From contig JAUCBJ010000751.1 in assembly GCA_032718475.1 (NCBI GenBank), positions 979 to 64,978 on the forward strand: a stretch of DNA of 64,000 nt, read 5' to 3'. The DNA is from Nemertoderma westbladi. Taxonomy: Eukaryota; Animalia; Xenacoelomorpha. This document shows, piece by piece, positions 1 to 64,000 of this stretch. The position numbers and the translations under genes were made by a program. The notes below the pieces were generated by a model. The model was not told the DNA's origin. It did not search any database and was given only the letters and a program-made list of their open reading frames with translations. The first letter of the stretch is position 1, and every line of letters begins with the position of its first letter.

Positions 1-2210
1 CTTACTGGCACATAACTGTTTATAAACTAACCTTACTGGCACATAACTGTTTATAAACTAACCTTATTGGCAGAGAACTGTTTATAAACTAACCTTACTG
101 GCAGAGAACTGTTTATAAACTAACCTTACTGGCAGAGAACTGTTTACAAACTAACCTTACTGGCTGAGAACTGTTTATAAACTAACCTTACTGACAGATA
201 ACTGTTTATAAACTAACCTTACTGGCAGAGAACTGTTTATAAACTAACCTTACAGACAGAGAACTGTTTATAAACTAACCTTACTGACAGAGAACTGTTT
301 ATAAACTAACCTTACTGACAGAGAACTGTTTATAAACTAACTTACTGACAGAGAACTGTTTATAAACTAACCTTACTGGCAGAAAACTGTTTATAAACTA
401 ACCTTACTGGCAAAGAACTGTTTATAAACTAACTTACTGACAGAGAACTGTTTATAAACAAACCTTACTGACAGAGAACTGTTTATAAACTAACCTTACT
501 GGCAGAAAACTGTTTATAAACTAACCTTACTGGCAGAGAACTGTTTATAAACTAACCTTACTGGCAGAGACCTGAGTATAAACTAACCTTACTGGCAGAG
601 AACTGTTTATAAACTAACCTTACTGGCAGAGAACTGTTTATAAACTAACCTTACTGGCAGAGAACTGTTTACAAACTAACCTTACTGACAGATAACTGTT
701 TATAAACTAACCTTACTAGCAGAGAACTGTTTATAAACTAACCTTACTGGCAGAGAACTGTGTATAAACTAACCTTACTGGCAGAGAACTGTTTATAAAC
801 TAACCTTACTGGCAGAGAACTGTTTATAAACTAACTTTACTGGCAGAGAACTGTTTATAAACTAACCTTACTGACAGATAACTGTTTATAAACTAACCTT
901 ACTGGCAGAGAACTGTTTATAAACTAACCTTACTGACAGAGAACTGTTTATAAACTAACCTTACTGGGAGAGAACTGTTTATAAACTAACCTTACTGGCA
1001 GAGAACTGTTTATAAACTAACCTTACTGACAGATAACTGTTTATAAACTAACCTTACTGACAGAGAACTGTTTATAAACTAACCTTACTGGGAGAGAACT
1101 GTTTATAAACTAACCTTACTGGCAGAGAACTGTTTATAAACTAACCTTACTGGCTGAGAACTGTTTATAAACTAACCTTACTGACAGATAACTGTTTATA
1201 AACTAACCTTACTGGCAGAGAACTGTTTATAAACTAACCTTACTGGCAGAAAACTGTTTATAAACTAACCTTACTGGCAGAGAGCTGTTTATAAACTAAC
1301 TTACTGACAGAGAACTGTTTATAAACTAACCTTACTGGCAGAGAACTGTTTATAAACTAACCTTACTGGCAGAGACCTGAGTATAAACTAACCTTACTGG
1401 CAGAGAACTGTTTATAAACTAACCTTACTGGCAGAGAACTGTTTATAAACTAACCTTACTGGCAGAGAACTGTTTACAAACTAACCTTACTGACAGATAA
1501 CTGTTTATAAACTAACCTTACTGGCAGAGAACTGTTTATAAACTAACCTTACTGGCAGAGAACTGTGTATAAACTAACCTTACTGGCAGACTGTTTATAA
1601 ACTAACCTTACTGGCAGAGAACTGTTTATAAACTAACTTTACTGGCAGAGAACTGTTTATAAACTAACCTTACTGACAGATAACTGTTTATAAACTAACC
1701 TTACTGACAGATAACTGTTTATAAACTAACCTTACTGGAAAAGAGAACTGTTTATAAACTAACCTTACTGACAGAGAACTGTTTATAAACTAACCTTACT
1801 GACAGAGAACTGTTTATAAACTAACCTTACTGGCAGAGAACTGTTTATAAACGAACCTTACTGGCACATAACTGTTTATAAACTAACCTTACTGGCACAT
1901 AACTGTTTATAAACTAACCTTATTGGCAGAGAACTGTTTATAAACTAACCTTACTGGCAGAGAACTGTTTATAAACTAACCTTACTGGCAGAGAACTGTT
2001 TACAAACTAACCTTACTGGCTGAGAACTGTTTATAAACTAACCTTACTGACAGATAACTGTTTATAAACTAACCTTACTGGCAGAGAACTGTTTATAAAC
2101 TAACCTTACAGACAGAGAACTGTTTATAAACTAACCTTACTGACAGAGAACTGTTTATAAACTAACCTTACTGACTGAGAACTGTTTATAAACGAACCTT
2201 ACTGGCAGAT
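1..2210. repeat. 31-bp satellite DNA array, block 1 (continues off the left edge)
   Basis: Head-to-tail CTTACTGGCAGAGAACTGTTTATAAACTAAC monomers with point variants; no unique spacers. Confidence 0.98.
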
Positions 2211-2898
2211 TGTAAGAGCGGTTTCTATGCTCTTGTGTATAAAACAATAAGATGATCTATGTGATTGTAATATGTTCAACTATAGTTGGATTTCACCCAG
2301 TTTACACGGTTACGTCCCATAAAGAAGAATAATTTGTTTATTTGATTGGGAATTAGGAGCGTATTTATTATAGAAAATATATAAGATAATAATATACGAT
2401 TATAAGCGGTAAGGGGTAATAAGATAACGGAAACATAAGAACATTAATACATAATAAGAGATCTAATAATATAAACGTAAAATATCGTAAGAGTCAAGAA
2501 TACAAAGTAATAAAGAGTGTTAATAGGGGGAGTTTCCGTTTGGGAAACTGCGGAATGAGATGAACTATAGTGAATGAGTAATGTTGAGCACGGTAAGCTG
2601 TAGAAATACAGTAAAGTAATAATAGGGGTGACAGTGTGGTGGGCCTTGATTGGTTAATGGGTAATAAAGGATTGTAGCGCAGTGGAGATACCTACCTAAT
2701 GTGGCTGAACAGGAGTGAAGGGAAGAATACAGCTGTTTATCTGTATAGGATAAACGGCTGTGAATGGGGGCAGACAATAATGGTCGAATGAGTATGTTGG
2801 AGATGAGATAGATATTGGTTTGCAACAATAAGCTGGGAGAATGGGCGGTAATGTAATGATAATATAATTTTAATGTTTGAGAGCGATCCGCCACTACA
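2211..2898 (-). repeat. 3' LTR of element A
   Basis: Matches 11454-12141; preceded on the minus strand by a polypurine tract. Confidence 0.96.
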
Positions 2899-3576
2899 GT
2901 CCCCCTTAAAAATTTTCAAATTTTTACACGATATCTGGACTTAAAATTGCAAATAATCGAAGGAACATCTTGTCCCACTTAAATAATATTGATCTATGGC
3001 CTTTATATTTTACCTCGGTGGACGAACTGGACATACAAAACAAAGATTACATACAGGACATACATTTAAAAGTATGGGTAAACCATACGAATGACAGATA
3101 AACATAAAGGAAACATATATGACGTACATTTAAAAGTATGGAGTTGCCATACGAGTGAAATAGACGTACAGAAGACAACACATATAACACAGAGGACAAA
3201 CATTTAAAAGTATGGATATACCATACAAAGGAGATAAGAAGCTCCTTGGTATCTAAAGGGTCATTGAAGGTCAAAGATCAACATTATTAATACAATACTT
3301 AAGGAAGGTAATTTGTTCAGTAATGTATTTGACGAAGTTAAGATACGTGTAATATCCAAATAATGTATCGTCAATTTTGTAAAATTAAGTTAAATTGTTT
3401 AGAATATATCTCATCTTACGGACATTATGAAAATAGGAAACGATAAACAATTATTACACAATGATTTAGGATTACAGATTAGGTTGTTAGGAGTGTGGTG
3501 ATAGATTAGTTAGAGTAACTACTATAAGGTGAATAAATTCAAAATACTTATGAATTACACCACTACATTACATTGT

Positions 3577-3654
3577 TTACAATGTACCCTGTAAGCTCGA
3601 CCTTACAATGTACCCTGTAAGCTCGACCTTACAATGTACCCTGTAAGCTCGACC
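3577..3654. repeat. 26-bp tandem repeat x3 in the 3' UTR of element A
   Basis: TTACAATGTACCCTGTAAGCTCGACC three times; each unit has a TTACA/TGTAA inverted pair. Confidence 0.9.
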
Positions 3655-3935
3655 ATCACCAATTGACACGGTTAATACTTAATAATATCTTTACCAATGG
3701 ATCTCTAGTTATAATTTTAAAGTTCGTTGCTTATAGTTCCATTTAACCGAGTTCAATATGCATCCTTCAGTGGTAGTCAACTAAGATGTGGACGACCATC
3801 ACATCATACCCAGGAATTTTGGTAGCTAAAACCTAAAAGGAAATTAAGGGAAATTATTTAATATTTGATAAGTATACAAGGTATGCTGGTTTATTAGTTA
3901 ATTTAATTATAATTAATTTTAGTAGCAGTTTATTG

Positions 3936-5013
3936 TTACTTATTTATTTCCTCTAAGAGGCATAGTTTATCAAGTGGTCTTTTGTAAACTCCCAAGGAGG
4001 TTTTTACTTCAACTGATCTAATTAACCCCACATCATCAGGGTATACTTGCGTTATACGACCCACACTCCAACTACTGCGTGTTTGACCTTCATCTACAAG
4101 CAATACGACATCGCCTACTGCAAGGTTGTTGCGAACACGTGTCCACTTCTGTCTTGATTGAAGTGTCACTAAGTATTCGCGTACCCAGCGGGTCCAAAAA
4201 TGATTGGCTAGTAACTGAGCCTGGCGCCATTTACGAGTTGAGTATGTATCACTGTCGTAGATGGGACCTGGTGGTAAATTGTAAGCAGGGCGCTGTAATA
4301 GAAGGTGGTTCGGAGTTAATATTTCATCAGCTTTAGGGTCATCGGTACTAAGGCACAAGGGGCGGCTGTTTAGAATGCACTCTACTTCTGCTAATGATGT
4401 CACTAACACGTCATCTGTGACAAGAGAATTTCCAAGGACCTGAAACAGAACTTGTTTGATTGAACGGATCAGCCGTTCATATACACCACCCATATGGGGG
4501 GCGTACGGTGTTATAAATTTCCATGTAATGCCCTTTGGGCGCAGGGCAATATCGATCTGATGTTCCCATAGTTCCAGGTTTTGCCGTAATTCTGAATCGG
4601 CACCTACGAAGTTTCCCCCATTGTCTGAAACTATTTCCTTTGGCGAACCTCTCCGTGCTTTAAAACGGGAGAACACATTGATAAAGGCATCAGCTGATGC
4701 ATCAGCAGCTACATCGAGGTGTACTGCTCTACAGTTAAGGCACGTAAAGATAAAGGCATAACGCTTTATAGAACCTCTCCCGTATTTGACCTTTAGTGGA
4801 CCAAACATATCAACGGCTGAAAACGTAAATGGCGGCTCATATGGGGTCAGTCTAGAGGACGGCAATGGCGCCATAAGCTGATTCACACGTGGAGCCTTAC
4901 ATTGCCGACATTTAAAGCACTTAGGTATTAAAGACTTGCAGAAAGTGATAAGGCCAGGGATCCAATAGGATTCCCTTACCTTGGCAACTACTTGGTTGGG
5001 ACCGGCATGTAAT
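3936..5013 (-). CDS. Integrase part of the element A polyprotein (separated from upstream ORF by a frameshift)
   Basis: LHAG..CFKC zinc-binding motif, AVDMFGP, IVSDNGGNF, GGVYERLI (D,D,E), C-terminal RPLDKLCLLE typical of BEL integrases. Confidence 0.93.
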
Positions 5014-8000
5014 TTAATAGATGTGCCAGTGCCATACTATGACATTTGTAAGTGGGTGTAACTTACTCAAAATTATAGGGTGTTTTGTATCGTAGGATAC
5101 TGGGGCGGAGGTAATGCGGCCACCTACCCGCAATAAACCATCCTGAGTTAGGATTGGGGCTAGATTAGCTAGTGGGCTTGAGCAAGCTACTGGGGATGAA
5201 TGCAGTAACATTTGAATTTCGTTGGGATAGGATTGCCTCTGTGAGAAATAAATTAGACATCGTCCAGCATGGTGACGTTCACTTACCGAGACAAATTTCC
5301 CTTTAAGATTTAAGACCGAATTTGGATTTAAAGAATACTTGCAAAGACGTAAGATCCATGCGAACAGAGTCTGTAATTTATTCCATGACGAATGTTTAGC
5401 TATAAGTGAACCTATAGCATTAAATGCTGTGTTAGAATCAATGTGGACATTAAGAATTATTTCAGTGTCAGGATTGTGGTATGGTGTCTGTTCTTCGACA
5501 ACTATGTCAAACCAGAAGTCTGTCATGGTGATGTCATCGTTATAATCAATATCAGATGATACCAATATATGAGAAGTTAACACATCTGGGTTATTGATTA
5601 GTGTATTAGTGATAGTTTCTGGGCATATGGTTGACACTGTCGTCCATGTTTCCTCAGGCTGAACGAGAAAAGGAGGCCCATGCCACCATTTCTGTGAATT
5701 AATGAGCTTGACTGCTGTAAGCCCACGAGTAATGTCATCTGCAGGGTTTAAATGACCAGGTACATGTTGCCATTGTGAACTGGTTGTACGATCAAGGATA
5801 TACTTAGCGCGGTTGTGAACAAAACATCGAAATTGCTTGACGGTGTTGTTTATGTACCCAAGTACGACAGTAGAGTCTGTCCAAAAATAACATTTAGCGA
5901 TTGGTAAGTCTAGGGATTCTAACACAGTTTCACTTACCTGTGCTGCTAAAACTGCAGCTTGGAGCTCTAATCGGGGAACTGAATGTCCAGAGGCTGTACG
6001 AACTAACTTACCTTTGCTGAAAACGAAAGATGAATTTATTTCATTTTCACTTACAGATCGGATGTACAATACTGTACCGTAGGCCACTTTAGAAGCGTCT
6101 GAGAAAATATGTAGCTGGTAGTTGATTGGACCCGAATGGACGGGTATGTACATCCTAGGGATTTCCAGTTCGCTAAGCATAGGAAGTTGATCTCGCCACT
6201 TCATCCATTGACGTGCTGTATCTGGTGGGAGTGGGGTATCCCAGTCTAATTCCATTGACCACATTTTTGCTATAACTAATCGACCTGCTATGATTAAAGG
6301 CAAGATGAAGTTAATGGGATCGTACAATGAGCTAGTCAAAGAGACGCATCCCCGTTTAGTTAATGGTGTGTTTTTAAGCACATAGGAGAATATGAAGTTA
6401 TTTGAATTTGTGTCCCAGGAAACTCCAAGGGCACGGGTTATAGGAAGATTATCAAAATCTAAGTTAATGAAGGATTTTGCCTTTTCTGAATCGGGAAAGG
6501 CATCTAGGAATTGTCTAGAATTGGAGGCAAATTTTGTGAGGTGAAAGCCACCTAATTTGAGGCAATCTACCATCCCAGAAGCGATGTGAATAGCTTCGGA
6601 GACAGATGCTGCACTTTTGAGGCCATCATCCACATACATGTGGCGATTAATGGCATCAATTACCTCCGGGCTAAAATGACTGGCATTATCAATAGCAGTT
6701 CGTTTGACTGATCCTGATGCCACAAAGGATGAATCGCATGCACCAAATATATGTACTAACATTTGGTAAGTCTCCACTGTGGTAGAGCCATCGGGCTGCC
6801 ACAAAAAGCGAAGACTATCGGCATCGCCTGGTGTGACTCTCACCTGGTGGTACATTTCCTTTATGTCGCAGGTGAAAGCCACAGGATATTGTCGAAAACG
6901 CAAAAGAATTCCAATAAGGCTACTGGTGAGATTAGGGCCTTCTAACAGTTGACTATTGAGGGACATCCCTCGGTATAAGGCAGCAGCATCATTTACGATC
7001 CTTATCTCACCAGGCTTGTTGGGATTCTCAACAAAATGATGGGCGAGGTAATATGTCTGTGGCCCTGGGGTTATCTCACATGGTAGGAGTTTGCGAGCAT
7101 AACCCTTCAAGACATAATCGTCTATTTTTTGTTGATAAAGGGCATGGATATGTGGCTTACGATGTAGCTGACGGATTAAATATGCGAAACGGGATTTTGC
7201 CATATTATAATTATTAATTAATAATGGAGGTGAGTCCCTCCAGAGCATTCCTACCTGATAGTGACCATCCACTAGACGCATTGACTTAGAAAACATTTCT
7301 AATGCTTTTAAGTCATCCATGGATGGTGATAGAAACTCATCGATGAGGGGTGAGGGTTTTGGGTCTGAAGGTGAACTTTCAGCAAAACTCTGAAATTTCA
7401 TCCATTGAGTGACCTGTTTAGAGATGTCGCGGTCTGTGCAAGGGTCATTGACTGTGATGTGATTAAACTGTGTTACTGTACTATTGGGTTCAACTGCTTT
7501 ACAGCTCACAGGACCGATTATGCACCATCCAAATGGTGTCCTAATTGCAGAGGGATTAGGGTTCCCAGCCTTTGGGAATACATGTACATCCCTAGCTAGG
7601 GCCTCAGGATGGTTACCACCAACCAGAATTGTGATTGATGGGATATCAAGATTAGGGCAGCATGTCACATATGGCAATATGTGATCTAAGTGCTGGAGCG
7701 TTTTAGGACACAGTTGTGTTACGTCATATGAGTAATCCCTTTTGAAATCGGGGACTACAAATACTTGAGGCATGTTGATGACAAAATTGGGTTTAATTTC
7801 TGGCTGTCCTTTGATAGGTGAGATACTACATGATATTTCCCCTAGAGAAACAGACATATTTGATTGGAAGACAGTACTGACATTAAGAGAAGTTGTTTCG
7901 GTAATGATACCAAGAGTATCGGTTACATTTTTGTCAACAAATGTCGCAGTAGACCCATCATCAAGAAGTGCATATGTAGTGAGTGATTTATTGGCAATGC

Positions 8001-11000
8001 ATATGGTTACTGGGACTACTGATAACCATACGGGTTGTACTTTGGCAATTGATAAGTGTACAGACATGGAATTGGTTGAACTTTGTGCGCTGATGTTGCC
8101 ACCTTTAGATTTTGGTCGGTCGGTGTGGCTACCAGAGCTCTCACTACTCGCATGGTCCTTGACACTCTGTTTCGATTTATTGGAATCGGAAGCCTTTGAA
8201 AATACATACGCACCATGTAATAAGGTATTGTGTTTTCCTTTGCAATCGGGAGCAAAACACACATCAACAGATTTGCAGTCCGGAATAAGATGTGAATTTG
8301 CAAAACATCGAAAGCACAACTGGTATGAACGTACGCAGTTTAACCGTTCTTGTGGTGTAAGATTTAGAAAGGTTTTGCATTGACTGATTTTATGCCCATG
8401 TTGTTTACAGCATGGGCAGGGGTGGGATTTTAACACTTTGGGATTATTACCGACCCCTGAAGTAACTGGGATATGTACTTCAGTGGCCAAGGTTGTAACC
8501 TTTGGGCGAGGCTCAAATGAGCCACGGTCAACTATACTATAAACAGGGTCATTTATAATATCGGCTTCATTGTCAAGGAAGTCCGCAAGCTCATTGAGAG
8601 TGGGTTCCCTTTGAGAACGAGCACGAATACCGTGAGCAACTCGACGCCATCTTGCAAGATGCTCAGTTGGTAGGTTAGAGGCAACTTGTTTGAGGTTCGA
8701 GGTAGCATTCATTTCATGACTGTTGCTTAAGTGCTGAAGAATGGTAACCTTACTTCTTACCTTATCAGCATAGTCACGAAGTTTTTCCCTTTTTATTCCA
8801 AAAGATCCATTTAAATCTACAGAAGAGACGAGATCTCTTAGTGTAGCTTCAATGATTACACTAGGGTGACCATAACGTTTATGCAAGGTCTCCCAAGCCT
8901 TAGTGTAACCATTTGAAAGTCCTTCATAAGCCTCAACTAGCTCATGAGGTTTGCCAGACGTATATTGTAAAAGGTACTGCAATTTTTCCACATCAGAAAA
9001 ATCACGTAAGTCGATATGGGCCTTAAAGGTAGCCACAAAAGATATATACTTAGCTGAATCACCACTAAATTTTGTAGGTTCAGGGCGTGGCAAGGATAGC
9101 TTAGTATTTAATTTGCCTAAGGCATCTAGGGTGTGAGAGAGACCAGAATCTTGTAAGGCAAAATCTGATGGTGCACCATTGTGTGGGTTGGATAATGGGG
9201 ACCCTCCAAAATAGGCACCACTTTTTACTATAGTGGGGTCACCTGCAATGGAAATACAAGATCTATCATTAGGGTTCATGGATGTAATACTCGATAGTGC
9301 AGAAATAGGAGCATTTCTATCGAAATATACTGGACCATTGTGTCCCCCCATGGCAAATTGTACATGATTTGAATTAGGAGCATTTACTGCAGACTGACCA
9401 ACAGAGATTGAACTAGCAGTTACAGATGCTACAGGATTACATAAAAATCCAGGAGTCTCACTGTATTGATACTGTAGGCCAGTGGTACTATATGGGAAAT
9501 ATTGTCCCTCGTCATATAAGTTTTGTCCCCCCATGGTAAATGATGGGACGTGAGATATATTATGGGTATTGTATCGCGCAGAAGAGGCAAACTTGGGGCG
9601 CCTCTCTTGTGCAGATTGACCCGGAACATTGATGGGACATGATGGGACACTTTGACCTATGGGGTGGGAAGGGTGGGGGAATTGTCCCCCTATGGGGTAT
9701 GTTGAAACATATATAGATGGACATGTAAGGCTATTTACATCAAGAGATGTAAATGCCACAGGCTCCTCTTGACTAGATTGTTCCTGGCTGGTAGTAAGAT
9801 AGGATGGGACATATTGTCCTCCAGAAGTATAGGATGAATAAATGCATTGTCCGGCCGAGGAACTTCTAGGATATCTCTGAGAATACTGACTTAAGGAAGA
9901 TGCAGTATTAAAAGGCGATGTTGGGGGTATAAAGAGACCAGTTGTACAAAAATTACCTAGTGGGATAATTTCAGAAACTCTACTATTAATTAGCGCACTA
10001 GTGGGTCTTATAGGAGACGTAAGAGAAAAAATTGGAAGTTGAGATGACACTACTGACGTTGTTTCTACAGTGACAGGGTAGGAATGAGATTGACTAGACT
10101 GCAGATTATTTTGTGCTGATTCATAGGAATCTGAGGCACTCACATTAACAGGTAGGCCCGTGGTTGCTATGGCAACAGGGTCGACTGGAGACTCTGATTG
10201 GATCCTTGTATTAACAGTCACATTATTGTTAAGATTACTTTCAGTTTGTACACCAATTGGTACGTCATACGTGGGAGATCTTTTTGGTGATTGTAAAAGC
10301 GCAGAAGCTACATAATCTGCTTCTGCTTCTCCAAATTCAGGTGATTTCAACTCTAAAGCTTCTTCAAGTGCTGCAAGTGCAAGAGCATCGCGTAGGCCAC
10401 GTTCCTTTGCCAAGCGAGAAATTTCTTTCTGTTGCCGCTCTGATTTTTGTAATAGCCGCTCTGATTTTTGTAATATCAATGTGTCAGCCTGATCTGCCTG
10501 AGCAGCTGCTCCTGACTGCTCGAGCTGTAGCAGGAGTAATTTTCGCTTGACTTTGGCACGATGAACTCGAACTGATGCGCTCGTCGAGGCTCGAGAATGT
10601 GCTGTAGAACCAGAGTGAGTTGAAATTGTTCGATTACGTTTGAGCTCGCCAACTTGCAATTGTTCATGAGATGATACATACTGTGGAACATCTGAAGACA
10701 CAACTACAATAGGTATGGCGTTACTCCGACATGTCTGGGTCTGAGTCACGGTCTGCTCATTGCTATTAATATATTCGCGAATGTCATTGAGTTTAGATTC
10801 AAGGTCTGACAGTACAGTTACTGATTGTGCAGCTAGCTCACGTGACACATCAGAAAAACCAAATCTTTCGAAATCGAAAGTTGATTTTTCATAGTGACTA
10901 CACAAAGATTTGTATACATTAATACAAGAATTAAATATAGAATCGATATTAGTAGGGTCGAATGTAGCAGACCTTTGAATGGTAAACTCATTGAAACGTC

Positions 11001-11232
11001 GTGTAAAATGAGCCTTATAACCAGCAATCGTTCTCTTTACGTGAGTTAGATTAGGTACTGAACTCTCACTAGACATTTCTACGGTAGGATTTACAACAGA
11101 TGCAACAGGAGTTGGTGAGATAACGTTTTCAATACGTGTAGATGTAAGAGGTGACTTACCAGACTGTGTGGATACATCAGATTCCGAAGCTGAATGAATT
11201 TCGTCGTCCATTTGAACACCTTTGTTGTCCAT
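5014..11232 (-). CDS. Gag-protease-RT-RNase H polyprotein of element A
   Basis: Open frame of about 2070 codons from the first ATG; knuckles CPCCKQHGHKISQC, CFRCFANSHLIPDC, CFAPDCKGKHNTLLH; protease ALLDDGS; RT DIKEMYHQV and YVDD; RNase H FSDASKVAYG, PRLELQAA, FWTDS, NPADDITRG. Confidence 0.95.
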   Translation of the reverse strand: MDNKGVQMDDEIHSASESDVSTQSGKSPLTSTRIENVISPTPVASVVNPTVEMSSESSVPNLTHVKRTIAGYKAHFTRRFNEFTIQRSATFDPTNIDSIFNSCINVYKSLCSHYEKSTFDFERFGFSDVSRELAAQSVTVLSDLESKLNDIREYINSNEQTVTQTQTCRSNAIPIVVVSSDVPQYVSSHEQLQVGELKRNRTISTHSGSTAHSRASTSASVRVHRAKVKRKLLLLQLEQSGAAAQADQADTLILQKSERLLQKSERQQKEISRLAKERGLRDALALAALEEALELKSPEFGEAEADYVASALLQSPKRSPTYDVPIGVQTESNLNNNVTVNTRIQSESPVDPVAIATTGLPVNVSASDSYESAQNNLQSSQSHSYPVTVETTSVVSSQLPIFSLTSPIRPTSALINSRVSEIIPLGNFCTTGLFIPPTSPFNTASSLSQYSQRYPRSSSAGQCIYSSYTSGGQYVPSYLTTSQEQSSQEEPVAFTSLDVNSLTCPSIYVSTYPIGGQFPHPSHPIGQSVPSCPINVPGQSAQERRPKFASSARYNTHNISHVPSFTMGGQNLYDEGQYFPYSTTGLQYQYSETPGFLCNPVASVTASSISVGQSAVNAPNSNHVQFAMGGHNGPVYFDRNAPISALSSITSMNPNDRSCISIAGDPTIVKSGAYFGGSPLSNPHNGAPSDFALQDSGLSHTLDALGKLNTKLSLPRPEPTKFSGDSAKYISFVATFKAHIDLRDFSDVEKLQYLLQYTSGKPHELVEAYEGLSNGYTKAWETLHKRYGHPSVIIEATLRDLVSSVDLNGSFGIKREKLRDYADKVRSKVTILQHLSNSHEMNATSNLKQVASNLPTEHLARWRRVAHGIRARSQREPTLNELADFLDNEADIINDPVYSIVDRGSFEPRPKVTTLATEVHIPVTSGVGNNPKVLKSHPCPCCKQHGHKISQCKTFLNLTPQERLNCVRSYQLCFRCFANSHLIPDCKSVDVCFAPDCKGKHNTLLHGAYVFSKASDSNKSKQSVKDHASSESSGSHTDRPKSKGGNISAQSSTNSMSVHLSIAKVQPVWLSVVPVTICIANKSLTTYALLDDGSTATFVDKNVTDTLGIITETTSLNVSTVFQSNMSVSLGEISCSISPIKGQPEIKPNFVINMPQVFVVPDFKRDYSYDVTQLCPKTLQHLDHILPYVTCCPNLDIPSITILVGGNHPEALARDVHVFPKAGNPNPSAIRTPFGWCIIGPVSCKAVEPNSTVTQFNHITVNDPCTDRDISKQVTQWMKFQSFAESSPSDPKPSPLIDEFLSPSMDDLKALEMFSKSMRLVDGHYQVGMLWRDSPPLLINNYNMAKSRFAYLIRQLHRKPHIHALYQQKIDDYVLKGYARKLLPCEITPGPQTYYLAHHFVENPNKPGEIRIVNDAAALYRGMSLNSQLLEGPNLTSSLIGILLRFRQYPVAFTCDIKEMYHQVRVTPGDADSLRFLWQPDGSTTVETYQMLVHIFGACDSSFVASGSVKRTAIDNASHFSPEVIDAINRHMYVDDGLKSAASVSEAIHIASGMVDCLKLGGFHLTKFASNSRQFLDAFPDSEKAKSFINLDFDNLPITRALGVSWDTNSNNFIFSYVLKNTPLTKRGCVSLTSSLYDPINFILPLIIAGRLVIAKMWSMELDWDTPLPPDTARQWMKWRDQLPMLSELEIPRMYIPVHSGPINYQLHIFSDASKVAYGTVLYIRSVSENEINSSFVFSKGKLVRTASGHSVPRLELQAAVLAAQVSETVLESLDLPIAKCYFWTDSTVVLGYINNTVKQFRCFVHNRAKYILDRTTSSQWQHVPGHLNPADDITRGLTAVKLINSQKWWHGPPFLVQPEETWTTVSTICPETITNTLINNPDVLTSHILVSSDIDYNDDITMTDFWFDIVVEEQTPYHNPDTEIILNVHIDSNTAFNAIGSLIAKHSSWNKLQTLFAWILRLCKYSLNPNSVLNLKGKFVSVSERHHAGRCLIYFSQRQSYPNEIQMLLHSSPVACSSPLANLAPILTQDGLLRVGGRITSAPVSYDTKHPIILSKLHPLTNVIVWHWHIY

Positions 11233-11443
11233 ATTTGTATCCAAATTAAATAAAGGTGTCGTCTTCAAAATTAAAGTCTAGCTACGGTAGTTAGAATCGC
11301 CTAAATAGACTGTAATACATACCAACTTGGCTACAAAAGCTTAGTAACGTGGTATAGTAAAGAATTACTAAGAAATAAAATAATTAATATACAATTTAAT
11401 TTATTTATTTATAATTGTAAATTTCATAGAGTTTTATTTGAGT

Positions 11444-11453
11444 TTTCCCAAAC
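11444..11453 (-). promoter_or_regulatory. Putative self-priming PBS of element A (GTTTGGGAAA)
   Basis: First 10 nt after the 5' LTR; exact inverted copy at 11781-11790 inside the LTR. Confidence 0.7.
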
Positions 11454-12141
11454 TGTAAGAGCGGTTTCTATGCTCTTGTGTATAAAACAATAAGATGATC
11501 TATGTGATTGTAATATGTTCAACTATAGTTGGATTTCACCCAGTTTACACGGTTACGTCCCATAAAGAAGAATAATTTGTTTATTTGATTGGGAATTAGG
11601 AGCGTATTTATTATAGAAAATATATAAGATAATAATATACGATTATAAGCGGTAAGGGGTAATAAGATAACGGAAACATAAGAACATTAATACATAATAA
11701 GAGATCTAATAATATAAACGTAAAATATCGTAAGAGTCAAGAATACAAAGTAATAAAGAGTGTTAATAGGGGGAGTTTCCGTTTGGGAAACTGCGGAATG
11801 AGATGAACTATAGTGAATGAGTAATGTTGAGCACGGTAAGCTGTAGAAATACAGTAAAGTAATAATAGGGGTGACAGTGTGGTGGGCCTTAATTGGTTAA
11901 TGGGTAATAAAGGATTGTAGCGCAGTGGAGATACCTACCTAATGTGGCTGAACAGGAGTGAAGGGAAGAATACAGCTGTTTATCTGTATAGGATAAACGG
12001 CTGTGAATGGGGGCAGACAATAATGGTCGAATGAGTATGTTGGAGATGAGATAGATATTGGTTTGCAACAATAAGCTGGGAGAATGGGCGGTAATGTAAT
12101 GATAATATAATTTTAATGTTTGAGAGCGATCCGCCACTACA
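11454..12141 (-). repeat. 5' LTR of element A
   Basis: 688 bp, TG..CA; AATAAA on minus strand at 11607-11612 and 11580-11585. Confidence 0.96.
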
Positions 12142-15100
12142 CAGATAACTGTTTATAAACTAACCTTACTGGCAGAGAACTGTTTATAAACTAACCTTAC
12201 TGGCAGATAACTGTTTATAAACTAACTTTACTGGCAGAGAACTGTTTAAAACTAACCTTACTGACAGAGAACTGTTTATAAACTAACCTTACTGGCAGAT
12301 AACTGTTTATGAACTAACCTTACTGGCAGAGAACTGTTTATAAACTAACCTTACTGGCACATAACTGTTTATAAACTAACCTTACTGGCACATAACTGTT
12401 TATAAACTAACCTTATTGGCAGAGAACTGTTTATAAACTAACCTTACTGGCATATAACTGTTTATAAACTAACCCTACTGGCAGAGACCTGTTTATAAAC
12501 TAACCTTACTGACAGAGAACTGTTTATAAACTAACCTTACTGGCATATAACTGTTTATAAACTAACCCTACTTGCAGATAACTGTTTATAAACTAACCTT
12601 ACTGACAGAGAACTGTTTATAAACTAACCTTACTGGCAGATAACTGTTTATAAACTAACCTTACTGACAGAGAACTGTTTATAAACTAACCTTACTGGCA
12701 GAAAACTGTTTATAAACTAACCTTATTGGCAGATAACTGTTTATAAACTAACCTTACTGGCAGAGAACTGTTTATAAACTAACCTTACTGACAGATAACT
12801 GTTTATAAACTAACCTTACTGGAAAAGAGAACTGTTTATAAACTAACCTTACTGGCAGAAAACTGTTTATAAACTAACCTTACTGGTAGAGAACTGTTTA
12901 TAAACTAACTTACTGACAGAGAACTGTTTATAAACTAACCTTACTGGCAGAGAACTGTTTATAAACTAACCTTACTGGCAGAGACCTGAGTATAAACTAA
13001 CCTTACTGGCAGAGAACTGTTTATAAACTAACCTTACTGGCAGAGAACTGTTTATAAACTAACCTTACTGGCAGAGAACTGTTTACAAACTAACCTTACT
13101 GACAGATAACTGTTTATAAACTAACCTTACTGGCAGAGAATTGTTTATAAACTAACCTTACTGGCAGAGAACTGTGTATAAACTAACCTTACTGGCATAG
13201 AACTGTTTATAAACTAACCCTACTGGCAGAGAACTGTTTATAAACTAACTTTACTGGCAGAGAACTGTTTATAAACTAACCTTACTGACAGATAACTGTT
13301 TATAAACTAACCTTACTGGCAGAGAACTGTTTATAAACTAACCTTACTGACAGAGAACTGTTTATAAACTAACCTTACTGGGAGAGAACTGTTTATAAAC
13401 TAACCTTACTGGCAGAGAACTGTTTATAAACTAACCTTACTGACAGATAACTGTTTATAAACTAACCTTACTGACAGAGAACTGTTTATAAACTAACCTT
13501 ACTGGGAGAGAACTGTTTATAAACTAACCTTACTGGCAGAGAACTGTTTATAAACTAACCTTACTGGCTGAGAACTGTTTATAAACTAACCTTACTGGCA
13601 GAGAACTGTTTATAAACTAACCTTACTGGCAGAGACCTGAGTATAAACTAACCTTACTGGCAGAGAACTGTTTATAAACTAACCTTACTGGCAGAGAACT
13701 GTTTATAAACTAACCTTACTGGCAGAGAACTGTTTACAAACTAACCTTACTGACAGATAACTGTTTATAAACTAACCTTACTGGCAGAGAACTGTTTATA
13801 AACTAACCTTACTGGCAGAGAACTGTGTATAAACTAACCTTACTGGCATAGAACTGTTTATAAACTAACCTTACTGGCAGAGAACTGTTTACAAACTAAC
13901 CTTACTGACAGATAACTGTTTATAAACTAACCTTACTGGCAGAGAACTGTTTATAAACTAACCTTACTGGCAGAGAACTGTGTATAAACTAACCTTACTG
14001 GCAGAGAACTGTTTATAAACTAACCTTACTGGCAGAGAACTGTTTATAAACTAACTTTACTGGCAGAGAACTGTTTATAAACTAACCTTACTGACAGATA
14101 ACTGTTTATAAACTAACCTTACTGGCAGAGAACTGTTTATAAACTAACCTTACTGACAGAGAACTGTTTATAAACTAACCTTACTGGGAGAGAACTGTTT
14201 ATAAACTAACCTTACTGGCAGAGAACTGTTTATAAACTAACCTTACTGACAGATAACTGTTTATAAACTAACCTTACTGACAGAGAACTGTTTATAAACT
14301 AAACTTACTGGGAGAGAACTGTTTATAAACTAACCTTACTGGCAGAGAACTGTTTATAAACTAACCTTACTGGCTGAGAACTGTTTATAAACTAACCTTA
14401 CTGACAGATAACTGTTTATAAACTAACCTTACTGGCAGAGAACTGTTTATAAACTAACCTTACAGACAGAGAACTGTTTATAAACTAACCTTACTGACAG
14501 AGAACTGTTTATAAACTAACCTTACTGACTGAGAACTGTTTATAAACGAACCTTACTGGCAGATAACTGTTTATAAACTAACCTTACTGGCAGAGAACTG
14601 TTTATAAACTAACCTTACTGGCAGAGAACTGTTTATAAACTAACTTTACTGGCAGAGAACTGTTTAAAACTAACCTTACTGACAGAGAACTGTTTATAAA
14701 CTAACCTTACTGACAGAGAACTGTTTATAAACTAACCTTACTGACTGAGAACTGTTTATAAACGAACCTTACTGGCAGATAACTGTTTATAAACTAACCT
14801 TACTGGCAGAGAACTGTTTATAAACTAACCTTACTGGCAGAGAACTGTTTATAAACTAACTTTACTGGCAGAGAACTGTTTAAAACTAACCTTACTGACA
14901 GAGAACTGTTTATAAACTAACCTTACTGGAAGATAACTGTTTATGAACTAACCTTACTGGCAGAGAACTGTTTATAAACTAACCTTACTGGCACATAACT
15001 GTTTATAAACTAACCTTACTGGCACATAACTGTTTATAAACTAACCTTATTGGCAGAGAACTGTTTATAAACTAACCTTACTGGCATATAACTGTTTATA

Positions 15101-15797
15101 AACTAACCCTACTGGCAGAGACCTGTTTATAAACTAACCTTACTGACAGAGAACTGTTTATAAACTAACCTTACTGACAGAGAACTGTTTATAAACTAAC
15201 CTTACTGGCATATAACTGTTTATAAACTAACCCTACTTGCAGATAACTGTTTATAAACTAACCTTACTGACAGAGAACTGTTTATAAACTAACCTTACTG
15301 GCAGATAACTGTTTATAAACTAACCTTACTGACAGAGAACTGTTTATAAACTAACCTTACTGGCAGAAAACTGTTTATAAACTAACCTTATTGGCAGATA
15401 ACTGTTTATAAACTAACCTTACTGGCAGAGAACTGTTTATAAACTAACCTTACTGACAGATAACTGTTTATAAACTAACCTTACTGGAAAAGAGAACTGT
15501 TTATAAACTAACCTTACTGGCAGAAAACTGTTTATAAACTAACCTTACTGGCAGAGAACTGTTTATAAACTAACTTACTGACAGAGAACTGTTTATAAAC
15601 TAACCTTACTGGCAGAGAACTGTTTATAAACTAACCTTACTGGCAGAGACCTGAGTATAAACTAACCTTACTGACAGAGAACTGTTTATAAACTAACCTT
15701 ACTGGGAGAGAACTGTTTATAAACTAACCTTACTGGCAGAGAACTGTTTATAAACTAACCTTACTGACAGATAACTGTTTATAAACTAACCTTACTG
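12142..15797. repeat. 31-bp satellite array, block 2
   Basis: Same monomer and orientation. Confidence 0.98.
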
Positions 15798-18232
15798 ATG
15801 GACATGTAAGGCTATTTACATCAAGAGATGTAAATGCCACAGGCTCCTCTTGACTAGATTGTTCCCGGCTGGTAGTAAGATAGGATGGGACATATTGTCC
15901 TCCAGAAGTATAGGATGAATAAATGCATTGTCCGGCCGAGGAACTTCTAGGATATCTCTGAGAATACTGACTTAAGGAAGATGCAGTATTAAAAGGCGAT
16001 GTTGGGGGTATAAAGAGACCAGTTGTACAAAAATTACCTAGTGGGATAATTTCAGAAACTCTACTATTAATTAGCGCACTAGTGGGTCTTATAGGAGACG
16101 TAAGAGAAAAAATTGGAAGTTGAGATGACACTACTGACGTTGTTTCTACAGTGACAGGGTAGGAATGAGATTGACTAGACTGCAGATTATTTTGTGCTGA
16201 TTCATAGGAATCTGAGGCACTCACATTAACAGGTAGGCCCGTGGTTGCTATGGCAACAGGGTCGACTGGAGGGCGACTGGAGACTCTGATTGGATCCTTG
16301 TATTAACAGTCACATTATTGTTAAGATTACTTTCAGTTTGTACACCAATTGGTACGTCATACGTGGGAGATCTTTTTGGTGATTGTAATAGCGCAGAAGC
16401 TACATAATCTGCTTCTGCTTCTCCAAATTCAGGTGATTTCAACTCTAAAGCTTCTTCAAGTGCTGCAAGTGCAAGAGCATCGCGTAGGCCACGTTCCTTT
16501 GCCAAGCGAGAAATTTCTTTCTGTTGCCGCTCTGATTTTTGTAATAGCCGCTCTGATTTTTGTAATATCAATGTGTCAGCCTGATCTGCCTGAGCAGCTG
16601 CTCCTGACTGCTCGAGCTGTAGCAGGAGTAATTTTCGCTTGACTTTGGCACGATGAACTCGAACTGATGCGCTCGTCGAGGCTCGAGAATGTGCTGTAGA
16701 ACCAGAGTGAGTTGAAATTGTTCGATTACGTTTGAGCTCGCCAACTTGCAATTGTTCATGAGATGATACATACTGTGGAACATCTGAAGACACAACTACA
16801 ATAGGTATGGCGTTACTCCGACATGTCTGGGTCTGAGTCACGGTCTGCTCATTGCTATTAATATATTCGCGAATGTCATTGAGTTTAGATTCAAGGTCTG
16901 ACAGTACAGTTACTGATTGTGCAGCTAGCTCACGTGACACATCAGAAAAACCAAATCTTTCGAAATCGAAAGTTGATTTTTCATAGTGACTACACAAAGA
17001 TTTGTATACATTAATACAAGAATTAAATATAGAATCGATATTAGTAGGGTCGAATGTAGCAGACCTTTGAATGGTAAACTCATTGAAACGTCGTGTAAAA
17101 TGATCCTTATAACCAGCAATCGTTCTCTTTACGTGAGTTAGATTAGGTACTGAACTCTCACTAGACATTTCTACGGTAGGATTTACAACAGATGCAACAG
17201 GAGTTGGTGAGATAACGTTTTCAATACGTGTAGATGTAAGAGGTGACTTACCAGACTGTGTGGATACATCAGATTCCGAAGCTGAATGAATTTCGTCGTC
17301 CATTTGAACACCTTTGTTGTCCATATTTGTATCCAAATTAAATAAAGGTGTCGTCTTCAAAATTAAAGTCTAGCTACGGTAGTTAGAATCGCCTAAATAG
17401 ACTGTAATACATACCAACTTGGCTACAAAAGCTTAGTAACGTGGTATAGTAAAGAATTACTAAGAAATAAAATAATTAATATACAATTTAATTTATTTAT
17501 TTATAATTGTAAATTTCATAGAGTTTTATTTGAGTTTTCCCAAACTGTAAGAGCGGTTTCTATGCTCTTGTGTATAAAACAATAAGATGATCTATGTGAT
17601 TGTAATATGTTCAACTATAGTTGGATTTCACCCAGTTTACACGGTTACGTCCCATAAAGAAGAATAATTTGTTTATTTGATTGGGAATTAGGAGCGTATT
17701 TATTATAGAAAATATATAAGATAATAATATACGATTATAAGCGGTAAGGGGTAATAAGATAACGGAAACATAAGAACATTAATACATAATAAGAGATCTA
17801 ATAATATAAACGTAAAATATCGTAAGAGTCAAGAATACAAAGTAATAAAGAGTGTTAATAGGGGGAGTTTCCGTTTGGGAAACTGCGGAATGAGATGAAC
17901 TATAGTGAATGAGTAATGTTGAGCACGGTAAGCTGTAGAAATACAGTAAAGTAATAATAGGGGTGACAGTGTGGTGGGCCTTGATTGGTTAATGGGTATA
18001 AAGGATTGTAGCGCAGTGGAGATACCTACCTAATGTGGCTGAACAGGAGTGAAGGGAAGAATACAGCTGTTTATCTGTATAGGATAAACGGCTGTGAATG
18101 GGGGCAGACAATAATGGTCGAATGAGTATGTTGGAGATGAGATAGATATTGGTTTGCAACAATAAGCTGGGAGAATGGGCGGTAATGTAATGATAATATA
18201 ATTTTAATGTTTGAGAGCGATCCGCCACTACA
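15797..18232 (-). mobile_element. Truncated copy of element A (5' LTR 17546-18232, leader and gag N-terminus)
   Basis: Near-identical to about 9716-12141; 11-bp tandem duplication at about 16261-16282 frameshifts gag; broken end joins satellite with a GA microhomology. Confidence 0.95.
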
Positions 18233-21200
18233 GAGACTTACTGGCAGAGAACTGTTTACAAACTAACCTTACTGACAGATAACTGTTTATAAACTAACCT
18301 TACTGGCAGAGAACTGTTTATAAACTAACCTTACTGGCAGAGAACTGTGTATAAACTAACCTTACTGGCAGAGAACTGTTTATAAACTAACCTTACTGGC
18401 AGAGAACTGTTTATAAACTAACTTTACTGGCAGAGAACTGTTTATAAACTAACCTTACTGACAGATAACTGTTTATAAACTAACCTTACTGGCAGAGAAC
18501 TGTTTATAAACTAACCTTACTGACAGAGAACTGTTTATAAACTAACCTTACTGGGAGAGAACTGTTTATAAACTAACCTTACTGGCAGAGAACTGTTTAT
18601 AAACTAACCTTACTGACAGATAACTGTTTATAAACTAACCTTACTGACAGAGAACTGTTTATAAACTAAACTTACTGGGAGAGACCTGTTTATAAACTAA
18701 CCTTACTGGCAGAGAACTGTTTATAAACTAACCTTACTGGCTGAGAACTGTTTATAAACTAACCTTACTGACAGATAACTGTTTATAAACTAACCTTACT
18801 GGCAGAGAACTGTTTATAAACTAACCTTACAGACAGAGAACTGTTTATAAACTAACCTTACTGACAGAGAACTGTTTATAAACTAACCTTACTGACTGAG
18901 AACTGTTTATAAACGAACCTTACTGGCAGATAACTGTTTATAAACTAACCTTACTGGCAGAGAACTGTTTATAAACTAACCTTACTGGCAGAGAACAGTT
19001 TATAAACTAACTTTACTGGCAGAGAACTGTTTAAAACTAACCTTACTGACAGAGAACTGTTTATAAACTAACCTTACTGACAGAGAACTGTTTATAAACT
19101 AACCTTACTGACTGAGAACTGTTTATAAACGAACCTTACTGGCAGATAACTGTTTATAAACTAACCTTACTGGCAGAGAACTGTTTATAAACTAACCTTA
19201 CTGGCAGAGAACTGTTTATAAACTAACTTTACTGGCAGAGAACTGTTTAAAACTAACCTTACTGACAGAGAACTGTTTATAAAATAACCTTACTGGAAGA
19301 TAACTGTTTATGAACTAACCTTACTGGCAGAGAACTGTTTATAAACTAACCTTACTGGCACATAACTGTTTATAAACTAACCTTACTGGCACATAACTGT
19401 TTATAAACTAACCTTATTGGCAGAGAACTGTTTATAAACTAACCTTACTGGCATATAACTGTTTATAAACTAACCCTACTGGCAGAGACCTGTTTATAAA
19501 CTAACCTTACTGACAGAGAACTGTTTATAAACTAACCTTACTGACAGAGAACTGTTTATAAACTAACCTTACTGGCATATAACTGTTTATAAACTAACCC
19601 TACTTGCAGATAACTGTTTATAAACTAACCTTACTGACAGAGAACTGTTTATAAACTAACCTTACTGGCAGATAACTGTTTATAAACTAACCTTACTGAC
19701 AGAGAACTGTTTATAAACTAACCTTACTGGCAGAAAACTGTTTATAAACTAACCTTATTGGCAGATAACTGTTTATAAACTAACCTTACTGGCAGAGAAC
19801 TGTTTATAAACTAACCTTACTGACAGATAACTGTTTATAAACTAACCTTACTGGAAAAGAGAACTGTTTATAAACTAACCTTACTGGCAGAAAACTGTTT
19901 ATAAACTAACCTTACTGGCAGAGAACTGTTTATAAACTAACTTACTGACAGAGAACTGTTTATAAACTAACCTTACTGGCAGAGAACTGTTTATAAACTA
20001 ACCTTACTGGCAGAGACCTGAGTATAAACTAACCTTACTGACAGAGAACTGTTTATAAACTAACCTTACTGGGAGAGAACTGTTTATAAACTAACCTTAC
20101 TGGCAGAGAACTGTTTATAAACTAACCTTACTGACAGATAACTGTTTATAAACTAACCTTACTGACAGAGAACTGTTTATAAACTAACCTTACTGGGAGA
20201 GAACTGTTTATAAACTAACCTTACTGGCAGAGAACTGTTTATAAACTAACCTTACTGGCAGAAAACTGTTTATAAACTAACCTTACTGGCAGAGAACTGT
20301 TTATAAACTAACTTACTGACAGAGAACTGTTTATAAACTAACCTTACTGGCAGAGAACTGTTTATAAACTAACCTTACTGGCAGAGACCTGAGTATAAAC
20401 TAACCTTACTGGCAGAGAACTGTTTATAAACTAACCTTACTGGCAGAGAACTGTTTATAAACTAACCTTACTGGCAGAGAACTGTTTACAAACTAAGCTT
20501 ACTGACAGATAACTGTTTATAAACTAACCTTACTGGCAGAGAACTGTTTATAAACTAACCTTACTGGCAGAGAACTGTGTATAAACTAACCTTACTGGCA
20601 GAGAACTGTTTATAAACTAACCTTACTGGCAGAGAACTGTTTATAAACTAACTTTACTGGCAGAGAACTGTTTATAAACTAACCTTACTGACAGATAACT
20701 GTTTATAAACTAACCTTACTGGCAGAGAACTGTTTATAAACTAACCTTACTGGCAGAGAACTGTTTACAAACTAACCTTACTGACAGAGAACTGTTTACA
20801 AACTAACCTTACTGACAGAGAACTGTTTATAAACTAACCTTACTGACAGAGAACTGTTTATAAACTAACCTTACTGGGAGAGAACTGTTTATAAACTAAC
20901 CTTACTGGCAGAGAACTGTTTATAAACTAACCTTACTGACAGATAACTGTTTATAAACTAACCTTACTGACAGAGAACTGTTTATAAACTAACCTTACTG
21001 GGAGAGAACTGTTTATAAACTAACCTTACTGGCAGAGAACTGTTTATAAACTAACCTTACTGGCTGAGAACTGTTTATAAACTAACCTTACTGACAGATA
21101 ACTGTTTATAAACTAACCTTACTGGCAGAGAACTGTTTATAAACTAACCTTACAGACAGAGAACTGTTTATAAACTAACCTTACTGACAGAGAACTGTTT

Positions 21201-24200
21201 ATAAACTAACCTTACTGACTGAGAACTGTTTATAAACGAACCTTACTGGCAGATAACTGTTTATAAACTAACCTTACTGGCAGAGAACTGTTTATAAACT
21301 AACCTTACTGGCAGAGAACTGTTTATAAACTAACTTTACTGGCAGAGAACTGTTTAAAACTAACCTTACTGACAGAGAACTGTTTATAAACTAACCTTAC
21401 TGGCAGATAACTGTTTATGAACTAACCTTACTGGCAGAGAACTGTTTATAAACTAACCTTACTGGCACATAACTGTTTATAAACTAACCTTACTGGCACA
21501 TAACTGTTTATAAACTAACCTTATTGGCAGAGAACTGTTTATAAACTAACCTTACTGGCAAATAACTGTTTATAAACTAACCCTACTGGCAGAGACCTGT
21601 TTATAAACTAACCTTACTGACAGAGAACTGTTTATAAACTAACCTTACTGACAGAGACCTGTTTATAAACTAACCTTACTGGCATATAACTGTTTATAAA
21701 CTAACCCTACTTGCAGATAACTGTTTATAAACTAACCTTACTGACAGAGAACTGTTTATAAACTAACCTTACTGGTAGATAACTGTTTATAAACTAACCT
21801 TACTGACAGAGAACTGTTTATAAACTAACCTTACTGGCAGAAAACTGTTTATAAACTAACCTTATTGGCAGATAACTGTTTATAAACTAACCTTACTGGC
21901 AGAGAACTGTTTATAAACTAACCTTACTGGCTGAGAACTGTTTATAAACTAACCTTACTGACAGATAACTGTTTATAAACTAACCTTACTGGCAGAGAAC
22001 TGTTTATAAACTAACCTTACAGACAGAGAACTGTTTATAAACTAACCTTACTGACAGAGAACTGTTTATAAACTAACCTTACTGACTGAGAACTGTTTAT
22101 AAACGAACCTTACTGGCAGATAACTGTTTATAAACTAACCTTACTGGCAGAGAACTGTTTATAAACTAACCTTACTGGCAGAGAACTGTTTATAAACTAA
22201 CTTTACTGGCAGAGAACTGTTTAAAACTAACCTTACTGACAGAGAACTGTTTATAAACTAACCTTACTGGCAGATAACTGTTTATGAACTAACCTTACTG
22301 GCAGAGAACTGTTTATAAACTAACCTTACTGGCACATAACTGTTTATAAACTAACCTTACTGGCACATAACTGTTTATAAACTAACCTTATTGGCAGAGA
22401 ACTGTTTATAAACTAACCTTACTGGCATATAACTGTTTATAAACGAACCTTACTGGCAGATAACTGTTTATAAACTAACCTTACTGACAGAGAACTGTTT
22501 ATAAACTAACCTTACTGGCAGAGAACTGTTTATAAACTAACCTTATTGGCAGAGAACTGTTTATAAACTAACCTTACTGGCAGATAACTGTTTATAAACT
22601 AACCTTACTGACAGAGAACTGTTTATAAACTAACCTTACTGGCAGATAACTGTTTATAAACTAACCTTACTGACAGAGAACTGTTTATAAACTAACCTTA
22701 CTGGCAGAAAACTGTTTATAAACTAACCTTATTGGCAGATAACTGTTTATAAACTAACCTTACTGGCAGAGAACTGTTTATAAACTAACCTTACTGACAG
22801 ATAACTGTTTATAAACTAACCTTACTGGAAAAGAGAACTGTTTATAAACTAACCTTACTGGCAGAGAACTGTTTATAAACTAACCTTACTGGCAGAGAAC
22901 TGTTTATAAACTAACTTTACTGGCAGAGAACTGTTTATAAACTAACCTTACTGACAGAGAACTGTTTATAAACTAATCTTACTGGCACATAACTGTTTAT
23001 AAACTAACCTTACTGGCAGAGAACTGTTTATAAACTAACCTTATTGGCAGAGAACTGTTTATAAACTAACCTTACTGGCAGAGAACTGTTTATAAACTAA
23101 CCCTACTGGCAGAGAACTGTTTATAAACTAACCTTACTGACAGAGAACTGTTTATAAACTAACCTTACAGACAGAGAACTGTTTATAAACTAACCCTACT
23201 GGCAGAGACCTGTTTATAAACTAACCTTACTGACAGAGAACTGTTTATAAACTAACCTTACTGACAGAGACCTGTTTATAAACTAACCTTACTGGCATAT
23301 AACTGTTTATAAACTAACCCTACTTCCAGATAACTGTTTATAAACTAACCTTACTGACAGAGAACTGTTTATAAACTAACCTTACTGGCAGATAACTGTT
23401 TATAAACTAACCTTACTGACAGAGAACTGTTTATAAACTAACCTTACTGGCAGAAAACTGTTTATAAACTAACCTTATTGGCAGATAACTGTTTATAAAC
23501 TAACCTTACTGGCAGAGAACTGTTTATAAACTAACCTTACTGACAGATAACTGTTTATAAACTAACCTTACTGGAAAAGAGAACTGTTTATAAACTAACC
23601 TTACTGACAGAGAACTGTTTATAAACTAACCTTACTGACAGAGAACTGTTTATAAACTAACCTTACTGGCAGAGAACTGTTTATAAACTAACCTTACTGG
23701 CACATAACTGTTTATAAACTAACCTTACTGGCACATAACTGTTTATAAACTAACCTTATTGGCAGAGAACTGTTTATAAACTAACCTTACTGACTGAGAA
23801 CTGTTTATAAACGAACCTTACTGGCAGATAACTGTTTATAAACTAACCTTACTGACAGAGAACTGTTTATAAACTAACCTTACTGGCAGAGAACTGTTTA
23901 TAAACTAACCTTATTGGCAGAGAACTGTTTATAAACTAACCTTACTGGCAGAGAACTGTTTATAAACTAACCCTACTGGCAGAGAACTGTTTATAAACTA
24001 ACCTTACTGACAGAGAACTGTTTATAAACTAACCTTACAGACAGAGAACTGTTTATAAACTAACCCTACTGGCAGAGACCTGTTTATAAACTAACCTTAC
24101 TGGCAGAGAACTGTTTATAAACTAACCTTACTGACAGATAACTGTTTATAAACTAACCTTACTGGAAAAGAGAACTGTTTATAAACTAACCTTACTGACA

Positions 24201-25776
24201 GAGAACTGTTTATAAACTAACCTTACTGACAGAGAACTGTTTATAAACTAACCTTACTGGCAGAGAACTGTTTATAAACTAACCTTACTGGCACATAACT
24301 GTTTATAAACTAACCTTACTGGCACATAACTGTTTATAAACTAACCTTATTGGCAGAGAACTGTTTATAAACTAACCTTACTGGCAGAGAACTGTTTATA
24401 AACTAACCTTACTGGCAGAGAACTGTTTATAAACTAACTTTACTGGCAGAGAACTGTTTATAAACTAACCTTACTGACAGATAACTGTTTATAAACAAAC
24501 CTTACTGGCAGAGAACTGTTTATAAACTAACCTTACAGACAGAGAACTGTTTATAAACTAACCTTACTGACAGAGAACTGTTTATAAACTAACCTTACTG
24601 GGAGAGAACTGTTTATAAACTAACCTTACTGGCAGAGAACTGTTTATAAACTAACCTTACTGACAGATAACTGTTTATAAACTAACCTTACTGACAGAGA
24701 ACTGTTTATAAACTAACCTTACTGGGAGAGAACTGTTTATAAACTAACCTTACTGGCAGAGAACTGTTTATAAACTAACCTTACTGGCAGAGAACTGTTT
24801 ATAAACTAACCTTACTGACAGATAACTGTTTATAAACTATCCTTACTGGCAGAGAACTGTTTATAAACTAACCTTAAAGACAGAGAACTGTTTATAAACT
24901 AACCTTACTGACAGAGAACTGTTTATAAACTAACCTCACTGACTGAGAACTGTTTATAAACGAACCTTACTGGCAGATAACTGTTTATAAACTAACCTTA
25001 CTGGCAGAGAACTGTTTATAAACTAACCTTACTGGCAGAGAACTGATTATAAACTAACTTTACTGGCAGAGAACTGTTTATAAACTAACCTTACTGACAG
25101 AGAACTGTTTATAAACTAATCTTACTGGCACATAACTGTTTATAAACTAACCTTACTGGCAGAGAACTGTTTATAAACTAACCTTATTGGCAGAGAACTG
25201 TTTATAAACTAACCTTACTGGCAGAGAACTGTTTATAAACTAACCCTACTGGCAGAGAACTGTTTATAAACTAACCTTACTGACAGAGAACTGTTTATAA
25301 ACTAACCTTACAGACAGAGAACTGTTTATAAACTAACCTTACTGGCATATAACTGTTTATAAACTAACCCTACTTGCAGAGAACTGTTTATAAACTAACC
25401 TTACTGACAGAGAACTGTTTATAAACTAACCTTACTGGCAGAGAACTGTTTATAAACTAACCTTACTGACAGAGAACTGTTTATAAACTAACTTTACTGG
25501 CAGAGAACTGTTTATAAACTAACCTTATTGGCAGATAACTGTTTATAAACTAACCTTACTGGCAGAGAACTGTTTATAAACTAACCTTACTGGCAGATAA
25601 CTGTTTATAAACCAACCTTACTGGCAGAGAACTGTTTATAAACTAACCTTACTGACAGAGAACTGTTTATAAACTAACCTTACTGACAGAGTACTGTTTA
25701 TAAACTAACCTTACTGGCATATAACTGTTTATAAACTAACCCTACTTGCAGAGAACTGTTTATAAACTAACCTTAC
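18233..25776. repeat. 31-bp satellite array, block 3
   Basis: Same monomer and orientation; recurrent variant blocks. Confidence 0.98.
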
Positions 25777-26013
25777 TGTGGTGATAATATATGGCTCGCC
25801 CCATGGACACCCTGGGACGAGGGGGGAGAGACCTACCGGTGTTGGACAGTCTGTATGTCGGTGTTAGTCAGTCAGTACCACCAGTTTATCTAGGCTACTT
25901 ACTGCATGCCCTGACCGGTCCACAGAGGACCCTATTATATATGATCACAGTATCTGCTACAGACAAAGGTTTTGTTCGTCTGCTGCCTCGCAGCAATAGT
26001 AGATACGCCCACA

Positions 26014-26031
26014 TGGCGCAGTGTGTAGGAT
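26014..26031 (+). promoter_or_regulatory. tRNA primer-binding site, probably tRNA-Ser
   Basis: TGGCGCAGTGTGTAGGAT directly after the LTR; resembles the complement of animal tRNA-Ser 3' ends (recalled, not searched). Confidence 0.7.
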
Positions 26032-26042
26032 AACTTGGGCCC

Positions 26043-28661
26043 ATGCCGCCTAAATCCAAAGGGAAGATCACGTCCCCGCCCACGGCGGACAGCAGCGACG
26101 GCGATGAAACTCTAGAAGCCCGAGGCGGCAGGCGCGCCCCTATCCGAATGGACGACCTCGCGCGAATCCTCGCCCAACAGCAGACTGCTATGGCTCAGCT
26201 GCTGGCGCAACAGCAGGAGGACGCCAACCGTCGCCAGGAGGCTGCGGATGACCGCCTACTTCAACAACAGGCGGCCGCAGACGACCGCATCGCTAAACTC
26301 CTCGCGGCTTTACAACCCGGCATGGCGGCGGCCGCCACACCGGAACTACCGACGACCCAACCCACGTACGCGGGGGCCGTCACGAACCCGGTTCCCCGAC
26401 GCCGGGTAATCGACATCTCGACGATGGAGAAGATCGACGTGGACGTCGAGTTCTCCATGTTCCGCCGGTGGAGACAGGCTTGGCGGGTCCACGCCCACCG
26501 ACAACAGGTCGCTACGTTCCCGCGAGCAGAGCAGGTTTATGCTCTCGTTGCTGCCCTCGGTAGCGGCCTACAGGAGACCATCCGCGTCACCCTACACGTG
26601 GACATCGACGCGGACGATACAACCACAGAGACGGTCCTCGATGCACTCCAGGGCCACCTCCGCGCCAAGAGGAGTATCGCGATCGACGCGATCAAGTTCC
26701 ACGAGCGCCGGCAAGGCGCGACCGAGGGATTCGATTCCTTCCGGGTGGCCCTGGAGGATCTCGCAGACACTGCGGAGCTCTGTGGGAACTGCCGCGACCG
26801 GCAGATCGTTACCCAGATCCTAGTGGGTCTCCGATGTTCAGAGACCCGGACGGAACTCCTCAAGGTTCTTCCTCAACTGACCCTCGAGGACTGCGTGAGG
26901 ATCGCGCAGAGCGTGGAAGCCAGCGAATGGAACGACTCGATCCTCGCGAGCGGGAAACCAGTAAACCTCATCACCCGACCCTGCGTGGCGGAACCCTAGC
27001 GGCCGCAGTTGCGGCAACTGCGGCCGGGAACCCCATGAGGCGGGCTCGGAATGCCCCGCCAAGGGGGTCAAGTGCCACGGCTGTGGCAGGACGGGGCATA
27101 TCAAGCGGATGTGCCGGTCCCGATCCGCCACCAAGAAGAGGGTGTCCACAGTGTACCACTGCCAGAGTATTAGCAGCGTTGCCAACAATCAGGAAACAGC
27201 CTGCAAACTCTCTTATATCGCGGTGGGCCTGACGGACTCCGGGATCGGGAACCTCAAGGGGACGGTTCGTCACTCCCTCCCGGACAGTGGTGCGGCCGCT
27301 AACATCTTTAACCAGGGACTGTTTCTCCGGTTCGGAGGGCGACTCGACGACCTCCTCCCGCTTCGAGATGACGACAAGTTCGAGGCGGCCAACCGACTCC
27401 CCATGGCGGCCGTGGGGAGGTACCCAGTGGAGATCAACTACTGCGGGACGACAGCGACCACTGAGCTGGTCATCTCTCCTGAGTCCGACGGACTGATCCT
27501 CTCGAAGAAGTCCATCCAGGACCTGGACATCCTCCCGCGCACCTTCCCGGCGCCCCTACACAGCCGCGGAACCGTCGCTTCTGTTGCTCCGTCCCCGGCG
27601 ATCCGCTCCCGGGACAATCTCCTCCGCGAGTTCAGCGACGTGTTTGACAACGACTCCGCGCCTCTTCCAATGATGCATGGCCCGCCCATGCGTATCCAGC
27701 TGAAGGACGGGGCCAAGCCGTTCCACGTCAACGGCGCAAGACCTGTCCCGTTCGCGATGCGGGATGAGGTGAAAGAACTCCTCGACAAGCTAGAGCGACG
27801 GGAAGTCATCACCCGGGTCGAGGAACCTACGGAATGGGCCCATCCGATGACGGTGGCGCCTAAACCCAACGGAGGACTGCGACTCTGCGTGGACCTCCGC
27901 CACCTAAACTCGCAGGTCCGACGCCCCTATTACCCGACGCCGAATCCACGGACCGCAGTCGCCGGAGTCTCCACGACTGCAAAGATTTTCTCCGTGTTCG
28001 ACGCAGCCAGTGGCTACTGGCAGGTTCCCCTCAATGAGGAATCCCAACTCCTCACCACCTTCGCGACTCCCTGGGGCCGGTACTGTCACACTCGTAGTGT
28101 GATGGGGCTGATCTCGTCCGGCGACGAGTTTAACCGTCGAGGCGACGACGCCATCCAGGGACTTCCTAACCTCATCAAGGTTGTAGACGATGTACTCCTC
28201 TACAACGATACAATGGAGGAACACATGGAGAACATCGCGAGGTTTATGGAGCGGTGCCGGACCTACGGGATCATGTTACACCCGGGGAAGGTTCAGTTTG
28301 CCCAGACCGAGGTTCGGTTCGCTGGGTACCTCGTCGGCGCCTCCGGGATAAAAGCCGACCCTGAGAAACTGAAGGCGATCGCCGGCTTCCCCTGCCCTGG
28401 GAACATCACCGATCTACGGAGCTTCCTCGGACTGGTGGAGCAACTCGCTCCGTTCTCAGCAGACATCGCTGCCGCGATGTCCCCGCTACGTCCCCTCCTA
28501 AGCACGAAGGCGACCTTCATCTGGACGGTGGACCACAAACGGGCCTTCGAGGCCACCAAGCTGGCTCTGACGTCACCGCCGGCCCTCGTCCCGTTCGACA
28601 CGACCCGGGAGACCCGCCTAGTGACAGACGTGTCCCGGCTGAAGGGCCTCGGCTACGCCCT
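26043..28661 (+). pseudogene. Mag-like gag-pol with one frameshift near 26960-27000, truncated
   Basis: Gag (RDRQIVTQILVGL); CGNCGREPHEAGSEC and CHGCGRTGHIKRMC knuckles lie in the pol frame; protease LPDSGA; RT LRLCVDLR, DAASGYWQ, VVDD; RNase H start LVTDVS. Confidence 0.9.
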
Positions 28662-31600
28662 CTTACTGGCACATAACTGTTTATAAACTAACCTTACTGG
28701 CACATAACTGTTTATAAACTAACCTTATTGGCAGAGAACTGTTTATAAACTAACCTTACTGGCATATAACTGTTTATAAACTAACCCTACTGGCAGAGAA
28801 CTGTTTATAAACTAACCTTACTGACAGAGAACTGTTTATAAACTAACCTTACTGACAGAGAACTGTTTATAAACTAACCTTACTGGCATATAACTGTTTA
28901 TAAACTAACCCTACTTGCAGAGAACTGTTTATAAACTAACCTTACTGACAGAGAACTGTTTATAAACTAACCTTACTGGCAGATAACTGTTTATAAACTA
29001 ACCTTACTAACAGAGAACAGTTTATAAACTAACCTTACTGGCACATAACTGTTTATAAACTAACGTTATTGGCAGATAACTGTTTATAAACTAACCTTAC
29101 TGGCAGAGAACTGTTTATAAACTAACCTTACTGACAGATAACTGTTTATAAACTAACCTTACTGGCAGAGAGCTGTTTATAAACTAACCTTACTGACAGA
29201 GAACTGTTTATAAACTAACCTTACTGACAAAGAACTGTTTATAAACTAACCTTACTGGCATATAACTGTTTATAAACTAACCTTATTGGCAGAGAACTGT
29301 TTATAAACTAACCTTACTGGCATATAACTGTTTATAAACTAACCCTACTGGCAGAGAACTGTTTATAAACTAACCTTACTGGCAGAGAACTGTTTATAAA
29401 CTAACCTTACTGACAGAGAACTGTTTATAAACTAACCTTACTGACAGATAACTGTTTATAAACTAACCTTACTGGCAGAGAACTGTTTATAAACTAACCT
29501 TACTGGCACATAACTGTTTATAAACTAAACTTACTGGCACATAACTGTTTATAAACTAACCTTATTGGCAGAGAACTGTTTATAAACTAACCTTACTGGC
29601 ATATAACTGTTTATAAACTAACCCTACTGGCAGAGAACTGTTTATAAACTAACCTTACTGACAGAGAACTGTTTATAAACTAACCTTACTGGCAGATAAC
29701 TGTTTATAAACTAACCTTACTGGCAGAGAACTGTTTATAAACTAACCTTACTGGCACATAACTGTTTATAAACTAACCTTATTGGCAGAGAACTGTTTAT
29801 AAACTAACCTTACTGGCAGAGAACTGTTTATAAACTAACCTTACTGACAGATAACTGTTTATAAACTAACCTTACTGGCAGAGAACTGTTTATAAACTAA
29901 CCTTACTGACAGAGAACTGTTTATAAACTAACCTTACTGGCAGAGAACTGTTTATAAACGAACCTTACTAGGAGAGAACTGTTTATAAACTAACCTTACT
30001 GGCAGAGAACTGTTTATAAACTAACCCTACTGGCAGATAACTGTTTATAAACTAAACTTACTGACAGATAACTGTTTATATACTAACCTTACTGGCAGAT
30101 AACTGTTTATAAACTAACCTTACTGACAGAGAACTGTTTATAAACCAACCTTACTGGCAGATAACTGTTTATAAACTAACCTTACTGGCAGAGAACTGTT
30201 TATAAACTAACCTTACTGACAGAGAACTGTTTATAAACGAACCTTACTGGGAGAGAACTGTTTATAAACTAACCTTACTGGCAGAGAACTGTTTATAAAC
30301 TAACCTTACTGGCAGAGAACTGTTTATAAACTAACCTTACTGGCAGAGAACTGTTTATAAACTAACCTTACTGACAGATAACTGTTTATAAACTAACCTT
30401 ACTGGCAGAGAACTGTTTATAAACTAACCTTACTGGCACATAACTGTTTATAAACTAAACTTACTGGCACATAACTGTTTATAAACTAACCTTATTGGCA
30501 GAGAACTGTTTATAAACTAACCTTACTGGCATATAACTGTTTATAAACTAACCCTACTGGCAGAGAACTGTTTATAAACTAACCTTACTGACAGAGAACT
30601 GTTTATAAACTAACCTTACTGGCAGATAACTGTTTATAAACTAACCTTACTGGCAGAGAACTGTTTATAAACTAACCTTACTGGCACATAACTGTTTATA
30701 AACTAACCTTATTGGCAGAGAACTGTTTATAAACTAACCTTACTGGCAGAGAACTGTTTATAAACTAACCTTACTGACAGATAACTGTTTATAAACTAAC
30801 CTTACTGGCAGAGAACTGTTTATAAACTAACCTTACTGACAGAGAACTGTTTATAAACTAACCTTACTGGCAGAGAACTGTTTATAAACGAACCTTACTA
30901 GGAGAGAACTGTTTATAAACTAACCTTACTGGCAGAGAACTGTTTATAAACTAACCCTACTGGCAGATAACTGTTTATAAACTAACCTTACTGACAGATA
31001 ACTGTTTATATACTAACCTTACTGGCAGAGAACTGTTTATAAACTAACCTTACTGACAGAGAACTGTTTATAAACTAACCTTACTGGCAGATAACTGTTT
31101 ATAAACTAACCTTACTGGCAGATAACTGTTTATAAACTAACCTTACTGACAGAGAACTGTTTATAAACGAACCTTATTGGGAGAGAACTGTTTATAAACT
31201 AACCTTACTGGCAGAGAACTGTTTATAAACTAACCTTACTGGCAGAGAACTGTTTATAAACTAACCTTACTGGCAGAGAACTGTTTATAAACTAACCTTA
31301 CTGACAGAGAACTGTTTATAAACTAACCTTACTGACAGAGAACTGTTTATAAACTAACCTTACTGACAGAGAACTGTTCATAAACTAACCTTACTGACAG
31401 AGAACTGTTTATAAACTAACCTTACTGGCAGAGAACTGTTTATAAACTAACCTTACTGACAGATGACTGTTTATATACTAACCTTACTGGCAGAGAACTG
31501 TTTATAAACTAACCTTACTGACAGAGAACTGTTTATAAACTACCCTTACTGGCAGAAAACTGTTTATAAACTAACCTTACTGGGAGAGAACTGTTTATAA

Positions 31601-32223
31601 ACTAACCTTACTGGCAGAGAACTGTTTATAAACTAACCTTACTGACAGATAACTGTTTATAAACTAACCTTACTGACAGAGAACTGTTTATGAACGAACC
31701 TTACTGGGAGAGAACTGTTTATAAACTAACCTTACTGGCAGAGAACTGTTTATAAACTAACCTTACTGGCAGAGAACTGTTTATAAACTAACCTTACTGG
31801 CAGAGAACTGTTTATAAACTAACCTTACTGACAGAGAACTGTTTATAAACGAACCTTACTGGGAGAGAACTGTTTATAAACTAACCTTACTGGCAGAGAA
31901 CTGTTTATAAACTAACCTTACTGACAGAGAACTGTTTATAAAGTAACCTTACTGGCAGAGAACTGTTTATAAACTAACCTTACTGACAGAGGACTGTTTA
32001 TAAACTAACCTTACTGACAGAGAACTGTTTATAAACTAACCTTACTGCCAGAGAACTGTTCATAAACTAACCTTACTGACAGAGAACTGTTTATAAACTA
32101 ACCTTACTGGCAGAGAACTGTTTATAAACTAACCTTACAGACAGAGAACTGTTTATAAACTAACCTTACTGACAGTGAACTGTTTATAAACTAACCTTAC
32201 TGGCAGAGAACTGTGTATAAACT
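28662..32223. repeat. 31-bp satellite array, block 4 (array edge)
   Basis: Same monomer, more private variants; 930-bp internal duplication. Confidence 0.97.
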
Positions 32224-32514
32224 TTAGTAAGGTCGTCCAATGAATATTCCATTAGGACTCGACTGTAAACGCTTTTAGGGTTGGATTGCTCCGTCGGGCG
32301 CAATCCGCACAGTAAACGTTAAACCGAGAGGAAGAAGGCGATGTAAGATTAGAGGAAGTTTTAGTGACGAATAAAATACAGAATACTTCAACCTAAAAAT
32401 ATAATAAATAATTAATTAACTTCACAAATTATGTAAAACGGCCCGAATACAAATATAACCGTTCACTAATGGCTTGTAGTTCTGACTCGCCCCACAAAAT
32501 ACATTGCAGTATAA

Positions 32515-32600
32515 AGGTCTGTATAATGTGTGTAAGTTAGTCTACAGGTCTGTATAATGTGAGTAAGTTAGTCTACAGGTCTGTATAATGTGTGTAAGTT
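32515..32600. repeat. Second 31-bp tandem repeat, about 2.8 copies
   Basis: AGGTCTGTATAATGTGTGTAAGTTAGTCTAC. Confidence 0.9.
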
Positions 32601-32672
32601 TAAGTACTGACCTCGCATTGACTGCAATACTGGGCTGGTTCTCCCTGCTTCTTCCCATGCCATCTAACGGCT

Positions 32673-35600
32673 ATGTTCGACTTCCTCAAACCTTCTAAAG
32701 TTAATCGACAGTGCGTAAGCAACCGCAGGAGGGCGTACCTAAACATAAGAGATACCGAGAGTAAACGCAGGATGGCGTACCTAAACATAAGAGATACCGT
32801 GAGTAACCACAGGAGGGCGTACCTAAACATAAGAGTTACCGTGAGTAACCGCAGGAGGGAGTACCTAAACATATGAGATACCGTGAGTAACAGCAGGAGG
32901 GCGTACCTAAACATAAGAGATATCGTGAGCAACCGCAGGAGGGCGTACCTAATCATAAGAGATACCGTGAGTAACCACAGGAGGGCGTACCTAAACATAA
33001 GAGATACCGTGAGTAACAGCTTACAACGTCCGCCAATTGAGGCCGCTCGTGTCGACGGTATACTCGTTGAACCTCCGGACAATCGAGCGGATCTTGTCCG
33101 TCGTATGGTACACGAGGTCAACCTACGCGCTAGACCTTTACCGAACTCATTTTATGGGATCAAAGACCATCCTTATTATGTTAATCTAACTCAATATTAT
33201 ATGGTGAAACCAGAAGATCCTACACACAGTTTAAAGTTTCTACCACTGATAAATCCCCCCGATCTTGTCGAACTCGAACAACTACAGAAACATCTGGATC
33301 AGTTAGTGAAAGTAAACTCATTCAGAAAACCTTACAATGTTTCTAGAATAGAAAAAGATATAATTCCCCCATATAATCTCGATGGATTTATTAAAACTCG
33401 ATTAGTCCATTGGAATCTCGATGTATAATTCGAGGAAGAGAGAATACAGCGATATGGAGATGTAGAGACGTATACTACACATTATCTGAAGTATAGCGAT
33501 CTACCTAGCGCTAGCGAACGCGCCACTTTTTGGCATCCGGTGGGTATGACCATAGAAAACGCCACCAAAGAGTGGAACGAAACTCTTAATGTTATCGAAA
33601 TGTATGGAGTTGTCACTTACGATAACGAAGGCAGCGTTCCGGTTGGAGAACTGGGAACTATGTGGATGATACACATACGTGGGCTAGCTGGTTCTACCCA
33701 TGTGTTTACCCGAGCGTGTTCCGACGTGATCGATTATTCTTTTGAGACTCTCACAGAAATCCAAAAGAAACTCCGACATGGACAATTCGAACTCGCACAG
33801 CGTTACTTCACCGATACCGAGCGCAAACCAGCCATAGGTATAGATGGATCGATGTTACCCCAACCAGTGCTCGAGATGTTGTTTAACGAAAGAATCCTTA
33901 AAATCGGGTCAGCTGTTTATGGAGATCTCCAGAACGACTTCAGGAACATGGAGAATATCCCATATCCTTTCGTAGACACCCAGCTGATTGCTCCCTGGGC
34001 AGAAGGCCAAGGTTTCTTCCGCACTATGTATGCCAATACATCCAGCGGCATCAATAAAGTACAACGAACCTCCATCGGACATCTTGCCTTTCAAGAATAC
34101 GGATGGGATTTCAAAGTCGGAAACCCTATCAACTATCAACAAGTATATGGAGATCATTATTCTTGATTATACTTCGACGGACCATTGACTGCACCTGGCG
34201 TCGTGTATAGCTTCATGAGTGTTCCACTTCATCCCTCATTAGCTATATACACTATCTTCGAAAACGCCGCACTTGCCGGTTGGTTAGCCGATGTGTGCAG
34301 TCGTACTATACGCGCCCATCCCTTGTTACTTGGAACCAAACTCGCCAAGCTAGATGAACACAATAAATTCATCCGCTTTGAATGTTTTAGGCGCTTTCTG
34401 ACTCTGTTCCGTAACGTCGATAGTCAGTTCAAGGACCGTGATCTGACTAAGCTCAGCCTAAGAGACTCAGCGGCTGAGATGTTAGACAGTGCTGGATTTG
34501 CCATTTTCAAGGACGTTTGTATACAGAACTTACATTCCTCTGTCATACAAAGACCCCAAATCCCCACAGGTTATTCTATCGTGGAAGTTCAAACAGTGGG
34601 TTCGCTTGAGAAGACAGCTACATCTACCTCAGCTATGCAATTGGAAGACAAACCAATATGCTTAGAATCCGAAGAGATTCAGCCCACAGCGCCCAGGAGC
34701 AGTGACAACGACTACGTCCTGGAATGGTATCAAGGTCCACAATGTCTCACCGCATACGACTATTGGCATGCCAATTATGTTTCTAGGAAACGTTGCCGAT
34801 TATGCGCATCACGAGACCATTTCACACCGGTGGACTCCAGCATACCCTGCTCCTACTTCCAAGACCAACCTACAATGGAGATCTATTGTGCGTATTGTAG
34901 ACTCAATAACTTACACATCTTTGCAGTCTGCCCTCAATTTATGACTCAATGCCATCATTGCCAGTTTAAAGGACACGCAAGTTTTGATTGCCCTTTCAAC
35001 CGAGATCTGGAAAGCGTAGACGAAATGGTTGCCCTGCGCTACATCCGAGCCTGGGAAGGTAACGCGGATCTCCATTGTGAGTCACGTCATCGATACTACC
35101 CTGGAAGGAGTTTATGAAGGAGTTTATGCGTTTCACACGTATCTCTTTGCTTCCGTTGAGCAAAAATCTCGCACACCGAGCTACGAGCTAATGAAGCGCG
35201 TTGGCGAGAATATTTCGACCAAATTTGTTCGAAAGTACCTCAGGAACATTAATCCTAATGACCTTAATTCCTATAACTTGATCAACTTCATCTGTCAAGA
35301 TCCGGAATATGGTGACTTGTTCATCAACTCGCATCCAGAACTACAGGAAGTTCATAGACGACCCTATGAATATAGAGCCCAAGAACGCGAGTTAGAAAGA
35401 ACCGTCACACTGAGAAAATTCCTCACTACTCACGGTCCACCTACCGCTCTCGTGCAAACGACTCGTCACGGACCAGTAAGAGCTGCTGTCTTGAAACGCG
35501 CTCTAAAGGTTGTTCGACCTCGTTCCACTGAGGTTGATATCGATCAACCGGGTACCTCGACCGGCGGATACACCGACCGTAACCCTAAACCTTCCGATGC

Positions 35601-35724
35601 AATTGTATTGCACCCTTCACCCAGGAGTTATAGTCCTCCTAGTAAAGTGGCTCGCCCAAAAGAGAAAAGGACTCTTGCTAGCCTCAAAAAACTTCGTAAA
35701 CGCCGTTCACGTAAGAAGGACTAA
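32673..35724 (+). pseudogene. Decayed accessory ORF of about 1000 codons: 14-aa repeats, DEDDy 3'-5' exonuclease-like domain, three Cys/His knuckles, basic tail
   Basis: ORFs at 32673, 32883, 33540 and 34185 share one frame, separated by single stops; one frameshift near 35100; motifs VVTYDNEG, LPQPVLEMLFNERILKIGSAVYGD, FVDTQ, SIGHLA, PLHPSLAIYTIFE. Confidence 0.7.
32715..33020 (+). repeat. 42-bp coding tandem repeat, about 7 copies (TVSNRRRAYLNIRD)
   Basis: GAGTAACCGCAGGAGGGCGTACCTAAACATAAGAGATACCGT units. Confidence 0.93.
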
Positions 35725-35879
35725 TTGTTTAGAGTATTTTTATATTTTAGAAACTGTGATTTTTTATATTTTATAGAATTAAATCCCATTCTCTGGGAGC
35801 GGTGTAAAAGCTTTTGCAGACATAACAAGTCATTTTTCCCCGCAATGCGCAGTGTAGGTTCTTTAGCGGACAGTAACAT

Positions 35880-36430
35880 ATTTGCAATACTGCAATATCA
35901 AAGATTGACAGTTTATATTAGTGTGTATATAATTATCATTAGGCTACTAGGCCAAGTGGTAGTACAGTCACAAATCGTTATTAATACAGCAGTACATAGT
36001 TAGAATACCTAAAGTATTACATATTCAAATTTCCCTCCACCTCATTAATCCATAAATCTACTACAATTCCTTTTTTTTTCAAATTAATGTTTAGACCAGA
36101 TTATACATTAATTATTATAGTTTACTATAATAGTCTAGTGTATTATTATAGTTTGTGTTCCATTATGATTTCAATTTTCATAAGCACAGTCCTTCAGTCG
36201 ATCACTATTCCTGATGTCTGCGTTTGACATATTTTTATATTTGTCCATCAATATGTTCGCCTTTGGACCTAATGCCTCGGGGTGTATAGGTCGAATATGT
36301 CGGCGGTTGCGATACAACAACTTTCCAGATGGAACTAGTAATCTATATCGACGATTTCCACAGTGTCTAACAACCATTGCAGGCGTATCCCATCTGATTC
36401 AGCATATCATCAGACTATTTATAATTTGAG
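35880..36430 (-). mobile_element. Gypsy (Mag-like) 3' fragment: integrase C-terminus, PPT, partial LTR
   Basis: WDTPAMVV..RRYRLLVPSGKLLYRNRRHIRP; GAAAAAAAAAGGAAT followed by TGTAG at 36065 on the minus strand. Confidence 0.7.
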
Positions 36431-36539
36431 AATATATGAAAGTTACTATATGCCAGACTTAAGTTTTAATTATTTCGTTTCAATTTCTTATAATGCAACC
36501 AACCACCCACACATCCCATACACACCTAAATAACACTAC

Positions 36540-36920
36540 TAATAATTAATTTGAAAATTATTTATAATTATTAAATATCAATAACTAAAATATATATCGA
36601 TGTTTTTTTAAACTTTTTCAATTTTTTGAATTACTTTAACACATAGACTCAATTTTATTTTGTTTTATCCATGGGCTAATTCATTTTCAGAAATTAATAC
36701 TTTTTAGTATTAAATAATTAATAAATTATTAATAACAAAAATATATATCGATAAATTTTTTTACATTTTTGTTTTTTTGCATTACTTTAACACATAGACT
36801 CCAAATTTCCATGATATATCCACGGGTTAATTAAGTGATTGGTCACTAATATTTATAAGTATTAAATAAATATTAAATTACTTATAAATAAAATTTTCTT
36901 TGATAATTTTTTTTAATTTT
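36540..36920. repeat. Degenerate AT-rich tandem repeat with a unit of about 150 bp
   Basis: AAAATATATATCGAT..ATTACTTTAACACATAGACTC occurs twice, with a partial third copy. Confidence 0.6.
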
Positions 36921-37015
36921 TCGAAATCGGATCGTTTTGGGTCAAAGAGTCACAAAATATAACCCAAATTCTTGGGCTAATTTTTTCGACTAAATCTGTA
37001 TTCAGCCCCAGGGTG

Positions 37016-37359
37016 CCGTGCCAGTGTAGAAGCGTGGCCCAGCTCCCGGGTAGAGAAGTGACACATCACCCCGTGCCCGTGTAGAAGCATGACCCTGCGC
37101 CCGCGTAGAGATGTGACCCGGCGCACGGGTAGAGACTCAACACATCACCCTGTGCCCATGTAGAAGCGTGACTCCGCACCCGTGTAGAAACGTGACCCTG
37201 CGCCCGTGTAGAGACGTGACCCGGCGCCCGGGTAGAGACGTGACACATCACCCCGTGCCTGTGTAGAAGCGTGACCCCGCGCCCATGTAGAAGCGTGACC
37301 CTGCGCCCGTGTAGAGGCGTGACCCCGCGCCCGTGTAGAAGCATGACCCTGTGACCCGA
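37016..37359. repeat. GC-rich 24/32-bp minisatellite, left part
   Basis: CCCGTGTAGAAGCGTGACCCCGCG and GTAGAGACGTGACACATCACCC units; resumes at 51171. Confidence 0.92.
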
Positions 37360-37366
37360 CAGGGTA

Positions 37367-38083
37367 TTGCCTGATAACTTTATAGAAGTAAAGGTGTCTG
37401 AGTCTGTACTCCCAGATATTTCCATTGGCGATATCTCCTTTGCAGAAGTGAAGGCTGCTGCAAAGAGCATTAAGACCAATCGTGCCAGTGGAGTAGATGG
37501 TGTTCCCCCTGAGGTCTTTAAAATACCTGAGTGTTTAAAGCTCATCTATCCCATCATAGTAGACATGTACCGTACAACAAGAGTCCCACAAGAAATGAAA
37601 ACAAATAAGTTGGTGCCAGTTCCCAAGAAGGGCAACCTAACACTCTATGGTTCCTTTCGGGGAATCTCATTGATCTCGATTGCTGTAAAGCTATACAATA
37701 GGATTCTATTAAATCGCATCAGGGATCCCATTGAGAGACTGCTCCGTGGAAATCAGAATGGGTTCCGTAAAGGTCGTGGGACCATGGAGCCCATTTTGGC
37801 ACTTAGAAGGATAATTGAAGAATTATCAAAAAAGAAAGACAGGCATCTGGCTGTTATCTTTGTTGACTTCTTCAAGGCCTTTGATTCAGTCTCACGCTCA
37901 CGTATGTTCAGCATACTTTCATTATATGGGATTCCTGATGAAATTATTGCAGCAATCAGATCAGTATACGATGGTTCGACAACATTTGTGTCTACTGTTG
38001 ACGGTGACACAGAACCATTTGAAGTGTTATGGGGCGTCCTCCAAGGAGACACACTGGCACCATTCTTGTTCATTATTGTGGTT
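37367..38083 (+). pseudogene. LINE reverse transcriptase, N-terminal part
   Basis: Non-LTR RT motifs up to QGDTLAP; interrupted by LTR insertion. Confidence 0.92.
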
Positions 38084-39260
38084 TGTAAAAGCTTTTGCGG
38101 GATTAGCTAGTCATTTTTTCCCCGCAAAGTACTCTGTAGATGTTTTAACGGACATAAAAGCCGTTTCCTTACTGTACCAGTATTTTATTGGACATAAAAA
38201 GCTATTTTTCTGTATGTGTACTTTGGCGGACATAACTAGCAATCTTATGCCGCAATACGCGATAATACTCTCTACACAGTGTAGTTCAGGTTACGACATC
38301 TATCAGCTGATTTGGTGTACTCGTGGCATTTTTCTTTGTTCAGGCCCACTCTGTGCAATCACTCGACCAATCAGCGTGATTTTCAGTTTATTACACAGAG
38401 GCCTCCGGGAAATCGCGCAATGCATTATGGTTTATGTTTACCTTTTTTCCTAGGCCCAGAAGACCGGCTTTGGAATTTCTGTGTTTTCAGGCTTTAGCCC
38501 AACATTAGTAGGCTTAATTATAGAACGTATATCTGTTATCACGCAACATAACTCAAACCAATGATTACCTTTTAACAATCAAAACACCGCTTTTATACTG
38601 CTATTTACTGTCGGTTATTCATTATATTAGTTGATGGAATATTATATTTGGAATATCGATAAATAATTACCAACCCTCAATCTTCTTGATATACTGAAGG
38701 TAAGAGAGACAGGTTACATATAACGATTGCGACTTACATTAGAGTGGTTTTGAAGTGAATCTAATGCTATTTCATAGGCACTACAAGTATCAGTCGTTGT
38801 TCTCTTTATATGTGACTAAAATTAGTGAAGGTCGGCAGATCGGTGTGCAGTATTGTGCAGTAGTGTGTATGATTGAGACTGATAACAAAGCATCTCCTAA
38901 AGAATGCGCCATATACGTGAATCTATAGCCATCCCATTGCGTCTAGTTTAAGTCATAGCTCTGCTTACATATTTAGAGCGCCACGTCCTAAAGGAACTGT
39001 TAATATTTCCCGAAAGTGAACAATATTTGTCAGAGATTATATATTACGATCAGTCGAATAATACAGTAGGCTTACACCGCAATAAGATTAAGCTTCCGAA
39101 TCCAGTCTCCCGGGTATATCCAGCGGGTGAATGGTTGCGCATAGACTGGCTTCGGCTAATGTAGTGTATCCAATACTCGTCATAGGCTAAAGTCGATTTA
39201 TTATCTAGAAGACATCCTAATTTGGCAGGTTAAACTGCTAAAGGTCTGAAAGCGCGAACA
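38084..39260 (+). repeat. 5' LTR of element B
   Basis: Direct repeat of 49044-50220. Confidence 0.96.
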
Positions 39261-39270
39261 ATAACAGATA
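39261..39270 (+). promoter_or_regulatory. Putative self-priming PBS of element B (ATAACAGATA)
   Basis: First 10 nt after the 5' LTR; exact reverse complement TATCTGTTAT at 38530-38539; no TGG-type PBS. Confidence 0.7.
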
Positions 39271-39857
39271 ATTTGTAGGCTGGACTGTTGTCTGACCGTT
39301 GTTAGGTCTGAACGGATTGCAGTGCATCTAGAGTGTATTTCCGATAAAGTGCCGGTTAGGAAAGTAGGGGCAGCCAGAGCTGTAAGGTAAATCCCCCAGA
39401 AAGAATAAGTCATACTACTAGGTTAGAACGCATACTAACTAACCATTTCGGAGTCTGCATGTCCTGTAGTTTATTTAGCCTTGATAGTGGTCTGCCAGCG
39501 TTTGGTCTGTACTTTGTTTGTGTAGTCTGTACAGGTACCGTAATATTTCTTATTCAGATAATTTATAGGCTAGATTGTTGTCTGGCTGTTGTTAAGTCTG
39601 AAGAGATTGTAGTGTGTGTAGAGTGTCTGTCCGATAAAGTACTAGTTAGGAACGTAGGGGCAGCTAGAGCTGTAAGGTAAACCCCCCCCCCCCCCCCCGA
39701 AAGAATAAGTCGTACTACTCGGTTAGAATGCATACTAACTAACCATTTCGGAATCTGCACATACTGTAATTTATTTGGGCTTGATAGTAGTCTGCCAGCG
39801 TTTGGTTTGTATTTTGTTTGAGTAGTTGTACGGGTAGCGTAATATTTATTATTCAGA
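39265..39857 (+). repeat. Diverged tandem duplication (unit about 290 bp) in the leader of element B
   Basis: CAGATAATTT(G/A)TAGGCT at 39265 and 39555; second unit has an expanded C run. Confidence 0.88.
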
Positions 39858-41177
39858 GTTTATGCGATTATTCGCAACATTCATATCCCCAAGTTTATTC
39901 CTACAGTAATTGTGCTTGTTATATATACCGTTATAGTTAAATTAACCCCGGTACTACATCAGGGCTGCTTGGTGTAGGTAAAGACTGGTGATTTTGTGCA
40001 CCGGTCACTCCGGCAGATACCGTGGTTCTTTTAGCTGTTCAAGTATTTTAACTGCTGATTATTTGTTATACGAGTACTTGTACCTAATCTAGGGTTTAGC
40101 GTACAGTGCTTTCCGAAGGTAATTTAGTGTAGGCAGTATATTTGTGTTGTAAAGTGGTTAATAGGCACATTGGTTCTGGTAGACCGCGGTAATTAACTTC
40201 TAGGTAGGAACACTCCATGAAACATAATGTAGTACTTATAGCGATACGGCTATAAGTCGTCAGACGGTGGTATTTTCCTATCTGGACAACGCAATATATT
40301 TACTACTGTTTATTATTTTCAAATACCGTAGTATCCTGTCCGTTGTAATAACCAGATATTCTAACCCTTTGTTAGGCTGGTTTGTAGATTCCCTGTAAAA
40401 TTACCCTAAAAATTCGTACGTGTAATTTTTTGTGTTTATTTAGAGATTGTAATCTCACCCCGAATTGTACGTAATTTGTAGTAATAAGTAACTTAGGTAA
40501 ATTAGAATTATTTGTTTTAGTGTCCAACAAGTAGCACTTCAATGAGAGCGCACAGCTTCTGTGTAGTGACTTCTTCCCAGAAATAATAACATTTATTTCA
40601 AAGATTGACAAAACCCATAAAACGGGTATATATATTATAAATCAACTCCAACGATTTATAAATAGTAGGCCTGCCATACAACAATTAGGTCTCAATATCA
40701 GTTGGACTACTGCTCAAATAACGGTAATAAAGTAAGTTAAAGTAACCAAGTAACCCCTAAAATTCAGAAATTCAATTATTCTAAAATAATTGATATACCG
40801 GTATTTACAATAGGCTTATTATATTTATTTCTATAAATTTAGGCTGAAATTATACCGGTATTCTGTAATTAATTCTAGCCCATAATTATACTTATATATA
40901 CTATAGGTGTAAGCGGTATACCGGTATTCTCAATAGGCCTATTATATATTTATATATATTTGGGCTAAAATTATATACCGGTATTCTGTGACAAATCTAG
41001 TCTGTAATAATACTTATATATATACTATAAGCATACCGGTATTCTAATATATTATATATATCACGCTACACTGAGTAGCAGTATCGGTAATTAATTACTA
41101 GGCTAACAGTTGATACTGAATTACTAGACTTGCTTTAACTGTAATATAGCAGTAGGCATTCAAATGTACAAACAAAC

Positions 41178-44100
41178 ATGTCTGCTACTAAGCAAAACCT
41201 GTCAGACAGTCTCTTAGATACAACCATCTGTGACCCAGATAGGAGTGTGGAACGTGTGAGACCGAAGTTCAACTCACCTCCTACTGTAAGAAAGGTCATC
41301 CCTCCAGTAGTAATATCAGACCCCAGGCTAGTCCAACACCGTAGGTCTATTATAGGCACTAGAGCTCAGGTCAAGCGAGACCAAGAAGCAGCGGAACAGC
41401 AGCAACATCCGAGCCGAGAACTTATTGCTCAGCGGTTCGACCGCTCCAGTAGTGCAGATACTGTAGAGCTGACACCCGAGTGCGGAGCAAAGATGGTGGA
41501 TGCGGTTTATTCGGATCCCCTTCTCATCCTTCCTGCAGCCGAACTCACTAGAGTATTGATTGCGGTGGAGGAACACCAGATTGATTGGGCAAGAAGTAAG
41601 CGATCGACCAAGGATAGTTATGCGGGATATACAAAGGAAGAACTGAAGTCTATTGTCGAGTCGCAATGGAACTTCCCCGCACCCGGACTCCCGTTTGACT
41701 TATCGGAAGCTGCCTGGGAAGACATACATAGGATGGGAGTAACAAAGGAAACCATCGATCCAGCTGTATGGAAGAGGTCAGCAGCCGGATACGTACAGGG
41801 ATTCTTCAGCTCTATGGAGCGATTAGAGGAACAACTGTTTAGACAACCACAAGGACCTCAAGAGCAGGGAGAGCTGCTTTATCAAGTTAGAGAAAGAATT
41901 CTAAGAATCAGACTAATCTTATCTGCCATTGAGGAGGCTTCGAAAAGAAGACAAGACACGTCGTTGCAAGTTGCCATAAAGACTTGGTTACAGCGGGTGA
42001 GTCTCCAAGTTCAAAGAACTGTCCCGTGGAAATCTCAGTTAGATGAGCGCTCAACCCTTGGAGAATCAACAGACGCTACCTTTTCCCAAGTGGAAAGTGA
42101 AGCGACAGCAGAGAAACCGCATAAGAGGGATGCTATTGACATCTATCTGTCAGACTATCAACGCTTTGTAGGAGATTAAGAGTTGAGGAGAAGGCTGGAG
42201 GGGCTTAGCCCTAATAGTGAAGGAGCCAAACTTGTGTTGGATGCAATCGATGTGGATATGAGAGCTGCGAACCAAGCTAAATTTGATGAACGCCTCCGCA
42301 TCACTAGAGTCCAAGAAGAACAAGTAAAGAAAAAACGTATAGAAGATAGAAAGACAGCAGCAGCGGCAGTGGCAGTGGCAGAAGCGGAAAGAAAAGCGGC
42401 AGAAGTGGATATAAAAGCGGCAGAGGCAGTGGCAGAGGCAAAAGCGGCAGCGACAGAGGCAAAAGCGGCAGCTGCAGCAGTAGAAGCGGAAAGAAAAGCG
42501 GCAGCGGCAGAGGCAAAAGCGGCAGCTGCAGCAGTTGCAGCGGAAAGAAAAGCGGCAGCGGCAGAAGCGGAAAGAAAGGCGGCCGAAGCGGAAAGAAAAA
42601 TAGCAGTGGCAGAAGCAGAACGAAGAGCAGCTGAAGAGACCACCCAACTAGAGTTAGAAAATATTCAAGAGAATCAAGACTGCATAAATAAACAGTTAAC
42701 AGCTAGTAATATGCAGATGATGAATCAATCTACTCCCAAAAGGCAGGGATATACATCATCTGAAGAAGGCGATACCACCGATCCTGAAGGCGGAGGAAAT
42801 AGATCTCGTCTAGGTAGGCGTAGAAGGACATCTCACCGTCACAAATTGCCTGATTTGCCCCCAGCTGTTAAAAGGCAACTAACTAACACAGACTTAGGTA
42901 GTACAGAACCCACAGACCAAATAATTAAAATAGAAAGACTCCCTACTATAGTAGATGAGCCTGAAATAATTAGGCCTGTTCTTGAAATCACCCCTTTGGT
43001 GATAGAGACACCTGTGCTCCCAGAACCTATCTCTAAATTCCCTCTTCACAGCACTAAGCTACCTGTGCCCCACAGAACCACCCCTGAAAATGTTCATGTC
43101 CTGGACTCCGAGCGAAATATTAACGATTTGTCGCCGTTGTCCCTCGTCCGCCCGCTACAACGTTGGCGCCTCCCGCTTCGGCGGTCGAGTGGGTAGATGA
43201 GGGACGACGGGAGATGGGTCTCCTGCTCGGGCAGCTGAGGGAACACCGTTCCCGCTCCTCTCAGCAAGTCCAGGAGATGGAGGGGACTGTGCAGCAGTTA
43301 AAGGGAACAATTAGAGAGAGTAGGTTAGAGTTGCAAGAAGTGCAGCAAAGTATCGCGTTAGAACGCGATAAATTAGTAAATACACAAAAGGGTATACCAC
43401 CACCCCCTGTAACAATGTGTCAACCTGTTAGGTCTGAAGTATTTCATGCGCAAGGTGTGGAGCCTACACGCATCTATACTGCTAGTGAAGTGGAAACTCC
43501 TATACTAAACCCTATTAAGGGTAATCATAAACCTGTTGACAATGATATTCCATATAGACTGGATAATAACCCGAGAAATTTATATACCGATAACTCGATA
43601 TTAAATAACACGATGGCCCAAGAAAGTTTTACGCGTCAAATGGCTAGAACCGAAGCCCGTCAAGCGGTAAAGGTGGGAGAGATAGTCAAGTTCAATGGAG
43701 ATGAGATGAAATGGTTACCTTTTAATGAATATTACAAAGATAACATACAGAACTCTGTACTATCTAACGGAGAGAAACTTAGATTCCTCATCGAGTGCTT
43801 GGAAGGATCTCCCAAGTTAATGGCGTTAAAGTTTATTGGACATCCAGATGGATTAAGACAAGTTTGGGATACACTGAACATCAGGTATGGTAATAGAACT
43901 AACATAGCTAGGTATTTATATGCAAAATTAATGGCGCCCCGAAAGTTTCTTAGCAGCGGGATTATAGAGATTTCAGACGAGATTCAGGAGATCTGTAGAC
44001 AACTAGATTGGTTAGGTAAGTCTCATGAATACCAGAATTCTATGGTTGTAGGAGCCTTAGCATCTAATTTGCCCAAGGGCGGAGGAGGTACATGCTGGGA

Positions 44101-45952
44101 CAAGACAGTGTTATATATGATGGAACAACAACGAAGAGATCCTACCATGGCTGATCTCATGTCATTCTTAGATGGAGAGGTAAAATTACAGCTCCTAAAG
44201 CAGTCCAGAGAGAAGACACCGGAAAATAAGGTAAGTGAGAAACCCGTTTCTAGGAGAAAGGTAATACCAGTGTGTTATACAGACGACGGCGAAAGCCAGG
44301 CTTCTCAAGAGGAAGACAGCGGGAAAGACACTGAAAGATCTTACTATGACAACACAGCGCCTAAGGACGTAAGTAAATTCAAGTCTCGGACCAATGACAG
44401 GAGAGAACAGGTAAGAAAAACTCCTCCTACGTCTCCTAAGAGAATTCAGGTAAGAAAGCCTGAAGAAAGAACGAGTGTGCACAATGTTATTCAAAATAAG
44501 GTAAGTAACATCAAACCGAAATGTGTGCTATGTGACGGGACCCACCGTTTGAATATGTGTGATGAATTCCTAAAGAAATCATTAACGGAGAGACGGGAAG
44601 TCATGTGGGATAAGCGGTTGTGTTATAATTGCCTCAGACAAGGACACCAAAGGCGAACCTGTTACTCCGACACAAGGTGTGCAAAGTGCGGTGCGAAACA
44701 TCATATCTTATTGCACACTGAATTCGAGCGAAACAGCCAGAGTCAGGTAAGTGATTCTGAACTACATGTCCAATTCAGTGATGTGAACGACACTGACCAA
44801 AGTTCTGAGATGGAAGGATTCTATACGGATGAATTCTCCGACGAAAATGAATCCTGTTACATGATAAATACCGCAGTGTATCGAGCACTCACGTATGAAA
44901 AAGACACCGACAGCGACTTCACCCTAACTAATCCTGATCGACAACCATCTTGGAAAGCGCCAACTTCCAATGTAGGAATCCGAGAATTTCCTGTAGTACA
45001 ATTAAGGGTCCACGGACCTAAAAGGAGTTATATAGTGAACGCCCTCCTTGACTCCGGTAGCACAGGAACATTCATCGACAAAGAACTAGCCGAAGATATC
45101 TTTGCTGGACAACCCAAGTTCCGAACTAAGCTTAACATGTCAGGAATTATGCAGGTTTGGAAATCTACCGTAATAGCTGATTATTATGTAGGCGCATTGT
45201 CCACCCCCCAGGATGAACTAGGAGAACACAGCCTAAGGTCAGTAAAAATGGTAGCGATAAAGAACTTCGCTACCAGCCAAGTGGAACCTTATAACTGGGA
45301 TGAGGACGATTTCACCCAGCAGTTTGAAATACCTAGATTCAACACCAATTACCCTGGAGTTCAAATACTCATCGGTCAAAACACGCATGAAGCGCTCGAG
45401 ACATTGGAGAAACAGCCTGCTCAACCGCAACCATTACAAGCTTATGCGGGAAGAACTAGAGTGGGTTGGTACTTTACTGGCCCTTCCCGTAGAACTCTTA
45501 TGGAAAGATTACCAAAAGAACAGGTATATCAATTAAGTGAACGGGAAGTGGAGAGCAGTGAAGTTGACGACCCAACTGAGAGAACACCATACTCCTCAGA
45601 TAATGACGATATCAACTCCAATGTAGATCAATGGAGACATTGCCCCGAGACGATCAATCTAGCCGACATCGCTTCCAGAGGAGCAACTCCTCAAGAACTG
45701 ATAGATACTCCAGCGTGGTTAGGTGGACCCGACTTCCTAAGTAAAGAAGATGAATGGCCTTCTCATCTTACCCCGGCTAAGATTAGACAGGCCAAGGGAG
45801 CGGAGAAAGTAACACAACAACTCAATCGCCCAGCTGGTCGTTTATATTTACTGGAAAGAGACCGAAAACTGTCTGGAAACTATGGAAGGCAACACACTCT
45901 TCCCACGACTACCTCCCTAATCCAACAAATATCTAGGGACTCCATAACGTAA
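41178..45952 (+). pseudogene. Gag-protease of element B with fused RNase H and integrase remnants; one in-frame stop (42177-42179) and one frameshift (43124-43196)
   Basis: KFNGDEMKWLPF gag core; CVLCDGTHRLNMC, CYNCLRQGHQRRTC, CAKCGAKHHILLH; ALLDSGS; QWRHCPETINLADIASRG; RPAGRLYLLE; no YxDD or DDE core. Confidence 0.9.
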
Positions 45953-47600
45953 CAACATACGGAGTGGGTGTGTGACTATATTATTTTATATTTATTTTTA
46001 TTATTTCATATTATGTATGTATTATTATGTAAATTTATTATAATCGTTTTATTTAATTTTATTTAGTAGAAATGTTATTTTAGCGATTATTTAGTAGATT
46101 AGTGCTATATATATTAGTGTTTATTACTTAATTACTTATATATTATATATTTAGTGCGACGGCGAGAAATAATTATTCTCTCTTTCCTTACTGTCCGTAT
46201 TACATTACAAATACGTAACTACGGTAAGATGAAATCTCCGTACTTATTAAAGTACAATAAAGCTCCTACTATATTTAAGTATTATTGGTAGGCAGAGTAT
46301 TAGGATTGCAAAGTTCAGATCCTCGTGTCTCGGCTAAGCCAAGCTCTGGGAAGACCTTGGAAATGACTTGCCTCTTCACACTGACATTGCTTCGTGCGAT
46401 ATTGCTCTCATGCCGTATATTAAATAATACATATAGTAGCGTGATGTCCCTTTAACAGTAGCGTATAACGCAAAATAAATCTGTTAAACCCTTTGACCAT
46501 CTGCAATTCTAGTCGATTAAGATATCGCGGCACCCACCAATATACTTGAAAGACAAATTTCTAGAATCAGTGGTTAACATCCCCAGACAAGTTCTGGAAT
46601 AAACTGGTGCCCATCCTAAATATTAATTATTAATATTTACAAAATTTGTCAAATTTAGATCCTTTAAAATTCTAGTCGATTAAGATATCGTAGCACTTAC
46701 TGATACTCTTAAAAAGAACAAATTTCCTAGAATCAAGGATCCCAGTCCCCAGATATGTTCTGGAATAAAATTGTGTCTATTTAACATTAAATAATAAAAT
46801 TTACGGGAATAAATTTAAATTCATATTTTAATGAATTCAATAAATTGTTATTTTTATACAATTTATAACATTCCCAAAATTCCTTTAATTAATAGATCAT
46901 GGGAGCGGAGATTCACTCTATTAAGTGTATTAGTGTACGAGAATCTCCAATATATAGTCAATAGCCGATAAAATTCATAAAATCATGTATAAAGAAGATA
47001 TTGACAATTAAAGAATTACTATTAAATAGCATCCCAGATCTGTATGCATGAGAATTACCCTAATTCTACCGCTAGCTTTCCACAATGTCACCATAACAAC
47101 AACCACGCTAGAATTAGAAGTGAGTAAAAGAACAATAGAAAGCTTCCCCCATTGAATAGCATACGGAATAAATAGCACACTGCTAGTATCTAAGGATACA
47201 TAATAATAACGTGACATTCTGGAAGGCACTTGTCTAACGGACAAATGACCCGAATGTGTGATAGAATGCGTACAATTTGTGACAATTACGTGGAATTTGT
47301 GCATTTGTAGGTGAATGTTACTACTAAGGTGTGTTTACAGTAGCGAGTCGCAATTGTGAAAGTAGCCCTAACTCTCCAGTAAGAACCTGAAGTAAATCTA
47401 AGCCTTTGGGACGGACGGTGGAGTGACTCGCGCTGGTTGTTGTGGTCGTTGTGCAGCTACGACGTTGGCGATAGGCACATCGGCGAAAGTACACCAGCGC
47501 TGAGGATCTTGCGCTGTCCGGGGGCCGAGAGGGGTAGGCAGCGACGCCCGCTAGCCTAAATATCAACTCATTATAATATTGATAAACTCATATAGCAGCT

Positions 47601-48047
47601 ATGACTCAGTTGATAGAAGATGATCTTGGTATCAGGGAGAAATATACTCTACCGTTGCAGGCGTTTGTTGATAGCTTGATACGCAGTGACGCTAGTCCAA
47701 CTACTACGGAGGACGATGGTCGTTATATCGAACCGCCAATGTCCCAGGAGCAACTTACGCGTGAATTGGACTATCGAAAATTCACTGCTCGCTATACGCA
47801 TTGTAATGGTACGTATATGGACTTCTTAACTACTGGCCATCCTATCGATTTATACGATACGGACGATATCGACACCGAAAGGGAAATGGTCCTATTTAAA
47901 TATCGTACCCAGCGGAGTCGGAACGATAAATTGAGAATCGAATGCGAAAATTATATTCGAAATCGACTCGAAAGAGAAGACGTTAAAGAACCGGATAAAC
48001 GCGGTAACTCCAACGTATATTTGGAATTATTGAGAGAAACATTGTAA
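47601..48047 (+). CDS. Unknown ORF in the 3' accessory region of element B (probably a fragment)
   Basis: ATG-initiated 148-aa charged ORF behind a structured GC-rich leader; no family recognised. Confidence 0.45.
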   Translation: MTQLIEDDLGIREKYTLPLQAFVDSLIRSDASPTTTEDDGRYIEPPMSQEQLTRELDYRKFTARYTHCNGTYMDFLTTGHPIDLYDTDDIDTEREMVLFKYRTQRSRNDKLRIECENYIRNRLEREDVKEPDKRGNSNVYLELLRETL

Positions 48048-49043
48048 AACCGAATAAATATCACCCGCGTTTCTCCTACAAGACGTGCGTCTTTGGTATT
48101 ATTGCAATGAATGCCCAAGACCCAACCAACAAACGGAAAGACATAACCATCCACGGAGACGTTGCTTTAAACACGGTTTTACTCACTATATTTATGGGAG
48201 TTTTGAGCGAAACTTGTTCGATGTATCACCTACGCTCGCTCGACTCAAACGATCCTTAAATAAACCTATGATCAGAGTACCGGAATACTCGGTCAGACCT
48301 CCTCATTCCCTATTTAGACCTCATGATTCTTGATCCTAATAGTATCACGGATCCTCTCGAACTGTACTCACTGTTCAAAGATCTAGTGTTACGTTACCCG
48401 AACAGTTAGTCGGTGGCACTCCGGTTGTGGGCTCCCTTAAATATTCACCCATCTTACTTAGTCGGATTGGGACGCGGACATCTAATATCGCCATTCAACC
48501 GTATCATCGTCCCTGTTTAACCCGATACAACCTGTCACCGAGGCGGAGGAAAGAGTTATACGAAACGCGTTGGACACTATTCGTCAAAAGATCTGAAAAT
48601 GAACCTACAATGGTTTAGAGAAACGTAAATTGCAGTAGCAAGTACAAGCGATAAACGAATTAACTTTATCTCAGTTCGATCAGGAAATTCAGAATCTCTA
48701 AGAGGATATCGAACTTGGACGACCCTATTCTCTGCAAGAGTTTTGGACGAACGCATCCAACGATAAGCGGAGGAAAATCAGCTCGAGGAGAAGCATATCG
48801 AAATGGGTGAGACATCGACCGTAACCCTAAACCTTCTGATGCAATTGTATTGCACCTTCACCCAGGAGTTGCAGCCCTCATAGTAAAGTGGCTCGCCCCA
48901 AAGAGAAAAGGACTCTGGCTAGCCTCAAAAAACTGCGTAAACGCCGTCCGCGCAAGAAAAACTAACTGTTTAGAGTATTTTTATATTTTAGAAACTGTGA
49001 TTTTTTATATTTTATAGAATTAAATCCCATTTTCTTGGAGCGG

Positions 49044-50220
49044 TGTAAAAGCTTTTGCGGGATTAGCTAGTCATTTTTTCCCCGCAAAGTACTCTGTAGA
49101 TGTTTTAACGGACATAAAAGCCGTTTCCATACTGTACCGGTATTTTAGTGGACATAAAAAGCTATTTTTCTGTATGTGTACTTTGGCGGACATAACTAGC
49201 AATCTTATGCCGCAATACGTGATAATACTCTCTACACAGTGTAGTTCAGATTACGACATCTATCAGCTGATTTGGTGTACTCGTGCCATTTTTCTTTGTT
49301 CAGGCCCACTCTGTGCAATCACTCGACCAATCAGCGTGATTTTCAGTTTATTACACAGAGGCCTCCGGGAAATCGCGCAATGCATTATGGTTTATGTTTA
49401 CCTTTTTTCCTAGGCCCAGAAGACCGGCTTTGGAATCTCTGTGTTTTCAGGCTTTAGCCCAACATTAGTAGGCTTAATTATAGAACGTATATCTGTTATC
49501 ACGCAACATAACTCAAACCAATGTTTACCTTTTAACAATCAAAACACTGCTTTTATACTGCTATTTACTGTCGGTTATTCATTATATTAGTTGATGGAAT
49601 ATTATATTTGGAATATCGATAAATAATTACCAACCCTCAATCTTCTTGATATACTGAAGGTAAGAGAGACAGGTTACATATAACGATTGCGACTTACATT
49701 AGAGTGGTTTTGAAGTGAATCTAATGCTATTTTATAGGCACTACAAGTATCAGTCGTTGTTCTCTTTATATGTGACTAAAATTAGTGAAGGTCGGCAGAT
49801 CGGTGTGCATTATTGTGCAGTAGTGTGTATGATTGAGACTGATAACAAAGCATCTCCTAAAGAATGCGCCATATACGTGAATCTATAGCCATCCCATTGC
49901 GTCTAGTTTAAGTCATAGCTCTGCTTACATATTTAGAGCGCCACGTCCTAAAGGAACTGTTAATATTTCCCGAAAGTGAATAATATTTGTCAGAGATTAT
50001 ATATTACGATCAGTCGAATAATACAGTAGGCTTACACCGCAATAAGATTAAGCTTCCGAATCCAGTCTCCCGGGTATATCCAGCGGGTGAATGGTCGCGC
50101 ATAGACTGGCTTCGGCTAATGTAGTGTATCCAATACTCGTCATAGGCTAAAGTCGATTTATTATCTAGAAGACATCCTAATTTGGCAGGTTAAACTGCTA
50201 AAGGTCTGAAAGCGCGAACA
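49044..50220 (+). repeat. 3' LTR of element B
   Basis: Direct repeat of 38084-39260. Confidence 0.96.
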
Positions 50221-51119
50221 TGGTTGACTATGTTCTACGCATGTCCTTAGATCATCATAATGATGATGGGGTGATGATAACTCCACCTACTGGCTCCAGA
50301 AGTCGAGGAAATCCTGCCAAGTACCTAACTGATCTAGACTTTGCTGATGACTTAGGAGTACTCTCAGAATCATTAGAGGGAGCCCAACGGCTCCTCAGCT
50401 CATTAGAACATGCTGCTTCTAGTGTTGGTCTTTTTATTAACTCCAGAAAGACCAAAATTCTGACAGTTAACTTTGAAAGTCCTCAGCAAGTCTCTGATCG
50501 GATGAGCATAAGCTCAAAGGATGGTATGCTTGAGCATGTGGACGACTTCTGTTACCTGGGATCATGGATCCGGAAGTCAGATGAGGACCTTCGAATACGT
50601 AACGGAATGGCATGGGCAGCCTTGAATAGGCTTTCCAGGATTTGGAAGTCACCGAGAATTAATCGGAAACTTAAGGTCCGATTATTTAGAGCAGCAGTAG
50701 TTCCAGTACTCCTCTACGGGAGTCCATGCTGGGCTCTAACTGCTGAGGACACCAAATCTCTGGATGGCACATTCACAAGAATGCTATGCCGGGTTCATTG
50801 TGTCAAGTACAATGCACACATCTCCAACCAGACACTATATAACATTGGAGGTGTATCATTGGTTCCCCCAAGCTTGACACTAGAACAAAATCGCCTCCGC
50901 TTTGCAGGACATTGCTTTCGCCGTGACGACCAGCCAGTGCATAATCTTGTACTTTGGCAGCCTCATGGAGTGAATAAGCATGGTGGACAGCCCATGACTT
51001 TCTTGAGACGCATCTTAAAGGACACTGGCCTTAAAGATGCGGATGATCTAGCAAATGTCATGGGTGATAGGGAGTTGTGGCAGTGCAATTTTGTTGACAA
51101 GCCAGCACAGCATTCTTAA
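50221..51119 (+). pseudogene. LINE reverse transcriptase, C-terminal part
   Basis: LDFADD, FCYLGS, PVLLYGS, RLRFAGHCFR as in RTE-type LINEs. Confidence 0.92.
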
Positions 51120-51170
51120 AAATGCAGCTGCAATGCTGCATGCCGATCCTAGTAGTAGTAGTAGTAGTAG

Positions 51171-51888
51171 CCCGAGTAGAGACGTGACCCCGCGCCTAGG
51201 TAGAGACGTGACACATCACCCAGTGCCCGTGTAGAAGCGTGACCCCGCACCCGTGTAGAAACGTGACCCTGCGCCTGTGTAGAGACGTGACCCTGCGCCC
51301 GGGTAGAGACGTGACACATCACCCTGTGCCTGTTAGAGACGTGACCCCGCACCCGTGTAGAAGCGTGACCCTGCGCCCATGTAGAGACGTGACCCCGCGC
51401 CGGGTAGAGACGTGACACATTACCCCGTGCCCGTGTAGAAGCGTGACCCCGCGCCCGGGTAGAGACGTGACACATCACCCCGTGACTGTGTAGAAGCGTG
51501 ACCCCGCGCCCATGTAGAAGCGTGACTCTGCGCCCCTGTAGAGACGTGACCCAGAGCCCGGGTAGAGACGTGACACATCACCCCGTGCCCATGTAGAGAT
51601 GTAACCCCGCGCCCGAGTAGAACCATGACCCTGCGCCCGTGTAGAGACGTGACACATCACCCCGTGTAGAAGCGTGACCCTGCGCCCGTGTAGAGACGTG
51701 ATCCCGCGCCCAGGTAGAGACGTGACACATCACCCCATGCTCATGTAGAAGCTTGACCCCGCGCCCATGTAGAAGAGTGACCCCGCACCCGTGTAGAAGC
51801 GTGACCCCACGCCCGTGTTGAGACGTGACCCCGGGCTCGGGTAGAGACGTGACACATCACCTCGTGTAGAAGCGTGACCCCGCGCCCG
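51171..51888. repeat. GC-rich 24/32-bp minisatellite, right part
   Basis: Same units as 37016-37359. Confidence 0.93.
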
Positions 51889-51985
51889 GATTTGAAGTGT
51901 TGTAATTTAGTAACCTTTAATTTTATTATTCTTTTTTCACTGTTCAGTGACGCCTCTGTCTGTAACTGGTAGGCAGTCTGTTGGT

Positions 51986-52163
51986 AACTGGAAGCCAGGC
52001 GGCAGCAGTCTTTCTGTGAAAGTTAATCATAAGAATGTAATTTAAAGTGATAACTAACACACAGTGGTATCTATACTAAGGTTAGTTACTAATAATTGTT
52101 CTATAAAGGTCTTAATACTTGCCGCCTTTGATTGCCTTTATGAGACTTTATTGATTGCATAAG
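51986..52163 (+). repeat. Direct repeat of about 180 bp, second copy at 55073-55253
   Basis: Near-identical AGCCAGGCGGCAGCAGTC...GCATAAG. Confidence 0.88.
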
Positions 52164-52354
52164 CTCTCTGCTCTCAGCTCTTTTCCTTTCGGCTGTAAAT
52201 CCAACAGGCGTCTGCGGCATAGAAGGGAAGTTTTACCTTATAAAGTGTGGGTTGGATGTTTCCTTAAACCCCGGTTTATACACTCAAAAAAATGTATTGT
52301 TCTCCAAACTGCCAAAAACATTATCAGTACGACAACATAATCTATTTAAAAAAT

Positions 52355-52486
52355 AGAAGAATATATGAGAATATATAAAGAATATATAAGAATATATGAG
52401 AATATATGAGAATATATAAAGAATATATGAGAATATAAAGAATATATGAGAATATATAAAGAATATATGAGAATATATAAAGAATA
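52355..52486. repeat. GAATATATAAA/GAATATATGA simple repeat (resumes at 54406-54445)
   Basis: Directly visible. Confidence 0.9.
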
Positions 52487-54405
52487 CAGTCGTGGTCTCA
52501 AAGTGCATCTGTTCTTTGAGATTTTCTCAAAGAACTAAAAGTGTCTCAAAGTTCTAAAAGAGGTCCAAGAAAATGACAAAGTGTCCTCAAAGATTTCAAA
52601 GTAGTACTGTCAGTTATTTCATACAATCCTGCCTGAAGCTGGCTATGGTATGGGGTATATTGACTTTGACTAAAGGGTAAAATATAAGTAATAAAAACCT
52701 CTATAAAACAATAAATATGCATCCAAAAAATACTGCAGTAATAAATATTTGTTACTGCAGTAATAAATATTTGTTACTGCAGTAATAAATATTTGTTACT
52801 GCAGTAATTATTATTTGTTACTGCAGTAACTAATATTTATTACTGCAGTATTTTTTTGTAGGTATTTTTATTGTTTCAGAGAGGTTTTATTAATTAATAT
52901 TTTTACTCTTTCGAGACGCCATAATTGGGGGCTATCGGAATGTGTTGGTATTTGTGTCTTAGACAGTTTGTCTGTTGCCATATCTATATTAATGTATAGT
53001 ACTGTTTAAATTTGTTTAGCCCACAGGGCCTTGAATGTGAACGCCGAATTCCTTTACCAATGCATTTCAATGGTCAACCAGCCATTCTTTGCCGCACTGT
53101 AAATTGTGTTATACAAAGTAAAGAATAAATATAGAGGCAGGAATAAAGAGAAATGATTCGAGCGCACTAATTGGCTGTTCCCATAGATGTTTTAGGCATT
53201 GTTGGTGCGCAATGCATATTGTCAGAGCGACCGCCCAGTCTGCCAAAATCTATTATGTAATCAAATGGTACCACAAGCCAAGTAAAGCATGTGACAGTTC
53301 TTTCCGGCTCTGCCTGCACCTGTTTGTTTCAAGGTCACCGTCCGTGGGTCGCTACTCGCTAGCTGTGATTGATAGCTTAAACTGGGTGCCGCTTTGCCAG
53401 AAGGCGGTACACATCAATTGAATATCAGGCAAACATTTAAAATATGCTCAAATATAGACGCCAGCGGCAGGGGATATTTTAATATCTATATTAAGTTAAA
53501 ACAACACAAGAGTATAGCCGTTCTATTCTATCGTTCTTGAAACTTGAAAGCCTTTCTTCGTTTTTAAGAAGGAATTCTCGCGCTCTCGTCACCGTAGTTA
53601 AACTGTAATTAAACAGTTAAGGTAGTACGGGTTGACCTCAGGTCACTAATGAAATGAATGACAAAAGTTATTACTATTGCTTTCTCCCAACAGGGCTTCC
53701 TTCTTCAGGTCATTGTAATGAAACTGCGTACACAGAGAAACTACAGTGCAGTTTCTCTTAATTGTTAATCTGATATTGTATTATGTTATTAAAATAATAA
53801 ATCTTGTCAAGCATTAATCTTGTTTCACTAATTATGTTTCATGTATTATTTGATTTTTAAGAATGTTTTTTAGAAAGAAGTTTATAAAAGGTCTTTATTT
53901 CCAAATAGAAGGGGAGGGAGGGTGGGGGGAGGGGGAGGGGCGTAGAATGCTTGTCAAACGGCGCCGTAAATTCAATTTGTACTTGCGACCGAAAACCCAT
54001 CCCATAATCACCCCAGGAACCTCAATGTGATAAATTAATGGGAATAGCTTCTAGGCAATAACTGGCCGGCCCACAAGTATCACTTGTGGCCCGCATGACA
54101 TTGTTCCACGAGAATGCCTCTGCCTCTCAGTTAACTTACCACGAGAGCTGTCAATCACGAATACCTCGGAGTTTATTTTCTCAAAGAATTAAAAGTGCCG
54201 CTAACTACCTAAAAGTGACATTTCTCAAAGAATTAAAAGAATTCAAAGTGCCTAAAAGCAGGAAATCACTTTGAGATTCCCAACTAAAAGTGTCTACAAG
54301 AATTCAAAGCGGCCGTTGGGAGTAATGTAATGAATGACTTTTAGACACTTTTAGAAAAACTTTGAGAAAATCTCAAAGAACAGATGCACTTTGAGACCCC
54401 GACTG
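52487..54405. mobile_element. Non-autonomous Tc1/mariner-like (pogo-type ends) DNA transposon
   Basis: About 46-bp TIRs CAGTCGTGGTCTCAAAGTGCATCTGTTCTTTGAG.. and ..CTCAAAGAACAGATGCACTTTGAGACCCCGACTG; TA on both sides; no transposase ORF. Confidence 0.85.
52672..52911. mobile_element. Foldback/MITE-like palindrome with central 22-bp repeats
   Basis: Arms AAAGGGTAAAA..AAAACCTCT and AGAGGTTTT..TTTTACTCTTT around repeated TTACTGCAGTAATAAATATTTG. Confidence 0.7.
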
Positions 54406-56037
54406 TATATAAGAATATATAAAGAATATATGAGAATATATAGAATACAGGAATTAACAATTATTTAAAATTATAATGTTAGACCTGTTGTTTCCTTGTC
54501 CTGTTGTTTCAACGTACTACATATGTATTCTAGAATACACTATTTTTATGAATTGTGTTAAAGTCAAGCAATGGAAAAAACGTGGCAAAAACGCGGGGAA
54601 AACCTTGCAAAAAAAGCGGCCAAAAAATACGGCCACCAAAATGGTCCTTAACGAAATATGAAATGTCAGAGAACAACTGTTATTCCCAACCTAAACCAAT
54701 TCAAACCATTATTGGAATCCTGAAATAATTAGGGTGGTGCGCTTTTTACTTTTTTCCGATTCTATTGTTCTACAGGTGCACAAAAGTTGCTAAATGGTAA
54801 AAAAGTAAGGCAAAAAAAAATTATTTAAATTTCGTCTATATCTTCACGGATCCCAAGAGGGTTACATTTTGAGCCATCGCGATGTACCATAATGAGATAT
54901 ATAACAATATAACACATTGATGAAAGATCAAAGACTCAAGAAAGAACTTCCTGCATGCATCAAATGTGATCAAATGGGTCCAAACTTAGTCAATCAGCCT
55001 GTAACTGGTAGCCAGGTGCCAGCAGTCTGCATTTAACTGGTATCCAGACGCCCGCAGTCTGTCTGTAACTGCAACTGGTAGCCAGGCGGCAGCAGTCTTT
55101 CTGTGACAGTTGTTAATCATAAGAATGTAATTTAAAGTGATAACTAACACACAGTGGTATCTATACTAAGGTTAGTTACTAATAATTGTTCTATAAAGGT
55201 CTTAATACTTGCCGCCTTTGATTGCCTTTATGAGACTTTATTCATTGCATAAGTAATTGCCTTTGTCAAAAGTGTATAAATAGGAGGATTTTTAGGGCAT
55301 TAAAACCATTCTCTATCAGAAATTTCTCTTAACTTTAATTACAAAGTTATTTACAAAATACTGTAAAAATGTTACCTGTAAGTCTTAAACTATTTTCTCT
55401 GCTGTCAGCTCTTTTCCTACTCCATGTAAGTTTATATAATGCATAAAGTATTCATTTAGCATTGTTATCTGAATTATTCATTTAATGATTTGCTCACGTA
55501 AATAAAGAAACCCTTTATTAAGGATGTTAGATTTATTCATCAAAACAAAAATAAAATGTTTTCTCACAGAATTATTCCACAAACAGAAATTGTATTTAAA
55601 CGGTTAGCATCCTAGAGAGAGTGACAACGCATACATGACTGTAGCCAACAGCTGTTTGACTGTCTCACAAACTGTCTGTTAATTATTCAGTTCACATTTA
55701 TTTTTGTTTTTGTCCGAGTATTGCAGACTGGTTTGCTATTATTATGGCCTCCCCCAGTCTGATGTGTCCGGAAATCCTTATTGGTTGTCCAGTTGTCCTT
55801 TTTAGTTGTCTAGTAGTCCGTATAGGTTATCCCCGTCTCCACCATTTGGTGTCACCTTGTCCATAACAGGTCTCCCCATGTCGCGTTGGATATCCGTCTG
55901 TCCACGTCTGTTTCCCTGGCCACGTCTTATTCCCATGTCAACATTTGTTGTCCCATTGTCCCCACACCAATTGTACCCCAACTCATATCAGTTTTCTTGT
56001 AATATTGTAATATGTGGTGGATTTTTCAACATTTTCT

Positions 56038-56124
56038 ATGACAGGCCCACTTTTTGGAGTAGCATGTAAAATAATATTAGCGATGATAACACTTAATAAC
56101 TTAACCAGTATTATTATTTGTTTA
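56038..56124 (+). CDS. Predicted exon 1 of the FReD gene (signal-peptide-like)
   Basis: MTGPLFGVACKIILAMITLNNLTSIIICL followed by donor GTAAAT in phase 0. Confidence 0.5.
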
Positions 56125-56424
56125 GTAAATAAACGTATTATTATTTCATCAATAGCTCTGCCGTGTAATGTGAAAAGACCGCAAGTCACAAAAAGTCATT
56201 TCGAGATTGTTGGTTTAAAATGTCCGTAAATTACTAATTTTTTATAACCCTACGCAATTGGGGGTGGGAAATTTTTTTACATGATTATTTTTTACTTTCC
56301 ATTAATATTTTGACGTCAGAGTTATTTTTTGTACTTACGGTATTTTTGCATTGTACAACCTATATGTAAATACATATTTCAAGACACATATTTCAATAAA
56401 ACCGTATTTGCGTTTTCTTATTAT

Positions 56425-59400
56425 TAGTCCGGCAGCCACAATGGTATACCGAAAATTTTTGGACGGATTAAATTTTTTTGATGTTTTGAGTTCTACAGGT
56501 CCCAATTAATGAGGAAATGGCGATTATAACATTTTTGACTTTGGGCATTTTGAAATAACGACCCAGTTGCTAAGGACCACGTAATTCTCATTTAAAGCAT
56601 AGCAACTGCAAACAGCATGTCGTAATGGATTGAAATCTTCTACAAAGTCAATATAGTTCATTTACGAAATAATGACAGTATTTTTTGTCAGATTTTTAGA
56701 TCCTGTTGCTATGGAGACGGCATTCAAGTTTAGTGTTGCGATTTCAAACGCCTTTAATTATACAATTAGTTACAAAATATGCACCAAAGTTAGTTAAATT
56801 ATGTTTAATTTATTAGCGTGGCCTTTCTGTAACTTTAGACAAGGTTAAGAATCTAAATTGGGCTGATATTTATTTCCTAACCTGACACATAATTATTAAA
56901 GATTACAAATTTCAGCGATTATAACATTTAGGTGATGTTTCTACGGTAACTATATTTGTTATTTCCAGTTTAGCTCCTTTCTACTGTATTGTGCATCTTA
57001 TTTTATTGTACCCGTATTCATAAATCGATACTGTAAGGGATAGTACAGATAAAGTGCCTAAGTACCTTAGCAAAGTAGACTAGAGTGGATTCTACTGTAC
57101 AGTATAGTATGTTCCCGTGTTCCAACGTACGATATATATAATAATATTTATAATATACCACATTTTAAGTTGGGTACTACAGTACTTTTTCTTGGGTGAC
57201 CATTTCGATATGGAGAATTGGGTTTGGAATTCATAACTATTGATGATCATTAGTTATGATTATTAGTTAGGCCTATGAATTATCAATGAGTTAGGCATCA
57301 CATTTAGTGGTTTCTTCATGGAATAGCTATTGAGTTTCCAGGTCTCTGCATTTAAATGGGACTTGTTCTATAGAAAATTGATATACTCGTAGTTTCTTAT
57401 ATGGAATGTTTTTTCATTGACATGAAAATGTCATTAGCTTGTTCTAGAAAATTGACATAGTGGTAGTTTCTTATACGTGAGTCGAATTGTTCATTTAATT
57501 GTCATCGGCATGTTTTTTTAATGTTTTTTTAATAATTAAAATGGTACTGTATGTTTGCGTAGTTCTCTAGAAATATAACAGTTGATGATAGCTAATCGAA
57601 TTAGGAAACCTAGCAATTACTGTAAAAAATTCTAAAATGACTAGTTCGAACATTCATAAGATATTATGGGTGCCACCTGGAAAAAACAGTAACTATTGTA
57701 TCTGGTAAAAAAAATAGCTAGTAAAATCTCAAAACTTGATCATATTTAAAAGTCAATAGATAAAATGTAGTTAACGGGCCGGTAACTACATAGTTAACGG
57801 GTCGGGACTAGAGTCATCAGACTTCCTTACAGGTTGACCTCGGAGTTTACTTAGGTAATGCCAAGCAAACTACAGTATAAACGAATTTAAGTTCCATGAA
57901 TTGTAAGAAATCCACGCATTCACTAGCTATGCTAATAACCCAACCAAACAGGAATATTGGACCTACCTTATCACATGTGAATGAAGCGGTCCTTCTATAC
58001 TGAGATTGACCAAAAAGGAAATGTCAAAAGAACTAGATTATGACATAGATATCAAGAGTTATATTAGTATTTCAAACCCGGTTTCATGCCTTGCCATTAA
58101 AAGTTTTGGCGGGGTCTGCTATTGGTCAACATCGAGCTAAATGTATTGACCATGAGTTCCTCAAAGATGTCACTATGTAATTTGGTATTTTCCTGTTCAG
58201 TACGGTGGACTTACATTAGGGAGGATGCATACATTAATGAGTTTCATTGGATCCATAGGAAGTTTAATGGTTGAAACCGGCCTCTCTGAAGTGTATCGTG
58301 TGTATTTTGGCGGTGTTTCAAAGATGTTATCTGGGAAAAAGTGTCCACAGAACAGGCGCGCTATGCGCATTTTCGCAGATAAATATTCTATATTTGTTCT
58401 ATTATTACATTTTTATCTGAGGGAAAGAACAGGTATAACCAATTCAATTTTCATAAAATCCCCATTAAAAAACCGTACCGCAGTAATAGACGTGGGCGAT
58501 ACAGTCAATGGACTATGGAACTTTTCCCAATATTTTACAGACTGTGACGGGATCAAGGGATCCCGACCGGATTTGTCCATTACGCGTCACCGTGTTTACC
58601 TTTGGGTGATACCTAGGCCGAGGCCGTTGCAGTAAAACAATAAGAGTTAATTGATGTTTCTTGATACTCGGATAATGAATATATATGTGATAGCACAGTA
58701 AGAGTTACAGTTAGGCAGAATTGATATATGATGGATGCTGTACCGGTAAATATATGTATTGGTGACGGTGATGGTATAGAATATCACCGGTCTACACTGA
58801 ACTGATGACTGAGTAACTGAACCGGCAATGTTATACATTGACAATATATATGTAATCATTTCTACACTATTGTGGCCTTTGTCCAGTGGATGCTTTCCCC
58901 CGCTCCTATTGGCTGATAACCTACTTCACGCCTCTCACCTCTTTGGGAGTGCTTCCCCCCCTGTTGGCCCCTGTTGGTTATTTTCCCTTCCGAGGTGGTT
59001 TGACCTCTAACCTCCCTTTGTGTGGCTTTGGGGTTTTGTGTTGTCCCCGTTATTGGTTGTGATACGAGATTGGTTATTACCAATCTCGAACCTCCGACAT
59101 ATTACTGAAAATGTGCCACTTCCCATTTATGAGGGTAATGCAGCGGAACTGAATCCGCTTACACAGACGATTTAAAATGCCTTGTAATAGCTCAGTAGAA
59201 CTCAATAAAATTAATTCAGTGTCGTAATACTTGTTTGAAAATTAATTTAATTATATTAAAAACATTTAAGGGAAAGGAGCAGGTTACAGTGACGGTGTTT
59301 TCTAACCAAAACAATAAACTATGCATTATTTCACTTGCGGTCAATTAGCGCTGAAGATCACTATTTTCACTTGCGGTCAAAGTGCGCCACTATCTGAAAC

Positions 59401-59962
59401 AAGCAGGAAACAAATTATTTATATATACATTTTAAAGTAATAATTTGTTGTCAAGGTTTGAAATGCTTCCGATGTGATGTCCGCAATAAATTACTGTGGT
59501 TTCCATGAAAACGGGTATTTGTTGCTAAACATATTTCTACACAAAATTGATGTGGTGCATATTATTTAGGGAAACATGTTATTAATAAAGTGCACAGACA
59601 AAACAAAAAACACATGAGTGTCAGTAGGCATAGTAGTTTTTCCTTGGAAAGATAGAGCGACAGTTGTAGTTCCTTCGTTACCATAGCAACACTTTAATAG
59701 TTTCTCTAAAATTTTCATATTTTCCATCAAAATTACAACCAGTTCAAGCCCACCAGTTAATCGCCATTCTGATTGCTAAGCTTTCAAAGAAATTGCTGTA
59801 GTCCATAGAAACGGGTCATTAATTCAAATTGCCCAAGGTGTTAAAGTCCATAAATCACTTTTTTATGTTAAGAGGGACCCCTAGACACCAAAACATCCAA
59901 AAAATGTAATCCGTCCAAAAATTTTCGGTTGGGCCAAAAAGAGGCACGTGGCTGCCGGACTA
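56425..59962 (+). mobile_element. Academ-like DNA transposon, decayed
   Basis: TAGTCCGGCAGCCAC and GTGGCTGCCGGACTA ends with long imperfect TIRs; 3-bp TSD TAT; transposase-like fragment LGRMHTLMSFIGSIGSLMVETGL..KMLSGK at about 58215-58375. Confidence 0.8.
58543..59288 (-). repeat. Probable solo LTR related to element D
   Basis: TGTGACGGGATC.. resembles the reverse complement of 63780-63843, and 59050-59105 resembles that of 63345-63400; right boundary and TSD uncertain. Confidence 0.55.
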
Positions 59963-60273
59963 TATCTATGCAATGACAAAACACCGTAAGTCTTGTTTTT
60001 TTGTTCGGTTTTTTTGGCATAAATTCAATTAGTTGCGGTCTTTTGTAAGTATAGCACTTACGGTCTTTTCCTTTGTAACACTATACATATGTTGTGACTT
60101 ACGGCCTTTCTACATTGCATATCTCGACAACTATAGTGGATACGGTGTTCTCGATTATACCATTAGATAGAGCGCATTTTTTAGACCCAGAAAAAGTGAA
60201 TTTAGGAAAAATGCGACTTACGGTCTTTTTACATTGTACGGCAGAGCTATTTATAATTAATTAATTATTACAG

Positions 60274-60303
60274 GCAAATGATGGACAATGTGGAGCCATT
60301 AAT
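60274..60303 (+). CDS. Predicted exon 2 of the FReD gene (ANDGQCGAIN)
   Basis: TTACAG acceptor, GTAAGT donor, 30 nt, phase 0-0. Confidence 0.6.
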
Positions 60304-60415
60304 GTAAGTTTATTAGTTATTTTAAATTATTATTTTAAATTTAATTTCATGCGCTTTCATAGATATTGTAAGTGGTGACAAGTTGAGATAAATTCATAAA
60401 AGTTACAAAATAATT

Positions 60416-60600
60416 GAGTTGAGATAATGTCTGGGAGACCTCTCTCTGGTGACCAAAAAAGAAAGGGTAACAATAGTTACGAGCTTTCACCCAACAGGGC
60501 TTCTCAAGCCATTCATCAAGCCCTGTCTGGTGAAAGCTCGTAACTGTTGTTACCCTTTCTTTTTTGGTCACCAGAGGTCTCCCAGACATTATCTCAACTC
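60416..60600. mobile_element. 185-bp palindromic MITE with GAG..CTC ends and AATT flanks (Sola-like)
   Basis: About 85-bp near-perfect inverted arms around a 15-nt loop. Confidence 0.85.
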
Positions 60601-60667
60601 AATTATGATTACTACGGTGACGAGAGCGCGACAATTTCTTAAAAGTTATAAAAATATTTCCTAACAG

Positions 60668-60784
60668 GTTACAGAGCTGGAAGAACAGAATACAGAGTTG
60701 GAAGGAAATATTAATGGGTTGAGTGACCAAATAAAAGATATACTTACAAACCTAACTAACCAAGTCAATGAGCTAAATAACGAT
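60668..60784 (+). CDS. Predicted exon 3 of the FReD gene (coiled coil)
   Basis: TTTCCTAACAG acceptor, GTTAGT donor, 117 nt, VTELEEQNTELEGNINGLSDQIKDILTNLTNQVNELNND. Confidence 0.75.
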
Positions 60785-61361
60785 GTTAGTTTCTTAACCA
60801 GTAATAATTTGTAACATAATTATTTGTCGTGTTGAAGTCCTTCTGTTTTATTATTATGTTTCTATTTATTTGTATGGAATTAATTTCGCACTACCAAATC
60901 GCCAGGCCGACATATTTCCTAACTTTATATCGCAGTGCAACATTATTTATCAGTACGCCATATACCCTACGCCATATATTTACTATGTATTTCAGTATAT
61001 CCAGTATGTCACCGCGTCATTATTAGGTTGTTCTAGAAAGTTTAAGTGCAAAACTACAAATAATTCCCCACAAATAAATAAAATTAGATTCGCCATTGTT
61101 CATAATTACCACATTAAATCTTTTACGGCCCTCGTTTTATTATTTCACTAAACAAAATCCCTCGTGCCGTAACGCTATAATGTGCTATTTTATGAGCAAC
61201 GACGTAATATAGTTAGTATTTAATTGCTCTAAATTTTGGGTCGAAATGCCGGCGTTTAATGATTTCCCTAGAGAACTCCAACCCAACCACTACTGATCAG
61301 ATGTGGGCAGAGGATTTACAGAATTTAATAAACAATTTCAATTAATAATATTTCCTAACAG

Positions 61362-61988
61362 GTTACAGAGTTGGAAGAGTTAGTTTCCATGTTACATGAT
61401 ACAGAGATAGTGAATTCATCCATTACACTGTATCAGATAATGGCTCCTCTGCTATTAAAGCAGAAAGATGGGGCGAAGATTCAACAAAGAGTTGATGGAT
61501 CTGTTGACTTCTATCGAAACTGGGATGAATATGTTGAAGGATTTGGCGACCCGAATACCAATTTTTGGTTGGGGTTGGAGGCGATCCACAATGTGAGTGA
61601 AGGCGGGGTGAAGTTGAGAGTCGATTTGTGGTTCAACAACGAACACAAATACGCGAAATACGACAACTTCTCTATCGGATCAGCTGCAACTAATTATCGC
61701 CTACAGGTATCCGGTTACCATGGTACTGCTGGTGACTCATTGGAGTTTCACAACGGTCTCCCATTCTCTACCAAAGACCGCGATAATGACAGGTGGGACG
61801 ACGTCAACTGCGCCGTACGACGTACTGGGGCGTGGTGGTACCACGAGACTGTACAAGGACGATACAAGGAATGCGCGTACAGTAACTTGAACGGAGAGTA
61901 TGGTGGGGGGTGGTCGCAAGGACCTTGTTGGTATTATTTTACTGTAAGGAATCCGGCTTCTCGAGTTGAAATGAAGATTTGGATTTAG
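61362..61988 (+). CDS. Last exon: fibrinogen-related domain (FReD; ficolin/tachylectin/angiopoietin-like)
   Basis: IQQRVDGSVDFYRNWDEYVEGFG, FWLGLE, AKYDNF, GTAGDSL, FSTKDRDND, GAWWY, SNLNG, EMKI. Confidence 0.93.
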   Translation, partial: VTELEELVSMLHDTEIVNSSITLYQIMAPLLLKQKDGAKIQQRVDGSVDFYRNWDEYVEGFGDPNTNFWLGLEAIHNVSEGGVKLRVDLWFNNEHKYAKYDNFSIGSAATNYRLQVSGYHGTAGDSLEFHNGLPFSTKDRDNDRWDDVNCAVRRTGAWWYHETVQGRYKECAYSNLNGEYGGGWSQGPCWYYFTVRNPASRVEMKIWI

Positions 61989-62784
61989 TAAAACTGTAAG
62001 TTTTATATAAAATTACTAAATAATTTCAATAGAGTTGCGTTGAGGATTATAAATAATATTAATATAATGTAAAAAAATAATAATATATGATAAATGATAG
62101 AAAATAAAAAAATATACTTTATTATTATTTGATTAAATTATATTTGTGTGAAAAGTTCCTGATTAATAATAATGAGTTCCGGAATAAATATCGTTTTTTA
62201 CTATAAAATTATTTACTTTAACGTTTTTATTCTTTATTTTGCAGTTTGAATTCCCAATAAGTTTTAGAAGAGACTGAATCTTGGCTATTCTACTATATGT
62301 TACCAGTTTATATGTGTGATGGTTATGGGTTATTGGTTTATGTTTGGTTAATATTTACAATATATTAATAAATTATAGTTGCAATAACTTAACTTTATTT
62401 ACTTAACTTGCTGTTAGACCAGGAGGGGCCGGTTGCATATAAATTAACCTTAGCTAAGGTGCACCTTTAACTCAAGTGTTGCCTTAAATATTTCAACATC
62501 CTTATCAGTTGTTGTCTGCCTAATATTACCTAATATATTTTATAGAAACATTTTGAGAACGTCGGTGGAGGTCCGAGAGCAAAATGTGGACTTATCAAAA
62601 TCAGCTGATATAATTTAACAAATTAATTGTTAATTAAACTTCTTTATTACCTAATAATATACAAATAAATCCTATTTTATTTTAACGCCTCTGTTTGAAT
62701 ATCGCCAGTTATTGGGTTTCTGGAACGGTTCCTGTGCCAAAGTGAGGGAGCGAAGAGGAGTCCTAAATGAACCGGAATCAGGGG

Positions 62785-64000
62785 CTGTCATACCAACCCG
62801 GATATATTCCGAGCGATCAGTCGCCCTGACTACGGGGGTCGGGTAGACACGGGGGAAGCGAGGGAGTGGGGTCGGAATGATTCCGAGGTGCGCGGCCCGG
62901 AATACGGGAGGGATATCAAGCGATATCCCCGCAGAGTCGTACTTTATAAATAAAAATATACAACATAAAAAAACCGGTTAAAACAATAACTTTGATAAAA
63001 TTTGAAAATAATTACAAAAAATAAACAAATCGACAAACATGCTAATATTAATACAACCAACCCGAGAATAAGTCGGCCGTTAATTAGATTGGCATTAACG
63101 GTGTATTGATTACCCATCCGTGTTGCCAAGCAATAATTCTCTCAAGGTAATAGATGTTGCCATTCGCTACTCCATTGCGGTACATTAATTGATTGGAGTT
63201 GCATTTAATGTGGGATAAATAACCATATTATACATTTTTGTTTTGAGACATTGGCGCTAATTTACCCACCTGGGGGGGGGGGGGGGGGGGGGGGGTTATT
63301 GTTAGCTTATCATCCCGCTAACACCCCATAAAGTTAAGCCGATAAGCAATATTGGGAGCCACGAGATTGGGTAATTAACCAACTCGTGCCATCCCAATAA
63401 GAATGGGAAGGAGAAGCACACAATTAGGGTCAGGGGCCAAACCCCTAACCCAGAGAGAACAGGTGGAGTGAACGGGAACACTCCAAAGGGCGCAACAAGG
63501 GTATCAACCAATCAGAGGGGGGAAAGGCATCGATTAGGTAGAGTAACAAGGCCAACCGTGCAATATAGCCACTTGGCAGTAATCATATCAATTCAGTTAT
63601 CTCAGTGCAATACTGGTGCTTGTTTAGGTTACATAGTTTAGCTAGGGAAGGACCGGGACTTTAGTTACCGTATCCCGCCTTCCGTATACAACAACATATT
63701 ATCTCATATCTATACCCATATCTATATCTGTATACCCAAATATTATATATGACGAACAGCACAAACTCATTTACTCTTTATACACGGCGGGGACGCGTGA
63801 ACTAAAACCGGATAAACCGGGATGCCTCTTGGATCACGTCACAGTAACTAAATCAGAGCTGCCGCCCTAGCTAACTAAACTCAGCAACCACCAGCCACCA
63901 ATCTGCAGAAGAGGATGAGTCGGTCAGGTGACGACCCGACGCGGACCCCGGACGAAGAGCTAACGATCCGCGAGGCCGCAACCAGGCGATACAGGCCCAC
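62785..64000 (+). mobile_element. Probable 5' end of another LTR retrotransposon (element D): LTR ends at 63843, leader, possible gag start at 63914
   Basis: ..CACGTCACA end coincides with the end of the related copy at 58543; GC-rich open frame MSRSGDDPTRTPDEELTIREAATRR runs off the window; left boundary is a guess. Confidence 0.5.

Follow-up and report, generated by a model that had tools for sequence, protein, structure and literature searches.

A BEL/Pao retrotransposon with a primer-binding site complementary to its own LTR

Retroelements of the 64-kb window

The window, the whole 64-kb stretch of DNA that was analysed, is animal-type DNA and carries from position 1 to 32202 a 31-bp satellite, in which element A is embedded in minus-strand orientation. 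Judged by its sequence, element A is a recently inserted BEL/Pao LTR retrotransposon whose coding frame is broken once. Its 688-bp 5' LTR (11454-12141, minus strand) runs from TG to CA and shows one difference from the 3' LTR (2211-2898, minus strand), an identity of 99.85%, and the element is flanked by a 5-bp target-site duplication, ATCTG, inside the 31-bp satellite (12142-12146, with the other copy at 2206-2210). A frame of 2087 amino acids (5014-11277, minus strand, first methionine at 11232) encodes Gag, protease, reverse transcriptase (RT) and RNase H, with DUF1759, zinc knuckles, YVDD and Peptidase_A17, and the integrase part (Integrase_H2C2, rve, DUF5641) follows in a different frame (3936-5036, minus strand), the polyprotein being interrupted at about 5036-5014, ahead of the integrase. 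An LTR within 0.2-1.2 kb, the TG...CA ends, the target-site duplication and a polypurine tract (2899-2907, minus strand) are the LTR features of BEL/Pao elements, and the order Gag, protease, RT, RNase H, integrase with Pao-type domains is that of the group; DUF1759, Peptidase_A17 and DUF5641 exceed the Pfam cut-off. The RT groups with BEL/Pao: its best matches have that Pfam set too and are 41-46% identical to it, apart from one at 32%. Membership of the Tf1/sushi group, which has a Ty3/gypsy chromovirus Pol, was rejected on the Pao-type domains and the absence of a chromodomain match. Two AATAAA hexamers (11607-11612 and 11580-11585, minus strand) are candidate poly(A) signals, and an Rfam search of 11200-12200 returned zero matches.

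The satellite also hosts a second, 3'-truncated copy of A (15797-18232, minus strand) that comprises the LTR and primer-binding site (PBS) together with the beginning of gag. It is 99.3% identical to the first, with five single-position differences and one 11-nt indel across 2.4 kb, and stops abruptly within the satellite at 15797. A GC-rich 2.9-kb insert within the same satellite, at 25778-28673, with RVT_1 and RT_RNaseH_2 matches (26965-28686), is a fragment of another RT element. Further along, on the plus strand, lies element B (38084-50220, 12.1 kb), BEL/Pao-derived but unrelated to A, which has a gag-protease region without RT or integrase between a 1177-bp 5' LTR (38084-39260) and a 3' LTR (49044-50220) that are 98.9% identical, and a target-site duplication of TGGTT. 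Extra frames of B at 41145-43196 carry an alanine/glutamate-rich repeat, its leader contains a duplication (39265-39558 and 39555-39857) that begins within the PBS, and B itself is inserted into an RT-bearing element (RVT_1 match at 50202-51119). Inverted-repeat pairs in 52357-54450, 56137-60265 and 60444-60576 (49 nt at 98%, 54-117 nt at 74-80%, and a 59-bp hairpin), together with a 22-bp palindromic tandem at 52725-52856, are probably DNA-transposon remains.

Complementarity between the primer-binding site and the LTR

What might prime reverse transcription in element A? The PBS, GTTTGGGAAAACT (11441-11453, minus strand), starts with GT and directly abuts the LTR end at 11454. Inside the LTR, the minus strand reads AG (11792-11791), TTTCCCAAAC (11790-11781) and GGAAACT (11780-11774), and the stretch 11781-11792 is the predicted self-primer: ten nucleotides pair perfectly with the PBS from position +1 after the LTR, so that the complementarity reaches precisely to the edge of the LTR; AG then pairs with CT (2 bp) past one bulged A. 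The original prediction had described these strings, the 12-bp pairing with its single bulge and two AATAAA signals about 180-210 nt downstream, and each was located where it had been placed, the signals at 11612 and 11585 being 180 and 207 nt from 11792. It had also pointed out that both sites are retained in the second copy; they are indeed present there (17536-17545 and 17873-17882), but this is uninformative, the two copies being nearly identical. A third copy of the primer lies in the 3' LTR of A at 2538-2549. The primer-PBS duplex is predicted at -13.3 kcal/mol, compared with -6.7 kcal/mol for a local hairpin over the primer. Over the PBS itself, the weak local hairpin at 11436-11453 on the minus strand (-3.9 kcal/mol; 64 of 300 shuffles) is within chance, and a crude duplex test detected no U5-IR-type stem beside the PBS (31 of 200 shuffles).

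When the LTR was shuffled with its dinucleotides preserved, a complement of ten nucleotides at offset +1 arose in 35 of 20000 trials, and in 125 of 20000 when any start from +1 to +6 was allowed; elsewhere in the first 80 nt of the leader, the tail of the 10-nt match excepted, no start gives more than 7 nt. Since the comparison was made post hoc and the more permissive count is 125, chance was weighed as the source of the complement. It is very improbable, because identical geometry is found in element B and in relatives of A, far above cross-pair controls. In B, the predicted self-primer (38530-38539, plus strand; 66 of 20000 shuffles) and the PBS (39261-39270, plus strand, from +1 after the LTR) are perfect complements of ten nucleotides, and the PBS of A against the LTR of B, or the PBS of B against the LTR of A, gives a match of only 5 nt each. 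The available text of PMC6317226 sets the criterion for a self-primer at a complement of at least 10 bp starting 0-5 bp after the LTR, and the complements of both A and B have this length and position.

Relatives were drawn from the RT alignment as 80 loci at 36-45% identity: 11 have LTR ends fixed by LTR-pair homology, 36 were tested by rule, and the remainder were without upstream DNA or were family duplicates. The fixed rule admits an offset of 0-5 and a complement that is either contiguous or runs across a GTRAG..YAG intron of 50-500 nt; it was substituted, with cross-pair controls, for an initial junction-blind search in which any GT..AG was allowed and which was too noisy at 10-11 nt. 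Of the eleven loci with fixed LTR ends, nine reach a complement of 10-13 nt (six across an intron, three contiguous), compared with 2 of 150 cross-pairs. The two misses are L023, which has a tRNA-type site, and L039, in which the shared LTR stretch is without a CA end. With junctions left free, at least 11 nt are reached in 19 of the 36 relatives and in 40 of 1234 cross-pairs; the first figure is not a blind rate, as 16 of the 36 were picked after the earlier search had shown a match, and it includes L068 (18 nt) and L027 (12 nt), which we do not accept as primers. The 14-nt match of L058 is at another site than its 11-nt junction match. Among six loci fetched later, three have both ends. In every one of these the complement spans an LTR intron and reaches 11 nt, although the intron of L082, at 1022 nt, is beyond the 500-nt rule; L084-L086 are too short. 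Between the sisters L081 and L083, two letters of the exon end (CAC to TAA) and the two matching letters of the PBS (GTG to TTA) change together. Self-complementarity thus recurs with other letters in an independent element of the same window and in distant relatives, which backs the reading of the LTR stretch as a self-primer.

The relatives are partly related rather than fully independent, six of them sharing one PBS core, and their tree (FastTree, midpoint root, no named reference) is weakly supported at its deep nodes and was not drawn on for the order of events. The nearest relative with DNA context is only about 45% identical to A in RT, so that the covariation seen lies outside A's own lineage. 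Two viral-contig scans found no relative. The paired site starts with GT or AT in all 28 families compared; a U5-IR stem occurs in 1 of 28 families and a hairpin over the PBS in 2 of 28, so that neither is a general feature. Loci L081-L083, with both LTR ends, come from a bacterial genome bin, in which they most likely represent animal host DNA, and L081 also lies in a tandem repeat, of about 73 bp. In L011, L037 and L073 the LTR ends are apparently TA rather than CA.

Could a host tRNA, or a tRNA fragment, instead prime at TGGGAAAACTC, the LTR complement serving only to fold or regulate the leader in packaging, dimer formation or translation control? The family is described in the ICTV profile as primed by tRNA-Arg or tRNA-Gly (PMC8742986), and TGG is present at +4 of the PBS of A. 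Moreover, tRNA-type sites, a T-run followed by TGGTCC, exist in the relatives L023, L024 and L026, which lie on one tree branch, so that by their sequences both priming types occur among the BEL/Pao relatives compared. The site of A differs from these TGGTCC sites. The tRNA-type relatives, however, lack an LTR complement (4-7 nt only), whereas the complement in A includes the GTT upstream of TGG and stops exactly at the LTR edge. In B and in all 26 self-complementary relatives, TGG is absent from the first 8 nt of the PBS. Four U in a row would also be unusual in the acceptor strand of a cytosolic tRNA. A tRNA gene search of the 64-kb window found none, and GAGTTTTCCCA is absent from the element strand throughout the window. 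We give priming by a host tRNA a small chance. The PBS pairs with the element's own LTR in A, as it does in many distant relatives, and it is therefore likely that A starts reverse transcription from its own RNA, with a 10-12 nt LTR stretch as primer, and not from a host tRNA.

RNA start, candidate intron and hairpin

Where the RNA of A would begin is a separate matter. The original prediction placed the start near 11792, at GCAGTT, on the grounds that this resembles an initiator. The initiator motif is TCAKTY in the accessible text of PMC3601003, and GCAGTT has one mismatch to it. With up to one mismatch allowed, the 688-nt LTR contains 14 such sites, three of them perfect (LTR positions 110, 324 and 343), and because they are so common in the LTR the resemblance carries no weight. 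A strict TATA box, TATAWAWR, is absent upstream of GCAGTT in the LTR of A. In seven of seven relatives with such a box, it implies a start further upstream, about 40-250 nt from the donor or primer, and an initiator-like site is found at the primer start in just one of nine other families of the contiguous type. At the CAG|TT position, moreover, 18 of 26 relatives have a splice acceptor, and half of these 18 acceptors pass as initiators, six perfectly. Folding favours the original placement. For unspliced RNA starting at 11792-11800 the primer-PBS helix has a predicted probability of 0.81-1.00 with five of seven 3' ends, being lost with the two longer ones, whereas in none of the 28 runs that start at 11830 or further upstream does it exceed 0.26; in these longer unspliced 5' ends a C-rich stretch at 11877-11889 captures the PBS. 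Transcription from 11792-11800 may be entertained, though doubtfully. The odds that the CAG at 11793-11791 serves, like its counterparts in the relatives, as acceptor of an LTR intron fall somewhat short of even, and tentatively the CAG may be no acceptor and the start may lie elsewhere than 11792-11800.

A candidate LTR intron of 148 nt (11791-11938, minus strand) runs between the best donor of the LTR, TAG|GTAGGT, and the CAG that immediately precedes the 10-mer. If transcription began upstream of 11939 and this intron were removed, the primer would consist of the start of exon 2 plus the final AG of exon 1; such a spliced leader is a sub-case of self-priming and, for A, a tentative one. In its favour, 18 of 26 relatives and three of three later ones have YAG immediately ahead of the primer's exon-2 part. 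By matrices from other hosts, the donor 148 nt upstream scores 5.5, within the 3.7-11.9 of the relatives, and the CAG before the 10-mer, at 2.6, outscores every other acceptor upstream of the primer, although a competing AG 17 nt upstream of it scores 2.3; all these values for A are modest. Splicing would remove the C-rich stretch, and in spliced RNA from LTR position 183 the helix reaches a predicted probability of 0.86 at 20 °C and 0.99 at 10 °C; at 37 °C it falls to only 0.21, and in RNA from LTR position 57 it is at most 0.01. Against the spliced leader, the donor of A is not GTRAG, the exon-2 part of the primer is 10 nt in A and 4-8 nt in the relatives, and no base pair would be gained in A, compared with three to seven perfect pairs contributed by exon 1 in the relatives. 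Splicing as a means of lengthening the pairing in A was rejected, the listed donors yielding at most one extra pair.

The primer of A also lies in a local hairpin of 7 bp with a 5-nt loop (11774-11792, minus strand; -6.7 kcal/mol) that is confined to the family of A. With the primer fixed, a stem of at least 7 bp arose in 16 of 20000 shuffles, a post hoc count with one side only shuffled, and a stem of at least 6 bp over the primer is absent from all 27 other families. The original prediction saw in it a possible switch between hairpin and priming states. In the full model built on this, the RNA starts at 11792, the primer consists of its first 12 nt, like that of Tf1, and the hairpin keeps priming off under regulation until it is opened by way of the CAAAC loop. 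Several observations are in keeping with this: a 12-nt primer with A first fits the 11 nt of Tf1 in the accessible Tf1 literature, the helix dominates only for the unspliced 5' ends at 11792-11800, the hairpin is real and non-random in A, and the hairpin and helix states swap with small changes of context. The hairpin has a predicted share of 0.00-0.18 with five 3' ends and of 0.74-0.78 with two, a balance within model error, and a prediction that varies between 0.00 and 0.78 according to where the folded stretch is bounded falls short of showing a regulated switch. Given also the 14 initiator-like sites, the missing TATA box, the upstream starts implied in seven of seven relatives, and the lack of any such hairpin in all 27 other families, we regard the scheme as a whole as unlikely. 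PBS-like decoys in R/U5 are found in only 4 of 28 families (Fisher p 0.12) and lend it no generality; they are same-sense copies of 8-9 nt of the PBS start inside the LTR, 36-67 nt before its end, in L005, L034, L050 and L059. In the context of the 3' LTR, where the primer and hairpin are repeated at 2531-2549, one fold gives the hairpin a probability of 0.95, so that the primer repeated there might be masked by it. Most probably the hairpin is peculiar to the family of A, where it would at most tune priming or mask the primer copy of the 3' LTR, rather than being a required switch.

The putative self-primer and known priming systems

By analogy with Tf1, the leader RNA of A would fold back so that the primer pairs with the PBS, the RNA would be cut after C11781, probably by the element's own RNase H, RT would extend the new 3' end into U5, and the stretch from 11780 to the poly(A) site would serve as R in strand transfer. 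Only the 3' cut is needed in such a scheme, and the primer need therefore not be the 5' end of the RNA. For the intron of the spliced relatives to be inherited, the 3' LTR of their RNA would have to retain it. A broader reading, in which BEL/Pao self-priming is widespread in marine animals, mostly with a splice-completed primer and an internal cut, and A has added a hairpin that hides the primer until the PBS invades the loop, is speculative and has little probability; that this hairpin hides above all the 3' LTR copy of the primer belongs to the same joint reading and is equally improbable.

If self-priming is borne out, it would place a self-primer in a third LTR superfamily, often across a splice junction, which would tie reverse transcription to host splicing. 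It would free BEL/Pao elements from the tRNA supply and could account for those without a tRNA match. The initiator resemblance and the hairpin contribute little to this unless backed by RNA data.

The C. elegans element Cer7, also of the BEL/Pao group, encodes its own tRNA-like primer. Element A would likewise supply its own primer; unlike Cer7, it would do so in a window with neither a tRNA gene nor GAGTTTTCCCA on the element strand. The literature searched, which included few subscription papers or Repbase reports, contained no report of BEL/Pao self-priming or of a splice-built primer; nothing on either was found in the available text of PMC5443660, PMC6934838, PMC8220671 and PMC11042837, and by term searches primers go unmentioned in that of PMC3118150 and PMC12440569. 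In the 2021 ICTV profile, the Belpaoviridae are tRNA-primed and their replication is poorly understood (PMC8742986). Element A shares with this family (Semotivirus) the order protease, RT, RNase H, integrase, an LTR of 0.2-1.2 kb, a length below 10 kb, the polypurine tract and the family-specific Pfam domains. Where the profile gives an 18-nt PBS for tRNA-Arg or tRNA-Gly, however, A and B have a self-complementary site of 10-12 nt.

Self-priming is reported or predicted for Tf1/sushi elements, Tcn1 and the plant TAR copia elements in the accessible part of PMC6317226. The self-primers of A and B are predicted by the same kind of evidence as those of the TAR lineage of Ty1/copia (Houba, Osr-1) and of the Tcn1 chromoviruses, which belong to other superfamilies and hosts than A and for which a splice-built primer is not mentioned there. 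The closest parallel in layout is with Tf1 and Tf2 of Schizosaccharomyces pombe and Tj1 of S. japonicus, in the Tf1/sushi group, in which, as in A, the PBS adjoins the LTR and is complementary to the element's own LTR transcript, over about 11 nt; in Tf1 the PBS pairs with the 11 initial bases, and the cut made by RNase H separates base 11 from base 12 (PMC7175516 and PMC4600332, as far as their text was available). Tf1 needs a U5-IR stem, of a kind not detected in A. Unlike the Tf1/sushi elements, which are Ty3/gypsy, A is a BEL/Pao element, and many of its relatives assemble the primer across an intron.

Follow-up and report, generated by a model that had tools for sequence, protein, structure and literature searches.

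Analysis of the LTR elements in a 64,000-nucleotide stretch of the Nemertoderma westbladi contig JAUCBJ010000751.1 (the window) suggests that element A and the majority of its scorable relatives are devoid of a tRNA-type primer site, and that a stretch internal to their own LTR, in most cases joined by predicted splicing, is likely to prime reverse transcription. Elements B and D of the same window fit a contiguous form of this arrangement, with less support than the clade of A. The initial annotation had proposed Tf1-like self-priming for A, B and D: the self-priming part of this proposal is strengthened by covariation across many families, whereas the idea that the first bases of the RNA form the primer does not extend to 22 of 30 relatives, where the paired stretch straddles a predicted exon-exon joint, so that the primer would be internal and would need splicing.

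Self-complementary sites in elements A, B and D

Element A is a BEL/Pao element (Belpaoviridae), as judged from its proteins: it encodes the full BEL-type set of Gag, protease, RT, RNase H and integrase in that order (PF03564, PF05380, PF18701), and possesses a polypurine tract, an LTR pair that is 99.9% alike and a flanking 5-bp target duplication. On a tree of the RT-RNase H region it forms a long branch with coral and echinoderm proteins as neighbours (41-46% identity); a search of viral contigs recovered no BEL relative. Its features are:

2211..2898, minus strand: 3' LTR, with one difference from the 5' LTR; predicted intron and complementary site (2538-2547) retained
3936..5036, minus strand: integrase, encoded in a separate frame that overlaps the Gag-protease-RT-RNase H frame (PF18701, weak rve)
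5014..11277, minus strand: Gag-protease-RT-RNase H frame, 2087 aa (PF03564, PF05380)
11444..11453, minus strand: primer-site position, 10 nt, without a TGG start
11454..12141, minus strand: 5' LTR, 688 bp, TG..CA ends
11580..11612, minus strand: two AATAAA signals (LTR 530 and 557), 3' of the complementary site
11781..11790, minus strand: complementary site, candidate primer 3' end (LTR 352-361)
11791..11938, minus strand: predicted intron of 148 nt (LTR 204-351), from splice-site motifs
17536..18232, minus strand: truncated second copy, LTR (17546-18232) and primer site, 99.8% alike

The 10 nt right after the 5' LTR (11453-11444) pair with LTR positions 352-361 (window 11790-11781). This complementary site lies directly 3' of one of 10 acceptor-like sites in the 688-nt LTR, namely the acceptor-like CAG that ends the predicted intron, and the sole strong upstream donor is situated 148 nt ahead of it. 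Predicted exon 2 opens with all 10 paired bases; since the match is not perfect across the predicted junction, splicing is not required for the match in A itself. If both AATAAA signals are used, the complementary site would fall in the R region. Four DNA contig sets aligned to this LTR listed variants at neither the complementary nor the primer site, and contained no joint such as an exact intron loss would leave; contigs of this kind can show that a joint is present, not that it is absent. The second copy sits in a 6-kb local duplication and is no independent case.

Elements B and D present the following features:

38084..39260, plus strand: 5' LTR of B, 1177 bp
38530..38539, plus strand: complementary site of B (LTR 447-456), contiguous
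39261..39270, plus strand: primer-site position of B, 10 nt, pairing with 38530-38539
43124..45952, plus strand: Gag-protease frame of B (PF03564), continuing into an RNase H-region remnant
49044..50220, plus strand: 3' LTR of B
63300..63843, plus strand: LTR of D, 544 bp, very high copy
63660..63668, plus strand: complementary site of D (LTR 361-369)
63844..63852, plus strand: primer-site position of D, 9 nt, pairing with 63660-63668

Element B has LTRs that are 98.9% alike, with TG..CA ends and a 5-bp target duplication, and is a BEL/Pao element on the basis of PF03564, the protease and the RNase H-region remnant; neither RT nor integrase was found inside it. The BEL/Pao assignment in the initial annotation is borne out for A and B, but not the union of A, B and D in one lineage; the Gag-protease regions of A and B are only about 26% alike, and B has no RT with which to place it on a tree. 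Its complementary site is not at a junction, no AATAAA is present downstream of it, and no splice junction lengthens the match (best 7 nt). Element D, only putatively BEL/Pao, is known from one LTR and 157 internal bases, its second LTR and coding part lying beyond the window; the LTR, bounded by a depth step and TG..CA ends, measures 544 bp and not the approximately 1000 originally given. In the junction and cross-family comparisons D was scored with a provisional 1000-nt LTR, and there no splice junction lengthened its match (best 5 nt), and foreign LTRs matched its primer site at 9-10 nt in 4 of 29 pairings. One DNA variant alters position 5 of this primer site, the LTR partner of the variant copy not being visible; the LTR end had no match among viral contigs.

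All six motifs that the initial annotation had paired lie where it placed them, as complements of 10, 10 and 9 nt in A, B and D, and their excess over chance is upheld when 20,000 copies of each LTR are generated with a second-order Markov model. The chance of such a complement is 0.0028, 0.0091 and 0.0036 respectively at offset 0, and 0.0046, 0.031 and 0.011 with offsets 0-5 permitted, B being the weakest case of the three. None of these sites starts with TGG in tRNA register within the first positions; a self-complement is present instead. The element chosen earlier as a control behaves as such:

25777..28661, plus strand: truncated Gypsy-type element (Mag in the initial annotation), TGG-starting tRNA-type site at 26014

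Its TGG site follows the CA at 26013, where its LTR end was inferred for want of a 3' LTR, and its best self-complement is 5 nt. No tRNA genes were found within the 64-kb window.

The primer duplex of A or B is not favoured by predicted folding, which is unreliable over long range. In A, the mean pair probability is 0.01-0.03 when the leader is long or spliced, and only an RNA start near LTR 345 favours the duplex (0.60); both partners occupy local hairpins, whose summed energy equals that of the duplex. The corresponding values are 0.00 for B and 0.34-0.46 for D. Pairing beyond the core is not significant in two of the elements (p 0.71 for A, 0.78 for B); in D, bases at about 63635-63648 are predicted to form a second helix with those at about 63864-63876 (extension p = 0.012).

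Junction-spanning and contiguous complements among relatives of A

Among the 30 scorable relatives of A, 22 possess a 10-16 nt match that emerges solely once a GT..AG-bounded segment of the LTR is removed; in five others the match is contiguous, in one it is incomplete, and two display a TGG tRNA-type site without such a match. A perfect match of 10-16 nt is found in 27 of the 30, against a mean of 5-6.5 nt in shuffled controls (p at most 0.013 each). For 17 of the 30, the LTR end was placed visually, with knowledge of the match; in the 13 where it came from comparison of the 5' and 3' copies, eight are of the junction type, three are contiguous and two are of the TGG type without a match. The complement starts 0-5 nt after the LTR, is 9-16 nt long and changes in step between families. 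The earlier observation that pairing is kept while sequences differ can be generalized as covariation: the 30 matched sites comprise 25 distinct 10-mers, with positions 1-9 Watson-Crick paired in all, and at least 10 nt is reached with the own LTR in 29 of 30 cases versus 9 of 840 cross-family pairings with a foreign LTR.

The predicted introns of these relatives are 66-423 nt long. All four consensus positions after the GT are matched by 15 of the 22 donors, the donor list having been broadened after cases had been seen; as background, 23 of 411 GT sites in the same LTRs fit at least two of the four. The spliced duplex is better than both unspliced sides in 21 of the 22 junction cases, and 3-8 exon-2 bases are paired in all 22, which rules out splicing arrested after its first step, with exon 1 alone as primer. 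In each of the 30 matched cases the duplex ends in AC or AU on the primer side. Both LTRs keep the intron wherever this was checked (5 of 5). On the RT-RNase H tree the contiguous elements are interspersed with those of the junction type, and the placement of the two TGG-type elements, L027 and L044, relative to the self-complementary clade has a support of 0.05. Direct repeats were also considered as the source of the complements; they could account for families with a palindromic core and fail for the non-palindromic ones.

A new set of six elements was scored with a rule fixed beforehand. Four of these score 11 nt (p at most 0.006), and the other two are near-misses: position 3 is mismatched in both LTRs of L090, and L081 requires a donor that falls outside the fixed rule. 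Between L088 and L089, which are 78% alike inside, three adjacent exon-1 bases differ, as do their three partners.

A candidate priming route and its alternatives

These observations are consistent with a route in which transcription would start upstream within the LTR, the host spliceosome would excise the intron and thereby join the two halves of the primer, and the exon-exon joint would pair with the primer site. A cut would then be made just past the AC or AU that closes the duplex on its 3' side, exposing a 3'-OH; the cutter would probably be the RNase H of the element itself, by analogy with Tf1. RT would extend from this end, copying U5 and R, and plus-strand synthesis would return a copy of the primer end to the primer site, so that both would stay in step. 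Families with an unbroken primer probably arose via intron loss. Retention of the intron in both LTRs demands an extra assumption: either the 3' R of the packaged RNA stays unspliced, or the primer is a separate short spliced LTR transcript. We lean, by a little, towards the broader view that in much of the aquatic BEL/Pao radiation the tRNA has been replaced by a spliceosome-built LTR primer, with R spliced in its 5' copy, or in a small transcript of its own, and unspliced at the 3' end, such that host splicing gates replication and repeated intron loss gives rise to ready-made primers.

A start of the Tf1 type, in which the RNA of A (perhaps also of B and D) begins just 5' of the site and its first 10-12 bases serve as primer without splicing, would suit the contiguous matches in A, B and D and the one start near LTR 345 that favours the duplex of A; the bases ahead of this site also read as what we take to be an initiator-like motif. 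It is nonetheless quite unlikely, as it leaves the 22 relatives with a GT..AG-broken match unexplained, TATA-like boxes lie 100-170 nt ahead of the donor in several LTRs, and the second helix of D sits 5' of the site and so needs an upstream start. Pairing, rather than priming, is what can be read from sequence, and it might instead belong to a leader structure that serves regulation or packaging, for instance as a check on splicing, with a tRNA fragment or another small RNA as the actual primer. The start of the site resembles what is presumably a tRNA T-loop motif in seven families. For this reading, which we regard as very unlikely, half-tRNA priming in Copia offers a parallel (PMC6317226); against it, the match always starts 0-5 nt past the LTR, where priming must begin, its primer-side end is invariably AC or AU, 25 different 10-mers would require equally many host primers, and no TGG-type element shows the pairing.

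It is possible, if on the whole unlikely, that the matches of B and D are due to chance and that the mechanism is confined to the clade of A. B has a p of 0.03 with offsets, no folding support and a distant relationship to A, and D has a match of 9 nt, a length that foreign LTRs attain in the pairings noted above. Against chance, both complements lie at offset 0 (p 0.009 and 0.004), their ends follow the AC/AU pattern of the relatives, and the second helix of D is significant. Self-priming by an internal, usually splice-joined stretch in A and its relatives remains our preferred and likely interpretation, with B and D fitting the contiguous form on less support.

Relationship to known self-priming and tRNA-primed elements

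The precedent for self-priming with RNase H cleavage is Tf1 (PMC10085805, PMC4600332). Tf1 and Tf2 of Schizosaccharomyces pombe, Tj1 and the Tf1/sushi group are Ty3/gypsy chromoviruses, in which the 5' end of the RNA acts as primer within a three-duplex 'pretzel'. As in that group, where the complement is approximately 11 nt, the site that directly follows the 5' LTR can pair with the LTR of the same element, and no tRNA-type site is present. Unlike in that group, the candidate primer here is internal, mostly split by a predicted intron and offset by 0-5 nt from the LTR end, and the BEL domains of A and B place them in another superfamily. No pretzel is predicted for A or B, and the second helix of D is on the other side, subject to the unreliability of long-range folding. 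Self-priming has also been predicted from sequence in the Copia TAR lineage (Houba, Osr-1) and Gypsy Tcn1, indicating that the mechanism is not limited to one superfamily; these are plant elements, and a splice-joined primer is not described in the available part of that source (PMC6317226).

In the ICTV profile of Belpaoviridae an 18-nt primer site for tRNA-Arg or tRNA-Gly is given, and BEL/Pao replication is described as little understood, with tRNA priming assumed (PMC8742986). Element A resembles this family in its LTRs, Gag (PF03564), protease, RT, RNase H (PF05380), integrase (PF18701) and polypurine tract, and differs from the profile, together with B and 27 of the 30 scorable relatives, in having a self-complement in place of the tRNA site (PMC8742986). 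No published report of a splice-built self-primer in BEL/Pao was found in the literature searched. If the proposed route is correct, transposition would be coupled to host splicing control, the elements would be out of reach of tRNA-fragment silencing, and the failure of tRNA-based annotation to recover their primer site would be accounted for; it would also pose the question of how an element with an RNA stage in its cycle keeps an intron in each of its LTRs, and bear on whether self-priming predates tRNA priming as the ancestral state. BEL/Pao would then be a third LTR superfamily with self-priming, by a route unlike that of Tf1 in that splicing builds the primer.

Self-complementary putative primer sites in the window

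The window contains a 31-bp satellite into which LTR elements have inserted. Its relevant features are as follows.

1-2209 and 12142-32223: the satellite, several hundred copies, hosting both copies of element A and the Gypsy-type element
11454-12141 and 2211-2898, minus strand: LTRs of element A, one difference in 688 bp; the 5-bp target duplication consists of satellite-unit sequence
9716-15797 and 15797-21898: 6.1-kb tandem duplication, 95.5% alike, yielding a second, truncated A copy
25777-28661, plus strand: truncated Gypsy-type (Mag) element
32877-35872 and 47586-49043: extra 3' reading frames without a Pfam family in B and a truncated relative (3' ends 89% alike), one with a weak zinc knuckle
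37355-38083 and 50221-51119: non-LTR RT gene split by the B insertion, PF00078 on both sides
38084-39260 and 49044-50220: LTRs of element B, 98.9% alike, within a LINE
39265-39857: 300-bp tandem duplication in B, beginning inside the primer site, with an incomplete complement in the second copy
61359-61988, minus strand: 209-aa frame resembling a fibrinogen C-terminal domain, probably a host exon
63300-63843: single LTR of element D, placed by DNA depth, with 157 internal bases in the window

Element A is a young BEL/Pao element, because its LTRs are nearly identical, it is flanked by a target duplication, and its coding part has a frame of 2087 aa, in which PF03564 and PF05380 are recognized, overlapped by an integrase frame that contains PF18701. 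The host is an animal, and the named relatives of the A RT-RNase H come from corals, anemones and echinoderms (41-46%). The coding part of B comprises a PF03564 Gag and a protease (about 26% alike to the Gag-protease of A), continuing into a remnant of the RNase H region; RT and integrase were not found within this element. The initial annotation had described the bases directly after the LTRs of A, B and D as exact reverse complements of sites within the same LTR. This observation is confirmed, with the first 10, 10 and 9 nt pairing to LTR positions 352, 447 and 361, respectively. For offset 0, Markov controls put the chance at 0.0028, 0.0091 and 0.0036; if offsets 0-5 are permitted, it becomes 0.0046, 0.031 and 0.011. 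The Mag element, offered there as a tRNA-type control, indeed has a TGG site and a self-complement of at most 5 nt.

Junction and contiguous complements in relatives of A

An alignment joining A to 58 homologues, out of the 120 listed, led to 80 metagenome loci, of which 30 were scorable, i.e. an LTR could be paired with the sequence following it; the other 50 were family duplicates, had no LTR end or had unclear ends (e.g. L045), and among the 80, L015, L028 and L067 have non-TGG sites without an LTR to test. Each site, taken at offsets 0-5, was scored by the length of its best uninterrupted complement, both in the LTR as it stands and in every version of the LTR joined at one possible GT..AG junction. 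Matches of 10-16 nt present only across a junction were recovered in 22 of the 30 and contiguous matches of 10-13 nt in five. At 13 loci (eight junction, three contiguous, two TGG) the LTR end came from comparison of the 5' and 3' copies; at the other 17 it was placed visually in knowledge of the match, and the permitted donors were picked after cases had been seen, so that these 17 are biased. The shuffled controls that had been proposed as a check gave means of 5-6.5 nt, with p <=0.013 for each of the 27 matched relatives. L013 reaches 7 nt, the donor region being missing from its sequence, and L027 and L044, which belong to a single family, have a tRNA-type TGG site behind a 5-nt spacer and a self-complement of 4-5 nt.

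Together with A, B and D the matched relatives give 30 elements, whose sites comprise 25 distinct 10-mers. Pairing is kept while the sequences differ: the own LTR gives at least 10 nt in 29 of 30, versus 9 of 840 pairings with foreign LTRs (families with a common core grouped). In a second collection of 20 loci, six had scorable ends, one was dropped as belonging to the L038 family and the others were without an LTR end. Under the unchanged rule four of the six reach 11 nt, three of them across a junction and one contiguously (p <=0.006). L090 scores 8 nt (p 0.07), its position 3 being mismatched and 10 of 11 bases paired. L081 scores 7 nt (p 0.24), or 11 nt once a GTAT donor is permitted. Between L088 and L089 three adjacent exon-1 bases differ, and so do their three partner bases. 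The contigs that carry these animal BEL/Pao elements (L081-L100) are binned with bacterial metagenome-assembled genomes, which points to host contamination of those bins. A tree was built from 78 RT-RNase H sequences, with 17 family duplicates and short fragments excluded. Contiguous and junction forms are intermingled on it, A branches off early with a long branch, and the TGG family is placed with very low support (0.05).

Splice signals, folding and a possible priming pathway

LTR signals were judged by splice and promoter consensus motifs. All four consensus positions after GT are present in 15 of 22 matched donors; among the 411 GT sites of these LTRs with at least two such positions, 23 have all four. 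Pyrimidine-rich tracts precede the acceptors, to which the filter itself contributes. The predicted introns span 66-423 nt, with 3-9 paired bases in exon 1 and 3-8 in exon 2. In 21 of 22 cases the spliced duplex exceeds both unspliced sides in stability, and both LTRs keep donor and acceptor in all five elements checked. On the primer side, 26 of the 30 elements end in AC and the other four in AU. The LTR of A has a strong donor at 204 and AATAAA at 530 and 557, and its site starts at the first base past an acceptor-like CAG, one of 10 in 688 nt; by these signals A appears to have the architecture of the junction relatives, except that all 10 paired bases lie in predicted exon 2. The B site is contiguous and away from any junction, with a possible intron (LTR 617-694) downstream, and that of D is likewise contiguous, a second helix being predicted on its 5' side (p 0.012).

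What is observed directly is the complementarity, its position, its covariation and the splice signals, and the likely explanation runs as follows. The predicted intron would be spliced out, the primer would pair with the primer site within the particle, RNase H, on analogy with Tf1, would cut 3' of the duplex, and RT would extend from the cut primer. Plus-strand synthesis would return a copy of the primer end to the primer site, which could be why the two covary. Strong-stop DNA would extend over no more than the segment past the cut; hence the progeny-LTR intron would derive from the 3' R copy, necessarily unspliced, or else a short spliced LTR transcript might prime an unspliced genome in trans. 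The contiguous form would result from intron loss.

Predicted folding counts against this pathway: the A duplex has a probability of 0.01-0.03 with long or spliced leaders and of 0.60 for an RNA starting near LTR 345, and the values are 0.00 for B and 0.34-0.46 for D. The LTR site of A (11770-11792) and its primer site (11436-11454), both on the minus strand, each form a 7-bp local hairpin; the two hairpin energies add up to the energy of the duplex, and the pair could possibly constitute a switch. The self-priming proposed in the initial annotation is supported in part, the relatives lending it weight and extending it to predicted splice-built primers. It is likely in A, while B and D are weaker cases, self-priming being modestly favored in D and evenly poised in B.

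Relation to known priming systems

The TGG site of the L027/L044 family (L027:56-80; L044:18-40) resembles a tRNA-Tyr type, unlike the tRNA-Arg or tRNA-Gly types that ICTV gives for Belpaoviridae. No report of BEL/Pao self-priming or of a splice-built primer was found in the literature searched, and subscription papers, Repbase notes and supplements may contain one. By term counts, PBS, tRNA and priming are absent from the main text of the BEL surveys PMC554778, PMC3118150, PMC6238403 and PMC8556966, and PBS has only a generic mention in PMC8220671. The primer site recorded for Belpaoviridae is complementary to tRNA-Arg or tRNA-Gly (PMC8742986), and self-priming is described for Tf1/sushi, Tj1, Tcn1 and Copia TAR (PMC10085805, PMC4600332, PMC6317226, PMC3601003).
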